Source: Gemmatimonadaceae bacterium
Lineage (GTDB): Bacteria > Gemmatimonadota > Gemmatimonadetes > Gemmatimonadales > Gemmatimonadaceae
Assembly (NCBI GenBank): GCA_036496605.1
Contig: DASXKV010000041.1
Span: 8,373-72,372, forward strand
DNA length: 64,000 bases
Reading direction: 5' to 3'
Shown: positions 1-64,000 of the stretch, one piece after another
Layout: each line of letters starts with the position of its first letter
Numbering within the stretch: the stretch's first letter is position 1
The notes under the pieces: generated by a model
Databases searched by the model: none
Seen by the model: the letters and a program-made list of their open reading frames with translations, nothing else
What the model was told of the DNA's origin: nothing
Translations under genes and position numbers: made by a program

Positions 1-1008
1 GTCGGGTCCTTCGTCGCCTTCGGTCTCTATCTCGGAATGTTGACCTGGCCGCTCATAGCGCTCGGATGGGTAATCAACCTGTTCCAGCGTGGGGCCGCCT
101 CGATGGCACGTCTTCTCGATATCCTCGACGCGCGCTCGATGCTCGTCGAGCCCGCAACGTCCCGATCGCTGGGACCGCGAGGCAAAGGCACCGGCCGAAC
201 GATCGAGTTCCGGAACGTCGGCTTCTACTACCCGGGCACCGAGGCCAGCCACCACGGCCAGCCCCGCTGGGTGCTGAGGCATGTGTCTTTCACGGCGCCG
301 GCCGGCGCCACGATCGGTATAGTGGGCTCAACGGGCAGCGGCAAGAGTGCGTTGATGGATCTGGTACCACGCTTCCATGATCCGCAGGAAGGAGAGATAC
401 TCATCGACGGTGTTCCGATTCGTGAGCTGGACCTGGTGACTTTGCGCACGGAAATCGGATATGTACCACAAGAAAGTTTTCTCTTCAGCGAAACCATTGC
501 GAGCAACCTTGCCTATGGTGCATCGTCAGCCGATGCAGGACGCTGGGCGGCGGATGTGGCGCAGTTAACTCAGACAATTGAACAATTTCCCGGCGGGTTC
601 GATACCATGTTGGGAGAGAGGGGTATCAACCTATCCGGCGGCCAGAAGCAACGGGCTGCGCTCGCTCGTGCGCTCGCACGCCGGCCGGGGATCGTCCTCC
701 TCGACGATGCCTTGTCGGCGGTCGATACGCACACCGAAGCCGAGATTCTGCACGCGCTTCGGACGACGTTGGCAGGACGCACGGCACTCATCGCATCGCA
801 TCGCATCAGCGCGATACGTGACGCGAGCTGGATTGTCGTGCTCGAAGGTGGAGAAATTGTCGAGCAAGGGCAGCACGAGGAACTGCTCGCTGCCGGCGGA
901 CGGTACTGGGCGCTCCTCAACAGGCAGCAACTCGAGGACGCAATCGAGGACGACGACGAGGAGATCGAGTTGGCGCAGCCTGTGGCGGACGGCGGATCGA
1001 ATCAATGA
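1..1008 (+). CDS. ABC exporter, fused permease/ATPase subunit (C-terminal part; 5' end outside window)
   Basis: Frame is open from base 1 (VGSFVAFGLYLG..., TM segment) into ORF 37..1008. Walker A GSTGSGKS, ABC signature LSGGQKQR, Walker B IVLLDD, H-loop ASHR. Confidence 0.9.
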   Translation, partial: VGSFVAFGLYLGMLTWPLIALGWVINLFQRGAASMARLLDILDARSMLVEPATSRSLGPRGKGTGRTIEFRNVGFYYPGTEASHHGQPRWVLRHVSFTAPAGATIGIVGSTGSGKSALMDLVPRFHDPQEGEILIDGVPIRELDLVTLRTEIGYVPQESFLFSETIASNLAYGASSADAGRWAADVAQLTQTIEQFPGGFDTMLGERGINLSGGQKQRAALARALARRPGIVLLDDALSAVDTHTEAEILHALRTTLAGRTALIASHRISAIRDASWIVVLEGGEIVEQGQHEELLAAGGRYWALLNRQQLEDAIEDDDEEIELAQPVADGGSNQ

Positions 1009-1844
1009 CGCGCGTGGAAGCGAAGACACATCCGCTGTCTTCGACCGCGGGGGGAACCGCGTCGATGGGTGACGAACGCCTCTCCGCGCTGGAGCAGCAG
1101 CTGCGTGCGGCGCTCGAGGAGGTCGCCGACCTCCGGGCTCGCGACCAGCTCAAGACGCAGTTCCTCGCCAACATCTCGCATGATCTCCGCACGCCGCTCA
1201 CCGCGGTCATCACGCATGCGGAAATTCTGCGCGATGGACTTCTTGGTCCGCTGTCCGATCGTCAGATGGAGAGCATCAACGGTATCATCAGCGGCGGCCG
1301 CCAATTGCTGTCGCAAGTGGGTGAGATTCTCACGTACGCCAAAGGGGCCGCGAATCAACTCACACTGATACCGGCCAGCTTCTCGATCGCTGACGTGTTA
1401 CAGCAGGTGTATTCGCTCAACGAGTCGCTGCTCGCGCGCAAGAAAATTCAGTTCGAGTTCGACGTCGATCCGAGTACGCCGGTGATCGTCGCCGACCGCG
1501 AGAAGGTGACACACATCGTCGGCAACTTGTTCGGTAACGCCATCGACTTCACGCCCGCCGGTGGCAGCGTATGGCTCAAGGCGCAGCAACGACGTCGCGC
1601 CGAGGTGATTGAATTGCTCGTCGAAGTCGGCGACACGGGCGTTGGCATCGCGCCCGAACATCACGATCTGATCTTCCGTGAATTTGCCCAGGTCGATGCG
1701 ACGCCCTCGCGTCCCCATCATGGCACGGGACTTGGATTAACGATCGCGAGAAAGCTCGTGGAGCTACATGGTGGACAGATCTGGGTCGAGAGCACCGTTG
1801 GGACAGGGAGCCGATTCTTCTTCACGATCCCCTATTCGGGGTGA
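1005..1844 (+). CDS. Sensor histidine kinase, soluble (HisKA + HATPase_c, no TM or sensor domain)
   Basis: H-box FLANISHDLRTPL, N-box GNAIDFT, G-boxes DTGVGI and GTGLGLTI. ATGA start/stop overlap with the upstream ABC gene. Confidence 0.85.
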   Translation: MTRVEAKTHPLSSTAGGTASMGDERLSALEQQLRAALEEVADLRARDQLKTQFLANISHDLRTPLTAVITHAEILRDGLLGPLSDRQMESINGIISGGRQLLSQVGEILTYAKGAANQLTLIPASFSIADVLQQVYSLNESLLARKKIQFEFDVDPSTPVIVADREKVTHIVGNLFGNAIDFTPAGGSVWLKAQQRRRAEVIELLVEVGDTGVGIAPEHHDLIFREFAQVDATPSRPHHGTGLGLTIARKLVELHGGQIWVESTVGTGSRFFFTIPYSG

Positions 1845-2211
1845 TGAGCACGCTGCACACGTGCTCATCGTCGAAGACAACGACCTCGTGAGTGGCGCGC
1901 TGCGCGTCCTGTTCGAACAGACGGGACGGCGCGTCTCGATTGCCGCGACCGTCGCCGACGCGGTGTCCATCGCGAGCGCGGATCAACCCGATCTGATGCT
2001 GATCGACCTCACGCTGCCGGATGGCAACGGGCTCGCCATCCTCGAGCAATTGCGAGGCATCAACCGTTCTCCCCGAGTCGCGGTCGCGCTCACCGGACAC
2101 GACGAGCCAGGGATCGCCGAGCGATGCGCGGAGCTGGGATGCGCCGACGTGCTCCTGAAGCCGGTGCCGACTCGCGAGCTCCTGAAGCGAGCGGAGGCGT
2201 GGCTCGCCTAA
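1768..2211 (+). CDS. Single-domain response regulator (CheY-like receiver)
   Basis: VLIVEDND..., phospho-acceptor context DLMLIDLTLPDG, conserved K in LLKP. True start is probably the in-frame GTG near 1861, because the ORF-track start overlaps the kinase by 77 nt. The stop TAA lies inside a GCCTAACG word. Confidence 0.8.
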   Translation: MVDRSGSRAPLGQGADSSSRSPIRGDEHAAHVLIVEDNDLVSGALRVLFEQTGRRVSIAATVADAVSIASADQPDLMLIDLTLPDGNGLAILEQLRGINRSPRVAVALTGHDEPGIAERCAELGCADVLLKPVPTRELLKRAEAWLA

Positions 2212-2215
2212 CGCG

Positions 2216-2280
2216 GCAGAGGATTGAGGGTCGAGGGTTGAGGACGGAGGGTAAAGAGCTGAGGGTAGAGGGGAGAGCGT
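2216..2280. repeat. G-rich tandem GAGGGT-type repeat (one arm only) between convergent genes
   Basis: ttGAGGGTcGAGGGTtgaggacgGAGGGTaaagagctGAGGGTaGAGGGGag; five GGG runs. Confidence 0.5.
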
Positions 2281-2288
2281 GCTCGCCG

Positions 2289-3014
2289 TCAGAGCCGGTT
2301 TCGCAGGGCGGCTGGCGTTAGGCTTTGCAAGTAGCTTGTGAGCACAGACATGTAGTTCGTCATCATCAGAATGCCGACGATGATCAGCAATGCGCCGGCA
2401 ATGCGATCCACCCAGACCAGCTTCGATCGGTACCGCTGAAAAACGGCGATGAAGCGCTCGACCGCCACCGCCGCGATGAGGAACGGGATCGCCAGACCCA
2501 GCGAGTACGCACCGAGCAGAAGAATGCCCCGCCGCAACTCGGCTTGCGTCGCGGTGTAGGTGAGGATGCCGCCGAGGATCGGACCGATGCAAGGACTCCA
2601 GCCGGCACCAAACGCAATGCCGACTAGCACCGAGCCGAGGTACCCGAGCGGCTTGTCGGCGATATGAATTCGGCGCTCTCGCGCAAGGAAGCGCATATTG
2701 AAGGCGCCGAGCAGATACAGGCCGAGCAGCACGACGAGGACACCGCCGATACGGCTGATCCAGCGGCGATTGAGCAACAAGAGACGGCCGACCGCGGTCG
2801 CGGTGGCTCCGAGCGCGAGGAAAATGAGAGAGAAACCGATGACGAACAACAGTGCGTGGACGAGCGCCGTCTTTCGCGAATGCTGAACATCCTCCAGACT
2901 CAGCCCGGTCACGAAGGTGACGTAGCTCGGAATAAGGGGCAACACGCAGGGTGACAGGAAGCTGAGCAGGCCGGCGGTGAACGCGATCAGCACACCTAAC
3001 GAAACGGATTCCAT
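2289..3014 (-). CDS. ccdA: Cytochrome c biogenesis / thiol-disulfide transporter, CcdA (DsbD-beta) family
   Basis: Polytopic membrane protein with the CcdA motifs LSPCVLPLIPSYV and GWSPCIGPILG. Start set at internal Met (MESVSLGV...); the ORF track extends to 3065. Confidence 0.8.
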   Translation of the reverse strand: MESVSLGVLIAFTAGLLSFLSPCVLPLIPSYVTFVTGLSLEDVQHSRKTALVHALLFVIGFSLIFLALGATATAVGRLLLLNRRWISRIGGVLVVLLGLYLLGAFNMRFLARERRIHIADKPLGYLGSVLVGIAFGAGWSPCIGPILGGILTYTATQAELRRGILLLGAYSLGLAIPFLIAAVAVERFIAVFQRYRSKLVWVDRIAGALLIIVGILMMTNYMSVLTSYLQSLTPAALRNRL

Positions 3015-4779
3015 TCCCCCTCTCGCGACGGATGGCGGCGCGGCAACGGCGGACGCGGGCAGCACGTCCAGGCGTCTTCGATTGCTCCGGTGGTATTACG
3101 GACTGAAATATCGCGTCTTTCGACGAGAGCGGCGACCGCGCGATGGACGGCGCGGGCTGATTGCGTTGCAGATCGACGCGCTTGCGTACGAAGAGCTGCG
3201 CCGCGCGATCGAGCTGGGATACTGTCCGGAGCTCACCACGATGGTTCGTGAGGAGGGCTATGTCCTGCGTCGCTGGTTCTGCGGCCTGCCATCAGCTACA
3301 CCCTACTGTCAGGCAGGCATCTTCTACGGAGCGAACGACGGCATTCCCGCCTTTCGATTTTACGACAAAGCATCACGCTTCGTCGTCACGTGCAACAGTC
3401 CGCGCGGCGTCCAATACATTCGCGATCGCATTCACACGCCGGGTGCGCTCGCCGGTGGTTCCAGCTATGTGAATCTGCTCGACGGCGATGCGCAGACAGT
3501 CGCTTTCACGGTCGCAACCCGCCGACGGATGTCGGTCTATCGCCGACTCGGCGGTACGCGCATGGCGCTGCTCATCGCGCTTCATCCGATTCGCTCGGCG
3601 ATCATCGTCGTGTACTCGGTGATCGAATGGCTGCGTGAAGAGTGGGAACGGACCGTCGGCGAGCTGTCGCGGCAACGGACGCATAGCGAGGGATTGTTTC
3701 CGTTCATTCGCATCCTGAGCAACGTCGTCGTACGGGAGCTGCAGACGATGGCGATCCTGCTCGACATCCATCTCGGTGTCCCGGTGATCTACAGCACGTA
3801 CATGCAGTACGACGAGCTCGGACATCATTTCGGACCGGCGAGCTGGCAGGCGCTTCGCGACCTTCGCCGCACCGACTCACGCATCCGAAGCATTCGACGC
3901 ATGATTCGCAGCGCCGCCGGACGTGAGTACGATCTGGTGATTCTCTCGGACCATGGGATGGCTCCCTCGGCGAGCTATCGTGTCCGATACGGTGAGTCGT
4001 TAGGTAGCACGGTCCAGCGGATTCTCGATGGCGACGCCGCGCGCCGTGGACGAATGAGCCTCAGCACGCACACGAGCGAAAATCCGATCAGCGAGTACGG
4101 CGACGTCGGCGCGAATCTGCTTGAGTCGATCGCGATGGAGACGCCGCCGCGGCGGCGTGCCGTGCGCCGCGTGCTTCGCCGGGTTGGCAATTGGATGCGT
4201 CGCCATTACGGCGTCCGGGAGCTCATTCTTCCGGAGAAGTACCGCGTCGACGATCGCCACGACGTCGTCGTGACGTACAGTTCGTCGCTCGCGCTCGTGT
4301 ATTTTGCGGACGTCGCGGAGCGTCTCTCGTACGACGCCATCGCCCGGGACCGCCGTCGCGCGCAGCTGTACGCCCAGCTGCTCGCCCATCCTGGGATTGG
4401 CCTCATCGGCACGCTGGACGACGACTCCGTTCGCGTGGAGAACGCGAAGGGACGCGCTTTGATCCGCGACGGCGCGCTCGTCGACGTGCGTGGTGCCAAC
4501 CCTCTCGAGCCGTACGGCACGGAGCCGCTTCTCGCGCGGGCCGTCGAGCGGCTCGTCAGGCAGGCGAACGCCGGCGATCTGGTGCTCTTCGGCGCATTCG
4601 ACGGCTATGAGATCGTCTGCTTCGACGACCAGATCGGGGCGCACGGCTCGGCCGGCGGAAGCCAGCTCCATCCGTTCCTGATCGCGCCGCGATCGTTAGG
4701 TCTGGAGAGCGCCGTGCTCGAGGACGCGCGCGATCTGCACGGGGCCCTCATGACCAAGTACGCGGTCGAGACTGCCTAA
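2977..4779 (+). CDS. Alkaline-phosphatase-superfamily protein (nucleotide pyrophosphatase/phosphodiesterase-like)
   Basis: GLPSATPYCQAGIFYG (nucleophile-Thr region) and ILSDHGM metal-binding motif. N-terminal start is uncertain: the ORF start would overlap the divergent ccdA 5' end. Confidence 0.65.
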   Translation: MNAISTPNETDSIPPLATDGGAATADAGSTSRRLRLLRWYYGLKYRVFRRERRPRDGRRGLIALQIDALAYEELRRAIELGYCPELTTMVREEGYVLRRWFCGLPSATPYCQAGIFYGANDGIPAFRFYDKASRFVVTCNSPRGVQYIRDRIHTPGALAGGSSYVNLLDGDAQTVAFTVATRRRMSVYRRLGGTRMALLIALHPIRSAIIVVYSVIEWLREEWERTVGELSRQRTHSEGLFPFIRILSNVVVRELQTMAILLDIHLGVPVIYSTYMQYDELGHHFGPASWQALRDLRRTDSRIRSIRRMIRSAAGREYDLVILSDHGMAPSASYRVRYGESLGSTVQRILDGDAARRGRMSLSTHTSENPISEYGDVGANLLESIAMETPPRRRAVRRVLRRVGNWMRRHYGVRELILPEKYRVDDRHDVVVTYSSSLALVYFADVAERLSYDAIARDRRRAQLYAQLLAHPGIGLIGTLDDDSVRVENAKGRALIRDGALVDVRGANPLEPYGTEPLLARAVERLVRQANAGDLVLFGAFDGYEIVCFDDQIGAHGSAGGSQLHPFLIAPRSLGLESAVLEDARDLHGALMTKYAVETA

Positions 4780-4781
4780 CG
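4774..4781. repeat. Representative copy of the over-represented 8-mer GCCTAACG (38 exact copies in the window)
   Basis: At this copy the top-strand TAA (4777-4779) ends the AlkP-like gene. The bottom-strand TAG (4778-4776) ends the convergent hypothetical gene. Confidence 0.9.
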
Positions 4782-5234
4782 CGTGGCGGCGAGCAGATAG
4801 TCGCGGGCGTCGTCGCCGGACATGCGCTCCGGCTCTTCGGCATCGCCCGCGCGTCGCTGAACGCCGCGGACGACGGTCTCCACGGTCACGAGCGGCGCGT
4901 CCGCTTCCGCGACGACGCGACACTCCCACTTGCCGCGGTCGGGTCCTTTGAGCGCGAGCTTGTACTTGGCCGTGTAGACGGTGTAGCGCGCCGGCTTGGC
5001 TCCCTCTGCCTCTGGCATCCCGAGCAGTGGCACCGATGAAGGTTCAGGTGGCGCGTCGGCCATGATAACAGGCTCGACGCGTTCGGGATGCGCGGCGATC
5101 ACGGCGACACCGCTCTCGACACCGCCCTGGCGAATTGGGGAGAAGAAATGCAGCTCGATGAATCGTTCGGCCGGAAGGTTCGCAGCGATGGCGACGAGAA
5201 AGCGCTCGCGCGTCGCTTCGAGAAATCGCGTCAC
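4776..5234 (-). CDS. Hypothetical protein (152 aa)
   Basis: The in-frame GTG at 5234 forms a GTGA overlap with the stop of the upstream TIGR00300 gene. High third-position GC. No family recognised. Confidence 0.5.
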   Translation of the reverse strand: MTRFLEATRERFLVAIAANLPAERFIELHFFSPIRQGGVESGVAVIAAHPERVEPVIMADAPPEPSSVPLLGMPEAEGAKPARYTVYTAKYKLALKGPDRGKWECRVVAEADAPLVTVETVVRGVQRRAGDAEEPERMSGDDARDYLLAATR

Positions 5235-6361
5235 GGCGTGCCCACCGCCGTCCGCGTGTCGCCCGCGCGGACGTTCGCGATGCCACGCGCCTCGAGCTCG
5301 CGCTCGACGTACAATCGCAAAATGTGCATGAAGTCCTGAGCGTTTGTCACGACGCCGAACGCCTGGTGGGTGCCACGATCCTTCAGCTTGGAGACAACGA
5401 ACTCGGACGAGTCGACGCAAATCGTGGGCAGCTCGCGCATCGCGCCGTTAGGCTCGGTGACGAACGCCGGCAGCATGTTGCCGGTCGCGATCGCATGCAG
5501 TGCCGTCGCGATCAGTATCGCCATCGTCGCCTTCGTCGTGTGGCGCTTCATCGCGTCCTGGCCAGCGATCGAATCGGTGATGACGTCCGGCAACGGACCG
5601 TCGTCCCGGATCGATCCCGTGAGAACGTATGGCACGTCGTGAACGACACACGAATACATGATGCCGTCCTTGATGATGCCCTGCTTCACGGCGTTTGCAA
5701 TGGAGCCCGCCGCGCGCACTTTGTTGATTGCCCGCATGTGCAGGCCATGGCCGCCCGTTGTCGCCTCACCAGTGTGCGTCATGCCGAGCGTCGTTCCGAA
5801 GATCGACGCCTCGATGTCGTGCACGGCGACGGCGTTCCCGGCGAGCAACGCGCCGACGAAGCCGTTCGCGATGAACCAGCTCATGTCGTTGCGCGCACGC
5901 GAATGCACGAGCGCGGGACCCGTTACCCAGATCGGATAGCCGTGGCGCTCGCGCTCGACGACGAGCAATTGTGCCATCAGCGCGTAATCGATCGGCTTCT
6001 CGCGCGAGACCTCGGAGGTCATGAACTTGAACTCGTCGGTGCCTTCGGCACCGACGAGTTCAGTTTGCACGTAGATTCCTTCCGATCCGTCCTCGGCCAT
6101 GCCGACCGCGACGAGCTCACCCTTACGAATGCGCCGCGCCTCCTTCACCCACAGCGTTCCGTCTCGATCGAGGACGAGTGACGCGTCCATGCGGGGCTCG
6201 CGCGGCGTGCGCCACTCACCTTTGACGCGAGCGTAGGTCGGGAGATTCGTTGTCGAGAAGAACCCCTCGGGGAGCACGCCGTCCGCGGTCGCGGCGACGA
6301 ACTTGGCGTCGGGAGCCGAGGCGAGCTCGGGGCGTTTGAAGTCCGGTTGGGAGAAAGGCAC
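5231..6361 (-). CDS. TIGR00300-family protein (LOR/SDH bifunctional-enzyme conserved domain; ornithine-cyclodeaminase-like arginine/ornithine metabolism)
   Basis: Good recalled similarity to the LOR/SDH conserved region (…GPALVHSRARNDMSWFIANGFVGALLAGNAVAVHDIE…HGLHMRAIN…). Start placed at GTG (VPFSQPDF) just downstream of the priA stop; the ORF-track start at 6568 overlaps priA. Confidence 0.6.
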   Translation of the reverse strand: MPFSQPDFKRPELASAPDAKFVAATADGVLPEGFFSTTNLPTYARVKGEWRTPREPRMDASLVLDRDGTLWVKEARRIRKGELVAVGMAEDGSEGIYVQTELVGAEGTDEFKFMTSEVSREKPIDYALMAQLLVVERERHGYPIWVTGPALVHSRARNDMSWFIANGFVGALLAGNAVAVHDIEASIFGTTLGMTHTGEATTGGHGLHMRAINKVRAAGSIANAVKQGIIKDGIMYSCVVHDVPYVLTGSIRDDGPLPDVITDSIAGQDAMKRHTTKATMAILIATALHAIATGNMLPAFVTEPNGAMRELPTICVDSSEFVVSKLKDRGTHQAFGVVTNAQDFMHILRLYVERELEARGIANVRAGDTRTAVGTP

Positions 6362-6399
6362 GGTCGAAAGATAAATCCTCGTGTCATGCCAGGCAGAGC

Positions 6400-8646
6400 T
6401 CAGAGCAGCGCGACCGGGTCCCGATCTATCGTCACCCGGAGATCCCCGCCCTTGGGCACTGGAAAGCGTTCCGCGAAGTACCGGGATACCTTCGTGAGCT
6501 CGCCGGGATTGTTGGCCTTGAGCAGGAGATGCCACCGCCAACGCCGCTTGATGCGATCGACCGCGCACGGAGCGGGGCCGACGATCTGCATCTCGCCGCC
6601 GGATTGCCTAACGAGCCTCTGCAACCAGGCAGCGGCGTTGAGCGCCAGCTGCGCCGTCGCTCCCTCCGTCGTTCCGCTGAAGACGACGTTGGCGAGACGA
6701 ATGTATGGCGGATACACCGGACGCTCGCGTCCCCGCAACTCCTCGCGCACGAACGACGCGTAGTCATGAGCAACTGCGAATCGTACCGCGTGGTGCGCGG
6801 GCACGCGCGTCTGGATGATCACCTCTCCGCCCTTGGGCCCGCGCCCCGCGCGGCCCGCCACCTGACTCAAGAGCTGGAACGATCGCTCCGAGGCGCGGAA
6901 ATCCGGCAGATTGATGCCGACATCTGCGTCGACGACGCCGACCAGCGTCACATTCGGAAAGTCGAGTCCCTTCGCGATCATCTGCGTGCCGAGAAGCACA
7001 TCGACTTCGCGGCGCGCGACGCGATCGAGGATCTCCGCGTGTGCCCACTTGCCGCTGGTCGTGTCGACGTCCATGCGCGCGACACGCGCCGCGGGAAAGC
7101 GTTCGGCGATCAGCCGCTCGACCTGCTGGGTGCCGAGACCACGCTGCCGCAGCATGCTGCCGCCGCAGCGCGCGCACTTCGTTCGTGGCGGTTCGGCGTG
7201 TTGGCAGTAGTGACAGACGAGTCGTTCCGGCGTGCGATGGTACGTCAGGCTGATCGAGCAGTGGGGACAGGCGGCGACATCGCCGCAGTCGCCGCACTGG
7301 ATGAACGCCGCATACCCGCGGCGATTGAGCAGGAGAATGCTCTGTTCGTGACGCTGGAGGCGGGTCGAGAGCGCGAGCTCGAGCAGCTCGCCGATGACGC
7401 GCCGAAAAGGATCGTTAGGCCCGGCACGATCCGTGACGGTTTTCTGGGTTTCGCGGATGTCGACGACGTCGATCGTCGGCAGCCGACCGCCGCCGACACG
7501 ATCGGGAAGCGAGAGCAGCCTGTGCTTCCCCGCCGACGCGTTCACCCAGCTCTCGAGACTCGGTGTCGCGCTCCCAAGGACGACGACGGCGCCCTCGGTG
7601 CGGGCGCGCATGATCGCGACCTCGCGCGCGTGATAGCGCGGCGCCTCGCCCTGCTTGTAGCTCGACTCGTGCTCCTCGTCGACGATGATCGCGCCAAGGT
7701 TGGCGAGTGGCGCGAAGATCGCCGAGCGCGCGCCGACCGCGATTCGCTTCTCGCCGCGCCGCAGCGCAAGCCATGCGTCGTAGCGCTCGCCGTCGCTCAG
7801 CGCGCTGTGGAGGACGGCGACGCGATTGCCAAATGCCGCGCGAAAGCGATCTACGGTCTGGGGCGTGAGTGCGATCTCGGGCACGAGAACGATCGCGCTC
7901 TGGCCACGCTCGTCGACGATCGTGCGCAGCAGCTCGATGTACACGAGCGTCTTGCCGCTCCCGGTTATGCCGTGCAACAGGAACGTTTCGCCCTGACGGC
8001 CGGCACGTAAGGCCTGGATTGCTTGTTCCTGAGCAGGCGACGGCACGAGCGCGCGCGCTTCCGTGGGCCGGTCGGCAAACGGATCTCGCGCAACGACGTC
8101 CTCCTCGATTTCCACAACGCCGCGAGCAACGAGTCGCTTGAGCACGGATGGCGAGAAGGTCAGCCGCTCGACGAGATGCTCCACCGCAACGCGTCCGCCT
8201 AACGACTCGATGAGCTCGAACAGCGCGCGCTGCTGCGGCGCGCGCGCGAAGACGTTGTCTCGATGAAGCAGCGACGGCAGGTCACGGACGATCCGCGCCA
8301 TGCGGCGACGCTTCTGCGAGGGCACCGGGTCATCGGCGCCGCTCAGGGCAGCGGGCAGCGCACAGCGTAATGCGACGCCGAGGGGAACGACGTAGTACTG
8401 CGAGATCCACCGGCACAGCGCGAGCATCGACGCATCGAGCACCGGTGCATCGTCCGGGATCGCAGCGACAGGCTTCGGCGTTATACCGTCGCGCGCGCTG
8501 CCCTCGCCAACGACGATCCCGATCTCCTTCCGATTACGAAAAGGAACGAGCACGCGCGTGCCCGCGTCGAGCGGCGTACCTCGGCCCTCTACCGCGTACG
8601 TGAACGTCCGAAAGAGCGGAAGCGGCAGGGCGACGTCGACGAGCAT
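6400..8646 (-). CDS. priA: Primosomal protein N' (replication restart helicase PriA)
   Basis: Walker A GITGSGKT, DEEH box, Cys-rich zinc region CGDCGDVAACPHCSISLTYH...CHYCQH...CARCGG, 748 aa. Confidence 0.95.
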   Translation of the reverse strand: MLVDVALPLPLFRTFTYAVEGRGTPLDAGTRVLVPFRNRKEIGIVVGEGSARDGITPKPVAAIPDDAPVLDASMLALCRWISQYYVVPLGVALRCALPAALSGADDPVPSQKRRRMARIVRDLPSLLHRDNVFARAPQQRALFELIESLGGRVAVEHLVERLTFSPSVLKRLVARGVVEIEEDVVARDPFADRPTEARALVPSPAQEQAIQALRAGRQGETFLLHGITGSGKTLVYIELLRTIVDERGQSAIVLVPEIALTPQTVDRFRAAFGNRVAVLHSALSDGERYDAWLALRRGEKRIAVGARSAIFAPLANLGAIIVDEEHESSYKQGEAPRYHAREVAIMRARTEGAVVVLGSATPSLESWVNASAGKHRLLSLPDRVGGGRLPTIDVVDIRETQKTVTDRAGPNDPFRRVIGELLELALSTRLQRHEQSILLLNRRGYAAFIQCGDCGDVAACPHCSISLTYHRTPERLVCHYCQHAEPPRTKCARCGGSMLRQRGLGTQQVERLIAERFPAARVARMDVDTTSGKWAHAEILDRVARREVDVLLGTQMIAKGLDFPNVTLVGVVDADVGINLPDFRASERSFQLLSQVAGRAGRGPKGGEVIIQTRVPAHHAVRFAVAHDYASFVREELRGRERPVYPPYIRLANVVFSGTTEGATAQLALNAAAWLQRLVRQSGGEMQIVGPAPCAVDRIKRRWRWHLLLKANNPGELTKVSRYFAERFPVPKGGDLRVTIDRDPVALL

Positions 8647-8661
8647 TGCCTAAGATAGCGT

Positions 8662-8721
8662 CCCTGTCATCCCGAGCGCAGCGACGGTAGATCCTTCGTC
8701 GCTGCGCTCAGGATGACAGGG
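8662..8721. repeat. Hairpin built from an inverted pair of the GTCATCCYGAGCGMAGCGA motif
   Basis: CCCTGTCATCCCGAGCGCAGCGACG-gtagatcctt-CGTCGCTGCGCTCAGGATGACAGGG. The same motif occurs at 60584. Confidence 0.8.
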
Positions 8722-9760
8722 ATGCCATGGCTCGACGCGTCACACCAAGCCCCGGCGCATCAGGCACGCGAATCTCGCCGCGCTCGATCGTCGCGCCCTC
8801 GTACGGATCGTCAGCGAGGAGTGCAGCGCCGTCGAAGTCCGCGTGATCGAGCAGCGACGCGAAGTGCGCTGCCGCCGAGATGCCAAGGCTCGACTCGATC
8901 ATGCAACCACACATCACGATCATGCCGTGCGCGCGCGCCGTCGCGATCATGCGCATCGCCTCACGAAGGCCGCCGCACTTCGAGAGCTTGATGTTGATCC
9001 CGTCGACGATGCCGGCGAGCTTCGCGACGTCGGTCGCGACGACGCACGACTCGTCGGCGATGACCGGGAGCGCGGAGCGCTCGCGCACGAAACGAAGCCC
9101 CTCAAGGTCGTGCGACGGAAGCGGCTGCTCGACGAATTCGACTCCCAGCTCGGCGAGGAGATCGATCATTCGAAGGGCGTACTTTGCCGTCCATGCCGCG
9201 TTCGCGTCGACTCGCAGAGTCTTCGTTGGCGCGGCACGACGAACGGCGCGAATGATCTCCTCGTCGCGATCGCTCCCGAGCTTGATCTTGAGCACGGGAT
9301 ATTGAATCGCTTCGTCGACGCGCGCCTCGAGCTCCTTCTCCGTCGCCGGAATTCCAATCGTGAAGCTCGATCGCGGCGCCTTCGATGGGTCGAGACCCCA
9401 GAGCTTGTACACCGGTATGTCGAGCTTCTTGCCGACGAGATCATGCGCGCCGGCGCTGATCGCCGACTTCATCGAACCGTTCAGTCGGATCGCCGCGTTC
9501 ATTTCAGTCTCGAGGGTCTCGAGAGCGAAGGGGTCTTCCGAGAGAACGCGCTCGGCAATCGGAGCGAGCCTCCCGTATGCGGCAATCGCGCTTTCGGTTG
9601 TTTCGCCGTAAAAGCGATTCGGTGCAGCCTCGCCCCACCCCTCGGCGCCGTCTCGATCGACGAGACGAACGCGAATCAGCTTCCACTCGCTCGAGCCGCC
9701 TCGTGCGATGACAAATGGATGCTTCGTGTGAACGGTGTGGGTGTCGTAGGAGAGCTTCAT
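8708..9760 (-). CDS. Dipeptide epimerase (L-Ala-D/L-Glu epimerase type), enolase superfamily
   Basis: MR/MLE-type motifs: KIKLG, RVDANAAW, VEQPL, ADES. The last codons and the stop lie in the right arm of the 8662-8721 hairpin. Confidence 0.8.
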   Translation of the reverse strand: MKLSYDTHTVHTKHPFVIARGGSSEWKLIRVRLVDRDGAEGWGEAAPNRFYGETTESAIAAYGRLAPIAERVLSEDPFALETLETEMNAAIRLNGSMKSAISAGAHDLVGKKLDIPVYKLWGLDPSKAPRSSFTIGIPATEKELEARVDEAIQYPVLKIKLGSDRDEEIIRAVRRAAPTKTLRVDANAAWTAKYALRMIDLLAELGVEFVEQPLPSHDLEGLRFVRERSALPVIADESCVVATDVAKLAGIVDGINIKLSKCGGLREAMRMIATARAHGMIVMCGCMIESSLGISAAAHFASLLDHADFDGAALLADDPYEGATIERGEIRVPDAPGLGVTRRAMASLSS

Positions 9761-9780
9761 TGGGCGAATTATAGAAGGTT

Positions 9781-9912
9781 GGGGGTAGAGGGTAGAGGGT
9801 AGAGGGTAGAGCGTAGGGCGTAGAGGGCGGAGGTTGAGCTATGCTCGACTCTCCGCCCTCCACAACCCACTGCCCTCTGCCCCAACCGTCTGCCCTCTGC
9901 GCTCTGCCCTAT
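9781..9912. repeat. Imperfect long hairpin with tandem 7-mer arms (GGTAGAG x~7 / CTCTGCC-type)
   Basis: Four perfect GGGTAGA units. The innermost 10 bp, GAGGGCGGAG/CTCCGCCCTC, are perfect. The right arm reaches the kinase stop codon. Confidence 0.7.
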
Positions 9913-10907
9913 GCTCCCTTCGCCAATCTCGCCACGCGCGCGAGGCGAGTGTACTCCTTGGCATTCGGCGACGACGCGAGAAATGCGATGAGCGCATCCG
10001 CCAGCTCATACCCGCGCGCATAGCGATCTGCGGGATTCTTCTCGAGGCATCGCATCACGACCGAGGAGAGGACCGCCGGGACGCGCTTGTTCGCTTCGTC
10101 GAGGGGAACCGGTTTCTCGTGCACCTGCTTGTAGCCGACGGAGAACGAATCCGCGCCGTCGAAGGGCGGATATCCCGCGAGGGATTCGTAAAGCATGATG
10201 CCCATCGCGTAGACGTCGCTCCGGCCATCGATGAGCTTTCCCATCGCCTGTTCTGGCGACATGTAGTGTGGGGTCCCCATCGCACGTCCGCTCGCGGTCA
10301 GTCGCCCGTGAAAGCGCGCAGTGGCGATGCCGAAATCGGTGATGATCGCGTTGCCGTCCTCGTCGAAGAGCACGTTGTCCGGCTTCACGTCGCGATGAAC
10401 GATGCCGTGACGATGCGCGTAGTCGAGGCCTGACGCGACCTGCGCCGACGCCGCGGCGACGAGAAGCGCGTCGACATTGCCCTGCTTTTGCACCTTGTCG
10501 GCGAGAGAGCCGCCATCGTAGTACGGCATCACCGTGAAAACGATGCCGTCGACTTCACCGTAGTCGAGGATCGGACAGATGTGCGGATGGCAGAGCTGGG
10601 CCGCGGATTCCGCCTCACGACGGAAGCGCTCGGCGATCTCCGGATCCTTCCCGAGGTGCGCGTGGAGTACCTTGATGACGACGCGTCGAGCGAGGAGCGC
10701 CTGTTCGGCAAAGTAGACGTCGGCCATGCCGCCGCCGCCGAGCCGGCGAATGACACGATAACGGCTCCCGGTTGCGCGACGAAGCTTCGAGATCTCCGCG
10801 TCCGGCTGCTCGAACGGCGCTGCGATGACCTCTGGCAAGGGGTCATTACATCGGGTACACGCCGCGGCCGACGCGCGGTTCCACGTCCCGCACTCAGGAC
10901 AGAACAT
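9909..10907 (-). CDS. Ser/Thr protein kinase with N-terminal zinc ribbon
   Basis: CPECG...CTRC zinc ribbon, then Hanks kinase motifs: GGGGMADVY, VVIKVL, HRDVKPDN, DFG, SPE. Confidence 0.9.
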   Translation of the reverse strand: MFCPECGTWNRASAAACTRCNDPLPEVIAAPFEQPDAEISKLRRATGSRYRVIRRLGGGGMADVYFAEQALLARRVVIKVLHAHLGKDPEIAERFRREAESAAQLCHPHICPILDYGEVDGIVFTVMPYYDGGSLADKVQKQGNVDALLVAAASAQVASGLDYAHRHGIVHRDVKPDNVLFDEDGNAIITDFGIATARFHGRLTASGRAMGTPHYMSPEQAMGKLIDGRSDVYAMGIMLYESLAGYPPFDGADSFSVGYKQVHEKPVPLDEANKRVPAVLSSVVMRCLEKNPADRYARGYELADALIAFLASSPNAKEYTRLARVARLAKGA

Positions 10908-10925
10908 GCATCACCGGCATTCGCG

Positions 10926-11546
10926 TCAGCCCCCGAATTGCATGCGTACGAAATCGAACGGCGGCCACGGACCACTGAGGTCGAGAGCGAGGCGGGGGTT
11001 GCGGCGTCGCTGGTCGTCGACCGCGGCAATAAAATCATCCCAGAGCTCTCTGTCCACCAGGAACGCAGAGCTGAGAACGATGCCGGTGAGCTGCTCCGAT
11101 TTGAGTGGAACGGCAACAACCGCGTGACGCCGCAGCAAGCGCAGCGACTCCGCTGCCGCTGCAGCGACGTCCGATCCCGTCTCCCGCTCGGCAGCTTTGC
11201 CGTCGACGCGACCGACATGAACTCGCGCAACCGCTCGGTCCTCGACAAACGACAGCGCTTCGGTGAGCGTGATGTAGTGCAGTTCGAGCCATCGAGTGAG
11301 CGTCTCGCGGGACCGGAATACCGTTCCCACGGGCGCGGGCAGAACGGGCGCTTTTCCGAAGACGTCGTCCACCACGCGCCGATATTGATCGATCATCTCA
11401 CCGGTCGGTGGCGCCGAGGCATACTCCGCCGGACTGACGATGGCCGCGAGGTCGCGAAAGTGCAGCAGCTCGATATTCTCGGGCGGTTTCGCCTGCGCGT
11501 GATGCTCCACATCGGTAATGCCGAACAACCGAAGCGCGTTAGGCAT
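10926..11546 (-). CDS. GvpL/GvpF-family protein (gas-vesicle-protein-like, orphan)
   Basis: Matches the family pattern LFGIT...LAAIVS...VLPAPVGTVF...L..WL...L.EAL..V.DR...RVHV. No gvpA or other gvp genes in the window. Confidence 0.55.
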   Translation of the reverse strand: MPNALRLFGITDVEHHAQAKPPENIELLHFRDLAAIVSPAEYASAPPTGEMIDQYRRVVDDVFGKAPVLPAPVGTVFRSRETLTRWLELHYITLTEALSFVEDRAVARVHVGRVDGKAAERETGSDVAAAAAESLRLLRRHAVVAVPLKSEQLTGIVLSSAFLVDRELWDDFIAAVDDQRRRNPRLALDLSGPWPPFDFVRMQFGG

Positions 11547-11668
11547 TTGAACCGACTCTTATTGAGAGTCCCGAAGGGTTGGTTTTCATCGAATGCCTTA
11601 GCGCCAATTCCAAAATGGGAGCCTGCAAATAGGACGACCGCCGGGCCTGAAAATCAACAACCCTGGCC

Positions 11669-12607
11669 CTATTCCCCAGCCACCAACGCCGCCATCATGG
11701 TGACGCACGCCTCACCCAGCCGCTCCGGCACGTAGCCGCCCTCCAGGGCGCTCACGAGTCGCCCCTGGCACCAGCTTTCCGCCCGGGCTACCATCTCCCG
11801 TGTGAGCCGGTCGACGTCCGACATCTCGAGCGTAAATCCGCCTAACGGGTCACCGGCGAGCGAGTCGAAGCCTGCCGAGATGAAAACAAGATCGGGAATC
11901 CAACCGCGCGTCGCGTCGTCCACCGCGGCGAGAAAGGCCGAAACGTAGCGATCCGCGGGGAGACCAGGAGGCAGTGGCACATTCCAGACCGTTTCGTGAG
12001 GTCCGCGGTCTGCCGCGGCGCCTGTCCCCGGATACCAAGGCCACTGGTGCATCGACACGAAATGGACGTTCGGCTCCTCTTCGACGAGCGCCTGGGTTCC
12101 GTTTCCGTGATGTACGTCCCAATCCACGATCAACACGCGCTCGACGGCATGCCTGGACCGGGCATATCGCGCGCCGATGGCTACGTTGCCAAAGAGACAG
12201 AAGCCCATGGCCCGCGCGCGAAGCGCGTGGTGTCCCGGCGGCCGGACCGCGCAGAAGCTCCGCGAGGCGCGGCCGTCCATCGCCATGTCGACCCCATCGA
12301 GGACGCAACCTGCGGCCGCCGTTGCAGCGTCCCAGGATCCGGGGCTTGCGACCGTGTCGGGGTCGAGAGGCCCACCGCCCGCGTCGACGATTGCGTGCAC
12401 GCGATCGACGTAGAGTGCGTCGTGCGCGAGCGACAGTTCGTCCCGTGTCGCGTGCCGTCCCTCGACGTGCATGAGAGCGTGGAAAAGCTCGGGGCGCTCT
12501 CGGAGCGCACGCGGGATCGCGCGCAGCCGGCCGACGTGCTCGGGATGGCCCCAGCCGGTGTCGTGCCGGCCGCAGTCTGCGTTGGAAATGAACGCGACCG
12601 GCACCAA
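11669..12607 (-). CDS. Histone-deacetylase-family amidohydrolase (AcuC/HDAC-like)
   Basis: RPPGHHA, DWDVHHGNGTQ, ISAGFD, EGGY motifs. Confidence 0.9.
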   Translation of the reverse strand: MVPVAFISNADCGRHDTGWGHPEHVGRLRAIPRALRERPELFHALMHVEGRHATRDELSLAHDALYVDRVHAIVDAGGGPLDPDTVASPGSWDAATAAAGCVLDGVDMAMDGRASRSFCAVRPPGHHALRARAMGFCLFGNVAIGARYARSRHAVERVLIVDWDVHHGNGTQALVEEEPNVHFVSMHQWPWYPGTGAAADRGPHETVWNVPLPPGLPADRYVSAFLAAVDDATRGWIPDLVFISAGFDSLAGDPLGGFTLEMSDVDRLTREMVARAESWCQGRLVSALEGGYVPERLGEACVTMMAALVAGE

Positions 12608-12613
12608 GAGAAA

Positions 12614-12655
12614 GGGGCTAGGGGCTCGGGGCTAGGCGGTAGACTACGCCTAACG
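12614..12655. repeat. CTAGGGGC-family tandem (GGGGCTAG/GGGGCTCG x3) plus small TAGGCG…CGCCTA hairpin
   Basis: ggggctaggggctcggggctaggcggtagactacgcctaacg. Confidence 0.6.
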
Positions 12656-12661
12656 AGTCAA

Positions 12662-12988
12662 TCACCGCACCGGTCGCCGTCGGCGGTGCGTGAGGAGCAG
12701 AATCGCACCGTCGCCGATTCCCAGATCCGAGAGCGGAGCTGCCTCGTCGAGAATGTCCCAGCCTCGGAACTTCATCACGAAGTCTCCGTGCATCTCCGCT
12801 TCTGGAAAGAGCGCCTCGAGTGCGCGCACCTTGAGCGTGAGCAGGGGCTCGCGCGGCGTCGCCACGATGCGCACCGCGTCCCACACCTCCGGCATCTCGA
12901 CACGAATGGTGAGGCTCGTTGCGCTCGCCTGCGTCAGCTTGATCGTCGACGGCCGCGCGCGCAGCTGTGACACGAAGAGATCGGTCAT
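12662..12988 (-). CDS. Hypothetical small protein (108 aa), possible beta-grasp/ubiquitin-like C-terminal half
   Basis: ATGA overlap with the upstream small ORF. The C-terminal pattern FVMKFRGWDILDEAAPLSDLGIGDGAILLL resembles Ubl/YukD-like folds (weak, by eye). Confidence 0.5.
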   Translation of the reverse strand: MTDLFVSQLRARPSTIKLTQASATSLTIRVEMPEVWDAVRIVATPREPLLTLKVRALEALFPEAEMHGDFVMKFRGWDILDEAAPLSDLGIGDGAILLLTHRRRRPVR

Positions 12989-13266
12989 GATGGTATCGCC
13001 GGCAGGGTCGAGAAGAAGCGCGCGAGCTGCATATCGAAGAGATACGTCGAGCCGGTGACGCGGGTCGCGCCGTCCGATGGCTCGACGCCAATGACGACCT
13101 CTTCCCCGCCCTGTCCGCGAAAGCTGCAGAAGGTCGGGCCTTCCTTGTCGAGGAAAGCGGCATAGAGCGGGTTGCGGTTGGCGAAAAAATCCTTCGCGCG
13201 CGCCAACACCTCGTTGGGCTGGAGCGTCGTTTGAAATTCCTGCAGCGTGCGTTGTGAAGGCGCCAT
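12985..13266 (-). CDS. Hypothetical small protein (93 aa)
   Basis: Internal Met (MAPSQRTLQEF...) 23 nt downstream of the GAF-kinase stop, and a 4-nt overlap with the next gene. No family recognised. Confidence 0.5.
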   Translation of the reverse strand: MAPSQRTLQEFQTTLQPNEVLARAKDFFANRNPLYAAFLDKEGPTFCSFRGQGGEEVVIGVEPSDGATRVTGSTYLFDMQLARFFSTLPAIPS

Positions 13267-13289
13267 TTCAAAAGTTCTAATTGCGGAGT

Positions 13290-14696
13290 TCAGTGGATAT
13301 CGGGCGACGGCTCTTCGTTCGGCTCGTAGGCGAGCGGAATCTCGACGCGAAAGGTCGAACCGAACGCGGGCGTGGAAACCAGCACGATGTCGCCGCCCAG
13401 TAATCTCGCCAGGCGGCGAGCCAACGCGAGTCCCAGGCCAGAGCCGCCGTAGCGGCGCGTCATGGACCCGTCGACCTGGCGGAACTCGTCGAAGACAACG
13501 CGCTGTGCCTCGGGTGGGATCCCGATCCCGCTGTCCTGCACGCTGTAGATGACTCGATCCTCGAGCACCTCGAGCTCGACGCGCACCTCCCCTTCGTGCG
13601 TGAACTTGTACGCATTGCCGAGGAGACTCGCGAGGATCTTCGCGATCTTTTTCCGGTCGCTCCACATCACGCGAGCGGGGGGCGCGTGCTCTCCGTCGCC
13701 GGAGTCATCCCGCCGAGCCTCGATGACCCGCAGCTCCACGGACTCCGGCCGTCCGTGGGAGCTCGCGATTGCCATCTGTATCGGCTCTCTCGGATCGAAG
13801 CCGCTGACGATCACCTCGAGCCCACCACGCTTGAGCGTCGTCAGCTCGAGGAGGTCGCCGATGAGACCGAGGAGCTGCTCGCTCGCCGTCTTGACCTGAC
13901 CGAGTGTTTTCTGCTGCTCGTCGTTGATAGGGCCTGCCAGCCCTTCCTGCATCAGAGATATGTAGCCGATCACGGCCGTCAGCGGAGTTCTCAGTTCATG
14001 CGAGATATTCGACAAAAACTCGTCCTTGATACGGCGCGCCTCGAGGAGTGCGACGTATTGCCGCTCGAGCTCCGAGTTGGACTCGATGAGCGCTCCATTC
14101 GCGCGCCGCAGTTCTTCGATGAGGCGTGCCTTCTCCGCGGTCGCCGCCATCTGGTCGGCCACCATCCGAAGGAGGCTGCGAGTCTCCGTCGTGAGCGCGT
14201 GCGGGTCGGCGAAGTAGAACGTGACGGCTCCGAGCACTGCCTGGCCGGTTTGCAGTGGAAGCGCGACGAGCGACCGAAAGCCAAGCTCCGCGGCGACCTC
14301 CTGCCAATCTTCGAGCGACGGATCGGCGAAGACGTCGGCCACCTCGATTGCGCGTCGCTCACTGGCCGCCTCGCCGCTCGGGCCGAAGCCGAGGCGGACA
14401 CGCATCTCACCGAGGAAGGGTGAGAACTGCGCCGGCCAGTTGTGGACTGCACCGAGTCGCATCAACTCGGACGCGCCGTCGATGAGGTAGACGCACGCGA
14501 ACGATGCGCCCACGAGGGGGCTCACGCGGTCGAGTGCGAATTGAAAGACGTCCTCAGGGCGGTCGGCGGTGAGAAAGGCGTGAACGATCTCACGGACAGC
14601 GATGAGCTCGCGGATCCCGAGGTCGACGTTCGCGCTGGTTTCGACGCGCTCGGACGTCGTCACGCCCCCACCATTTGCTCTGGACACGCGGGGCAA
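13290..14696 (-). CDS. GAF-domain sensor histidine kinase
   Basis: N-terminal GAF-like region, H-box FLSNISHELRTPL, N-box GNAYKFT, G-boxes DSGIGI and GSGLGLALA. Confidence 0.9.
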   Translation of the reverse strand: MPRVSRANGGGVTTSERVETSANVDLGIRELIAVREIVHAFLTADRPEDVFQFALDRVSPLVGASFACVYLIDGASELMRLGAVHNWPAQFSPFLGEMRVRLGFGPSGEAASERRAIEVADVFADPSLEDWQEVAAELGFRSLVALPLQTGQAVLGAVTFYFADPHALTTETRSLLRMVADQMAATAEKARLIEELRRANGALIESNSELERQYVALLEARRIKDEFLSNISHELRTPLTAVIGYISLMQEGLAGPINDEQQKTLGQVKTASEQLLGLIGDLLELTTLKRGGLEVIVSGFDPREPIQMAIASSHGRPESVELRVIEARRDDSGDGEHAPPARVMWSDRKKIAKILASLLGNAYKFTHEGEVRVELEVLEDRVIYSVQDSGIGIPPEAQRVVFDEFRQVDGSMTRRYGGSGLGLALARRLARLLGGDIVLVSTPAFGSTFRVEIPLAYEPNEEPSPDIH

Positions 14697-14759
14697 TGTA
14701 TAGCGGGCACGGGCGTCGGTCTAGGAATTAAACGCTTGTGTCGGCGCGGGTTGCGGGTC

Positions 14760-15782
14760 TCACTTCCGCATGACTCGCTCGAGTGCCTTGAACACGTCGG
14801 GGTCGATCAGCGTCCCGGAAAGCGCCGTCATGAACGTCGCGGCGCGCTCTGGAGTCAGGCGCTCGCGATACGGACGCTCCGACGTCAGCGCATTGAAGGC
14901 ATCGGCCGCGGCGAGAATGCGGCCGCCGATCGAGATCTCGGGGCCGCGGAGGCCGCGCGGATAGCCCGCGCCATCCCAGCGCTCGTGGTGATCCCGCACG
15001 AACGTGATCACCGGCCCGAGGTGTGTCAACGGGGCGAGCATCTCGACGCTGATGAGTAAATGCTCACGAATGTGCTCGATCTCTGCGTCGGTGAGCGTGC
15101 CCACCTTGTTGAGCACGGCCTCGCGCACGCCGATGCGTCCCACGTCGCGGAGCCGGCCGGCGAGGCGCACCTGCTCGACGACATCGCCAGGCAGCACCAT
15201 CTCGCGCGCGATCGCGGCCGCCAACTCGGCGACACGCGCCGACTGCCCGCGGTAGAAGGGCTCCTTCGCTTCCATGGCGGTGACGAGAGAGTCGACGATG
15301 CCCACCGACAGCTCCCGGAGCAGCGCCTTCTCCCGCTCGATCTCGATGGCCCGCTGCTCGACTTCGTCGCGGATCAATCGCTCCGTGCGGCGACGGTCGA
15401 TCAGCAGATCGCGCTTGTGGAGTGCCCGATCGATGGCGCGTCCGAGCTCATCGAGCTCCATTGGCTTGAGCAAATACTCACTCGCTCCGGAGTGCAGCGC
15501 TCTCTTCGCGCTCGCCGCGTCGTTCACCGCCGTGAGCATCACGATCGCGAGATCGGCGTCGGCCGCCGCCGCGCGCCGGGCGACCTCGAACCCGTCGACG
15601 CCGGGCATGAGGATGTCACAGATGACGGCCGCAAATTGCCGTCCGTCGAGGGCGGCGAGCGCCTCGGCGCCGTCCGCGGCTTCATCGACGACGAAGCCGC
15701 GCCGGCGCAGATAGCGTGCAACGCTCTCACGCAGCGGACGTTCGTCGTCGACGACGAGGAGGTGTGCGGCGGGCGCCGTCAC
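14760..15782 (-). CDS. Response regulator with HD-GYP phosphodiesterase domain (RpfG-like)
   Basis: Receiver domain (LLVVDDE..., ICDILMPGVDG, LLKP) followed by HD-GYP signature HHERWDGAGYPRGL. Confidence 0.9.
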   Translation of the reverse strand: MTAPAAHLLVVDDERPLRESVARYLRRRGFVVDEAADGAEALAALDGRQFAAVICDILMPGVDGFEVARRAAAADADLAIVMLTAVNDAASAKRALHSGASEYLLKPMELDELGRAIDRALHKRDLLIDRRRTERLIRDEVEQRAIEIEREKALLRELSVGIVDSLVTAMEAKEPFYRGQSARVAELAAAIAREMVLPGDVVEQVRLAGRLRDVGRIGVREAVLNKVGTLTDAEIEHIREHLLISVEMLAPLTHLGPVITFVRDHHERWDGAGYPRGLRGPEISIGGRILAAADAFNALTSERPYRERLTPERAATFMTALSGTLIDPDVFKALERVMRK

Positions 15783-15806
15783 CGGTCGTGCGCCGACCGG
15801 ATGGCG

Positions 15807-17261
15807 CTACGCAACCCGTCCACGGATTTCCGAGTCGCCGGCGTCGCCGCCGCCGCCATTCAGCTTGCGCCGCAAGGTGCGCACGTTGATGCCGAGCATC
15901 TGCGCGGCGCGCGTGCGGTTGCCCTTCGTCAGCGCCAGTGCCTGCTCGATCACGCGACGCTCCACTTCCATGAGATCCAGCGAAGGAAGGGCGAGGACGT
16001 GCGCGCCGTTGCTCGCAGGCGGAGCCTTCGCGCCATCGCCGTGCATCGAGGAGCTCGGGGCCGCCTCCTCGGTCGGCGCAGTCGCCTGGAGCGACGCGAA
16101 GAGATGGACGCGGAGCGTTTCGTCCGTGCTGAGAATGACCGCGCGCTCGACGGTGTTCTGGAGCTGCCTAACGTTGCCCGGCCACTCGTGGCCGCAGAGC
16201 AGCTCGAGCGCTTCCGCCTCGAACCCTTGAACTTCCTTCCCGGCTTCCGCGGCTGCGCGCGCGGCGAACCGCTGCGCGAGCACGGGTATGTCCTCACGGC
16301 GATCGCGCAGTGCCGGGATCGAAATCGGAAAGACGTTGAGGCGATAGTAGAGATCCTGACGGAACTGGCCCGCGCTCACCTCGGCCTCGAGGTCACGCGT
16401 CGTCGTCGCGATGATGCGGACATCGGCTTTGACCGGACCAGAACCGCCAATCCGTTCGAATTCGCGCTCCTGGAGAACGCGGAGCAGCTTTGGCTGAAGG
16501 TCCGCCGGCAGCTCGGCGATCTCGTCGAGCAGCAACGTACCGCCGCCCGCGCGCTCGAGCGCGCCAAGCGAGCGCTTGGGTGAACCCGTGAGCGCTCCCT
16601 TCTCGTGGCCAAAGAGTGTGCTCTCGATCTGGCCTTCCGGAAGCGCCGCACAGTTCATTCGAATGAACGGCCCTTCACGCCGATCGCTCTGCGCGTGAAT
16701 CGCGCGAGCGAGAAGCTCCTTGCCCGTGCCCGGCTCGCCCTGGAGCAGCACGGTCGCGCGACTCGACGCCGCGGACGCAACACTGTCGAGCAGCTGGCGA
16801 ATCGCTCGGCCGTCTCCGATGATCTCGTGCTCGCTGCGACGTCCCTGCAGCTCTCGCAACAGCGCGCGGTTCTCGTCTCGAAGCCGTGCCACCGCCAGCG
16901 CCTGCTCGACGGTGAGCTGGAGCTGTTCGTTCTGGAAGGGCTTCGCGAGATAATGCGTCGCGCCCGCGCGCATCGCCGACACCGCGTGCTCGATGGTGCC
17001 GAATTCGGTGAGCATGATGACGGGGACGTCACGATCCTCTTCGCGCAGGAGTCGCAGCAACTCGAGACCATCGAGCTGTCCCGCACTCGCCGCGGACATG
17101 TTCCAATCACATATGACGAGATCAATGTGATTGGCACCGAGCGCCTGCAATGCTTCGGCAGCATTGCTCGCGGTCAGTGCGTCGTGGCCGAAGCGGGCGA
17201 GCGCCTTGGTGAGCACGCCGCGAACGGACGGATCCTGGTCGACAAGAAGGACGGTGGCCAT
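15807..17261 (-). CDS. Sigma-54-type enhancer-binding protein (NtrC family: receiver + AAA+ + Fis HTH)
   Basis: Receiver (VICDWNM), Walker A GEPGTGKE, Walker B LLLDEI, RVIATT, C-terminal HTH AAQMLGINVRTLRRKL. The GAFTGA loop reads GALTGS (16581-16598). Confidence 0.9.
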   Translation of the reverse strand: MATVLLVDQDPSVRGVLTKALARFGHDALTASNAAEALQALGANHIDLVICDWNMSAASAGQLDGLELLRLLREEDRDVPVIMLTEFGTIEHAVSAMRAGATHYLAKPFQNEQLQLTVEQALAVARLRDENRALLRELQGRRSEHEIIGDGRAIRQLLDSVASAASSRATVLLQGEPGTGKELLARAIHAQSDRREGPFIRMNCAALPEGQIESTLFGHEKGALTGSPKRSLGALERAGGGTLLLDEIAELPADLQPKLLRVLQEREFERIGGSGPVKADVRIIATTTRDLEAEVSAGQFRQDLYYRLNVFPISIPALRDRREDIPVLAQRFAARAAAEAGKEVQGFEAEALELLCGHEWPGNVRQLQNTVERAVILSTDETLRVHLFASLQATAPTEEAAPSSSMHGDGAKAPPASNGAHVLALPSLDLMEVERRVIEQALALTKGNRTRAAQMLGINVRTLRRKLNGGGGDAGDSEIRGRVA

Positions 17262-17424
17262 AGTCGTCGGTTTGACGATCGAGCTGGACCGTAGTTACGC
17301 GAGTCGACGATTCGCATTTCGCAAGGCGAGGAGAAGAGCGCGATGTTCGCTTTTCGGGCAGTGGGGAAGGAGGCGGACATTAGGCAGAGCGGTAAGAGCG
17401 GTACGGCTCTAAAAGTACGGCTCT

Positions 17425-17481
17425 AGAAGAGCGGCTCTAGAGACCGTCCTCTTAGATCCGGTCCTCTAGAGCCGCTCTTCT
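17425..17481 (-). terminator. 18-bp perfect-stem hairpin downstream of the M3-like peptidase gene (candidate intrinsic terminator)
   Basis: AGAAGAGCGGCTCTAGAG-21 nt-CTCTAGAGCCGCTCTTCT. On the minus strand a short U-containing tract (cuuuu) follows within 15 nt. Flanked by direct repeats of AGAGCGGTA and GTACGGCTCTA. Confidence 0.55.
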
Positions 17482-17502
17482 GCCTTTCGCCGAGTCACGC
17501 GC

Positions 17503-19035
17503 TCACTGCAGAAGCTTCGTGACTGCCCTCACGAGCGGATCGAACGTGAGCTTCTTGCCGGCCACTCGCTGCGCCTGTTCATCCGCGAGCTCGCGCTGGC
17601 CTTCGCTGAACAGTGCGGAGCAAATCCATGGGCCGGCGCGTGGATTCCTCCACCAATCGGCATCGAAGTGGTCGACCAGTGTCTCGGCGATCAGCGCCTG
17701 GAGCTGCCAGGCGCGGAGATACCGTGCCGCATAGAAGCGCGGGTCGACGTCGACGAATGCGTCGGCGGGGCTGTAGCGGAAGCTCGTCGCCCCCGTTAGG
17801 CGGTCCGTGTACAGCTCGGGAAGCGCGTCCCACGGCACCGAGCCTCCATAGAGCTCGATCTCGTAGCCCAGCTTGGCCGCGTAGCGTCGCAGGAAATGAA
17901 GCTCCTCGAAGCCGACGGCGCGCAGGAATTCGCGGACGTTCGCGGGACCGACTTCCGTATATCGCCTGAGCCACCCGGCATCCTGCATCAGGTGGTCGAA
18001 GAGCATCGCGTAGCCTTCGGTGATCGAATTGTCCCCCAGCCAGCGATACTCGTAGGACAGGTCGGGACGCATGTAGGCGAAGTGCAGCGCGTGCCCGAGC
18101 TCGTGGAGGAAGGTGTTCCAGTCCGTCTGTCCGCCGTGCGGGCGCATCACGAGATACACCTCGTTAGGCACACGAACGGGCGCGCAGAAGGCACGCGACC
18201 GCTTCCCCTCCCGGTCGCCGGTATCGAAGAGAACGCGTCCGCCCGCTGCCGGGTCGACCCCCATCTCGCGGACCTGTTTCCGGATCGATGATTCCATCGA
18301 TGCCGGTGGGAAGAAGCGATCGAATTCCTTGGCGCGGAAAAGGGCCAACGCGTCGGCACGGGTCACCTCGGAGCGTGTCATGCCTAACCGGGAACGCAGA
18401 AATTGGGGGAGGACGTCGTCCCAAATCGCCTGCGTATCGCGGAGAAAGACATTGCACTGCTCGCTCAGAGCGGCGAGATCGAGGCCGCTCAGCAGCTCAA
18501 ATGAGGCGTTGTATCCACTCGCGAGACCGATGTCTTCGGTGATGTCGCGCTCACGTTGAAAGCGCTCGCGACGCATCGGTGCCAGATCGCGTTCGACCAA
18601 CCTCGCGCGCGCCTCGTCGATGGAGTGCCGCTCGCGGACATCGGAGGTGTTCGCGAGCTCGATCGCGACGCGCTGATATTCGATCTCGCGGTCGTCAGCG
18701 AGACGAACGATCGCTGTGGCTTCCCACGCAATGTCGCGCTCGTCGAGCGTCGCGAGTGCCCGCGCGCTCTGTGCTTCCACCAACCAGTCGGTGAGCAGCC
18801 GGAGCCCGCGCTGCTCCTCACTCCCGGGCGGCGCCGATCGAAACATCTCCAGTACCATCGCCAGCGCATCGGGACCGAGGATCGCTGCATGTTTTTCGTA
18901 GATCGGTTGCAGTTCCGCCGCCGCCTTCTGTCCCGAATGCGCCAGGTAGTACTCGCGAGACAACTCCTCCATGAACGCATCGCCCTCGCGACGCAGCCGA
19001 TCTATCGAGAGCGAAGTTGTGTTCAGCAAAGGCAT
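17503..19035 (-). CDS. Zinc metallopeptidase, M3 (oligoendopeptidase F-like) family
   Basis: HELGH with a Glu 29 residues after the first His (…NSITEG…). This HEXXH-to-E spacing is typical of M3. 510 aa. Confidence 0.65.
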   Translation of the reverse strand: MPLLNTTSLSIDRLRREGDAFMEELSREYYLAHSGQKAAAELQPIYEKHAAILGPDALAMVLEMFRSAPPGSEEQRGLRLLTDWLVEAQSARALATLDERDIAWEATAIVRLADDREIEYQRVAIELANTSDVRERHSIDEARARLVERDLAPMRRERFQRERDITEDIGLASGYNASFELLSGLDLAALSEQCNVFLRDTQAIWDDVLPQFLRSRLGMTRSEVTRADALALFRAKEFDRFFPPASMESSIRKQVREMGVDPAAGGRVLFDTGDREGKRSRAFCAPVRVPNEVYLVMRPHGGQTDWNTFLHELGHALHFAYMRPDLSYEYRWLGDNSITEGYAMLFDHLMQDAGWLRRYTEVGPANVREFLRAVGFEELHFLRRYAAKLGYEIELYGGSVPWDALPELYTDRLTGATSFRYSPADAFVDVDPRFYAARYLRAWQLQALIAETLVDHFDADWWRNPRAGPWICSALFSEGQRELADEQAQRVAGKKLTFDPLVRAVTKLLQ

Positions 19036-19062
19036 CTCACCCCCCTCCCCATGCCTAACGTC

Positions 19063-20421
19063 TTACGCGGTCAGTCGCTCGACGATCACATCGCGAACCT
19101 GGTCGGCGGCAACGCGCTCCTGCTGTAGCGTGTCGCGGTCACGAATCGTCACCGTGCCGTCCTGGATCGTCTGGCCGTCGACCGTGATGCAATACGGCGT
19201 TCCAATCTCATCCTGACGCCGATACCGCCGGCCGATCGCGCCGGATTCGTCGTAGAACACCGGGAACGCGCGCCGCAACTCTTTCGCCAGCTTCACAGCA
19301 AACTCCGGCATACCGTCCTTCTTCACGAGCGGAAAAACACCCGCCTTCACGGGGGCCAACGACGGCGTCAGACCAAGCACGGTTCGTCCCTCGTCCTCAC
19401 CGGGCACCTGCTCCTCGCGATACGCGTTGACGAGTAGAGCCAGCGCCGTGCGGTCGGCTCCGACGGACGTCTCGACGACGTTGGGGACATATCGGCGATT
19501 GTTCGGCTGATCGAAGTACTCGAGCTTCTTGCCCGAGTGCTTCTGATGTTGTGTGAGATCGAAATCGCCACGGTTGTGCACGCCCTCGATCTCCTGGAAG
19601 CCGAGCGTTCCGCCGAAGTCGAACTGGATGTCGAACGCCGCGCGCGCGTAGTGCGCCAGCTCCTCCTTCGTGTGCTGATGGAACTGCAGCCGGTCCTCGG
19701 CGAGTCCGAGGCTGCGGTGCCATGTCATGCGCTGCTCTTTCCAATACTCGAACCATTGCATGTCGGTGCCCGGCTCGACGAAAAACTGCATCTCCATCTG
19801 CTCGAATTCACGAGTTCTAAAGATGAAATTGCCCGGTGTGATCTCGTTTCGGAAGGCCTTGCCGATCTGTGCGATGCCGAAGGGAACCTTCTGGCGCATC
19901 GCCTGCTGGACGTTGAGAAAGTTCACATAAATGCCCTGCGCCGTCTCCGGGCGCAGGAAGATCTCGGCCGCGGAGTCTTCCACTGGTCCCATGAACGTAC
20001 GGAACATGAGATTGAAGAGTCGCGGCTCCGACAGTGTGCCCTTCATGCCGCAGACCGGGCACTGGGCGTCCGGCGTTCCTGGCGTTCCTTTGATTTTCGG
20101 ATCGTCGGCCCGAAATCGCTTGCGGCAATTGCGACAGTCGACGAGTGGATCGGTGAAACCGGCGACGTGGCCGCTCGCCACCCAGACCTCGCGATTCATC
20201 AGGATGGCCGCGTCGAGGCCTTCGATGTCGTCCCGAGCCCGCACCATCGAGTACCACCAGCGGTCCTTGAGATTCTTCTTCAGCTCGACGCCGAGTGGAC
20301 CATAGTCCCACACCGAGCCGGTGCCGCCATAGATCTCGGAAGACTGGAAGATGAATCCGCGCCGCTTGCACAGCGACACGAGGCGTTCGAAGACGTCGGG
20401 GCGGGCGGTTACGGTAGACAC
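19063..20421 (-). CDS. glyQS: Glycine--tRNA ligase (homodimeric class II)
   Basis: Full-length match to GlyQS (…[13 protein letters not shown]…, [25 protein letters not shown]…). GTG start. Confidence 0.95.
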
Positions 20422-20432
20422 GGCATCAATCA

Positions 20433-20558
20433 GGTGCTAGGTGGTGGGTGCTACGAGGGGCTAGGGGCTCGGCGCTAGGCGCTAGGCGCTAGGCGCTAGA
20501 CGAAAAGCTAATTCGCCATGGGGCGCTAAAGTGCAGAGCCCTAGCACCTAGCCCCTCT
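20433..20558. repeat. CTAGGGGC-family hairpin with a perfect 4x GCGCTAGG microsatellite (20472-20499)
   Basis: ggtgctagg…ggggctaggggctcggcgctaggcgctaggcgctaggcgctag … gagccctagcacctagcccctc. Confidence 0.7.
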
Positions 20559-21584
20559 TCAGGTATCGAGTTCGGCGCTCAGCTTCGGCGGTGGCGGCGC
20601 TGCTGTTCCCAGGAGTCTCGCGACGATTCGGTCGCCATGATAGCGGCCGTTCTCGATGAAGACTTTGTTCGCGTCATAGCCAGCGATCACCACACCGGCG
20701 ATGAAGAGCCCGGGGATCGTCGTCTCCAGCGTCTCCGGATCGTGTTCGGGGATTCCCGTCGTCGGATCGATGGGCACGCCGACCTGCTTCAACAGATCCG
20801 TGTTCGGCGCGAATCCGGTCATGATGTAGACGAGGCTGGCGGGCAACCGCTCGCTTCGCGATCCGTCGTCGATCGCATGGATACATACAGAATCGGGCTC
20901 GATAGTCGCGACACGGCTGTTCCAGCGAACGTGGATGCTTCCCTCCTTCACCCGATTCTGAAAATCAGGCAGCACCCACGGCTTGATTCGCTTGTCAAAG
21001 GTCGGCCCGAAATGCACGAGGGTGACGTGTGCTCCGGAGCGCCAGAGATCGAGTGAGGCTTCGGCGGCAGAGTTGCCGCCGCCCACGACGACGACACGCT
21101 GCTGAAATGCCTCGTGACCTTCGCGATAGACGTGAGTGACGTGTGGCAGATTTTCACCTGGCACGCCGAGGCGGTTGGGCGAGCCGAAGTAGCCCGTCGC
21201 AACGATTACCGCACCGGCATTCGTGCGACGTACATCTCCTCCGCGCGTCCGCGAGTGCACAATCAGCTCATCGTGACCACGTTCGATGGACGTGACGCGC
21301 TCGTACTGGCGCACGGGAATGCCGAAGTGCGTTACCGCCGCGCGATAGTACGCGAGCGCATCGCGACGCGTCGGCTTCTCGGTGGCGATGACGAATGGAA
21401 GATCACCGATCCCGAGCTTCTCCGCCGTCGAGAAGAATCGCACGTACGTCGGATAGTGCGCGATCGTGCCGACGACGACCTCGGACTCGAGAACGACCGT
21501 CCGCAGTCCGGCACGCTGCGCCGAGATCGACGCCGCCAACCCGCACGGCCCAGCGCCGACGATGAGCACATCTACGTCTGACAA
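20559..21584 (-). CDS. FAD/NAD(P)-dependent disulfide oxidoreductase, YpdA-like (putative bacillithiol-disulfide reductase family)
   Basis: GAGPCGL FAD motif, second dinucleotide motif GGGNSAAE, N-terminal pattern HYPTYVRFFST typical of YpdA. TTG start. Confidence 0.7.
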   Translation of the reverse strand: MSDVDVLIVGAGPCGLAASISAQRAGLRTVVLESEVVVGTIAHYPTYVRFFSTAEKLGIGDLPFVIATEKPTRRDALAYYRAAVTHFGIPVRQYERVTSIERGHDELIVHSRTRGGDVRRTNAGAVIVATGYFGSPNRLGVPGENLPHVTHVYREGHEAFQQRVVVVGGGNSAAEASLDLWRSGAHVTLVHFGPTFDKRIKPWVLPDFQNRVKEGSIHVRWNSRVATIEPDSVCIHAIDDGSRSERLPASLVYIMTGFAPNTDLLKQVGVPIDPTTGIPEHDPETLETTIPGLFIAGVVIAGYDANKVFIENGRYHGDRIVARLLGTAAPPPPKLSAELDT

Positions 21585-21596
21585 TCCGAACTCCCA

Positions 21597-21700
21597 GGTG
21601 CTAGGGCTAGGGGCTAGGGGCTAGAGGCTAGGTAGGGGGTAGCGGACGAGGGCCCTATAGCCCTAGCCCCTGTCACACCTAGCCCCTCTCACCTCTCCCT
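21597..21700. repeat. CTAGGGGC-family hairpin
   Basis: ggtgctagggctaggggctaggggctagaggctaggtaggggg … gggccctatagccctagcccctgtcacacctagcccctc. Confidence 0.7.
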
Positions 21701-21701
21701 C

Positions 21702-22988
21702 TCACTTCTCACCTTCGATGATTTGGTCTCGCTTCGTCCCCACGCTCACGTACGTAATCGGCGTCTCGACCAACTCCTGCATGCGATCGAGATACCGCCG
21801 AGCAGCGTTGGGAAGCTCCTCGATGCGCCGGTAGTCTGCCGTGGACTCTCGCCAGCCATCCATCCATTCGTAGCGCGGAACCACGCGCTCCTGCGCGGTG
21901 AGGTCGGCTGGAAACTCCTCGTGAAGCTCCCCTTCGTACTCGTAGCCGACGCAAATGCCGATCTTCTCGAGCGTGTCGAGCACGTCGAGCTTCGTCACCG
22001 CAAGGTCGGTGAGGCCGTTGATGCGCGCCGCATAACGGACGACGACGGCGTCGAACCATCCGCAGCGCCGCGGCCGGCCAGTGGTCGCGCCGAACTCGTT
22101 GCCTAACGTGCGAACGTTGGTCGCGAGCGGCTCGTCCATCTCGGTCGGGAGCGGCCCTGCGCCCACGCGCGTCGTGTACGCCTTCACGACACCCAGCACG
22201 GCATCGATCTCCGTCGGCGCAATACCAGAGCCGACGGCAGCGCCGCCCGACGTCGTGTTGCTCGACGTCACGAACGGATACGTCCCGTGATCGATGTCGA
22301 GGAGCGAGCCCTGCGCTCCCTCGAGCAGAACTGCCGCGCCACTCCGCACCGCGCGATGCATTGCCAGTCCGACGTCTTCGGCGAGTGGCAGCAGTCGCTC
22401 GGCGAGACGCTCGAGCATCGCGATCGTCTCGCCACAATTGACGCGCTTGGAAGTGCCGAAGCGCGCGAGCTGTGCATCGGCGTGTGCTGCTCCTTGTTCG
22501 ACGAGCTGACGCAAGCGCGCGCCGTGGCGGAGATCGAGCACTCGCACACCGCGCCGCGCTACCTTGTCTTCGTATGCGGGGCCGATACCGCGACCCGTCG
22601 TGCCAATCGCCTTGCTCGCCTCGCTCTCGGAATCGAGGAGTTTGTGATACGGGAGGACGAGGTGGGCCCGATCGCTGACGTACAATCGGCCTTCGACATC
22701 GACTCCATCGCGGACCAGGCCGTCGATCTCCGTGAAGAGCGTGTCGGGATCGAGCACGACGCCGTTGCCGATGGCGCAGCGCACGCCAGGGTGCAGGATG
22801 CCGCTCGGAATCTGGTGCAGTACGAACGACGTATCGCCGATGTGCACGGTGTGGCCGGCATTGGCGCCACCCTGATAGCGGACGACCCAGTCTGCGCGCT
22901 CGGCGAGGACGTCCACGAGCTTGCCCTTCCCCTCGTCGCCCCACTGTGCCCCGACCACGACGAGTGTCCGTGTGTTAGTGCTGAACAT
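21702..22988 (-). CDS. purA: Adenylosuccinate synthase
   Basis: GAQWGDEGKGK P-loop, GTTGRGIGPAY, 428 aa. Confidence 0.97.
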   Translation of the reverse strand: MFSTNTRTLVVVGAQWGDEGKGKLVDVLAERADWVVRYQGGANAGHTVHIGDTSFVLHQIPSGILHPGVRCAIGNGVVLDPDTLFTEIDGLVRDGVDVEGRLYVSDRAHLVLPYHKLLDSESEASKAIGTTGRGIGPAYEDKVARRGVRVLDLRHGARLRQLVEQGAAHADAQLARFGTSKRVNCGETIAMLERLAERLLPLAEDVGLAMHRAVRSGAAVLLEGAQGSLLDIDHGTYPFVTSSNTTSGGAAVGSGIAPTEIDAVLGVVKAYTTRVGAGPLPTEMDEPLATNVRTLGNEFGATTGRPRRCGWFDAVVVRYAARINGLTDLAVTKLDVLDTLEKIGICVGYEYEGELHEEFPADLTAQERVVPRYEWMDGWRESTADYRRIEELPNAARRYLDRMQELVETPITYVSVGTKRDQIIEGEK

Positions 22989-22998
22989 GCTTCACAAT

Positions 22999-23502
22999 CT
23001 AGAGCACCTTGCTCAGCGCCGCGAAGAAGAGCCACACCGCCATCACGAGCCCGATCGCGACCTTGATCGCCGCCGCGGTCACGCGCCCGATGAGAGCGCC
23101 CCAGGCAACGCGCGTCGAGACTCCGCCACCGCTGCCGCGGCTCATCTCGAAAAGGAAAGCGCCAACGAATGCTCCGAGGAACGCTCCCACGATGGAGCCA
23201 ACGATCGGGACCGGGACTCCCATGAAGGCGCCGACCATCCCGCCAATCACCGCGCCCCAGCCAGCGCGACGGGAACCGCCGTATTTCTTCGCGAAACGCG
23301 ACGCCAACGTCCACTCGAGTCCTTCGGCGATGAGCATCAGGATGCCAACGACGACGACGGATGCCCAGCCGATCCCTCCGTTCGGGACGAGCAGCTTGTA
23401 GCAGAGCGCGGCGGCGAACATGACGAGCGTGCCCGGCATGCCGAATGGAATCATCAGCAGCGACAGCACCAGCACTGCCGTCAGAATGAGAACTTCCATC
23501 AA
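22999..23502 (-). CDS. DUF456-family membrane protein
   Basis: Four-TM small protein with the pattern GMPGT…AEGLE…KYGGS…GA.IG typical of DUF456. Confidence 0.7.
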   Translation of the reverse strand: MMEVLILTAVLVLSLLMIPFGMPGTLVMFAAALCYKLLVPNGGIGWASVVVVGILMLIAEGLEWTLASRFAKKYGGSRRAGWGAVIGGMVGAFMGVPVPIVGSIVGAFLGAFVGAFLFEMSRGSGGGVSTRVAWGALIGRVTAAAIKVAIGLVMAVWLFFAALSKVL

Positions 23503-24551
23503 CGTCGCTCAGTGAGGGTGACGACCGCCCGCGCCAACTCACGCGCGGCATGCGCGACGCCGATTCCTTTCATGTGTTCGAGGTCGTCCTCGCGAGTGTG
23601 AATCCGTCGAAGCGTGCCGAGTGTACCGCGACTCAAGGTGATTGCCTCCCAGCCAGCATCGGAGAAAGCCAAGCCATCGACGAGAACTCCCGGGACGAGC
23701 GGTATGACGCGCACTCCCGCTCCAAACGCCGACTCGAGCCGACGTGCGCGCGGTCGCGTCCACATGAGAGTAAGCGGTCCGGTATCGTCGACGCCATCGC
23801 AGTTCAGTACGACGCCAGGTACACGATTGCTGCACCAGGCGCGCGCTCCCGCGAGGCCGAGCTCCTCGGCGTCGGTGATGAGCACGCCAACCGGCAATTC
23901 GGACGGCAACAGTGACGCCGCGGTGAGGACCGTCGCGACGCCCGAGGCATTGTCTACCGCACCCGCCGAGCGGCGGCCTACAGTCGATGCGATTATCGGC
24001 AGGGAGCCAATGAGGCCAACGTAAAGCCACTCGGTGGTCCAGAGCAGCGCGCCAATCCACGCGACAGCCACGAGGAGGATTCCAGCCGCGCGCAGCAGTA
24101 GTGGAATCGGCTGCGACTTGGAGTCGATATGCGCGACGAGCCAGAGCGACGGATCAGAGGCCCCACGACGAGCCTCCAGGTTGACACCCTTCCGTCGGCG
24201 GAGCGGAAGACCGAGCACGCCGCGTTGGGCGAGCCACCGGCCGCCGATCGCGAGGAGCAATGCGCCACCAATCAGTACGAGCCGGCTCTGCGTGCCTAAC
24301 GCGACGAGGCTCACGCAGAACGCGAGCACTCCCGCCACCGGCGTTCCATACTCGCCGACGGCGGCGCTATACTCGAAGTCTCGCTCGAGCATCTCGAATC
24401 CGAGCGCGGCGAGTACCCGTGCACAGTATTGCCGGCCCTGGGCCGCCTCTGGTCCGCCAGCCGGCCGCGGTTGTCGGGCGAGCCGTTGCAGGTGTTCGGC
24501 GGCGTGCGTCTCGACGCTTATGTCGTTAGGCGCCGAGCTCGAGCCAGTCAC
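23499..24551 (-). CDS. M28-family metallopeptidase with membrane-spanning insert
   Basis: AHIDS, DNASGVA and DAEELGLAG metal-ligand motifs. Hydrophobic segments lie between the motifs. 4-nt overlap with the downstream gene. Confidence 0.65.
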   Translation of the reverse strand: MTGSSSAPNDISVETHAAEHLQRLARQPRPAGGPEAAQGRQYCARVLAALGFEMLERDFEYSAAVGEYGTPVAGVLAFCVSLVALGTQSRLVLIGGALLLAIGGRWLAQRGVLGLPLRRRKGVNLEARRGASDPSLWLVAHIDSKSQPIPLLLRAAGILLVAVAWIGALLWTTEWLYVGLIGSLPIIASTVGRRSAGAVDNASGVATVLTAASLLPSELPVGVLITDAEELGLAGARAWCSNRVPGVVLNCDGVDDTGPLTLMWTRPRARRLESAFGAGVRVIPLVPGVLVDGLAFSDAGWEAITLSRGTLGTLRRIHTREDDLEHMKGIGVAHAARELARAVVTLTERR

Positions 24552-24575
24552 GCGCCGGGCTCTGTGGTCGCTATG

Positions 24576-25448
24576 TCACGCCGCGAGCGACAGCTCTGCC
24601 ACACGCAGCAGCTCGGTCACCTGCGCCAGCTCGGCGGCGGCGAGCGGAGCGAGGGGTGGGCGCACCGGACCGCCAACCAGACCAACGCGATCGAGCGCTG
24701 CCTTGACACCGGCCACGCCCAACTCGCCAACGATCCGCGCCGAGAGCGGCGTTAGGCGGTCCTGGGCCGGCTCCGAACGCGTCTCGAAGACTTCGACCGA
24801 CAGATTCGCCGCAATGAGCGCTACGGCGAGAATTCCACCGCGCGCGCCGAGCTCCAGCGCGCGCCTGAATGTCGAGCCGTTACCCGTGAGCACCGTGAAC
24901 CCGTCGCTCTGCGCCTTGAGGTATCCCGCCAGCAGGTCGAGATCGCCAGAGCTGTCTTTGATTCCGATGATGTTCTCGTGCCGCGCGAGCTCGGCGACGA
25001 GCTGCGGCGAGAGAGCGAAGTGCATGTACTTCGGAATGCTGTAGAGGATGACGGGAACGGGACTCGCGTCGGCGATCGCGGTGTAGTGATCGCGTAGTGA
25101 CACGGCCTTCTGCCCATAGTAATGCGGTCCGACGACGAGCACCGCGTCTGCGCCGCGCTCGGCGGCGAGGCGCGTCAGGCGCTGTGTCACGCGCGTCGAC
25201 TCCGCGCCGGTGCCGACGAGGAGCCGGCGGTCGCTCGGAACGGCGTGGCGGGCAACCTCCACCAACCAAGACCGCTCCTTCTCGTCGAGAAGCGCTGCTT
25301 CGCCTGTTGAGCCGGTGACGACGATTCCACTCATCCCCGCGTCGAGGTGCGCGCGAATGTTCTCCGCGAATCCCGTCCGATTCAGCTCGCCGGATGACTC
25401 GAACGTCGTGACCACCGGTCCCAAAACACCCTGCAGCGTTAGGCTCAC
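24576..25448 (-). CDS. dapA: 4-hydroxy-tetrahydrodipicolinate synthase (DHDPS family)
   Basis: DHDPS/NAL-family pattern (GIVVTGSTGEA…, GIKDSSG), 290 aa. Confidence 0.8.
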   Translation of the reverse strand: MSLTLQGVLGPVVTTFESSGELNRTGFAENIRAHLDAGMSGIVVTGSTGEAALLDEKERSWLVEVARHAVPSDRRLLVGTGAESTRVTQRLTRLAAERGADAVLVVGPHYYGQKAVSLRDHYTAIADASPVPVILYSIPKYMHFALSPQLVAELARHENIIGIKDSSGDLDLLAGYLKAQSDGFTVLTGNGSTFRRALELGARGGILAVALIAANLSVEVFETRSEPAQDRLTPLSARIVGELGVAGVKAALDRVGLVGGPVRPPLAPLAAAELAQVTELLRVAELSLAA

Positions 25449-25449
25449 G

Positions 25450-26481
25450 TCAGTACCCTGCGCGCTTGTCGACGAGATTCCGCAGCGGCTCGCCGCGCGT
25501 GAATCGCCGCCAGTTGTCGAGAAAGAGATCGAGCTCGCGTGCCCAGAAGCGACCGGGCGACACGGGCGAGATGTGCGGCGTTACGAGCACCGATCGAAGC
25601 TGCCATAGGGGGCTGCCCGACGCCAGTGGTTCCTCCTGAAAGACGTCGAGCGCCGCGCCGCGAATGCGTCCGTCCGTCAAGTGGTCGATGAGCGCCGCCT
25701 CGTCGACGAGCGCTCCTCGCGCAACGTTGACGATGACAGCCGCCGGCCGCAGCATGTCGAGCCGCTGTGCGTTCAGAATGCCGCGTGTTTGCTCGGTGAG
25801 CGGCGCCGCGAGAACGACGACATCCGCCTTCTGCAGCTCGCCATCGATCGCCTCGAAGCCGATGACGCGCGCAAAACCGTCCGGCGTTCCGAGTGAGGCT
25901 CGTCTTCGCACACCAACGCAGTTCGCGCCGAGTGCGGTGAGCCGGCGCGCCGCTTCGGAGCCGATGCCGCCCGTTCCGACGACGAGCACGCACGCATGGC
26001 CAATTTCACGCAGTGGTGACTGCTCGCCGACAAATGGCGCCTTGTCCCACTCGCCGTGTCGTTGCTGCTTCACGGCGATGTCGAGACCGCGAAAAAAATA
26101 GAGCACGCCGGCGACGATGTACTCCGCGATTGGTATCGCGTGCACGCCGGCGGAATTCGTGAGGACGACGTCACCGTCGAGCATCTCGGGATACAGCGCG
26201 TTGCCGACGCCGGCTGCTGCGGAGTGCACCCAGCGCAATCGCTTGGCGGCGAGATAGAGCGGGCGCGGTATTCCGAATCCGAGGTAAACGTCGGCCTTGG
26301 GAATCTCGCGCATGACCTCCTCGCTCGAGCCGCGAGGTCCGTCGCCGTCGGAGCTCGTTTGCGCTTCCACGAAATAGACGTCCCAGCCCGGTGGCGCCTC
26401 GGCGCGAAGGCGTTGCTCCGCGGCTTTGGTCATGGTCCACGTGCGCGACACGGCGTTGCCATCGACAACGAGCAACGGCAT
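25450..26481 (-). CDS. D-isomer-specific 2-hydroxyacid dehydrogenase family protein
   Basis: NAD motif VVGTGGIGSEAARR and catalytic-region pattern NVARG…D…TPHIS. Start moved to MPLLVVDG, 4 nt after the mgtC stop; the upstream part of the ORF-track frame is Ser/Ala/Arg junk overlapping mgtC. Confidence 0.8.
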   Translation of the reverse strand: MPLLVVDGNAVSRTWTMTKAAEQRLRAEAPPGWDVYFVEAQTSSDGDGPRGSSEEVMREIPKADVYLGFGIPRPLYLAAKRLRWVHSAAAGVGNALYPEMLDGDVVLTNSAGVHAIPIAEYIVAGVLYFFRGLDIAVKQQRHGEWDKAPFVGEQSPLREIGHACVLVVGTGGIGSEAARRLTALGANCVGVRRRASLGTPDGFARVIGFEAIDGELQKADVVVLAAPLTEQTRGILNAQRLDMLRPAAVIVNVARGALVDEAALIDHLTDGRIRGAALDVFQEEPLASGSPLWQLRSVLVTPHISPVSPGRFWARELDLFLDNWRRFTRGEPLRNLVDKRAGY

Positions 26482-26485
26482 TCGG

Positions 26486-27232
26486 TCAGTCCATCGAAAG
26501 GCTGATGACGTCCTCGCGCCGTTGCATCTCGTCGATCGCGGTGTCGATCTGCTTGGAGGTGCCGATGAGCTCGAGCTCGAAGGCGCGATCGGATTCGTGC
26601 TCGAACGTGCGACGCGAAACGATGTGCAGGCCGTTGCCGCGCAGAATGTCCTCGATGGTGTCGAAGCGGAGATCGCGACGGACGCGGATGGTCGCACTGA
26701 TTTTGCGCCGGCGGAGAAGCATCCGCCGCTCGACAGGGCGTAGCCCAACGAGCACGAGGATGATGAGCACGGAGGTGCCGACGCCCTCAACGTACGCGCC
26801 GGCGCCGACCGCCGCGCCCACCGCGGCAACGACCCAGATCGTCGCCGCGGTCGTTAGGCCCACGACCGCGCCGTGCGCATGGAGAATCGCGCCCGCGCCG
26901 AGAAAGCCAATGCCCGACACGATCTGCGCCGCGATGCGCGTGGTGTCGCCGTATGGCCTTCCGTCAGGCGTGAAGCCGATCTCGGCGATGTGAATCGAGA
27001 GATGCGTGAAGAGCGCCGCGCCCACACAGATGAGGATGTTCGTACGCAAGCCGGCTGGCTTACCAGCGATCTCGCGCTCCATACCGATCGCGCCGCCAAG
27101 AGCGGAAGCGAGCAGGAGTTTTAGCAGCAGCGTAAAGCGCAGGGCGTCGAACCATGCATCGATCGACGACCCGGGCGCAGCGGCTTGTAACAGCAGAGGG
27201 AGCGAGTGCAGGGACAGGGGGACGAGAGAAAT
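26486..27232 (-). CDS. mgtC: MgtC/SapB-family membrane protein (start uncertain; first ATG at 27082)
   Basis: GMEREIAGKPAGLRTNILI core. The conserved first TM (WFDALRFTLLLKLLLASALGGAIG) is encoded upstream of the first ATG, where there is no in-frame ATG/GTG/TTG. An ATT preceded by AAGGAG near 27232 is a candidate start. Confidence 0.75.
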   Translation of the reverse strand: MSLVPLSLHSLPLLLQAAAPGSSIDAWFDALRFTLLLKLLLASALGGAIGMEREIAGKPAGLRTNILICVGAALFTHLSIHIAEIGFTPDGRPYGDTTRIAAQIVSGIGFLGAGAILHAHGAVVGLTTAATIWVVAAVGAAVGAGAYVEGVGTSVLIILVLVGLRPVERRMLLRRRKISATIRVRRDLRFDTIEDILRGNGLHIVSRRTFEHESDRAFELELIGTSKQIDTAIDEMQRREDVISLSMD

Positions 27233-27256
27233 TACCGGGCTCCTTGCCGCGGGTGG

Positions 27257-27517
27257 TTAGCGCGAGTCGAGATCGCGCAGGTCGCCGGATGTCGTGTCGG
27301 GCGAGGAATCGCCATAGGAGATGCTGCGCGCTTGGTCCTCGAGTTGTGCGATCGAGGCCTCGTCGGGCTCCGTCGGTGTCGCGAAGTTCCGGAAAACTGT
27401 TCCGCCGCAGCGCTCACACGTTACCGTCGCAGGAACGGATTGCTCGTAAAACTTCTCGTTCCCACAGGTCAAGCAGACGAGAGTGAGAAGACCGCGAGGG
27501 CCGGTTTGGTCTGCCAT
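27257..27517 (-). CDS. Small zinc-ribbon protein (86 aa) with acidic tail
   Basis: CLTCG…CERCGG. High third-position GC. No family recognised. Confidence 0.55.
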   Translation of the reverse strand: MADQTGPRGLLTLVCLTCGNEKFYEQSVPATVTCERCGGTVFRNFATPTEPDEASIAQLEDQARSISYGDSSPDTTSGDLRDLDSR

Positions 27518-27625
27518 TGGTCGTGGTGGGTTGGTGGTTGGTGGTGGTGGTTTCGTACGTGGTTGGTGGTGGGTGACTGCAGTGGTTTTTCACCAACAAC
27601 CAGTGACCAACAACCAACCACCACT
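27518..27625. repeat. GGTGGTTGG/CCAACCACC-family hairpin (GT-rich arm then AC-rich arm)
   Basis: ggtcgtggtgggttggtggttggtggtggtgg…ggttggtggtgggtgactgcagtgg-ttttt-caccaacaaccagtgaccaacaaccaaccaccac. Confidence 0.7.
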
Positions 27626-27860
27626 AAGAGAGGCGACTGCGTCGCTGTGCGCAATCCTCGCAGAGCGTCGCGCTGAACTCGAGGCGAGCACCGCAGCTTC
27701 CGCACAGACTGTAGACGCGAACGCCCGAAGCGGTCACCTCGCGGTGAATCGCGCTGTGGAGTGCTATCAGCGGGAGAACATCCGTCGACTTGATGCGCAG
27801 CGCGCGCCGCGCGGCGAACCATGCCTGGATCCGGGCGATGAACTGGCGGAATAGCTGCAT
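27624..27860 (-). CDS. Small hypothetical protein (78 aa) with C-terminal zinc ribbon
   Basis: Internal Met MQLFRQF… of ORF 27624..28106, whose upstream part overlaps trpS. Carries CGSCG…CEDC. Codon usage is plausible. Confidence 0.4.
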   Translation of the reverse strand: MQLFRQFIARIQAWFAARRALRIKSTDVLPLIALHSAIHREVTASGVRVYSLCGSCGARLEFSATLCEDCAQRRSRLS

Positions 27861-27981
27861 CGGTCGCTTGGTTCCAGCCGCGCTCTTTGCCACGACCGCT
27901 CCGGCATGCGCGGCAATAGTAAAATACCGGTGCGATAACTGATGTTGTGGCAAGTAGCACGACACATGCCCAGCGGGGCGA

Positions 27982-28962
27982 CTAGTCGAAACCCATCCGC
28001 TCGCGCACGCCACGCATTGTCTCCGACGCCAACTTACGGCAGTGCTCAGCGCCGGCGGCGAGCGCCGCGTCGACCTGCCCGCGATCCTCTCGCAGCTCCG
28101 CGGCACGCGTGCGAATCGGAACCAGCTCGCGCTCCATGTTCTCGAACAACACTCGCTTGCAGTCGATGCATCCCCACCCTGCCGTGGTGCACTGTGTCGC
28201 GACGTGCTCCACAGTAGCCGGAGGACTGAACGCTTTGTGAAGGTGGTAGATGTTACAAACCTCGGGCGTCCCGGGATCGGTTCGCTTGATTCGCTTGGGG
28301 TCGGTTACGGCCGGACGCAGCTTGTTCCAGACCTCGTCAGGCTTGTGGAGCAGGCCGACGGTGTTGTTCATCGACTTCGACATCTTGGCCTGTCCATCGA
28401 GACCCATGATGCGCCGTGAGGGAGTGAGCGCGGGTTGCGGCTCGGGGAAGAAATCCTCCCCGCCGCCGAACTGCGAGTTCCACCGGCGCGCAACGACGCG
28501 CGAGAGCTCGAGATGCTGCACCTGGTCCTCCCCCACAGGAACCAGATTCGCCTTGTAGAGCAGAATGTCCGCCGCCTGCAGAACGGGATAGTTGAGCAGC
28601 CCCGCGACGACGCTCTCCTGGCGCTGCGACTTGTCCTTGAACTGTGTCTGTCGCTCCAGCTCACCGAGGGGCGTGAGCGTGTTCAGAATCCATGCGAGCT
28701 CGGTGTGTTGCGGAACGTGCGATTGCACGAAGAGCGTGGCGACGTTCGGATCGATGCCCGACGCGAGGAGCGAGACCGCCATGTCGTAGCGCCGCGCGCG
28801 CAACAGCGCGGGATCGTACGCGCCAATGATCGCGTGATAGTCCACGATGCAGATGATCGTCTCATGCTCGTGCTGGAGCTTCACCCAATTCTTCACCGCC
28901 CCGAGATAGTTTCCGATATGCAACTCTCCGGACGGCTGTATCCCACTGAATATTCGAGACAT
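27982..28962 (-). CDS. trpS: Tryptophan--tRNA ligase
   Basis: HIGN (HIGH) and KMSKS motifs, 326 aa. Confidence 0.95.
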   Translation of the reverse strand: MSRIFSGIQPSGELHIGNYLGAVKNWVKLQHEHETIICIVDYHAIIGAYDPALLRARRYDMAVSLLASGIDPNVATLFVQSHVPQHTELAWILNTLTPLGELERQTQFKDKSQRQESVVAGLLNYPVLQAADILLYKANLVPVGEDQVQHLELSRVVARRWNSQFGGGEDFFPEPQPALTPSRRIMGLDGQAKMSKSMNNTVGLLHKPDEVWNKLRPAVTDPKRIKRTDPGTPEVCNIYHLHKAFSPPATVEHVATQCTTAGWGCIDCKRVLFENMERELVPIRTRAAELREDRGQVDAALAAGAEHCRKLASETMRGVRERMGFD

Positions 28963-28973
28963 TCGCGCAAGGT

Positions 28974-29786
28974 ATGAACGACGATCGCCGCGCGCTACTC
29001 GCGACGTGCGTCGCCGCCGCCGTGAAGGGCGCGGACGCGGTTCGCTCGCACTCGCAGCATCTCGACACGCTCGCCTGGGAGGAGAAATCCCGCGCCGATT
29101 ATGTGAGCGCCGCCGACCGGGATTCCGAGCATGCGATCCACGACATCATCTCGGCGCGCCATCGCGATGCGACGATCCTCGGTGAGGAGCTGTCGCCCGA
29201 GACGGCAGCCGCGACGTTGAAGACCGGCCTGTCGTTCGTCGTCGATCCACTCGACGGGACGACCAATTTCCTGCACGGATTCCCCTGGTACGCGGTGTCG
29301 ATCGCGGCGATGGTCGACGGCGCGCTCGCAGCCGCCGCGATCCTGAACGCCGCGAATGGCGATCTATTCACGGCGGTCGCGGGCGGCGGCGCGAGACGCA
29401 ACGGCCAGCCGATTCACATCTCGAAGATCACCGAGCCGATTCGCTCGCTGGTCGCGACGGGCTTTCCATTCAAGTTCACCGATCAGGTCGAGGCGTACCT
29501 TCGCGGGTTCGGCGAGGCGATGAAACAGACCGCCGGCGTGAGGCGCGTCGGCGCCGCGTCGCTCGATCTCGCCGACGTCGCCTGCGGACGCTATGAAGCG
29601 TTCTGGGAGCTGATGCTCGCGCCGTGGGACATTGCTGCCGGGATTCTCCTTGTGCGCGAGGCGGGCGGCGTCGTGACGGATCTCGATGGTTCACCAGCGA
29701 AGGTTGCGCACACGGGGATTGTGGCGGGGAATCCGGAGATGCAGGAATGGCTGATGGCGCTGTTGGGGCTAGGGTCCAGGGGGTAG
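28974..29786 (+). CDS. Inositol monophosphatase family protein (SuhB-like)
   Basis: VVDPLDGTTNF and WDIAAG motifs. The last ~7 codons (LGLGSRG*) are encoded by the left arm of the CTAGGGG-type hairpin. Confidence 0.9.
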   Translation: MNDDRRALLATCVAAAVKGADAVRSHSQHLDTLAWEEKSRADYVSAADRDSEHAIHDIISARHRDATILGEELSPETAAATLKTGLSFVVDPLDGTTNFLHGFPWYAVSIAAMVDGALAAAAILNAANGDLFTAVAGGGARRNGQPIHISKITEPIRSLVATGFPFKFTDQVEAYLRGFGEAMKQTAGVRRVGAASLDLADVACGRYEAFWELMLAPWDIAAGILLVREAGGVVTDLDGSPAKVAHTGIVAGNPEMQEWLMALLGLGSRG

Positions 29787-29844
29787 GGCGTGTCGCGGGG
29801 CTATTTAGTATTCCCTAGCCCCTACGCCCAAGACCCTAGCCCCG
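29766..29844. repeat. CTAGGGGC-family hairpin (outer stem 12 bp perfect)
   Basis: GGGGCTAGGGTC…GACCCTAGCCCC, with inner GGGGTAGGGCG / CCCCTACGCCC pairing. Overlaps the 3' end of the IMPase gene. Confidence 0.75.
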
Positions 29845-29850
29845 TCGCTC

Positions 29851-31371
29851 GTGCGTCTCGTCGAGTGCGTCCCAAACTTCTCCGAAGGCCGCCGGCCAGA
29901 GATCATCTCCGCCATTCGGGATGCGATCGCTGCCGTCGCAGGTGTCGCGATTCTGGACTCATCCTCGGATCTCTCGCATAACCGCACCGTCGTCACCTTC
30001 GTCGCACCCGTCGAGCAAGCGGTCGACGCGGCCTTCGCGGGGATTCGCAAGGCGCGGGAGCTCATCGACCTGAATCATCACACGGGCGAGCATCCACGGA
30101 TGGGAGCCGCCGACGTGGTGCCGTTCATTCCGCTCGAAGGGACGACGATGGAGGACTGCATCGTGCTCGCGCGCTCGTTAGGTGACCGCGTCGGGCGCGA
30201 GCTGCAGATTCCCGTGTTTCTCTACGAGCGCGCGGCGACCCGTCCCGATCGCGAGAATCTGGCGGACGTCCGCCGCGGCGAGTTCGAGGGACTTCGAGAG
30301 CAGATCGGCAAAGATCCTGCGCGCACGCCGGACTTCGGACCAGCTCATACCCACCCCACCGCGGGCGCGGTGGCAATCGGCGCCCGGCCCTTTCTCGTCG
30401 CATACAACGTCTACCTCGGCCCGGCGACGAATCTCCAGGTCGCGAAAGACGTCGCGAAGGCACTGCGCCATTCCACTGGCGGACTGCGCTACGTCAAGGC
30501 GTTGGGCCTCGAGGTGGATGGGCAAGCGCAGGTTTCGATGAACCTCGTCGACACGGAAAAGACGCCACTCTTCCGCGCTTTCGAGATGGTGAAACTGGAA
30601 GCTGCGACACAGGGTGTTTTGACGACATGGTCCGAGATCGTCGGCCTCGTACCGGAACGCGCGCTCCTCGAGACTGCGGCGCGGCACATCCAGTTGCGAA
30701 ACTTCTCACCGGAGATGGTGCTCGAGCGCCGCGTCCGGGACGCGGTGCAGGGCGGGCAGTCGCTCAGCGGCTTCGTGAGCAGCGTTGCGTCGTCAGCGCC
30801 TGTTCCCGGTGGGGGAAGTGTCGCCGCCCACGTCGGCGCGTTGGCGGCGGCGCTCGTTCAGATGGTCGCCGGCCTGACCGCTGGAAAGAAGAAGTACGCG
30901 TCGGTGGACGCCGAGATGCGCGCGCTCTCCCTCGACGCGGCCGGCTTGGTGACGCAGCTCTCGGCGCTCGTGTCGCGCGACGCCGCGGCGTTCGCCGAGG
31001 TTGCCGCCGCGTATAAGATGCCTAACGAACCAGCCGATGCCGCGGCGCGGCGCGGCGAAGCCCTCACGAAGGCCCTCCTCGGCGCAGCTCAAGTGCCCCT
31101 CGAGACGGCGCGCGCGTGCGCCAAAGCCGCGGAGCTCGCCGTCGTCGTGGCAAGGAAGGGAAATACGAATGCCGCGTCCGACGCCGGCGTCGCCGCGCTC
31201 CTCGCCGAAGCGGGGTGCCGCGGCGCGGTGCTCAACGTGCGAATCAACGTCGTGTCGCTCGAGGACAAGTCGCTCGGCGCGGGCCTGTTAGAAGAGGCTA
31301 AACAACTGATCGCGCAGACGTCCGAAAGGGCGCGCGCGGCGATGAACGCGGTGGAAGAGGCAATAGCGTGA
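29851..31371 (+). CDS. ftcD: Glutamate formimidoyltransferase fused to formiminotetrahydrofolate cyclodeaminase
   Basis: N-terminal VECVPNFSEGR signature, and a C-terminal all-helical cyclodeaminase-like domain (SSAPVPGGGSVAAHVGALAAAL…). GTG start. Confidence 0.85.
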   Translation: MRLVECVPNFSEGRRPEIISAIRDAIAAVAGVAILDSSSDLSHNRTVVTFVAPVEQAVDAAFAGIRKARELIDLNHHTGEHPRMGAADVVPFIPLEGTTMEDCIVLARSLGDRVGRELQIPVFLYERAATRPDRENLADVRRGEFEGLREQIGKDPARTPDFGPAHTHPTAGAVAIGARPFLVAYNVYLGPATNLQVAKDVAKALRHSTGGLRYVKALGLEVDGQAQVSMNLVDTEKTPLFRAFEMVKLEAATQGVLTTWSEIVGLVPERALLETAARHIQLRNFSPEMVLERRVRDAVQGGQSLSGFVSSVASSAPVPGGGSVAAHVGALAAALVQMVAGLTAGKKKYASVDAEMRALSLDAAGLVTQLSALVSRDAAAFAEVAAAYKMPNEPADAAARRGEALTKALLGAAQVPLETARACAKAAELAVVVARKGNTNAASDAGVAALLAEAGCRGAVLNVRINVVSLEDKSLGAGLLEEAKQLIAQTSERARAAMNAVEEAIA

Positions 31372-31382
31372 GGACACGGCAA

Positions 31383-31566
31383 AAAGAGCGCGTCGAGAGG
31401 GGCGCGTCGATAAGGGCGCGTCGAAAAGGGCGCGTCGAAAAATGAAACGGGCGCAGCGCCGCAGGCGCGCGCCCGATTTCCTTATTAACGCAGGTCTGGC
31501 GCCGTTCTCGACGCGCTCCTTTCGGCGCGCCCCTTTCGACGCGCCCTTTTCGACGCGCTCTTCTAA
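31383..31566. repeat. ~180-nt mirrored array: 4 tandem ~14-nt units (GGGCGCGTCGAAAA) and their inverted copies around a GC hairpin. Lies between convergent genes; candidate bidirectional terminator.
   Basis: agagcgcgtcgagag gggcgcgtcgataa gggcgcgtcgaaaa gggcgcgtcgaaaaa … gggcgcagcgccgcaggcgcgcgccc … ttctcgacgcgctcc tttcggcgcgcccc tttcgacgcgccc ttttcgacgcgctct. Confidence 0.8.
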
Positions 31567-31569
31567 GCC

Positions 31570-34464
31570 TTACGGTGTTAAGCCCTGCTTGTCCCCGCCG
31601 CCATAAATCCCATTGAAGAGGAACTTGAACGTCCCATGCGGCTGCGCCCGGAACGTGATCTCGGGACCGAACAGATACAGATGCCCGCGGCCCACATTCG
31701 CTTCCGCGATCGCGACCGCGCCCTCGAGATAGTTCTGCCCCCACGCCCATCCGCTGCGCAGCGGATGGTCCGAGTCGAACCACGCGACCGGCCGCACACC
31801 CTTCAGTGCCGCATCGGGGCCGAGCCTGAAAGCCGGGCTGTTGTCGTAAAACACATCGAGACGCGCCGGCATACCAGCCGCCACGCCAGTGCTATTATCG
31901 ACGGCGACGCTGAGAATCGAGCCCGGCACGTAGAACTTCTCCGCCGGAAGCGCGCGTTCCTCGCCCGTCGGTGAACGCTCGACGAGCGCGTTGTACACGG
32001 GCAGGCCGAGCATATCGCCTAACCGCGCCGACGTCCCGATGCTGACGACGTTGCCGCCCTGATCGAGGAAATCCTTGATCGCGGGAATCGAGCGCTGCTC
32101 GCTGAGACTGCCGAGCATGTGCTGGAATTCCGCGGGCACACTCGGACGACCGTTGCCCTCGCCGCCACGACCGCCGCCGCGGCTGCTCTGGCCTAACAAT
32201 CCAGAAGGGATCACCAACGCGTCGAATTTGGTCTTCAAATTACCGGCATCGATGTCTTGCGGATAAACCAGGGTATACGGGAACTCGAACTGCTCGAGCA
32301 GCCATCGAATCTGGCCCGAGGGCATCGAGCCGCCATAGATGTCGGCCAGCGCGAGGCGCGGGGCGGCGAGCTTCGTCGCATCACCAGCAGGTCGCATCGC
32401 CGTCCCGTCGAAGCTGACACCGAGATCGGTCGCTGCCTTCTGGAGAATCGGCAAGGTGGTAGACTTTGCCGTGACATAGAATGAACCGCCGGGATACGAC
32501 TTTCCATTCGCCGTCACCGGGCTCTTGAGCCAGTACACATCCTCGCCCGCCTTGAGCAGACGATTGATCGCCGTGAATGCGTCGTTCTGTTGATGAGAGA
32601 ATACATAACCGGCGGCACCACTCGTCCCGGCAACCATGCCGGCCGGCACGGCGGCGAGTCCCTCCACCTTCTCGAAGGGGCCGTCGAATGCATCCAGCAC
32701 GCGGTCGAATTGCACGCCCATCTGATACGCCAGTGTCCAGCCGGCGTTGTCGTACGGACGCTTCGGCGGGCCGCCCGGATAGGCGAAATCGTTCGGGTGG
32801 TCCTGCGGCTCGAACATGTCGAGCACATATGGACGGAACGCCTGCGCGGTCTTCACGACGAATGAGCCGGCGGGATACGACTTGCCGTTCACCGTGAATG
32901 GGCTCGTCGCGCGCATCACGGTGATGCCGACGTGACGCAGCGTATTGATGAACTTCGTAGCCGTTGGGAAATCCGGCTGGTTCGACGGCACGATGTAGCC
33001 GCGGGCATCACGCTTCGCCGGATCGCGGAGCACCGTGTTGAAGAACTTTATATCGGTCCCGCTGCCAAACGGTGCAACGGGATTGCCCACGGCGCCGGCG
33101 CCGGCCGGTGCCGTCGCGCGCGTCCGACCGCCTCGTCCGCCACGGCCGCCCGCGCCGCCTGACACGGCTTCGTCCCCACTCGCCTGCTCACCGGCGAGCT
33201 GCGCGCCGTTCGACTCCGCGATCTTGTTCTCGACGGCGACGATGTCGCTCGGCGTCGTCGTCCAGTTGTCGTGACTACCCTTCTCGATCGAGTTCTTGCC
33301 CATCCGGTAGATGTCGAACAAGAGCTCATCACGCTGTCGCGACGCGTAGTCGAGCACCGCGTAATTCGCCGTGACCGAGTAATCCACCGACTGACGGAAG
33401 TGCCACACCGGCTGCGGATCGATCGGATACATGAGATCCGCGCGGGGCAACTCCATCGTCGGAATGAAGGGAATGCGCTGCGGCGTCGGATTGCCGATCG
33501 TCTCGGTGAGGAGACCGATCATGTTGTGGAAGTACACCGTCGTGCGCAGACCGCCGTTCCACCACGTCGAATAGCTCGAGCCGGAGCGTATCGTCACGCC
33601 CGGCTTGTGCTCCATCGCGAATCGCGTCTGCATCGCCGCGCCGACCGCGTCGATCCCCATCGGGATTCCCGGGTCGAAGTTGTAGTTGAATGGATCGCGG
33701 AAGGGCGGCGCGAACATCACCGCGCCCGCGGGACCGGTCTGGTGGTGATTGTAGACGATCTGCGGGAACCACTCCCAGTACATCACATGATTGTCATTCT
33801 TCGTCTCGGCCTGATTCGACATGTAGAAATCGCGGTTGTCGTCGTGGCCCACGTACTTCTGGTAGAGACGCGGAATGCTCATGTTCCGCTTGAGCGAGTC
33901 CGCGTCCTTCATGTACCAGCTCGAGACGAGCTGCATCCCGTCCGGATTCACCTGCACGGCGAGAACGATGTCGTCGTTGAGGATCCGTTTCGTCTCCTCG
34001 TCGTTGCGACTCAAGAGTTGATAGACGGTCTCCATGAGCTGGGCAGGGCCTAACACTTCGGTGGCGTGCAAGCCGCCGTCGATCCAGACAACCGCCTTGC
34101 CATCCTTGGCGAGCGTATGCGCCTGATCGTCGGTCAGTCCCTCGGCGAGCGCGAGCCGGCGTGAGATGTCCTTGTAGCGATCGAGCTTCTTCATGTTCTC
34201 AGGCGACGAAATGATCGCCATGAGTTGCGGCCGCCCCTCGGCCGACTTGCCGATCTCGACCAGCTTCATGCGGTCAGATTCTTTGGAGAGCTTTTGCCAG
34301 TACGCCTGGAATTGATCGTAGGTCGCGAGCCAGTAGTCGTCGCCGATGTTATGGCCGAACTGCTCCTTTGGACTCGTGATGTGACTCTGGGCCTGCACGA
34401 CCGTCGCCGAAAAGACGAGCGGAAGCGCAGCAGCTCGCCAGAGGCGGTGACTGCACGTACGCAT
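31570..34464 (-). CDS. Secreted M14-family zinc carboxypeptidase-like protein (964 aa)
   Basis: N-terminal signal peptide, M14 region (…WIDGGLHATEV…), long C-terminal extension. Confidence 0.75.
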   Translation of the reverse strand: MRTCSHRLWRAAALPLVFSATVVQAQSHITSPKEQFGHNIGDDYWLATYDQFQAYWQKLSKESDRMKLVEIGKSAEGRPQLMAIISSPENMKKLDRYKDISRRLALAEGLTDDQAHTLAKDGKAVVWIDGGLHATEVLGPAQLMETVYQLLSRNDEETKRILNDDIVLAVQVNPDGMQLVSSWYMKDADSLKRNMSIPRLYQKYVGHDDNRDFYMSNQAETKNDNHVMYWEWFPQIVYNHHQTGPAGAVMFAPPFRDPFNYNFDPGIPMGIDAVGAAMQTRFAMEHKPGVTIRSGSSYSTWWNGGLRTTVYFHNMIGLLTETIGNPTPQRIPFIPTMELPRADLMYPIDPQPVWHFRQSVDYSVTANYAVLDYASRQRDELLFDIYRMGKNSIEKGSHDNWTTTPSDIVAVENKIAESNGAQLAGEQASGDEAVSGGAGGRGGRGGRTRATAPAGAGAVGNPVAPFGSGTDIKFFNTVLRDPAKRDARGYIVPSNQPDFPTATKFINTLRHVGITVMRATSPFTVNGKSYPAGSFVVKTAQAFRPYVLDMFEPQDHPNDFAYPGGPPKRPYDNAGWTLAYQMGVQFDRVLDAFDGPFEKVEGLAAVPAGMVAGTSGAAGYVFSHQQNDAFTAINRLLKAGEDVYWLKSPVTANGKSYPGGSFYVTAKSTTLPILQKAATDLGVSFDGTAMRPAGDATKLAAPRLALADIYGGSMPSGQIRWLLEQFEFPYTLVYPQDIDAGNLKTKFDALVIPSGLLGQSSRGGGRGGEGNGRPSVPAEFQHMLGSLSEQRSIPAIKDFLDQGGNVVSIGTSARLGDMLGLPVYNALVERSPTGEERALPAEKFYVPGSILSVAVDNSTGVAAGMPARLDVFYDNSPAFRLGPDAALKGVRPVAWFDSDHPLRSGWAWGQNYLEGAVAIAEANVGRGHLYLFGPEITFRAQPHGTFKFLFNGIYGGGDKQGLTP

Positions 34465-34573
34465 CGAGAAACCTCCAGGTGGGACGCGGACGCAGCAAAG
34501 TGCCGCGATCGCGCTGGTTGAGCATATCAGCCAGTTTTACGCGTCGATAGGTCCTAGTGCTGAGAGGCACTTG

Positions 34574-34597
34574 CCCTAGCCCCTAACCTCTAGCCCT
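34574..34597. repeat. CTAGGGGC-family half element (C-rich arm only)
   Basis: ccctagcccctaacctctagccc. Confidence 0.45.
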
Positions 34598-34604
34598 TTG
34601 CACG

Positions 34605-35357
34605 TCAGAGCGAGGTCAGCACTCGCGGCCCGGACTCTGTGATCGCCACCGTGTGCTCGAAGTGCGCCGAGCGAGATCCATCTATCGTCACGATGGTCCA
34701 TTTGTCCGAGAGCGTTTTCGTCGCTGGCCCGCCCGCGTTCACCATCGGCTCGATCGCGATCGTGAGACCCGGAACGAGCTTCTCACGACGCTTCGGCTTT
34801 CCGTAATTCGGCACCTGCGGCTCCTCGTGGAAATCCGTCCCAATGCCGTGCCCAACGAGATCACGGACGATGCTGAACTTGGCCCGCTCGACAACGCCCT
34901 GTACGGCGGCGCCGATATCCCCAACGTGGTTGCCCGGCTGCGCAGCCGAAATCCCCGCCGCTAGCGCATCCTGAGTAACCGCGAGCAGACGTTTTGTCTC
35001 GGCGTCGACGTCGCCGACGGGAACGGTCACCGCGCTATCGGTGAAGTAGCCCTTGTAGCCGACGCCGACGTCGATGGACAAGACATCGCCGTCCTTCAGA
35101 ACACGCTTGCGGGAAGGAATCCCGTGCACGACCTCGCTGTTGATGGACGTGCAGATGCTCCCCGGAAATCCATACAATCCCTTGAACGCGGGCGTCGCGC
35201 CGTCATGGCCGCGAATGAAATCTTCGGCGATCTGATCAAGCTCCCCGGTCGAGATCCCGGCGCGCACGGCGCCGCGAAGGTGCTCCACGGTCGCAGCGAG
35301 AATCTTCCCTCCCTGCGCCATGAGCTCGATCTCGCGGTTCGACTTGAGCTGGATCAC
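34605..35357 (-). CDS. map: Methionine aminopeptidase, type I
   Basis: MetAP motifs VVHGIP, DVGVGYKGYFTDS, GHGIG, EPMV, FEHTV. A GTG start forms a GTGA overlap with the adk stop. Confidence 0.93.
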   Translation of the reverse strand: MIQLKSNREIELMAQGGKILAATVEHLRGAVRAGISTGELDQIAEDFIRGHDGATPAFKGLYGFPGSICTSINSEVVHGIPSRKRVLKDGDVLSIDVGVGYKGYFTDSAVTVPVGDVDAETKRLLAVTQDALAAGISAAQPGNHVGDIGAAVQGVVERAKFSIVRDLVGHGIGTDFHEEPQVPNYGKPKRREKLVPGLTIAIEPMVNAGGPATKTLSDKWTIVTIDGSRSAHFEHTVAITESGPRVLTSL

Positions 35358-35989
35358 CTGCCGAGCGCGTGCATAACGCGTTGAGTGACTTCGCCGACGG
35401 TACCATTGGCGTCGACGACGGCGATCCGCGCGCCGTTGCGCTTGTACCAATCGAACACGGGCGCCGTTTGCGCCGTGAAAACGCTGAGACGATTTCGCAC
35501 CGCTTCCGGCTCATCGTCGCTGCGGCGCACAACGACGCCGCCGCAGTTAGGACATTTGGAGCCCGGCGGCAGATCGCTGTATGGCGTCTGACAGGTGGAA
35601 CACACCGTTCGGGTCCCCATGCGGCGCACGATCTCCTCGTCAGGCACCTCGAGCGAGACGACGGCGTCCACTTTGCGGCCGAGCGTCTTGAACATCGCTG
35701 CGAGACCCTCTGCCTGTGGAACGGTGCGTACGACGCCGTCGAGAACGACGCCGCGCGCGTATTCCGGCTTCGTCAATTCCTCTCGCACGATGCCGAGAAT
35801 CACCGAATCTGGCACGAGATCGCCGCGATCCATGAATCCCCTTGCCTCGCGGCCGAGCGCGGTGCCTTGCTTCACCGCTGCGCGAAGCACATTCCCCGTC
35901 GCCAGAGTCGGCACGCCGAGGGACTCCGCGATCTTTGGAGCTTGAGTGCCCTTTCCAGCGCCAGGCTTGCCGAACAGAACGATGTTCAT
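35354..35989 (-). CDS. adk: Adenylate kinase (zinc-lid type)
   Basis: P-loop GKPGAGKGTQ. Lid motif CSTCQ…CPNCG. Confidence 0.95.
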   Translation of the reverse strand: MNIVLFGKPGAGKGTQAPKIAESLGVPTLATGNVLRAAVKQGTALGREARGFMDRGDLVPDSVILGIVREELTKPEYARGVVLDGVVRTVPQAEGLAAMFKTLGRKVDAVVSLEVPDEEIVRRMGTRTVCSTCQTPYSDLPPGSKCPNCGGVVVRRSDDEPEAVRNRLSVFTAQTAPVFDWYKRNGARIAVVDANGTVGEVTQRVMHALGR

Positions 35990-36003
35990 GGAGAAGTACA
36001 GAA

Positions 36004-36070
36004 GGGACTAGGGGCTAGGTCTAAGGGGCCAGGGTTTGATAGCCCTAGCCCCCAAGACCCTAGCCCCTCT
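36004..36070. repeat. CTAGGGGC-family hairpin between adk and secY
   Basis: gggactaggggctaggtctaaggggccagggtttgatagccctagcccccaagaccctagcccctc. It shares the loop/arm junction GGGTTTGAT-CCCTAGCCCC with the 47.7-kb copy. Confidence 0.7.
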
Positions 36071-36073
36071 CTG

Positions 36074-37414
36074 TCAATATCCGCCGGTCGCTCCCTGACG
36101 GCCTCTGAATCGAACACGGCCCTTCTTCATGAAACCGTCGTACTTCCGGAGCAGGAGGTGCTGCTGCATCTGCGTCAGCGTGTCGAGCGCGACCCCGACG
36201 ACGATGAGAAGCGACGTGCCGCCAAACGAGAACGGAACGTTGATGAGGCGGCTGATCCAGATCGGCAACAGCGCGATGATCGTCAGGAAGATCGCGCCAG
36301 GAAGTGTGATCTTCGAGACGACGTCTTCGATGTACTCCGCCGTCTTCGCGCCAGGCTTCACGCCCGGGACGAACCCGCCCTGCTTCTTCAGGTTCTCGGC
36401 GACGTCGATCGGGTTGAAGATGATCGCCGTGTAGAAGTACGTGAAGAAGAGGATCAGGACAGCCATCAACGCGTAGTACCAGAATGCGCCGGGCTGGAAG
36501 AATTCGGCGAGGTCTCGAAGCTTCTGAACGCTCGAGAATTGGGCCGCGGTGCCCGGGATGACGATCACCGATTGCGCAAAGACGATCGGCATCACGCCTG
36601 CGGCGTTTATGCGAAGCGGTATGAAGCTCCGCGAAGCCTCGCGCATTCGTCCCCGCGCCATGGTCCGCTGTGGGATCTGAATCAGGACGCGGCGCGCCGC
36701 TATGGTCACCGCAACGACAGACGCGACGACCGCCACCATCAACACGATGAGAACGAGCAGGTTGAAGGTCGGGATCGCGCCCGAGCCGATGAACTTGAAG
36801 GTCTCACTGATGCCGGGCCAGATGCGGTCGACGATCGAGAAGAAGATCATCAAGCTCGCGCCATTGCCCAGTCCGCGCTCGGTGATTTGCTCACCGAGCC
36901 ACATCACGAACATCGCTCCCGTGGTGAGGAAGAAGGCCGTCTGGAGGCGGAAGGCGAAGCCTGGCGAGTCGACGACACCGGGCAGTGACTCGGTGAAGAG
37001 GGCGAAGCCCCAAGCCTGCACCCACGCGAGACCGATCGTCGCGTAACGCGTCCACTGGTTGACGCGTTTTCGGCCTTCCTCGTCCTTTTGCATCTTCTCA
37101 ACTTGCGGAATGATCGCGCCGGCGATCTGCTGGAAGATGCTCGCCGAGATGTACGGCATGATCCCGAGCGCGAACACGGTCGCGCGCGAGAGCTGGCCGC
37201 CGGTGAAGAGGTCGTAGAGGCCGAGCAGCCCGCCACCATTGCTCTGAGTTTTGAAGAAGTCGATGAGCGCGGCGGGATTCACGCCGGGCGCGGTGACGTG
37301 CGCGCCGATGCGATAGATCACCAGGCACAGGAGCGTGAAGAGGATCTTCTCCTTCAGCTCGGTGGTGTTCCAGATGTTGCGCATCGCCGTCGCGGCGGCA
37401 TTGCTCTGAGCCAT
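36074..37414 (-). CDS. secY: Preprotein translocase subunit SecY
   Basis: 10-TM SecY pattern, 446 aa, canonical position after rplO. Confidence 0.97.
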   Translation of the reverse strand: MAQSNAAATAMRNIWNTTELKEKILFTLLCLVIYRIGAHVTAPGVNPAALIDFFKTQSNGGGLLGLYDLFTGGQLSRATVFALGIMPYISASIFQQIAGAIIPQVEKMQKDEEGRKRVNQWTRYATIGLAWVQAWGFALFTESLPGVVDSPGFAFRLQTAFFLTTGAMFVMWLGEQITERGLGNGASLMIFFSIVDRIWPGISETFKFIGSGAIPTFNLLVLIVLMVAVVASVVAVTIAARRVLIQIPQRTMARGRMREASRSFIPLRINAAGVMPIVFAQSVIVIPGTAAQFSSVQKLRDLAEFFQPGAFWYYALMAVLILFFTYFYTAIIFNPIDVAENLKKQGGFVPGVKPGAKTAEYIEDVVSKITLPGAIFLTIIALLPIWISRLINVPFSFGGTSLLIVVGVALDTLTQMQQHLLLRKYDGFMKKGRVRFRGRQGATGGY

Positions 37415-37435
37415 AAGACGCTACCGGAAAAACGT

Positions 37436-37504
37436 AGTTGGTCGCTGGTGGCTGGTTATCGGTATTTCCGAAGAACCAACCACCAATCACCAATCACCAA
37501 TCAC
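37436..37504. repeat. GGTGGTTGG/CCAACCACC-family hairpin between secY and rplO
   Basis: gttggtcgctggtggctggtt-atcggtatttccgaaga-accaaccaccaatcaccaatcaccaatcac. Confidence 0.7.
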
Positions 37505-37995
37505 TCTTCCACACTGCCCCCGGCCGCCACGATCTTCTCGCGCGCCGATGCACTCATTTTCACGCCGCGCACGGTGACGGGCTTCGGCACCTTGCCGTTC
37601 GCGAGCAGCTTGATCTTGCCGTGATTGCGCCTAACGAGTCCGGCCTCGGCAAGCGACTCCGGCGTCACGTCGCCACTCACCTTCGCGAGATCGTCGAGGC
37701 GGATCACCTCGGCATCCTCGCGGAAGGGATTGGTGAAGCCGCGCTTCGGCAAGCGACGCGTGATCGGCATCTGGCCGCCCTCGAAGGCCGGCTTTCCGCC
37801 GCCCGGACCGTGATGTCCCGAACGCGCCTTGATGCCCTTGTTGCCCTTGCCGGACGTCTTGCCCTTTCCGGAGCCCGGACCGCGACCGATGCGCTTCCGC
37901 TCGCGATGCGACCGGGGAGCCGCCACCAGATTGTGCAGCCCGATCTTCTCGACCTTCTCCGCCTTTTCTACAGTCTTAGCCACAGTTGCCCTCAC
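37501..37995 (-). CDS. rplO: 50S ribosomal protein L15
   Basis: GRGPGSGKGKTSGKG motif and operon position. Confidence 0.95.
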   Translation of the reverse strand: MRATVAKTVEKAEKVEKIGLHNLVAAPRSHRERKRIGRGPGSGKGKTSGKGNKGIKARSGHHGPGGGKPAFEGGQMPITRRLPKRGFTNPFREDAEVIRLDDLAKVSGDVTPESLAEAGLVRRNHGKIKLLANGKVPKPVTVRGVKMSASAREKIVAAGGSVEE

Positions 37996-38246
37996 TCTTC
38001 GACGACGGTCACCTGCACGAGGTGCCGCACTTGCTTGAGCTGCCCCACGAGTGCGGGGTGAATGTCCTTCACGACCTCATGCTGATGATGACGCAGCCCG
38101 ATCGCCTCGAGCGTCGCGCGCATCCGCCAGGAATGACCGATGCCGCTGCGGACCTGCTTGACGCGAACCTGGCCCTTCTCCGGCAACCGAAGGCTCGGTG
38201 TCTTTTTTGGACCGCGCGTCCGGTGCCAAACGAATGTGCGCGGCAT
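37992..38246 (-). CDS. rpmD: 50S ribosomal protein L30 (with ~20-aa N-terminal extension if the ATG at 38246 is used)
   Basis: VKQVRSGIGHSWRMRATLEAIGLR core. TAATG overlap with the rpsE stop. Confidence 0.85.
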   Translation of the reverse strand: MPRTFVWHRTRGPKKTPSLRLPEKGQVRVKQVRSGIGHSWRMRATLEAIGLRHHQHEVVKDIHPALVGQLKQVRHLVQVTVVEE

Positions 38247-39085
38247 TAGACCGCCTCCTTTGACTTCGCACGCGAACGGTACTGAATACTCGACACCTCG
38301 ATACCGCGCTCACGGGCCACCTGTTCCACCGTCGTCAGTTGACGAAGGCCGTCCATCGCCGCTCGTACCATGTTGTGCGGATTCGTGGAGCCCAGACTCT
38401 TGGTCAGAATGTCGGAGATCCCTGCGCACTCCATAATGGCGCGAACGGCGCCGCCGGCGATCACACCGGCACCTGGCGCCGCGGGCTTCATAAGGACGCG
38501 CCCCGCGCCATGCTGACCAATAATCTCGTGCGGGATCGTGTTCCCGGTGAGGGGAACCTCCGTGAGCTTCCGGCGCGCTGCCTCCACTGCCTTGCGGACG
38601 GCTTCGGAGACTTCGTTCGCCTTGCCTGACGCGAATCCGACGCGACCCTGACCGTCGCCGACGGCCACGAGGGCGTTGAAGGAGAAACGCCGGCCGCCCT
38701 TCACGACCTTCGCGACGCGGTTGATGGCGATGACGTTCTCGATGAGATCTCCACCCTCGCGCGAACGTTCCTCGCCACCGCGCCCGCCACGTCCTTCGCG
38801 ACCACCGTGACCACCACGATCGCTGCCGCCCCGATCACCGCCGCCACCACCCGGGCCGCCGCGACCGCGACCGCCACCACCACCGGGACCACCACGGCCG
38901 CCACCGCCGCCGCCACGTCCGCCGCCTGGTCCGCCGCGTCCGCCGCCTGGCCCGCCGCGTCCGCGACCGCCACCGCCGCCGCCGCCGCCCCCGCGCCCAC
39001 CACGGCCGCCACCTGGGCCACCGCCGACGGGGCGTGGACGCTCGGCGCGCTGCGGCTCGCCGCCTGTGCTGTGTGTTTCTGACAT
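38246..39085 (-). CDS. rpsE: 30S ribosomal protein S5 with ~110-aa Gly/Arg-rich (RGG) N-terminal extension
   Basis: Core [36 protein letters not shown]…. Start at MSETHS, 5 nt after the rplR stop. Residues ~20-105 are almost only G/R/P. Confidence 0.9.
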
Positions 39086-39089
39086 GTCT

Positions 39090-39446
39090 TTAGAACTCCA
39101 GCCCGCCCTCGCGGGCACCGTCGGCCAGCGCCTTCACGCGGCCATGATATCGATATCCCGCCCGATCGAACACGACTTTCGTGATACCCGCTTCCTTCGC
39201 GCGCGCGGCGATCCGCTTTCCGACTTCCGACGACTTCTCGGTCTTCTTCCCTTCGATGTCCTGGCTCGTGACCGTCATGAGCGTGCGGTTCGCCGCGTCG
39301 TCGACCAGCTGCGCGTAGATGTGCTTGAGCGAACGGCGAATGACGAGACGCGGGCGATCCTCGGTACCGCTGACCTTTTTCCGAACACGAAGATGGCGAC
39401 GATATCGCCGTTCGACCTTCGTCTTCGGGGGACGCATCACCGGCAT
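39090..39446 (-). CDS. rplR: 50S ribosomal protein L18
   Basis: Sequence pattern and operon position. Confidence 0.95.
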
Positions 39447-39985
39447 TACTTACCTCCTGCCTTGCCCGCCTTACGACGGATCTGTTCACCAGCGTACTTG
39501 ATGCCCTTGCCCTTGTACGGCTCGGGTGGCCGAAGTTGGCGCAGCTCGGCCGCGACCTGTCCGACCATTTCCTTGTCTGCGCCGTCGATAAAGATCTGCG
39601 TCGGCTGCGGCGCGGTCAGCTTGATCCCCGACGGCGCCTTGTACTGCACCGGATGGGAGAAGCCCAGGGCGAGCTGCAGCCCGAATGGCCGGACCTCCGC
39701 CTTGTACCCAACGCCCGAGATCTCGAGCTGCTTCTGATATCCCTTCGTGACGCCCTCGACCATGTTGGCGATGAGCGTTCTCGTTAGGCCGTGGAGCGCC
39801 TTGTGGTTCGGCTCGTCCGACGGACGCGATACCTTGATGGTGTCGTTCTCGACCGCGACCGAAATATCCTGGGCGACCTTGCGCGTCAGCTCGCCTTTCG
39901 GACCCTTGACGCGAATCGTGTTCCCGTCAACGGCAACCGTGACCCCTTTGGGTATGCTGACCGGAAGCTTTCCAATACGTGACAT
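39446..39985 (-). CDS. rplF: 50S ribosomal protein L6
   Basis: [15 protein letters not shown]… and operon position. Confidence 0.95.
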
Positions 39986-39997
39986 CTCAATTCCTCC

Positions 39998-40399
39998 TTA
40001 CCAAACGACGGCGACGAGCTCGCCGCCGGTGCGCGCCTGACGAGCTTCTCGATCGGACATCATCCCCTGCGACGTGCTGAGGATGGCGAGCCCGAGTCCG
40101 TTGCGGACGCGCGGGATCTGGTTGACGCCGACGTAACGCCGCAGTCCCGGCGTCGAGACGCGCTGGAGCGAACGAATCACCGGCTGGCCGGTGCCCGCGT
40201 ACTTGAGCCGCACGCGCAGGAGGTGCTTGCCTTCGTCGCTGTCGATCATCTGATAATCCTGAATGAAGTTGTTCTCCTTCAGGATGCGAGCGATCTCGGT
40301 TTTCACTCTCGACACCGGGATGTCGACGCGACGATGCCGCGACGCCACCGCGTTGCGGATTCGTGTCAACATGTCGGCGATCGGATCGGTCATGCTCAT
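39998..40399 (-). CDS. rpsH: 30S ribosomal protein S8
   Basis: MSMTDPIADMLTRIRNA… Start moved inward; the ORF-track N-terminus is translated hairpin repeat. Confidence 0.95.
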   Translation of the reverse strand: MSMTDPIADMLTRIRNAVASRHRRVDIPVSRVKTEIARILKENNFIQDYQMIDSDEGKHLLRVRLKYAGTGQPVIRSLQRVSTPGLRRYVGVNQIPRVRNGLGLAILSTSQGMMSDREARQARTGGELVAVVW

Positions 40400-40435
40400 G
40401 AATTCAGAACTCCTCTCGTATCCGGAGACGTGGGG

Positions 40436-40550
40436 GAGATTGGTGACTGGTGATTGGCGGTTGGTCGTTGGTGGGTTTCGGATTGGCCGGCGAGCTTCGC
40501 TCGCGGGCACTCCCTATTCACCAATCACCCGCGACCAGCCACCAATCACC
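40436..40550. repeat. GGTGGTTGG/CCAACCACC-family hairpin between rpsH and rpsN, with an inner GCGAGC-ttc-GCTCGC stem
   Basis: gattggtgactggtgattggcggttggtcgttggtggg … attcaccaatcacccgcgaccagccaccaatcacc. Confidence 0.7.
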
Positions 40551-40731
40551 ATGAGGCCTTGCGTACGCCCGGGATCATCCCGGAAAGCGCCAGTTCACGG
40601 AAGCAGATTCGGCAGAGACCAAAGCGTCGCAGAAATGCGCGCGACCGGCCGCAGCGACTGCACCGGCTGTGTGCGCGCACTTTGAACTTGGGCTTGCGCT
40701 TCGACTTCTCGATCCAGGACTTCTTTGCCAT
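40546..40731 (-). CDS. rpsN: 30S ribosomal protein S14, zinc-binding type Z (61 aa)
   Basis: CSRCGR…CRICFRE. The stop codon lies within the AC-rich arm of the adjacent hairpin. Confidence 0.95.
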
Positions 40732-40766
40732 GCGTGGTACCCGCTGAGGTGTTGGTGACAGCCGCG

Positions 40767-41483
40767 CTAGAGGAGCCGGCTGCCCTTCTTGTCGTCACCG
40801 CGGAATGGCATGCCTAACTCCTTCAGCAGCGCCAACGCGAGATCGTCGCGCTCGGCGCTCGTCACGAAGGTGATGTCCATGCCGTGGATTTGCTCGATGT
40901 CGTCGTAGTTGATCTCGGGGAAGATCATCTGCTCCTTGACGCCAAGCGAATAATTGCCTCTTCCATCGAAAGAGCGCGTGCCCAGCCCGCGAAAGTCGCG
41001 AATGCGTGGCACTGCCACCGAGATGAAGCGGTCGAGAAACTCCCACATGCGCGCGCCGCGGAGCGTCACTGCCGCCCCGATCTCTTGTCCTTGCCGGAGA
41101 CCGAAGTTCGCGATCGACTTCTTTGCCTTTTTTCTCACCGGTTGCTGGCCGGTGATCGTCGCAAGCTCCTCGACGACCTTGTCGAGCGTCTTCGGTTGTT
41201 TGATCGCTTCGCCGACGCCGACGTTGAGCACGATCTTTTCGAGCGTCGGGACCTGGTGCGGATTCGTTAGGCCGAACTGCTGCATGAGCTTCGGCCGGAC
41301 TTCGACCTGATACATCGCGCGCAGGCGCGGCGGTGGCACGGGAATGTGAGCGCCCGCGTGTGGTCCACGCGCATGCGCTTCACCGCCGCGCTTTTCTTTC
41401 CCTTTCTTGCCGCTCGGCTTACCGCCGGCCTGTTTTGGTGCGCCCTTCGCCGGCGTGCCGCCCTTTTGGTCTTTCGTTGCCAT
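40767..41483 (-). CDS. rplE: 50S ribosomal protein L5 with ~55-aa Lys/Gly-rich N-terminal extension
   Basis: Core [28 protein letters not shown]…. 238 aa against a typical ~180. Confidence 0.92.
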
Positions 41484-41496
41484 GAGTCCTTAGTCT

Positions 41497-41522
41497 CCAA
41501 TCACCAACCACCAATCACAATC
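41497..41522. repeat. CCAATCACC-family half element (AC arm only) between rplE and rplX
   Basis: ccaatcaccaaccaccaatcacaatc. Confidence 0.5.
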
Positions 41523-41523
41523 G

Positions 41524-41931
41524 TCAGCGCACCGGTTTCGGAATCGCGTCACCGCTCTTGACGCTGATGCGCTCCTTCGTGCCGTCCTCGTCGATGCGCA
41601 TCTTCGTGCGCGTCGGCTTGCCGCTCTTCGGGTCGATGAGCATCACGTTCGACACGTGAATCGGCGCTTCCATCTCGATGATGCCGCTCTGCTCGTCGGC
41701 CGTGCGCGCCTTCCGGTGCCGCTTCACGATGTTCACACCCTTCACCGTGATGCGCCCTTTCTTCGGGTAAACGTGAATCACTTCGCCGCGCGCGCCCTTG
41801 TCGTTGCCGCGCATGATCAGCACCTGGTCGCCGCGCACGACGGGCATCTTGATGCGTGCCCGGTTGTCGGCGTGTCGCTTGCGATTGACCGCACGCGGCC
41901 GATCCGTCTTTCGATACTTGAGAATTCGCAT
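41524..41931 (-). CDS. rplX: 50S ribosomal protein L24 (possible 28-aa basic N-terminal extension)
   Basis: KOW core VVRGDQVLIMRGNDKGARGEV. The ATG at 41931 lies 1 nt after the rplN stop. An alternative Met is at residue 29. Confidence 0.9.
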   Translation of the reverse strand: MRILKYRKTDRPRAVNRKRHADNRARIKMPVVRGDQVLIMRGNDKGARGEVIHVYPKKGRITVKGVNIVKRHRKARTADEQSGIIEMEAPIHVSNVMLIDPKSGKPTRTKMRIDEDGTKERISVKSGDAIPKPVR

Positions 41932-41932
41932 A

Positions 41933-42301
41933 TCAGATGACCTCGGGCGCGAGCGACACGATCTTCATGTACTTCCGGTCGCGCAACTCGCGCGCGACGG
42001 GGCCGAAGATGCGCGTCGCGCGCGGCTCGCCCTGCTCGTTGATGATCACGACCGCGTTCTCGTCGAAGCGGATATAGCTGCCATCCTTGCGGCGCGTCTC
42101 CTTTGCCGTGCGAACGACGACCGCCCGAGCGACCTCCGACTTCTTCACCGTACCGTTAGGCAAGGCGTCTTTGACCGCCACGATCACGACGTCGCCCAAG
42201 CCCGCATAGCGACGGCGCGTGCCGCCGAGCACGCGGATCACGAGCGCGCGTTTCGCGCCCGAATTGTCCGCGACCTTGACCATCGATTCCTGCTGAATCA
42301 T
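41933..42301 (-). CDS. rplN: 50S ribosomal protein L14
   Basis: [17 protein letters not shown]…, 122 aa. Confidence 0.96.
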
Positions 42302-42315
42302 GGTGACTTCCTCCC

Positions 42316-42609
42316 TTAGCGCGCGCGCTCGATGATCTCGACCACGCGCCACCGCTTGTCCTTCGACAGCGGGCGGGTCTCCATGATGCGCACGGTGTCA
42401 CCGCTCTTCGCGGCGTTCTCCTCATCGTGCGCTTTCACGCGCTTCGTGCGCGTCACCATCTTGTTGTAGACGGGGTGCTGGTAGCGACGTTCGATCGCCA
42501 CCACCACCGTCTTCTGCATCTTGTCGCTCACGACGACGCCGAGCCGCGTCTTGCGCGTGCCGCGCGGCGTGCTCGTCTCGCGTGCGTTCGTTCTCGCCAT
42601 ATCAGCCAT
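42316..42609 (-). CDS. rpsQ: 30S ribosomal protein S17
   Basis: [18 protein letters not shown]…HPVYNK… pattern. Confidence 0.95.
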
Positions 42610-42621
42610 GCTCGTCCCCGG

Positions 42622-42924
42622 TTAGCGCGCTTTCGTCTTCGTCGCGCCCTTCTTCGCCGGGCGACGCGCTGTCTTCGTTGTCTTCTTGCCCTTCTTCGCG
42701 GCGGGCGACGACGACGCCGTAGCCTCGCGCACGATGCCTTGCTCGCGCTCGCTCGCGATCGTCTTCAGCCGCGCAATGTCCTTTCGAATCAGTCGCAGAC
42801 GCAGCGGATCCTCGAGCGGCTCCGTCGCGCTTCGGAACTTGAGTCGGAAACGCTCCTCCTCCAGCTCGAGAACGCGCGCCGTGATGTCCTCCACGCCCAG
42901 TTCACGGATTTCGTCAGCTCGCAT
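42622..42924 (-). CDS. rpmC: 50S ribosomal protein L29 with Lys-rich C-terminal tail
   Basis: MRADEIREL…[11 protein letters not shown]… Start moved inward; overlaps the rplP end by 11 nt. Confidence 0.9.
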
Positions 42925-43342
42925 CGGTGTGCGCCTCCTCACGCGCAACGAACTTCGTACGCACCGGCATCTTGGCGGCCGCGAGCGCCATCGCCTTGTC
43001 GGCGATCTCGCGCGTGACACCTTCCAACTCGAACAGCACTCGTCCCGGCTTTACGACTGCGACCCAACCCTCTGGAGATCCCTTTCCCTTCCCCATGCGG
43101 GTCTCGGCGGGCTTTTTCGTGATGGGTTTATCCGGAAAGATTCGAATCCACACTTTTCCGCCGCGCTTGATGTGCCTCGTGAGGGCAACGCGCGCCGCCT
43201 CGATCTGGCGGTTCGAGATCCAGCCCGGCTCGAGCGCCTGCAAACCATAGCTACCGAAGGCCACCGTGCTGCCACGCTTGGCGTGACCCTTCGTGCGGCC
43301 CTTGAACATCTTGCGAAATTTGACACGCTTCGGACTCAGCAT
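42914..43342 (-). CDS. rplP: 50S ribosomal protein L16
   Basis: [16 protein letters not shown]…. Confidence 0.96.
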
Positions 43343-43355
43343 CGTTCAGCCCCCC

Positions 43356-44015
43356 TCACATGCCTGACGAGTAGGTCGTACCGCGACGATCCTCGACCTT
43401 CTCGCCCTTGAAGATCCACACCTTGACGCCGATCGTCCCGTAGGTCGTCTTCGCCGTCGATGTTGCGTAGTCGATGTCCGCGCGCAGCGTATGCAGCGGC
43501 ACGCGTCCCTCGTGATACCCCTCGACGCGCGCGATCTCGGCGCCGCCCAGACGGCCACCACACTTGATCTTGATACCCTGCGCGCCCATGCGCATTGCGC
43601 TCTGCACCGCGCGCTTCATGGCGCGACGAAACGAGATGCGCTGGGCGAGCTGGCTTGCGACGTTGTCGGCGACGAGTTGGGCGTCGAGCTCGGGCCGCTT
43701 GATCTCCTCGACGTTGATGCCGACTTCCTTGCCAGTGAGATGTGCGAGCTCGTCACGCAGCTTGTCCACTTCCGCGCCTTTCTTGCCAATAACGACTCCT
43801 GGTCGCCCCGTGTGTAGGGTGACGACGACCTTGCTCGGCTTACGCTCGATCACGATATCGGAGATCGCTGCGTGTCCGAGGCGCGCCTTGAGATACTTGC
43901 GCAGCAGCTCGTCTTCCTTGAGCAGCTTGGGCAGCTCCCGCCCCGCGTAGTATCGCGAGCGCCAGTCCTTCGAGATGCCGAGCCGGAAACCGACTGGATT
44001 AACCTTCTGTCCCAT
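43356..44015 (-). CDS. rpsC: 30S ribosomal protein S3
   Basis: [14 protein letters not shown]…, KH domain pattern. Confidence 0.96.
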
Positions 44016-44557
44016 TAGCGAGCAACCCCCTGACGCGCCGCGACCACGATCTCGACGTGGCTCGTGCGCTTCTGAATTGGCGTGGCGCGACCCATCGCCG
44101 CCGGCGTGAACCGCTTCAGCTTCGGTCCTTCGTTCACAATTGCGTGCTTCACGAACAGCGTATCCACGTCCAAGGGCTCATTCTCGGCACGAGCATGTGA
44201 TTCAGCATTTGCTACCGCGGAACGCAACGTTTTCTCGATCTGCTTCGCCGCGTGCTTCTTGGAGAAGGCGAGGTAGTTGAGCGCCGCGTTCACGTCCTTG
44301 CCGCGGATCTCGTCGATCACCAGGCGCATCTTGTAGGGCGACTGGCGCGTGGTGCGCTGGATCGCGCGTGCCTGACGAGGCGGAGTTGCCGTCGCGGGTT
44401 GCGCGGCGCGCGGCGTGCCGCCGCCGGTCCCGGCCCGCTTCGTCCCGCCGCGCTTCGCGCCGGCTTTCTTCGCGGCGCTCTTTTTCGCACCGCGCGTGCC
44501 GCGGCTCGCGCCCCGCTTCGCGGTCGTCTTCTTCGCTCCCGACTTACGTGCGGCCAT
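44015..44557 (-). CDS. rplV: 50S ribosomal protein L22 with ~65-aa Ala/Lys/Arg-rich N-terminal extension
   Basis: Core [27 protein letters not shown]…. 180 aa against a typical ~110. Confidence 0.92.
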
Positions 44558-44560
44558 GGC

Positions 44561-44923
44561 CTACCTACCTCCTCGTGGTGCGGGCGCTGCGGCTGGTGCG
44601 GTCGCTGCGGGCGCCGCTGGCGTACCGGCGGCGGGCGTCGGCGCCTTCTTGTCTGCTGCTTTTCCCGCTGCGGTGTGTCCACGGAACAAGCGCGTCGGCG
44701 CGAACTCGCCGAGCTTGTGGCCCACCATGTTCTCGGTGACGTACACGGGGATGAACTTGTTCCCGTTATGCACCGCGAACGTGTGACCCACGAACTCCGG
44801 CAGCACCGTGCTCGCGCGCGACCACGTCTTGATCACGCGCTTCTCGTTGCGCGTGTTCATCGCTTCGACGCGCTTCGTGAGCGCTTCCTGAACGTAAGGA
44901 CCCTTTTTTACGCTGCGACCCAT
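44561..44923 (-). CDS. rpsS: 30S ribosomal protein S19 with Ala/Pro-rich C-terminal tail
   Basis: [11 protein letters not shown]…TWSRAS…GHTFAVHNG. Start moved inward, out of the hairpin repeat. Confidence 0.95.
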
Positions 44924-44933
44924 GATGTCGATT

Positions 44934-45003
44934 CCGGGTGGTTGGTGTCTGGTGGCTGGTAGTCGGTGATTCACGAATCACCAACCACCAATCACCAATC
45001 ACG
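44934..45003. repeat. GGTGGTTGG/CCAACCACC-family hairpin between rpsS and rplB
   Basis: gggtggttggtgtctggtggctggtagtcGGTGATTCacGAATCACCaaccaccaatcaccaatcac. Confidence 0.75.
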
Positions 45004-45004
45004 G

Positions 45005-45835
45005 TTACTGCGTTGCCTTTCCGCGTTTGCGACCCCTCACAATCAGCTTCTGCGACGCCTTCTTCTTGTTGCGCGTCTTCACGCCTTCCTTCTTGCCCCA
45101 CGGACTCACGACATTGCGACCGCCGCGCGTGCGGCCACCGTGCGGGTGATCGACGGGGTTCATGACCTCGCCGCGGACCCGCGGACGGCGTCCCTTCCAG
45201 CGGGATTTGCCCGCCTTGCCCCACGAGAGCAGCTCGTGCTCCTCGTTGCCGACGACGCCGATCGTCGCCAGGCAGCGGCCGTGGATCATGCGCATCTCCG
45301 TCGACGGCATACGCACCGTCACGTACTCGCCCTCTTTCGCGACGACCTGTGCCGCCATTCCCGCCGACCGGCAGAGCTGGCCGCCCTTTGCGATCTTGAG
45401 CTCGATGTTGTGGACCGCCGTGCCTAACGGCACTTCCGCCAATGGCATCGTGTTGCCCAAACGGATGTCCGAGCCCGGGCCGCTGACCACCGTATCCCCG
45501 ACCTTGAGCCCCTTCGGGTGGATGATGTAGCGGAGCTCGCCATCCGCGTACTCGACGAGCGCAATGCGCGCCGAGCGATTCGGATCGTACTCGATCTCCT
45601 TCACCGTCGCGGTCACGCCAAACTTGTCACGACGGAAATCGACGATGCGGTACTTCCGCTTGTGGCCACCGCCACGACGGCGCATCGCGATGTGCCCGTG
45701 GTTGTCGCGCCCACCGGTCTTCTTCAACGGCTCGACCAGCGACTTCTCCGGCTCCTCGCGCGTGATCTCCGAAAAATCCGCGACGGAACGGAAGCGTGAG
45801 CTCGCCGTGATCGGCCTGAACTGACGAATCGGCAT
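45005..45835 (-). CDS. rplB: 50S ribosomal protein L2
   Basis: [15 protein letters not shown]…, [18 protein letters not shown]-type motif. Confidence 0.96.
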
Positions 45836-45845
45836 TCTATCTACC

Positions 45846-46133
45846 TCAGCCTTCGAAGATCGGAATCGAGTCGCCCTGAGCGAGCTTGACGACGGCCTTC
45901 TTCCAGTTGGGACGGCGACCCGCACTCTTGCCAAGCCGCTTCATCTTGCCGCGATGGTTCGACGTCCACACGCCGACCACACGCACGCCGAACAGCTGCT
46001 CGATCGCACCGCGGATCTGCGGCTTCGAGGCCTTCGGGTGCACTTCGAACGTGTACTCGCCGCGATCCTGGTAGGCCGCGGAGCTCTTCTCCGTGATCAG
46101 TGGCCTAACGATCATCTCGTGGAGTGTCGGCAT
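45846..46133 (-). CDS. rplW: 50S ribosomal protein L23
   Basis: Sequence pattern ([10 protein letters not shown]…) and operon position. Confidence 0.95.
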
Positions 46134-46136
46134 CGG

Positions 46137-46955
46137 TTACTTCCCCTTCTTCTTGGTCGACTTCGACGCGGACTTCTTCGCCGCAGATTTCTTCGCGGCC
46201 GGACGTTTGGCGGCCTTCTTGGCCGCGCCGCGCGTCGCCGCCTTCTTCGCGCCTGCCTTCGAGGCTGCCTTGCGCGCGCTCGCCGCCTTCTTTGGACGCG
46301 GCGTCTCCTCTTCACCCTCAGCCGGCTCGAGCTGAGAGCCGAGCGCGCCCGACTCGATGAGCACGACGTCGGACCAGAGGATGTGATACGTCGAGACGTC
46401 GCCATAGGGCATCACGTGGACCAGCGGCAGGTTGCGGCCGCTGAGGAACACGTTCTCCTTCGCCCCTTCGGTGAGGATGAGCACCTTTCGATCGGCGACT
46501 CCGAGACGCGTGATGAGATCCACGAGCTGCTTCGTCTTCGGCGACTCGAACGCGAATCCGTCGACGACGAAGATCGCGTTCTCGCGAGCGCGGGCGTTGA
46601 ACGCGCTCTTGCGCGCCAACTGCCGCACCTGACGCGGCACGTACTGCGCGTAGCTGCGCGGAACCGGGCCGAACACCGTGCCGCCGCCGACCCACTGCGG
46701 CGCGCGAATCGAGCCCTGTCGCGCCCGACCAGTGCCCTTCTGCTTCCACGGTTTCTGATTGCCGCCCGATACGTATTTACGAATCTTCGTCGACGCGTTG
46801 CCCTGGCGTTGGTTGGCGAGATACGCCTTCACCGCCTGGTGCATCACCGGCATGTTCACGGTGCCGTCGAACAGCGCCCGTGGCAGCGTCACGCTCTCGC
46901 GCTCCGCACCTTGCGCCGTATATGCGGCTGCCTGGAATGTCGTGGTCTCAGCCAT
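46137..46955 (-). CDS. rplD: 50S ribosomal protein L4 with ~60-aa Lys/Ala-rich C-terminal tail
   Basis: Core [25 protein letters not shown]. 272 aa against a typical ~205. Confidence 0.93.
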
Positions 46956-46967
46956 GCCTGTATTCCC

Positions 46968-47648
46968 TTACGCCTGCTTCTCGACGAGGACGATCCCGTT
47001 CGTTGGCCCCGCTACGGAGCCTCGGACGTAGATCAGGTTGCGCTCCGCGTCGATCTTCTCGACGCGCAGTCCGATTTGGGTGTGTCGCGCCGCGCCGTAG
47101 TGACCCGGCATTTTCTTGCCCTTGATGACGCGCGACGGATCCGTGCCCGGTCCGACCGAGCCGGGCTTCCGGTGCCGCGTGTTGCCGTGCGTGTTTGGTC
47201 CACCGTGGAAGCCGTGGCGCTTCACGACGCCCTGGAAACCGCGCCCCTTCGACGTGCCCATGACCTTCACGATCTCGCCGGCGGCGAATACGTCGACCTT
47301 CACGGAATCGCCGACGTTGTACGTCGGGATCTCGATCTTGGCGTTGCCTGGCTCGTCGAGGCGGAAGCTGCGCAGAACGCGCGGCGCGTAATCGAGTCCC
47401 GCTTTCTTCGCGTGGCCGATTTGCGCGCGTGGCGCGCGACGACCGCGGGGTGTGCGACCCTTGTCGCCTTCGCGCGCGCTCCGCTGCCGCTCGAAGCCGA
47501 GCTGCACGGCGGCGAAGCCAGCGGTCGCCTTGTCCGTCACGCCGAGCACCGGATTCGGCTCAGCGGAAATGACGGTGCATGGCACCTGTTCGCCGTTCTC
47601 GTTGAAGATCTGGGTCATGCCCAGTTTTCTACCGATTATGCCAATCAT
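46968..47648 (-). CDS. rplC: 50S ribosomal protein L3
   Basis: MIGIIGRKLGMTQIF…. Confidence 0.96.
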   Translation of the reverse strand: MIGIIGRKLGMTQIFNENGEQVPCTVISAEPNPVLGVTDKATAGFAAVQLGFERQRSAREGDKGRTPRGRRAPRAQIGHAKKAGLDYAPRVLRSFRLDEPGNAKIEIPTYNVGDSVKVDVFAAGEIVKVMGTSKGRGFQGVVKRHGFHGGPNTHGNTRHRKPGSVGPGTDPSRVIKGKKMPGHYGAARHTQIGLRVEKIDAERNLIYVRGSVAGPTNGIVLVEKQA

Positions 47649-47656
47649 GACTAAAA

Positions 47657-47742
47657 AGGGGCTAGGGGTTAGGGGTTAGGGTCTAGGAGAATTCGGACTT
47701 GGGTTTGATCCCTAGCCCCTACTCCCAGAGCCCCTACCCCCT
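47657..47742. repeat. CTAGGGGC-family hairpin between rplC and rpsJ
   Basis: ggggctaggggttaggggttagggtctagg … gggtttgatccctagcccctactcccagagcccctaccccc. Confidence 0.7.
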
Positions 47743-48050
47743 CACTCCACCTTGATTTCCACGTCCACGCCCGCCGGTAGATCCAGCTTCGTGAGGGCGT
47801 CGACCGTTTGCGCGCGCGAGTCGAGAATGTCGATCACGCGCTTGTGCGTCTTCAGCTCGAACTGCTCGCGGGATTTCTTGTCGACGTGTGGCGAGCGGAG
47901 CACCGTCCACCGCTGCGTCTTCGTCGGCAGCGGAATCGGACCGGAGACTTGCGCTCCCGTCTTTTCCGCCGTTCGCACGATGTCCGCCGATGCCTGATCG
48001 ATCACCGCGTGATCGAACGCCTTCAAGCGAATCCGGATTCTGCCAGCCAT
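47742..48050 (-). CDS. rpsJ: 30S ribosomal protein S10
   Basis: [19 protein letters not shown]…, 102 aa. The ORF-track N-terminus is translated repeat. Confidence 0.96.
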
Positions 48051-48067
48051 TTGTGTTTCCGAGAAAT

Positions 48068-48143
48068 GTGGTTGGTTGTTGGTGGTTGGTTGTTGGTGGT
48101 TGGTTGTTGGTGAAAGCACCAACCACCAACCACCAAGCACCCA

Positions 48144-48146
<3 letters not shown>
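48068..48146. repeat. GGTGGTTGG/CCAACCACC-family hairpin between rpsJ and tuf
   Basis: gtggttggttgttggtggttggttgttggtggttggttgTTGGTGaaagCACCAAccaccaaccaccaagcacccatcac. Confidence 0.75.
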
Positions 48147-49346
<1,200 letters not shown>

Positions 49347-49359
49347 TTTTCCGATACCC

Positions 49360-49448
49360 GGTTAGTTGGGGTCCTTCTTGGTGGTCGGTCGCTGGTCGTT
49401 GGTAGTTCGTGAATTTGGATTCACTAACCACCAATCACCAACCACCAA

Positions 49449-49452
<4 letters not shown>
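49360..49452. repeat. GGTGGTTGG/CCAACCACC-family hairpin between tuf and fusA
   Basis: ggttagttggggtccttcttggtggtcggtcgctggtcgttggtagttcGTGAATttggATTCACtaaccaccaatcaccaaccaccaatcac. Confidence 0.75.
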
Positions 49453-51545
<2,093 letters not shown>

Positions 51546-51557
51546 AATTCAAGAATT

Positions 51558-51605
51558 CCTAAACCCTAGACTCTAGCCCCCGTCCCAAGCCCCTCCCCCA
51601 TCCCA
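51558..51605. repeat. CTAGGGGC-family half element (C-rich arm) immediately upstream of fusA
   Basis: cctaaaccctagactctagcccccgtcccaagcccctccccc. Confidence 0.45.
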
Positions 51606-51608
51606 CCA

Positions 51609-51635
51609 GCAAAAACGCGGGTGGACCTGCGCCCC
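51609..51635 (-). terminator. Weak terminator-like element (short bulged GC stem + U5) inside the fusA upstream leader; possible attenuator
   Basis: Minus strand reads GGGGCGCAGGUCCACCCGCGUUUUUGC. The stem is only ~5-6 bp with a bulge. Confidence 0.3.
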
Positions 51636-51917
51636 GAAATGGGACCGGTGTCCATCCGCCACCGCCGGGTACACTCGCCACTGCAGCACGAGAGGGGACC
51701 CATGGCGCGCCCGACAACGTTCATCGGACGTTCGATTGTCCTGCGTTTGCTTTTCGGGAGCGTCGACACCGAGTGTCTCGACCGGCAGCGCCCCACTGCA
51801 TTGGGGCGCAGACCCTCGCTGCTAACGAGCGAGCCCATAAGAGCCGGCGCGCAGTTTCGCCGGACGGTTCGCTTCGGGTGCGATGCGCCATCAACGCGCA
51901 AAACCCGGAGCCCCTTG

Positions 51918-51945
51918 AATTTATTGAGGAGAGGTCACGTGTCAA
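51918..51945 (-). promoter_or_regulatory. Sigma70-like promoter pointing toward fusA (TTGACA-16 nt-TAAATT)
   Basis: Minus strand reads TTGACAcgtgacctctcctcaaTAAATT, ~370 nt upstream of the fusA ATG. Confidence 0.45.
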
Positions 51946-52079
51946 CTGACGCGACTAAGAAATCCTGAGGGGGCTCCTCGGTACTCTCCGGCACTTCAGT
52001 ACTGCCGAGGAGCGGACACCCATCCGTGAACTGTTCATCTCTCAACGCTGTCTCACGTGCGTCGATCCCTCGCGAGCCA

Positions 52080-54572
52080 ATGATGAGCACCAACTGGATG
52101 GATGTACTCTCGCAAGACGTCCGGTACGCCGTGCGTGGCCTCCGCGCCAAGCCCGGCTTTACCGTTGCCGTCGTCACCACGCTCGCGCTCGGCATCGGCG
52201 CCAATGCAGCCATTTTCTCGATCGTCGATCGACTGCTCTTCCGTCCGCCGCCGATGCTCGCCCATCCAGGGCTCACGCACCACGTGTACCTCACCACGAT
52301 GTACCGCGGCAAGGAGAATCAGCGCTCCTATATCCAGTACGCGACCTACGTCGATCTCACCAAGTGGACCACCTCCTTCGCCCATACCGCCGAGGAGCGC
52401 GAGGGCAAAGTCGCCGTCGGCATCGGCGACGAAGCACGCGAGATGAACGTCGGCGTCTCCAGCGCGAGCCTCTTCTCCTTCTTCGACACGCCGCCGGCTC
52501 TCGGTCGATACTTCACGCCGGCCGAGGATCTACCGCCTAACGGGACTGCCGTCGCCGTACTCGGCTATGGCTACTGGCAAGCTCGCTACGGCGGTCGCCC
52601 CGACGTCCTCGGCGAGAAAGTCCAGATCGGGCCGGTCCTCTACACCGTCGTCGGCGTCGCGCCGCGCGGGTTCGTCGGACTCTGGCCGAGTCAGCCACCC
52701 GTCGCTTTCATTCCGATCACGGCGTATGCCGGCGCCTCCGGCGTTCGACTCGACAAGGAGAACTGGTGGCAGAGTTACCACTGGAGCTTCGCCGAGATGA
52801 TCGCGCAGCGAAAGCCCGGCGTGTCGATCGAAGTCGCCAATGCGGATCTCTCGAATGCGTATCGACGGAGCTACGCGCTTCAAAAGGAGACGAGCCCGCA
52901 CCTAACGCCTGCGTCGCTCGCGAAGCCCCACGCCAGCGTCCAGTCGATCCTCAGCGAACGCGGACCCAACAAGACGAGCCTCGCCAAAGTCGCGACGCTC
53001 ATCGCCGGCATGGCGCTCGTCGTTCTCCTCATCGCCTGCGCGAACGTCGCCAACCTCCTCCTCGCCCGCGCATTGCGCCGCCGGCGCGAGATCGCCGTTC
53101 GGCGTGCGTTAGGCGTCGGACGAGCGCGCCTTCTGTCACAGCTGCTCACCGAGAGTATCCTTCTGGCGCTCATTGCCGGCGCGGCTGGTCTCCTCGTTGG
53201 CCAGGTGGGGACAGGGCTATTGCGCACGCTCTTCCTGCCCGAGGGCGCCGAGACGACCGTCGTCTCCGATACGCGAACGCTGATCGTTGCTGGTGCGGCA
53301 GTGGTTGTCGCCGGCATTCTCACCGGTCTGGCGCCGGCGTTTCAGGCGAGTCGCGTCCAACTCACCAATGACCTCAAGGCGGGTGCGCGCGAGGGCACGT
53401 ACCACCGATCGCGAACGCGTGTCGTGCTGCTCGTGCTGCAGGGCGCCCTCTCCGTCGTGCTTCTTGTCGGCGCCGGTCTGTTCGTTCGTAGTCTGCGCAA
53501 CGTGAAAGGCGTGCGTCTGGGCTACGACGTCGATCCGATTCTGCTCGTCAATCTCAACATGCGCGGCGTGGATCTCGACAGCGCGCACGCGATCGCGCTC
53601 CGCCAACAGCTGCTGGAGACGGCGAAAAGCCTACCCGGCGTCGAAAACGCGGCCCAGAACGTCACCATCCCGTTTTGGAGCACATGGAGCATGGATCTTC
53701 ACGTTGCCGGTATCGACTCCGTGGACCGGTTAGGCGAGTTCGATCTCAACAGCGTGACGCCCGAATACTTCGCGACGCTCGGGACGCGCATCATCCGCGG
53801 GCGAGCGATTCAGTCGCAGGACGTCGCCGGAGCGCCCCGCGCCATGGTCGTGAGCGACGCGATGGGTCGCGTGCTGTGGCCGGGTAAGGACCCGATTGGC
53901 CAGTGCGTTCGCATCTCTGCCGACACGATGCCGTGCACGTATGTCGTCGGCATCGCCGAAAACATCAAGAGCGGCAGTCTCAGCGACGAGCCAAGCTACT
54001 TCTATTATCTCTCCGCGGCTCAGTTCAATCCCAACCGAACGGGATTGTTCATACGAACCCACGGAGAAGCGGCTCTGCAAGCCGACGCGATTCGCCGCCA
54101 GCTCCAACGTGTTATGCCGTCGCCGGCGTACGTCACGGTGACTCCCTTCGGCGACATCATTGGCCAACAGATGCGTTCGTGGAAGCTCGGCGCGACGATG
54201 TTCGTCGTCTTCGGCATGCTCGCGCTCGTGCTGGCTGCGGTCGGACTGTACAGCGTGATCGCCTATAATGTCGTGCAGCGGACGCACGAGATGGGCGTGC
54301 GCATCGCGTTAGGCGCGCAGCTCGGCGACGTCGTCCGCCTCGTCGTCGGCCAGGGCGTGCGACACGGCGTTGCCGGTATTCTCATCGGCGGCGCGATCGC
54401 CGTCGGCGCGGCGCGATGGGTGAAGCCGCTGCTGTTCGACGAATCGCCACGCGACCCGCTGATCTATGCGATCGTCGGCGTGGTGCTGCTTGCCGTCGCG
54501 ATCGCGGCGAGCTTGATCCCCGCCCGGCGCGCGGGGCGAGTCGATCCGAACGTGGCGCTCCGCAGCGAGTGA
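52080..54572 (+). CDS. ADOP-family duplicated permease (MacB-like, two FtsX domains, no cognate ATPase nearby)
   Basis: N-terminal DVRYAVRGLRAKPGFT, a periplasmic MacB_PCD-like region and FtsX-type 4-TM bundle present twice. Start set at the MM pair at 52080. Confidence 0.85.
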   Translation: MMSTNWMDVLSQDVRYAVRGLRAKPGFTVAVVTTLALGIGANAAIFSIVDRLLFRPPPMLAHPGLTHHVYLTTMYRGKENQRSYIQYATYVDLTKWTTSFAHTAEEREGKVAVGIGDEAREMNVGVSSASLFSFFDTPPALGRYFTPAEDLPPNGTAVAVLGYGYWQARYGGRPDVLGEKVQIGPVLYTVVGVAPRGFVGLWPSQPPVAFIPITAYAGASGVRLDKENWWQSYHWSFAEMIAQRKPGVSIEVANADLSNAYRRSYALQKETSPHLTPASLAKPHASVQSILSERGPNKTSLAKVATLIAGMALVVLLIACANVANLLLARALRRRREIAVRRALGVGRARLLSQLLTESILLALIAGAAGLLVGQVGTGLLRTLFLPEGAETTVVSDTRTLIVAGAAVVVAGILTGLAPAFQASRVQLTNDLKAGAREGTYHRSRTRVVLLVLQGALSVVLLVGAGLFVRSLRNVKGVRLGYDVDPILLVNLNMRGVDLDSAHAIALRQQLLETAKSLPGVENAAQNVTIPFWSTWSMDLHVAGIDSVDRLGEFDLNSVTPEYFATLGTRIIRGRAIQSQDVAGAPRAMVVSDAMGRVLWPGKDPIGQCVRISADTMPCTYVVGIAENIKSGSLSDEPSYFYYLSAAQFNPNRTGLFIRTHGEAALQADAIRRQLQRVMPSPAYVTVTPFGDIIGQQMRSWKLGATMFVVFGMLALVLAAVGLYSVIAYNVVQRTHEMGVRIALGAQLGDVVRLVVGQGVRHGVAGILIGGAIAVGAARWVKPLLFDESPRDPLIYAIVGVVLLAVAIAASLIPARRAGRVDPNVALRSE

Positions 54573-54599
54573 GCCAGCGCCTCGCGCCTGCGTACCTCG

Positions 54600-57053
54600 T
54601 CAGAATCTGATTCTCGTTAGGCGACCGTTGCGGTCGATCGAGTACATCGGACCGTGGATCACGTCGTCACCGTACGGTCGGCGATTCGGGTCCGCCTGTG
54701 TCTGCGCCTGGAGCGATAACGTCAGCTGGAACGGATCCGCTCCGGCCGCATTCACCGTGTAGCCGAGGTCCTCGAGCGAGCGCACTGTCAACACGCTGAG
54801 CGGGTTGCTGCCGCTGTTGAGGAAGCCGGTCATCAGCTCGTTGGCAAGCACGCTCTCGCGCCAGTGGCCGTTGATCGTGCCGGCACCGCCCTGGTTCTCC
54901 ACCGGAACCTTCAGACTACCGGTGTAGGTGATGCCGCCGATGAGATCGAAGCCAGCCAAACCGCCCGCTCCGATATAGTGCGTGTCGAGCGTCTGTCCAC
55001 CGGGCGTCGACGGGTTCACGAGGAGATGGAAGTTCTGCCAGAGCGTGCCGATACCGATGACGTGACCCATCTCGTGCAAGATCACCTCGTTGAGCTGCCC
55101 TCTCGCCAACAGTCCCGCCACATCGGCGTCGTCGAACCGCATCAGGCCGATGATTGGAAGTTGGTTCGAATTGCGGATGACGCACGGACCGGCGCTTCCC
55201 AGGACGCCATTCACGCCGTCGATCGGCTCGATGCGCGCGAAGATCAACAGATCGTCGATCGTCATGTTCACCGAGGGAGAGTTCACACTGCACGTCCCGG
55301 CGGGAATGGATACCGTGACGTCCGCGATGTCTCCGGTGATGAGTGAGCCCCAGCGAGCGGCCGCATCGAGGAACGCGGACCGCTGCGCGGGGCTCATTCT
55401 CGTAGCGAAGCAGATCGTGATCGCGTAGCCGGTGCCGCCGCCACCGGTGCAACCCACGGCGCCAAACATGATCGAGTTATTGGCGCTGCTGAAGCCAGGA
55501 CCGGACACCGTCGCGATGAGAGAGTCTGGATTGCCAATCGTGCTGAGCGTCCAGCTTCCGACCGTCGCAACGCCATTCGCATCCGTCGTGGCGGTGGCGC
55601 CGGCAACGGTCCCACTGCCATCGGTGGGGAGGAAGGTGACCGTCGCGTTAGGCATCGGCAAGCCGTTGCCGTCCCGCACCACCACCGACGGAGGGACCGG
55701 GACCGGAACGCCTGCCATTGCCGCTTGCGAATTCCCGGCATTGACGGCAATACTCGGACTGGAGACGGTGAACGAGACGTTGATGGTGGCCGACGCGGTT
55801 GCGGGAACGCTCGACGCAACCGTGACCGTAGCCACATAGGTACCAGCGCCGAGTGTAGCGGTCGTTGCCTGAAGTGTCAGCTGCGTCGGGGTAGTTGTCG
55901 CCGTGAGCGTCGCCGTGAGCCACCCCGTCGGCTGACCAGTCTGATACGCGATCGAGGTCGTTAGGCCGTTCAGTGTCGCGATGTCGATGCTGCTCACCGC
56001 AACCTGCTGCGAAGCTGGATCCGGCCCGTTCGCCGCCGCGGCGAAGTTGATCGCCGTTGTCGAGACGCCGACGAATTGCTTCGCGGTGACCGTGATCGAC
56101 GCCTTCGCGCTCCGCCCATTGCTCGTGGCGCTGACGTCGACGGGGCCGCCCGGCGCGACGGCCGTCACGAGGCCAGTGGACGACACGCTCGCAATCGCCG
56201 GATTGGCCGAGATCCACGTGATTGGTGCATCGGTCACCGGAGCATTCGCATCGTCCAGCGCCGTTGCGACGAGTTGCACCGTCTCCCCAATCTCGAGCGT
56301 CGCTCTATCAGTCGCGAGTGACACGCTCGAGATGGGCGAAGACAGCACTGCGTAGATACTGAGTCCCGTCAAGTCGGCATTCACGATTTTGGCCGCCGTG
56401 TCGACCGAGCTCCCGTCCACCAGCTGCCATGCCGTCCCCACGGCTTGCTGCATCCGCAGCAATTGCTCCGACGCGCCCGTCGGCAGCTGGCCCGGCGAAT
56501 ATTTCAGTCGGAGCTGAGCCACCGAAGCGAACTGCAGACCGGCCGGCTCCAGATCCACCGCCGACCCGCCGACGAGGCGCGCGGTCGTCGGCGTGTTGAT
56601 CGCCCGCTCGATCGTGATCATGACGTTCGAGGTGAGGGCCCCAGCGGGTATGATCAACGTCGCCGCGCCGCCGAGCGCCGTCACCGTGCCACCGCTCGCG
56701 CCGACGATCGCGCCTTCCTTCACGGCGACTTGCGTCGCCGCAGTGACGTTGTCGACGGTCGCCGTAATCGACACGACTCCGGTCGCAACCCCCTGAACCA
56801 GCCCAGCGGTGGACACCGTCGCGCGCGCGGCATTCGACGTCGCCCAGGTTACGGTACGGGAGAGGGGATTACCGTTGATGTCTTTCACCGACGCGGTGAG
56901 CTGCACCGTCGCCGCCGGAATCAGCGTCGCGGTGTCGCGCGAGAGCGTCACGGAGCCGACGGGCACCGGAGGCGTTGCCTCCTTACCACGACAGGCTGCG
57001 ATCACGAGCAATCCGAGGAATGCGACGAGACGGCGCATCCACGATTCTGTCAC
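54600..57053 (-). CDS. Lipoprotein with tandem bacterial Ig-like (Big_2) domains and a C-terminal leishmanolysin-like (M8-type) zinc protease domain
   Basis: Lipobox LLVIAAC. Repeated …VTLSRDTATL…QLTASV…TWATSN…ATVS…GLV-type Big_2 units. HEMGHVIG zinc motif in the C-terminal third. Confidence 0.7.
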   Translation of the reverse strand: MTESWMRRLVAFLGLLVIAACRGKEATPPVPVGSVTLSRDTATLIPAATVQLTASVKDINGNPLSRTVTWATSNAARATVSTAGLVQGVATGVVSITATVDNVTAATQVAVKEGAIVGASGGTVTALGGAATLIIPAGALTSNVMITIERAINTPTTARLVGGSAVDLEPAGLQFASVAQLRLKYSPGQLPTGASEQLLRMQQAVGTAWQLVDGSSVDTAAKIVNADLTGLSIYAVLSSPISSVSLATDRATLEIGETVQLVATALDDANAPVTDAPITWISANPAIASVSSTGLVTAVAPGGPVDVSATSNGRSAKASITVTAKQFVGVSTTAINFAAAANGPDPASQQVAVSSIDIATLNGLTTSIAYQTGQPTGWLTATLTATTTPTQLTLQATTATLGAGTYVATVTVASSVPATASATINVSFTVSSPSIAVNAGNSQAAMAGVPVPVPPSVVVRDGNGLPMPNATVTFLPTDGSGTVAGATATTDANGVATVGSWTLSTIGNPDSLIATVSGPGFSSANNSIMFGAVGCTGGGGTGYAITICFATRMSPAQRSAFLDAAARWGSLITGDIADVTVSIPAGTCSVNSPSVNMTIDDLLIFARIEPIDGVNGVLGSAGPCVIRNSNQLPIIGLMRFDDADVAGLLARGQLNEVILHEMGHVIGIGTLWQNFHLLVNPSTPGGQTLDTHYIGAGGLAGFDLIGGITYTGSLKVPVENQGGAGTINGHWRESVLANELMTGFLNSGSNPLSVLTVRSLEDLGYTVNAAGADPFQLTLSLQAQTQADPNRRPYGDDVIHGPMYSIDRNGRLTRIRF

Positions 57054-57126
57054 CGAACAGGCGGGTTCAGCAAGGCCGAAGTTGGAAACGCCCGCCCAAT
57101 CGTTATGTCATCGACCCACGGCCAAT

Positions 57127-57170
57127 CTTGCTTTGCTGAGCAAGGTACGATACCTTGGCCGCCAAGGTAC
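57127..57170 (+). promoter_or_regulatory. Cluster of inverted repeats upstream of padR (candidate PadR operator)
   Basis: CTTGCTttgctgAGCAAG overlapping AAGGTAcgaTACCTTGGccgCCAAGGTAC. AAGGTAC occurs twice, with its complement between the two copies. Confidence 0.4.
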
Positions 57171-57208
57171 ACCTCTCCTCGTTGCTACGCACCGGCACGC
57201 GCCAGATC

Positions 57209-57544
57209 ATGAATTACGACCGCGAGTTTCTCACCGGGACCGTCGGCGTCCTGATCCTCTCGCTCCTCAGTGAGCGCGCCATGTACGGCTACGAGATGCT
57301 GCAGGAAGCGGAGCGGCGCAGCGCGAGTCAGTTCCAGATGAAAGAAGGAACGCTCTACCCCGCGCTGCACCAGATGGAACGCGCCGGGTTTCTCAAGGCG
57401 ACGTGGCGCGAGAGCGACACCGGCCGCTCGCGAAAGTATTACGCGCTCACGGCAAAGGGCCGCCGCCACGCCGAGTCCAAGCGGCGTCAGTGGGAATCGA
57501 TATCCGCGGCGATGCGCGCCATCCTCGGAGCCCAACATGGATGA
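57209..57544 (+). CDS. PadR-family transcriptional regulator
   Basis: Winged-helix pattern ILSLLSERAMYGYEM…EGTLYPALHQMERAGFL…RKYYALT. Start at MNYDREF. Confidence 0.9.
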   Translation: MNYDREFLTGTVGVLILSLLSERAMYGYEMLQEAERRSASQFQMKEGTLYPALHQMERAGFLKATWRESDTGRSRKYYALTAKGRRHAESKRRQWESISAAMRAILGAQHG

Positions 57545-58169
57545 GCGAACACTCACCGAACTGATCGATCGCGTCGTGCGCGACGCGAAGCTTCCGGCCG
57601 CGCGCGCGCGTGACGAGTTGCGGCGCGAGCTGGAGAGTCACTTCGCGGACGCGGGCGGCTCGCCGGAGTCGCTGCGCGCCGCGATCGAACGCTTCGGCAG
57701 CCCCGAGCTCGTTGGCGGAGCGCTCGAGCGCGCGCATCGACATAATCGCGTGCTCTCCCATATCATCCGCATCCTGGCGGCGTCACTCGCGTCGGCGCTC
57801 CTCGCCCTCGTCATTCAGATCGTAGTGAATCTCCGCTTCGATGGCCCGGCGACCCTGGGACTCGCGCCGTCATTCGTGGCCTCCGCCGCGTTTTCGACCA
57901 TGCTCGTCGTTGCGCTCGTTGCCGCGTGGGAGCTCGACATCGACTCGTTATGCGCTCGCCTCGAGCGGCATCCGGTGCGTCTGCTCGGCACCGTCGCCGC
58001 GCTTGCCGCATCGATGGTGCTCTTTCATGCCACGCAGCACGGCTGGGTCCATCCGGCCAAGGCCCTGACCGAGAGCAGCATCGACGTCATCATCTGGACG
58101 TGCACGATCGCGATCCTCACGCGCGTCGATCGCGCTTTTGCGCGCGTCTTCACACCCGCCGAGCCATGA
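57537..58169 (+). CDS. Membrane protein, HAAS/DUF1700-like sensor partner of PadR
   Basis: N-terminal helical module (…LPAARARDELRRELESHF…FGSPELV…) followed by several TM helices. 8-nt overlap with padR and ATGA overlap with the permease. Confidence 0.55.
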   Translation: MDERTLTELIDRVVRDAKLPAARARDELRRELESHFADAGGSPESLRAAIERFGSPELVGGALERAHRHNRVLSHIIRILAASLASALLALVIQIVVNLRFDGPATLGLAPSFVASAAFSTMLVVALVAAWELDIDSLCARLERHPVRLLGTVAALAASMVLFHATQHGWVHPAKALTESSIDVIIWTCTIAILTRVDRAFARVFTPAEP

Positions 58170-60577
58170 TCAACTCCCTCGCCAGCGACCTGCGCCAAGC
58201 CTGGCGCATGATGAAGCGCAGCCCGATCGTTGCCGCCGTGGTGATCGGATCGTTAGGCATCGGCATCGGTGTCAACACGGCCGTGTTCTCGTGGGTTCAG
58301 GCGGTGATCCTGCACCCGCTGCCGGGCGTCGCCGAAGCCGCAAGCTTCCATCTCGTCGAAGCGCGAACGGAGAGCGCTGCGCATCCGGGCTCGTCGTGGC
58401 TCGAGTATGTCGATCTGCGTACCCGCCTTCCGTCCATGCCGAACGTGCTCGCCTTTCGGATGGCGCCATTCACGGTGGGCGCCGCGGATCATGTCGAGCG
58501 AACGTATGGCCTGCTCGTATCCGGGAATTATTTCTCGGCGCTCGGTTTGCGGCCCGCAGCGGGACGATTTCCGCGGCCCGAGGAAGTGGCGCGTGCTGGC
58601 GCCGAGCCGGTGGTCGTGATCTCCCACGAATTCTGGGAGACGCGCTTCAATCGATCACCCGATGCGATCGGGCAGACACTGCGGGTGAATGAGCGTCCAC
58701 TCACGATCATCGGCGTCGCACCGGAAGGTTTTCAGGGAACCATCCTCGCGCTCGACTTCGACCTCTGGATTCCAGCGACGATGGCTTCGACGCTGTTCGC
58801 CGGCAACCGCGAGCTCGAGGACCGAAGCGTGCGCGGTTACAATATCATGGCCCGCCTTGGCCCCGGCGTTACGCTCGCGCGCGCTCAGGGCGAGGTGGAC
58901 GCCGCGATGCGCGATCTTGCGCTACGGTATCCGCAAACGAACGCCAAGGTCGGCGCCGAAGTGCTTCCCTTCTGGCGTGCACCGCGCGGGCCACAGCTCA
59001 TGCTCGCGCGGGCCATACTCGTCTTACAGGGCGTGATGCTGCTAGTACTTCTGGCCGTCTGCGGCAATACGGCCAATCTCATCCTCGCCCGCGCCAGCGC
59101 GCGCCAGCGGGAGATCGGCGTGCGGCTCGCGTTAGGGGCTGGCCCATGGCGCATCACGGCGTCGCTCCTCACCGAAAGCTTGACGCTCGCGCTCTTCGGT
59201 GCCGTTGTCGGCACCGCGCTCGCAGTCTGGGGAACGCAGGCGCTCCGCGCCGTGCCGATGATCGGCGCCTTTCCGATCAAGTTTCAAACGAGCGTCGATG
59301 GCGTCACGCTCGCCTTTGCGATCGGCCTCGGCATCGCTTGCGGCTTCATCTTCGGCCTCGTTCCCGCGCTGCAGCTTTCTCGCGTCGACCCGCAGAGCGC
59401 GATGCGCGCCGGGATTCACTCCGCCGGTCGCAGCCGCACCCGCAACGCACTCATGTCGACGCAGGTTGCGCTCGCGCTCATCGTGCTTACCGCAGGCGCG
59501 CTCTTCTTCCGCAGCTTCCGCGAGAGCGAGACCGACACCGGCTTTCGCCGCAACGGCGTGCTCCTCGCTGCGTATGACCTTTCCGCGCGCAATCCAACCG
59601 GCCAGCAGAGTCTCGCCTTCGCGTCGACGGTCGTGGAGCGGCTGTGGGCGCTGCCTAACGTCGATGGTGCCGCCGTCGCCTCTTCTGTTCCACTCGACAT
59701 TCACGGCTTGCCCATTCGCTCGTTCACGCTCGAGGGACGAGCTCGTGCCGACGCGGCCGCCGATCAGGTGCTGAACAACGTCGTCACGCCGGGCTATTTC
59801 AAGACACTGGGCATCCCATTCCGCGAAGGCCACGATTTCGCGGCGCTCACCGATGCGTCGTCACCGGCCCAGGTCATCGTCAACGAAGCATTCGTCCGGC
59901 GTTACGTCGCTGGCACGCAGGCGCTCGGACGGCGCCTGGAGTCGCGAGGAAAGACCTATGTCATCGTCGGAGTCGTGCGCACGACGATCAGCGACTCGTT
60001 CGGCGAGCGTCCGACGCCATGCATCTACTTCTCCTACCGGGACCGGCCGGCATCGACGGGGGAGATCCATGTGCACACCGCAGGCGGTGCGGAGCAGCTC
60101 GCACCCGAGATTCGTCGCGTCGTGCGCGAGCTCGATCCGGGGCTGGTTGTCTATGACATTCGCACGCTCGACGAACACATCGAGAAGAATCTCTTTCTCC
60201 GTCGCATACCGGCGCGAATGTTCGTCGTCCTCGGCCCGCTGCTGTTGTTGCTGGCAGCGATCGGGATCTACGCTGTCGTCTCCTACTCGATCTCACGACG
60301 CACGGTGGAGATCGGCGTCCGACACGCGCTCGGCGCGTCCGCCCATCGCATCGTCATCGAGATCACACGCGACACGTTGCGCGCGATCGGATCGGGCGCG
60401 CTGATTGGATGGATCATCGCGCTGCTGGTCGAAATTCACGCGGCGCGCGGCGTGATCTACTTACCGATCGTGCTCGGCGTGCCGGCGATTCTCTTCGCGG
60501 TCGCCGTCCTCGCGTGCTGGATTCCAGCACGTCGCGCGGCTGGCGCCGATCCGGTGCGTGCGCTCCGGAATGACTGA
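58166..60577 (+). CDS. ADOP-family duplicated permease
   Basis: DLRQAWRMMKRSPIVAAVV… and two FtsX-type modules. Start at the ATG of the ATGA overlap. Confidence 0.85.
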   Translation: MINSLASDLRQAWRMMKRSPIVAAVVIGSLGIGIGVNTAVFSWVQAVILHPLPGVAEAASFHLVEARTESAAHPGSSWLEYVDLRTRLPSMPNVLAFRMAPFTVGAADHVERTYGLLVSGNYFSALGLRPAAGRFPRPEEVARAGAEPVVVISHEFWETRFNRSPDAIGQTLRVNERPLTIIGVAPEGFQGTILALDFDLWIPATMASTLFAGNRELEDRSVRGYNIMARLGPGVTLARAQGEVDAAMRDLALRYPQTNAKVGAEVLPFWRAPRGPQLMLARAILVLQGVMLLVLLAVCGNTANLILARASARQREIGVRLALGAGPWRITASLLTESLTLALFGAVVGTALAVWGTQALRAVPMIGAFPIKFQTSVDGVTLAFAIGLGIACGFIFGLVPALQLSRVDPQSAMRAGIHSAGRSRTRNALMSTQVALALIVLTAGALFFRSFRESETDTGFRRNGVLLAAYDLSARNPTGQQSLAFASTVVERLWALPNVDGAAVASSVPLDIHGLPIRSFTLEGRARADAAADQVLNNVVTPGYFKTLGIPFREGHDFAALTDASSPAQVIVNEAFVRRYVAGTQALGRRLESRGKTYVIVGVVRTTISDSFGERPTPCIYFSYRDRPASTGEIHVHTAGGAEQLAPEIRRVVRELDPGLVVYDIRTLDEHIEKNLFLRRIPARMFVVLGPLLLLLAAIGIYAVVSYSISRRTVEIGVRHALGASAHRIVIEITRDTLRAIGSGALIGWIIALLVEIHAARGVIYLPIVLGVPAILFAVAVLACWIPARRAAGADPVRALRND

Positions 60578-60583
60578 CGCGTT

Positions 60584-60657
60584 GTCATCCTGAGCGAAGC
60601 GAAGGATCTAGTGTCCTTAGTTAGGAGCAGGCTTCTAACTACACAGAGTAGATCCTT
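60584..60657. terminator. GTCATCCTGAGCGAAGCGAAGGATC motif plus nested hairpin between convergent permease genes (candidate bidirectional terminator)
   Basis: AAGGATCTAgtgtccTTAGTTAGgagcaggcttCTAACTAcacagagTAGATCCTT. Confidence 0.5.
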
Positions 60658-60668
60658 GACAAGACGAC

Positions 60669-63329
60669 CTATTCGGCGCGCAACGTAATTGCGGGATCCA
60701 CGCGCGCAGCTCTCCACGCTGGTAGCCAACACGCGATCATCGCGACGCCGGCGAGCAACGCGACGACGCCGATGTACGTGATCGGATCGAGCCGCGACAC
60801 ACCGAAAAGCAGCGTCATGATCCCGCGCGTCGCCGCCATTGCGCCGACGAGCCCGATCAGCACGCCGAGCAGCGTCAAGCTCATCCCCTGCCTCACGATG
60901 AGCCCGAGAATGTTGCCGCGCGTCGCGCCCAACGCGGATCGCACGCCGATCTCGCGCGTCCGCTCGGTAACGCGGCCGGCGAGCACACCGTAGATTCCGA
61001 GTGCCGCCAACAGCAGTGCCGCGAAAGCAAACGTCTCGATGATGACGAGCGCAAAACGCCGCTGCGAAGCCGTCTTGGCGATGAGTGCATCCATCGTCAC
61101 GATCCGCTCGATGGGTTGATTCGCATCGACGGACCATACCGCGCGCTTCACACTCGGCGCCATCGCCGCCGGATCGCCGCTCGTGCGCACGACGAGTGAC
61201 TGTACGTTATCGACCCACCACCACCTTCCCATCGGAACATAGAATGCGGCGGTCTGGCCGAAGGCGAGTGACTCCTGCTTCACGTCGCCAACGACGCCGA
61301 CGACAACATCCCACGGACGATCGCTTGCCGTCTCCGGACCAAAGCGGACCCGCTGTCCGATCGGATTCTGATCGCCGAATTTGCGCCGCGCGAGCGATTC
61401 GCTGATGAGGATGGCTTCTGGCCCGCCACGCACGTCGCTCTCGTCGAACAGTCGACCGCGTCGCAGTGGAATCCCCATCGTGGCGAAGTACCCCGGCGTC
61501 ACGACGTAGCGAAGCGCGCTCCCGTCTTCGCCGGGCTTCACGCTCGGCGTCGATTGAAATTCGTAACCATACCCATCGAGATCGTCGCTGAGCGGGAGCT
61601 GGCTCGTCACCGCGGCAGAGATGACGCCCGGAACGTGACTCACGCTCTCGAGCGCTTGCTCGTAGTAGCGCGCGCGGGCGGTGTCCGAGTGATAGGCATG
61701 TCCCGGTTCGATCACCTGCATCGTCAGGAGGTGCGGAGCGTTGAATCCCGGAGCGACCGCGAACAAGCGCTGCAGGCTCCGCATCAACAATCCCGCGCCG
61801 ACGAGAAGCACGAGCGCGAGCGCGACTTCAGTCACGACGAGCGCGCTGCGTGCGATGCCGCGTCCGCCCGCGGTCCGACGTGAGCTCTGCTGCAAATCGT
61901 CGTGCAGCCCCGCGCGCGTGGCGCCCAGCGCGGGTACGAGTCCCATCGTTAGGCCGATCAGCGTCGTTACGACGAGCGCGAATGCGAATACCGGCCCGTT
62001 CAGACCCATGGCGTCCACGCGCGGCAGACCAGCCGGGCTCAGCGCAATCAGCGCGCGAACGCCAATCGCGGCGACCTCGAGCCCCAGCAAGCCGCCGACG
62101 AGTGCCAGAACGACCGTCTCGGTCAGTACCTGTTGCACGAGGCGCCCGCGACCGGCGCCGAGAGCGATGCGCATCGCGAACTCGCCGCGCCGCTGCGCAC
62201 CACGCGCAACCAGCAGATTCGTCACGTTGACGCAAACGATCGCGAGCAGCACGAGGACCGCGCCACAGATCGCGAAAAGCATTGGCTTCGCGTCGGTGGC
62301 AATGGCGTCCTGCAACGGCTGCACGAGCATCCCGTCACTCATGTTCGCCCACATCGGCCGGGGGAACTCGGGCAACGGCGCGCGGGCAATCATCCGGATC
62401 TCGCCGCTCGCGCGCGCGGCGCTCGATGCACGCTGAAGGCGGCCGACGATCCGGTAGTGATGGCCCCACTCACGTGAATTGAATTCTGCCGTGGCCTGCT
62501 CCTGGAGCGGCGCCCAGATATCGGCCGACGGCGCAATCACATTCGAGAAGCGCGGCGGCATCACCCCAATGACGAGATACTCATCGTCGTCGAGCATGAT
62601 GCGCCGGCCAACGAGCGAGCGATCGCCTCCAAATCGGCGTTGCAGCAGCCGGTCGCTCAGGATGACGACCCGTGGGCCACCGACGCGATCGTCGTCACTG
62701 TCGAAGTCGCGTCCGACGGCCGGCGTCACGCCGAGCGTGCGAAAGTAGCTCTCGCTCACGCGCTGTCCTTGCAGACGCTCCGGCTCACTCGTGGCCGTGA
62801 GCGACGACTGCCAGCGATCGACCGCGGCCAGTGACTGGAACGACCGGCTTCGCACGCGAAGCTCGCCGTAGGTACCGAAGGTGGCGTCGCGCGGCCCGCC
62901 GTCCGCACCGCGATCCGCGACGAGTACGAGGCGCTCGGCGTTTGGATACGGAAGCGATGCGAGAAGGATGGGATTCACGGCGCTGAAGATGGCGGTCGTC
63001 GCGCCAATGCCTAACGCGAGCGTCAACACGCTCACCACCGTGAAGCCGGGATTGGCGCGAAGCCGGCGGAGCGCGAAGCGCAGATCCGCGAGAAGCATCC
63101 AGACGGCGTTCTCCCAACCGTAGGAGCGCACATGCTCACGAACAGCAGTCATGTTGCCGACCTCCAGCTGCGCGGCGCGGCGCGCCGCTGCGGGCTCGAG
63201 CCCGCGTGCGACGTAGTCCGCCGTCGTTAGGTCCACATAGTGTTGCACTTCGTCGGCGAGCTCCTGGTCTGCCTCGGTGCGACGCGTGAGCACCCGGAGA
63301 CCTCGCCTGAGCTGCCGCCAGAGGGACAT
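60669..63329 (-). CDS. ADOP-family duplicated permease with N-terminal 'permease prefix' helical domain
   Basis: MSLWRQLRRGLRVLTRRTEADQELADEVQHY… then DLRFALRRLRANPGFT and two FtsX modules. Start is 5 nt after the padR stop. Confidence 0.85.
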   Translation of the reverse strand: MSLWRQLRRGLRVLTRRTEADQELADEVQHYVDLTTADYVARGLEPAAARRAAQLEVGNMTAVREHVRSYGWENAVWMLLADLRFALRRLRANPGFTVVSVLTLALGIGATTAIFSAVNPILLASLPYPNAERLVLVADRGADGGPRDATFGTYGELRVRSRSFQSLAAVDRWQSSLTATSEPERLQGQRVSESYFRTLGVTPAVGRDFDSDDDRVGGPRVVILSDRLLQRRFGGDRSLVGRRIMLDDDEYLVIGVMPPRFSNVIAPSADIWAPLQEQATAEFNSREWGHHYRIVGRLQRASSAARASGEIRMIARAPLPEFPRPMWANMSDGMLVQPLQDAIATDAKPMLFAICGAVLVLLAIVCVNVTNLLVARGAQRRGEFAMRIALGAGRGRLVQQVLTETVVLALVGGLLGLEVAAIGVRALIALSPAGLPRVDAMGLNGPVFAFALVVTTLIGLTMGLVPALGATRAGLHDDLQQSSRRTAGGRGIARSALVVTEVALALVLLVGAGLLMRSLQRLFAVAPGFNAPHLLTMQVIEPGHAYHSDTARARYYEQALESVSHVPGVISAAVTSQLPLSDDLDGYGYEFQSTPSVKPGEDGSALRYVVTPGYFATMGIPLRRGRLFDESDVRGGPEAILISESLARRKFGDQNPIGQRVRFGPETASDRPWDVVVGVVGDVKQESLAFGQTAAFYVPMGRWWWVDNVQSLVVRTSGDPAAMAPSVKRAVWSVDANQPIERIVTMDALIAKTASQRRFALVIIETFAFAALLLAALGIYGVLAGRVTERTREIGVRSALGATRGNILGLIVRQGMSLTLLGVLIGLVGAMAATRGIMTLLFGVSRLDPITYIGVVALLAGVAMIACWLPAWRAARVDPAITLRAE

Positions 63330-63334
63330 CGTTT

Positions 63335-63715
63335 TCAGGCCTCGGCTTTGAGGAGGCGAGCGACGGCGGACGCGCGACGGGCCCACTCCGCCGTTTCGAC
63401 GTCGAGCTGTTTCTTGCCGGACCGCGTCAATTCGTAAAACTTCGCGCGACGCGCATTCTCGGTTTGCCGCCACGCCGAGTCGAGCCATCCCGCGCGCTCG
63501 AGCCGTTGCAACGCGACGAGTAGTGACCCCGGATTCACCTTGAACACGCCGCGCGAAATCTGCTCGACGCGCCGAGCGATGCCGAAGCCATGCATCGGCT
63601 GGAGGCTCAGCGTCTTGAGAATGAGCATGTCCAGCGTGCCTTGAATGACGTCGGTGTTCTGCTCGGCCACGAGCTGCTCCGGTTGTCGGGACGACCGGAG
63701 GATACGAGCGTACAT
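63335..63715 (-). CDS. PadR-family transcriptional regulator (acidobacterial type)
   Basis: QGTLDMLILKTLSLQPMHGFGIARRVEQ…GSLLVALQRLERAGWL…RRAKFYELT. The real start may be the GTG near 63670, which has GGAG 6 nt upstream. Confidence 0.9.
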   Translation of the reverse strand: MYARILRSSRQPEQLVAEQNTDVIQGTLDMLILKTLSLQPMHGFGIARRVEQISRGVFKVNPGSLLVALQRLERAGWLDSAWRQTENARRAKFYELTRSGKKQLDVETAEWARRASAVARLLKAEA

Positions 63716-63730
63716 CTTGACTGTCAAGAT
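63698..63730 (-). promoter_or_regulatory. Promoter with palindromic operator upstream of the second padR
   Basis: Minus strand reads ATCTTGACAGTCAAGATgtacgctcgTATCCT. That is a 17-bp perfect palindrome (8-1-8) containing a TTGACA -35 box, a 17-nt spacer and a TATCCT -10 box. Confidence 0.5.
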
Positions 63731-63769
63731 GTGACGTTCATGACATCCCACTGAGGACGATGGCGAACT

Positions 63770-64000
63770 GTCATCGCGAGGGTCGACGCTGCCGCATCGC
63801 GTAGCCAACGACACAATCGACGACACCCGTTGCGAAATCGACGGAACTGCTTGCGCGATCGAGTGCAACCTCTCCCCGATCGGCGGCATTGGTTGCCGTA
63901 CGGACCGCAGCGGTTGCCCGATCGCCTGTGCCGTTCAGACCACCGGCACTGGTCGATGTGCACTCTGCGCCGCCGCTTTGGCGACCGCCAATGAGCGACG
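63770..64000 (-). CDS. 3' end of an unidentified gene running in from beyond the window (tentative)
   Basis: Minus-strand frame is open from the window edge to a TGA near 63770. It translates to a natural-looking G/A/T/S-rich peptide (…GLNGTGDRATAAVRTATNAADRGEVALDRASSSVDFATGVVDCVVGY…). It is absent from the ORF track because its start lies outside the window. Confidence 0.3.

Follow-up and report, generated by a model that had tools for sequence, protein, structure and literature searches.

What places the 8-mer GCCTAACG so often into the DNA of a Gemmatimonadaceae bacterium? In a 64-kb stretch of a metagenome contig from this organism (the window), a preliminary description had counted 38 exact copies, 18 on the + strand and 20 on the - strand, and estimated a 15-fold excess. 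Our recount agrees with these totals and with all but two of the coordinates, which move by one position (24295 to 24294 and 54306 to 54307). The 15-fold figure holds on a zero-order estimate and rises to 20-40-fold under better nulls: Markov expectations of orders 0, 1, 2 and 3 are 2.5, 1.1, 0.9 and 1.7 copies, dinucleotide shuffles of the window give 0.96 (maximum 3), 300 synonymous-codon shuffles within genes give 1.7 (maximum 6), and a null that keeps the amino acids but takes motif-free codon usage gives 0.83, the last two against 34 copies observed in coding sequence. The excess over chance is genuine, and larger than was first stated. Indeed, GCCTAACG has the highest z-score among the 8-mers of the window. 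Its CCTAAC core occurs 56 times, in keeping with the roughly 18 further cores noted earlier, and the word is not limited to the window, as the 9 kb that follow on this contig hold eight further copies. The copies of the window are as follows.

2206-2213, +: GCC-TAA, stop codon of response-regulator gene 1861-2211
2316-2323, -: DsbD-like gene, sense, AGC-CTA-ACG (S-L-T)
4774-4781, +: ends the phosphodiesterase gene (+) with TAA and the called ORF 4776-5234 (-) with TAG
5446-5453, -: ArgZ-like gene, sense, G-CCT-AAC-G (E-P-N-G)
6606-6613, +: priA, antisense, C-GTT-AGG-C (L-V-R-Q)
7413-7420, -: priA, sense, G-P-N-D; missing in the 96% identical relative L086
8197-8204, +: priA, antisense, TCG-TTA-GGC (S-L-G)
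11537-11544, -: start of GvpL/GvpF gene, ATG-CCT-AAC-G (M-P-N-A)
11840-11847, +: histone-deacetylase-family gene, antisense, P-L-G
12648-12655, +: intergenic, adjoining a heptamer array; no significant hairpin
16166-16173, +: sigma-54 activator gene, antisense, N-V-R-Q
17794-17801, -: M3-like peptidase gene, sense, R-L-T
18162-18169, -: M3-like peptidase gene, sense, V-P-N-E
19053-19060, +: intergenic, hisS / M3-like gene; no significant hairpin
22101-22108, +: purA, antisense, ACG-TTA-GGC (T-L-G)
24294-24301, +: M28 peptidase gene, antisense, A-L-G
24524-24531, -: M28 peptidase gene, sense, A-P-N-D
24750-24757, -: dapA, sense, R-L-T
25437-25444, -: start of dapA, ATG-AGC-CTA-ACG (M-S-L-T)
26852-26859, -: MgtC gene, sense, G-L-T
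31020-31027, +: FTCD gene, sense, M-P-N-E; amino acids changed from the L-P-K-E consensus of orthologues
37629-37636, +: rplO (L15), antisense, L-V-R-R
39782-39789, -: rplF (L6), sense, G-L-T; retained in L289 (84% nucleotide identity)
41265-41272, -: rplE (L5), sense, G-L-T; retained in L289 and L290
42154-42161, -: rplN (L14), sense, L-P-N-G; site filled in L006, L009 and L019, not in four 87-90% identical relatives
45422-45429, +: rplB (L2), antisense, CCG-TTA-GGC (P-L-G); site filled in five motif-rich lineages, while every motif-free lineage has CTC/CTG
46103-46110, +: rplW (L23), antisense, I-V-R-P
50958-50965, +: fusA (EF-G), antisense, T-L-G
52535-52542, +: MacB/FtsX permease gene 1, sense, P-P-N-G
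53107-53114, -: MacB/FtsX permease gene 1, antisense, A-L-G
54307-54314, -: MacB/FtsX permease gene 1, antisense, A-L-G
54615-54622, -: Big_2/M8 peptidase gene, sense, R-L-T
55646-55653, -: Big_2/M8 peptidase gene, sense, M-P-N-A
55959-55966, -: Big_2/M8 peptidase gene, sense, G-L-T
58251-58258, -: MacB/FtsX permease gene 2, antisense, S-L-G
59653-59660, +: MacB/FtsX permease gene 2, sense, L-P-N-V
61947-61954, -: MacB/FtsX permease gene 3, sense, G-L-T
63009-63016, +: MacB/FtsX permease gene 3, antisense, A-L-G

Most copies (34/38) are intragenic and occupy all four stop-free frames, a share proportional to the 93% coding fraction of the window. The reading frames proposed earlier were confirmed for the GvpL/GvpF start (M-P-N), L14 (LPNG), FTCD (MPNE), PriA (GPND, LVRQ and SLG) and the DapA start (M-S-L-T), as were the stop codons at 2206 and 4774, where the latter ends a + gene and a called - ORF at once, and the presence of copies in the conserved genes rplO, rplF, rplE, rplN, rplB, rplW and fusA. 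The second S-L-G copy, which had been assigned to the M3-like peptidase, belongs instead to the MacB-like permease at 58251. Spacing is random (CV 0.87, KS p = 0.62), the sense to antisense ratio in genes is 20:14, and the reported absence of strand or transcription bias extends from the 18:20 of the window to 65:60 when seven genomes are counted with the ribosomal operon as reference, which excludes a polarity of the Chi/KOPS type. None of the four non-intragenic copies lies in a significant hairpin, and no link of GCCTAACG with terminators or inverted repeats was found in the host window.

This excess imposes codon and amino-acid costs. For example, GCCTAACG takes up 10 of the 35 TTA and 10 of the 37 CTA codons of the window (27-29%). 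Comparison of orthologues revealed the same amino acids with CTC or CTG replaced by TTA, and CCG by CCT, only in motif-rich genomes, and at amino-acid-invariant sites (L2 PLG, L14 LPNG, SecY ALG) TTA or CCT likewise appeared in these genomes alone. In about half of the sites the amino acids have changed as well, where the position is a variable one, and the peptide context P-N-[VADEG] occurs at twice the frequency. Among peptide contexts able to encode it, GCCTAACG fills 48/186 (26%) as compared to 1/1170 (0.09%) in relatives. The earlier claim of selection at the DNA level is thereby upheld: because of the codon-aware nulls, the synonymous shifts between orthologues, the difference in context occupancy and the orientation neutrality, a cause at the DNA level that is independent of coding, strand and transcription is strongly supported.

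The occupancy of about 26% recurs in at least four separate Gemmatimonadaceae lineages. When pooled, the motif-rich genomes contain 125 copies in 181 kb (0.33-1.1 copies per kb, or about one every 1-2 kb) and the related genomes 6 in 906 kb. The distribution is patchy and all-or-none, in that motif-rich lineages have sister lineages without GCCTAACG, yet all motif-rich lineages share the identical word, with no dialects. Between clades 13 sites are shared, where 9.4 are expected under independence, and among relatives of 84-90% nucleotide identity sites have been gained and lost. The copies have accumulated independently at equivalent sites, and this near-independent sharing, together with gain and loss among close relatives, indicates continuing turnover rather than frozen ancestry.

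The word is not confined to cellular genomes. Four phage contigs carry GCCTAACG at 29-60 times expectation, within terminase, tape-measure and polymerase genes, a location which indicates that the copies arose in the phage lineages; related phages are without the word. One carrier of 41.7 kb encodes 7-deazaguanine genes and a replication module of its own, with no integrase, repressor or sign of lysogeny detected, and is probably virulent. In some uncultured soil Gemmatimonadaceae, and in phages of the same signature, GCCTAACG is found about once every 1-2 kb, even in ribosomal genes and with rare codons as the price.

GCCTAACG itself is an isolated, non-palindromic 8-mer without conserved flanks, in which the CCTAAC core is strict and the G at either end less so. 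Positions 1, 8 and 3 are the only ones to accumulate variants, with none building up at 2, 6 and 7, a position-graded tolerance typical of protein-DNA contacts.

To our knowledge, a pattern of this kind is otherwise seen only in DNA-uptake sequences and in the cyanobacterial HIP1 word. By analogy we tentatively favor a word driven at the DNA level in the manner of DUS and USS, an account that is plausible though short of probable. Three elements of it are inferred: a protein that reads GCCTAACG, a DNA-transfer step and the spread of the word by recombination. Under such a model GCCTAACG would be the recognition word of a putative sequence-specific DNA-binding protein, and a DNA-level drive, not a protein or RNA function, would put it into the genome. 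Fragments carrying it would be favored in transfer to conspecific cells, whether at uptake or at some other step with a sequence bias, and would then displace homologous DNA via recombination, so that any mutation making GCCTAACG would be over-transmitted. Copies would build up where coding constraints allow, until an equilibrium of mutation, codon cost and drive is reached at about 0.4-1.1 copies per kb, and the specificity determinant would be present in some Gemmatimonadaceae lineages and not in their sisters through loss or horizontal transfer. The competence genes to which the preliminary description had looked are not encoded within the window, nor is a receptor gene, and the literature searched held no report of natural transformation in Gemmatimonadota and no publication on GCCTAACG.

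An uptake-like drive must be weighed against other DNA-level causes. A host nuclease, helicase, recombination-repair or defence machine might be attenuated or redirected at GCCTAACG in either orientation, in the manner of Chi with RecBCD/AddAB, such that host and phages alike are selected for copies. This would account for the enrichment in a phage that is probably virulent and encodes replication machinery of its own, and for copies in phage structural genes; a non-palindromic 8-mer resembles E. coli Chi, and a patchy distribution suits the gain and loss of a defence or repair module. However, every Chi known to us is polar and skewed, and the orientation counts argue against a 75:25 skew with p = 3e-8. 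Chi excess is only few-fold, far below the 20-100-fold excess, the context occupancy and the rare codons in ribosomal genes seen here, which weak per-site selection would hardly yield, and we consider this explanation unlikely.

Alternatively, GCCTAACG might be a HIP1-like target of modification or repair, for example by an orphan or type IIG/III-like methyltransferase with very-short-patch-type correction, near-cognate sites being converted in any replicating DNA. It shares with HIP1 its length of eight bases, its mostly intragenic position and a hyper-abundance confined to some lineages, and an intracellular bias would reach lytic phages too. But GCCTAACG is not palindromic, and very-short-patch-type repair acts on one mismatch type at one position with modest excesses, whereas all eight positions are enforced here and CTC to TTA takes two changes. 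Moreover, the transition variant ACCTAACG is the commonest (15 against 0.4 expected), so that position at least escapes correction. Such a mechanism seems quite unlikely, and since the current argument for HIP1 itself is that of an uptake sequence, it merges in part with the drive favored above.

The preliminary description knew of no described motif of this sequence, which is true of a genome-wide word; seven of the eight bases nevertheless form a perfect integron attC/attI core box (R''/R' in attC), GCCTAAC matching RYYYAAC and GTTAGGC matching GTTRRRY. GCCTAACG might accordingly be the core box at which a tyrosine recombinase, integron-type (IntI) or related, binds and crosses over, its spread being linked to the activity of such a mobile recombinase, as in target creation or cassette genesis. 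Integrons have been reported in Gemmatimonadota (PMC8618304), their mobility would suit the patchy phylogeny, inverted-pair scans with GCCTAACG retrieved cassette-array-like repeats, and the favored variant at position 1 is the other purine. Against this, position 3 varies from C to A and not to T, at odds with the Y of the consensus, and the window copies are isolated, in both orientations and inside essential genes, where such sites should be harmful. Only one R''...R' pair falls in the attC size range (2206/2316), without a palindrome between its boxes; the segment 2195-2290, which starts shortly ahead of the first box and stops a little before the second, is no more stably folded than shuffled sequence (z = +1.3), and no intI gene was seen. 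A random 8-mer contains the box with a chance of about 0.4%, but many known motifs could have been matched in hindsight. We know of no integrase activity that makes its own core sites, and a recombinase box seems very unlikely.

Similarly, GCCTAACG might be a pac-like site for a phage or gene-transfer-agent terminase, with host DNA bearing the word transduced preferentially and over-transmitted as under an uptake bias, but via capsids. Several phages do hold many copies: the 41.7 kb phage has a cluster of three, two of them perfect and one matching at 7/8 positions, just upstream of the ORF preceding the large terminase gene, and the L350 terminase gene contains four. No small-terminase signature could be recognised in that ORF, however; the cluster is a post hoc observation, and one of the clusters had itself served as the criterion for ascertainment. 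Known pac sites are longer and composite, we know of no precedent for their genome-wide over-representation, and packaging thus appears highly improbable. An artefact of amino-acid or codon usage, of a dispersed repeat family or of assembly contamination deserves practically no credence, since nulls keeping codons and amino acids give 0.8-1.7 copies, the flanks are not conserved, relatives with identical amino-acid contexts are without GCCTAACG and the word is present in independent assemblies of different projects, with identical contigs from several samples; usage in particular is refuted by the codon-aware nulls, the orthologous sites and the occupancy in relatives.

The uptake-type drive can finally be set beside its models. 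GCCTAACG resembles DUS and USS in its density, which is of the same order, its lack of a palindrome, its sharp core, its effects on proteins (USS likewise alter proteomes) and its presence in phages, since temperate Pasteurellaceae phages accumulate USS in a like manner (PMC6776037). It differs in having no terminator or inverted-repeat association in the host window, and in being patchy, all-or-none and without dialects, whereas DUS and USS are family-wide and dialect-forming. It is also enriched in a phage without signs of lysogeny, while likely lytic Pasteurellaceae phages are USS-poor (PMC6776037). A simple uptake model is at odds with the patchy phylogeny, the missing host terminator association and the probably virulent carrier. 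Where GCCTAACG occurs as inverted pairs in phages, these form strong intergenic hairpins (z-scores -3.5, -4.2 and -6.8), as inverted DUES do; of all DUES, about half lie in terminators, in contrast to the host copies (10.1101/2025.10.24.684340). The comparison to DUS and USS, which the preliminary description had offered alongside a genome-wide binding word, is accordingly qualified by these three departures and is still the best analogy for GCCTAACG.

The 64-kb window holds 38 exact copies of the 8-mer GCCTAACG/CGTTAGGC (hereafter the word), 18 on the plus strand and 20 on the minus strand, and an exact search places them where the preliminary description had listed them, save for two positions that were off by one (24294 rather than 24295, and 54307 rather than 54306). 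Dinucleotide-preserving shuffles of the window predict 0.96 copies and never yielded more than 3, Markov models of order 0, 1, 2 and 3 predict 2.5, 1.1, 0.9 and 1.7, and GCCTAACG has the highest z-score of all 8-mers in the window. The excess, originally put at 15-fold, is therefore real but was set too low, as better nulls give 20-40-fold. The CCTAAC hexamer occurs 56 times, which fits the 18 further cores counted at first. Within coding sequence 34 copies were observed, as compared to 1.7 expected (maximum 6 in 300 trials) when synonymous codons are shuffled gene by gene, a procedure that retains the rare codons contributed by the word itself, and 0.83 when codons are redrawn from window usage minus the word's codons. 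The suspected selection at the DNA level thus survives codon-preserving shuffling, and an artefact of codon or amino-acid usage is ruled out by these two coding-aware nulls together with the comparison of orthologues described below. Nor is the word restricted to the window, since 8 further copies lie in the 9 kb past its end on the same 110 kb metagenome contig. Indeed, seven genomes with the word excess (motif-rich) together contain 125 copies in 181 kb, versus 6 in 906 kb of their motif-poor relatives.

Alignment of the 38 window copies revealed no conservation outside of the eight bases, and the 125 pooled copies only mildly favour a pyrimidine at -1, A or C at +1 and G at +2. A longer repeat, or a mobile or dispersed element of the REP/MITE type, was rejected because the flanks are not conserved and no strong consensus extends beyond the word. 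Regular spacing was rejected as well, since the gaps between copies match an exponential distribution (CV 0.87, KS p = 0.62). With genes called from identical metagenome contigs and Pfam, 34 of the 38 copies are gene-internal, as predicted from the coding fraction of 93%; two form stop codons (2206 and 4774) and two are intergenic (12648 and 19053), with no significant hairpin at any of these four sites. All four stop-free reading frames are occupied:

Reading frames of the gene-internal copies in the window
xGC-CTA-ACG, 10 copies
xxG-CCT-AAC-G, 10 copies
xCG-TTA-GGC, 10 copies
xxC-GTT-AGG-C, 4 copies

As a result the word accounts for 10 of the 35 TTA codons in the window, 10 of 37 CTA, 10 of 71 CCT and 4 of 36 AGG. 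The copies in the M3-like peptidase gene, initially read as S-L-G, encode R-L-T and V-P-N-E instead. No Rfam family matched the window or the phage loci described below.

Comparison of orthologues places the cause of the excess at the DNA level. At amino-acid-invariant sites (P-L-G in L2, L-P-N-G in L14 and A-L-G in SecY) motif-free genomes use CTC or CTG and CCG or CCC, whereas TTA and CCT appear only in motif-rich genomes; the change from CTC to TTA requires two substitutions. Among peptide contexts in ribosomal, SecY, Adk, Map, FTCD and TrpS genes where the word can be encoded synonymously, 48 of 186 are filled in motif-rich genomes (14-50% by frame) versus 1 of 1170 in motif-poor ones. About half of the copies entail no amino-acid change relative to the motif-poor consensus, while the others are located at variable protein positions where the residue has shifted, for example from K to N in L6, and the context x-P-N-[VADEG] is twice as frequent in motif-rich genomes. 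A DNA-level drive can override ribosomal-protein codon usage and fill a quarter of the permissive sites.

The occupied sites also change over time. Copies shared between clades number 13, against 9.4 expected under independent filling of permissive sites, and those shared within clades number 10 against 5.5. Comparison of the window with contigs of 84-90% identity shows that two ribosomal sites have been retained and one new site gained, and in four of these contigs the L14 site reads GCCGAATG or GCCTAATG. Ancestral retention was accordingly rejected, both in general, as clades share no more sites than independent occupancy would produce, and at L14 in particular, where a site common to four deep lineages is absent from four near relatives. 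The pattern of sharing, gain and loss therefore indicates a continuing process with turnover rather than a set of frozen inherited sites.

One-mismatch variants of the word are in excess at position 1 (25 versus 1.6 expected, mostly A), at position 8 (37 versus 2.2) and, for the change from C to A, at position 3 (14 versus 1.0); the excess is confined to these, with none at positions 2, 6 and 7. A strict CCTAAC core with softer edges is the graded pattern expected from a protein-DNA interface, and from the variant spectrum one would predict that a protein reading the word tolerates changes at positions 1 and 8 alone. The orientation neutrality noticed in the preliminary description holds at every level: 18:20 by strand in the window, 20 sense to 14 antisense within genes, and 65:60 relative to the direction of the ribosomal operon in the seven genomes. 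A polarity of the Chi/KOPS kind, with about 75% or more of copies on one strand, is rejected (75:25, binomial p = 3e-8) on the presumption that ribosomal operons are co-directional with replication. Orientation neutrality therefore excludes functions at the RNA level as well as polar functions of the Chi, KOPS or primase type.

To place the word taxonomically we counted it in 80 retrieved SecY loci. SecY and other proteins of the window were found base for base on JGI metagenome contigs, and among 185,579 species representatives the nearest genomes are Gemmatimonadaceae MAGs with SecY no more than 78% identical. All motif-rich genomes found are MAGs. Of the megabase contigs, CAWJMB010000002.1 (3.5 Mb) belongs to the motif-rich set, and CAVXGK010000002.1 and CAVSUI010000003.1 to the motif-free set.

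SecY loci of relatives rich in the word
L006, 21 copies in 21 kb
L019, 24 copies in 21 kb
L039, 15 copies in 21 kb
L009, 11 copies in 21 kb
L051, 9 copies in 10 kb
L038, 7 copies in 21 kb

The remaining loci hold 0 or 1 copy, apart from faint counts in L012, L032 and L045 (2-3 copies in 13-17 kb, versus about 0.3 expected), where the word may be decaying after loss of its driver. Both mapped copies in L012, a sister of L006, fall at sites common to L006. The word is missing from the loci that bear the labels Gemmatimonas aurantiaca, G. phototrophica and Roseisolibacter, which is probably why it has gone unnoticed so far. A tree of 19 concatenated ribosomal-operon proteins (3248 residues) resolves at least four motif-rich groups, namely L006, L009 and L019 with the weak L012; the window; L038; and L039, joined by L051 on the SecY tree. 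Each group adjoins motif-free sisters, and deeper Gemmatimonadales clades have no such group. Motif-poor relatives contain no alternative hyper-abundant word, or dialect; the candidates GAGCAGAT, CTGCTCGA and AAGGGCAA proved to be ordinary sense-strand coding words and the others tandem heptamers. An identical word, all-or-none among sisters and without dialects, implies that its determinant either was lost repeatedly or moved horizontally. A metagenome scan with PurA gave a closest relative 80% identical among the matches listed, none of which carried the word. Exact-protein look-ups of EF-Tu and S19 returned the same population only, and two further look-ups near the window end found no match. 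JGI samples 3300036781-3300036832 contain this population together with relatives at 84-97% identity.

The window has other repeats of its own. Many intergenic spacers contain tandem arrays with a period of 7 (in some cases 14) bases, often as two inverted arrays around a short spacer, with units that include TAGAGGG, AGGGGCT/CCCTAGC, AGGCGCT, TGGTGGT/ACCAACA and ACCAATC; the arrays are reminiscent of cyanobacterial short tandemly repeated heptamers (STRR).

Heptamer arrays in the window
9772-9914
12613-12636
20456-20499
21596-21714
27517-27623
29765-29843
31382-31558
36004-36067
37475-37504
41497-41522
44971-45002
47657-47741
48068-48141
49378-49452

By over-representation, CCCTAGCCCC ranks second among the word families of the window. 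Directly upstream of rpsE, and overlapping it, is a 106-residue ORF with no family match (38701-39021), most of which is made up of degenerate, GC-rich sequence repeated at periods of 9-21 bases (38817-39013). This ORF may represent a small gene in its own right, or else it may extend S5 at the N-terminus with low-complexity sequence. No rpsL-rpsG precedes fusA, and the ORFs at 51566-52385 match no family; in place of rpsL-rpsG, 51566-64000 contains three permease genes of the MacB/FtsX type. Two of these form pairs with regulator genes of the PadR family, and in one pair a HAAS-domain gene stands between the partners.

The word is not limited to chromosomes. We scanned IMG/VR for two copies within 30 bases, and while most matches were chance occurrences or tandem arrays, some were true phage contigs with dispersed copies and matching G+C. 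Four of these contain the word, in mixed orientation, at 29-60 times expectation (Poisson p from 7e-5 to 4e-16, with the two ascertained copies discounted), while relatives of these phages have 0-2 copies.

Phage contigs rich in the word
IMGVR_UViG_3300020577_002214 (reassembled; loci L294, L318, L319 and L320), 16 copies in 41.7 kb, observed/expected 32; terminase, portal, DNA polymerase, clamp, primase, helicases, endolysin, QueC/QueE/FolE/DpdA-like genes
L350 (from the JGI sample series of the window), 11 copies in 12.1 kb, observed/expected 36; terminase, portal, protease, head, tail fibre
L420, 9 copies in 11.7 kb, observed/expected 60; head genes
L120, 6 copies in 13.5 kb, observed/expected 29; tape measure, tail

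Since copies are found inside terminase, polymerase and tape-measure genes, they arose within the lineages of the phages themselves. Approximate ORF calling puts about half of the copies of the 41.7 kb phage, two thirds of those in L420, 4 of 11 in L350 and 1 of 6 in L120 outside of called ORFs. Unlike in the host window, inverted pairs form strong hairpins in the phages:

Hairpins from inverted pairs of the word
L294, 16656-16718, -43.9 kcal/mol, z -3.5
L420, 7370/7383, z -4.2
L420, around 8970-9000, z -6.8

The 41.7 kb phage looks virulent from its gene content, with no integrase or repressor found on it. In this phage, genes for QueC-, QueE-, GTP-cyclohydrolase- and DpdA-like proteins (the last of the queuine tRNA-ribosyltransferase family) adjoin the DNA polymerase gene, suggesting that its DNA may carry a 7-deazaguanine modification. 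In non-coding DNA at 17860-17962 of L294 the word occurs twice exactly and once as a 7/8 match, in the order direct, direct, inverted, immediately upstream of an unannotated ORF that precedes the large terminase gene, and a second trio in the same order occupies 16656-16718. The intervening ORF, considered as a possible small terminase, matched no family. For metagenomes, the word has a practical use as a marker of phage host range.

We rank first, albeit tentatively, a drive biased by DNA uptake or transfer, because the sharp core, the use of tolerated frames, the drift of residues, the accumulation in phages and the hairpin-forming pairs all agree with it, and because the case has now been made that HIP1, the hyper-abundant octamer GCGATCGC of cyanobacteria, is an uptake watermark itself (10.64898/2026.06.24.733823). 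Neither the window nor its adjoining 9 kb encodes competence machinery or a word-specific receptor (type IV pilus, ComEA/ComEC/DprA, ComP), and full-text searches brought up no report of competence or uptake sequences in Gemmatimonadota; they retrieved the 8-mer itself only in primers and unrelated constructs, and in no paper as a genomic motif. Intracellular explanations gain weight from the phage result. The word might be a mark of self that, whichever way it is oriented, restrains a nuclease or recombination machine, which we regard as unlikely, or it might be produced by a HIP1-type bias in modification or repair, which seems slightly less likely again. The window itself encodes no candidate driver gene, PriA being its sole DNA-transaction protein.

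A link to integrons is of low probability, though the word contains a perfect match to their recombination boxes. GCCTAAC/GTTAGGC matches the attC inverse core RYYYAAC and core GTTRRRY (PMC3053210, PMC12901181), a comparison made after the fact with a box that a random 8-mer holds about 0.4% of the time, and integrons have been reported in Gemmatimonadota (PMC8618304). The variant spectrum of the word agrees with the attC consensus in part only. Sites of the attC type are imperfect palindromes of 57-141 bp that lie after cassette ORFs in same-orientation arrays near intI; the window copies, by contrast, are single boxes in both orientations inside housekeeping and essential genes and were rejected as attC sites on these grounds, and the window encodes no integrase. 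Only at 2206/2316 do R'' and R' boxes stand at an attC-like distance, with no palindrome separating the two, and an attC-like structure was rejected there since 2195-2290, a segment that ends just short of the second box at 2316, folds no better than shuffles (z = +1.3). The inverted-pair scan also returned contigs assigned to viruses (39 to 64% G+C) on which repeats such as TGCCTAACGCAACGGT... and ...CTTGTTAGGCT recur at intervals of 0.3-1.7 kb and all point the same way, which we read as the probable signature of integron cassette arrays:

attC-like arrays (R'' GCCTAAC ... R' GTTAGGC)
L361, 2300-8000 (42% G+C)
L412, 6195-8300
L443
L433, 12300-13400
L388

A packaging word, an idea prompted by the copies clustered near the large terminase gene of the 41.7 kb phage, just upstream of the ORF before it, is likewise improbable. 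Finally, it is conceivable, if a long shot, that a mobile specificity determinant, such as an integron-type recombinase or a phage/GTA packaging-transfer protein rather than a pilus receptor, repeatedly imprints its 8-bp core on the chromosomes and phages of unrelated Gemmatimonadaceae lineages. If so, this would be an unrecognised genome-wide molecular drive tied to site-specific recombination or transduction, one that could set ready-made recombination boxes beside any gene and so bear on the origin of integron cassettes.

Among known systems, the uptake sequences of Neisseriaceae (DUS, with a GCCGTCTGAA core) and Pasteurellaceae (USS, AAGTGCGGT) are like the word in being short, non-palindromic and present at roughly 0.4-1 per kb, equally in both orientations, with a sharp core and softer edges. 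Like the word, they occupy tolerated frames of genes, shift amino acids at variable positions, build up in host phages and form hairpins as inverted pairs (10.1101/2025.10.24.684340; here in the phages). However, our preference for uptake does not amount to a claim of DUS/USS membership. The word belongs to a different phylum and is unrelated in sequence; its host copies are almost all intragenic and outside of terminators, whereas about half of uptake-enhancing copies, and most inverted pairs, are located in transcription terminators (10.1101/2025.10.24.684340). Its all-or-none distribution lacks the family-wide, vertical inheritance and related dialects of DUS and USS, and at least one phage that carries it looks virulent, while USS accumulate in phages that co-evolve with Pasteurellaceae hosts and likely lytic phages are USS-poor (PMC6776037).

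HIP1 is, like the word, a hyper-abundant and mostly genic octamer, present in most but not all lineages and long of unknown cause. Yet it is palindromic, has known cognate methyltransferases and is reported to be spaced quasi-periodically, whereas GCCTAACG is not its own reverse complement, its copies are randomly spaced and no methyltransferase is known for it. Chi and KOPS/AIMS share with the word over-representation, species specificity, a non-palindromic form of 5-8 bases and reading by a DNA-processing machine, but they are strongly co-oriented with replication, and their excess is a few-fold as compared to 20-100-fold here. To our knowledge, sequence-biased uptake followed by recombination is the only experimentally demonstrated source of such dense, asymmetric words in two orientations, and we know of preferential uptake of a hyper-abundant word only in Neisseriaceae and Pasteurellaceae, to which cyanobacterial HIP1 would add a third case that is still under debate. 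We place the word among hyper-abundant genomic words of the DUS/USS/HIP1 type, set apart by its unusual all-or-none distribution across the phylogeny and by its setting in an unrelated and largely uncultured soil phylum. Phylogenetic profiling of Gemmatimonadota MAGs could point to the protein that reads the word and would separate uptake bias, nuclease evasion and repair bias as its origin, and the word could raise transformation efficiency if these bacteria are cultured. The interleaved lineages with and without the word thus offer a natural experiment, a feature absent from the classical systems.
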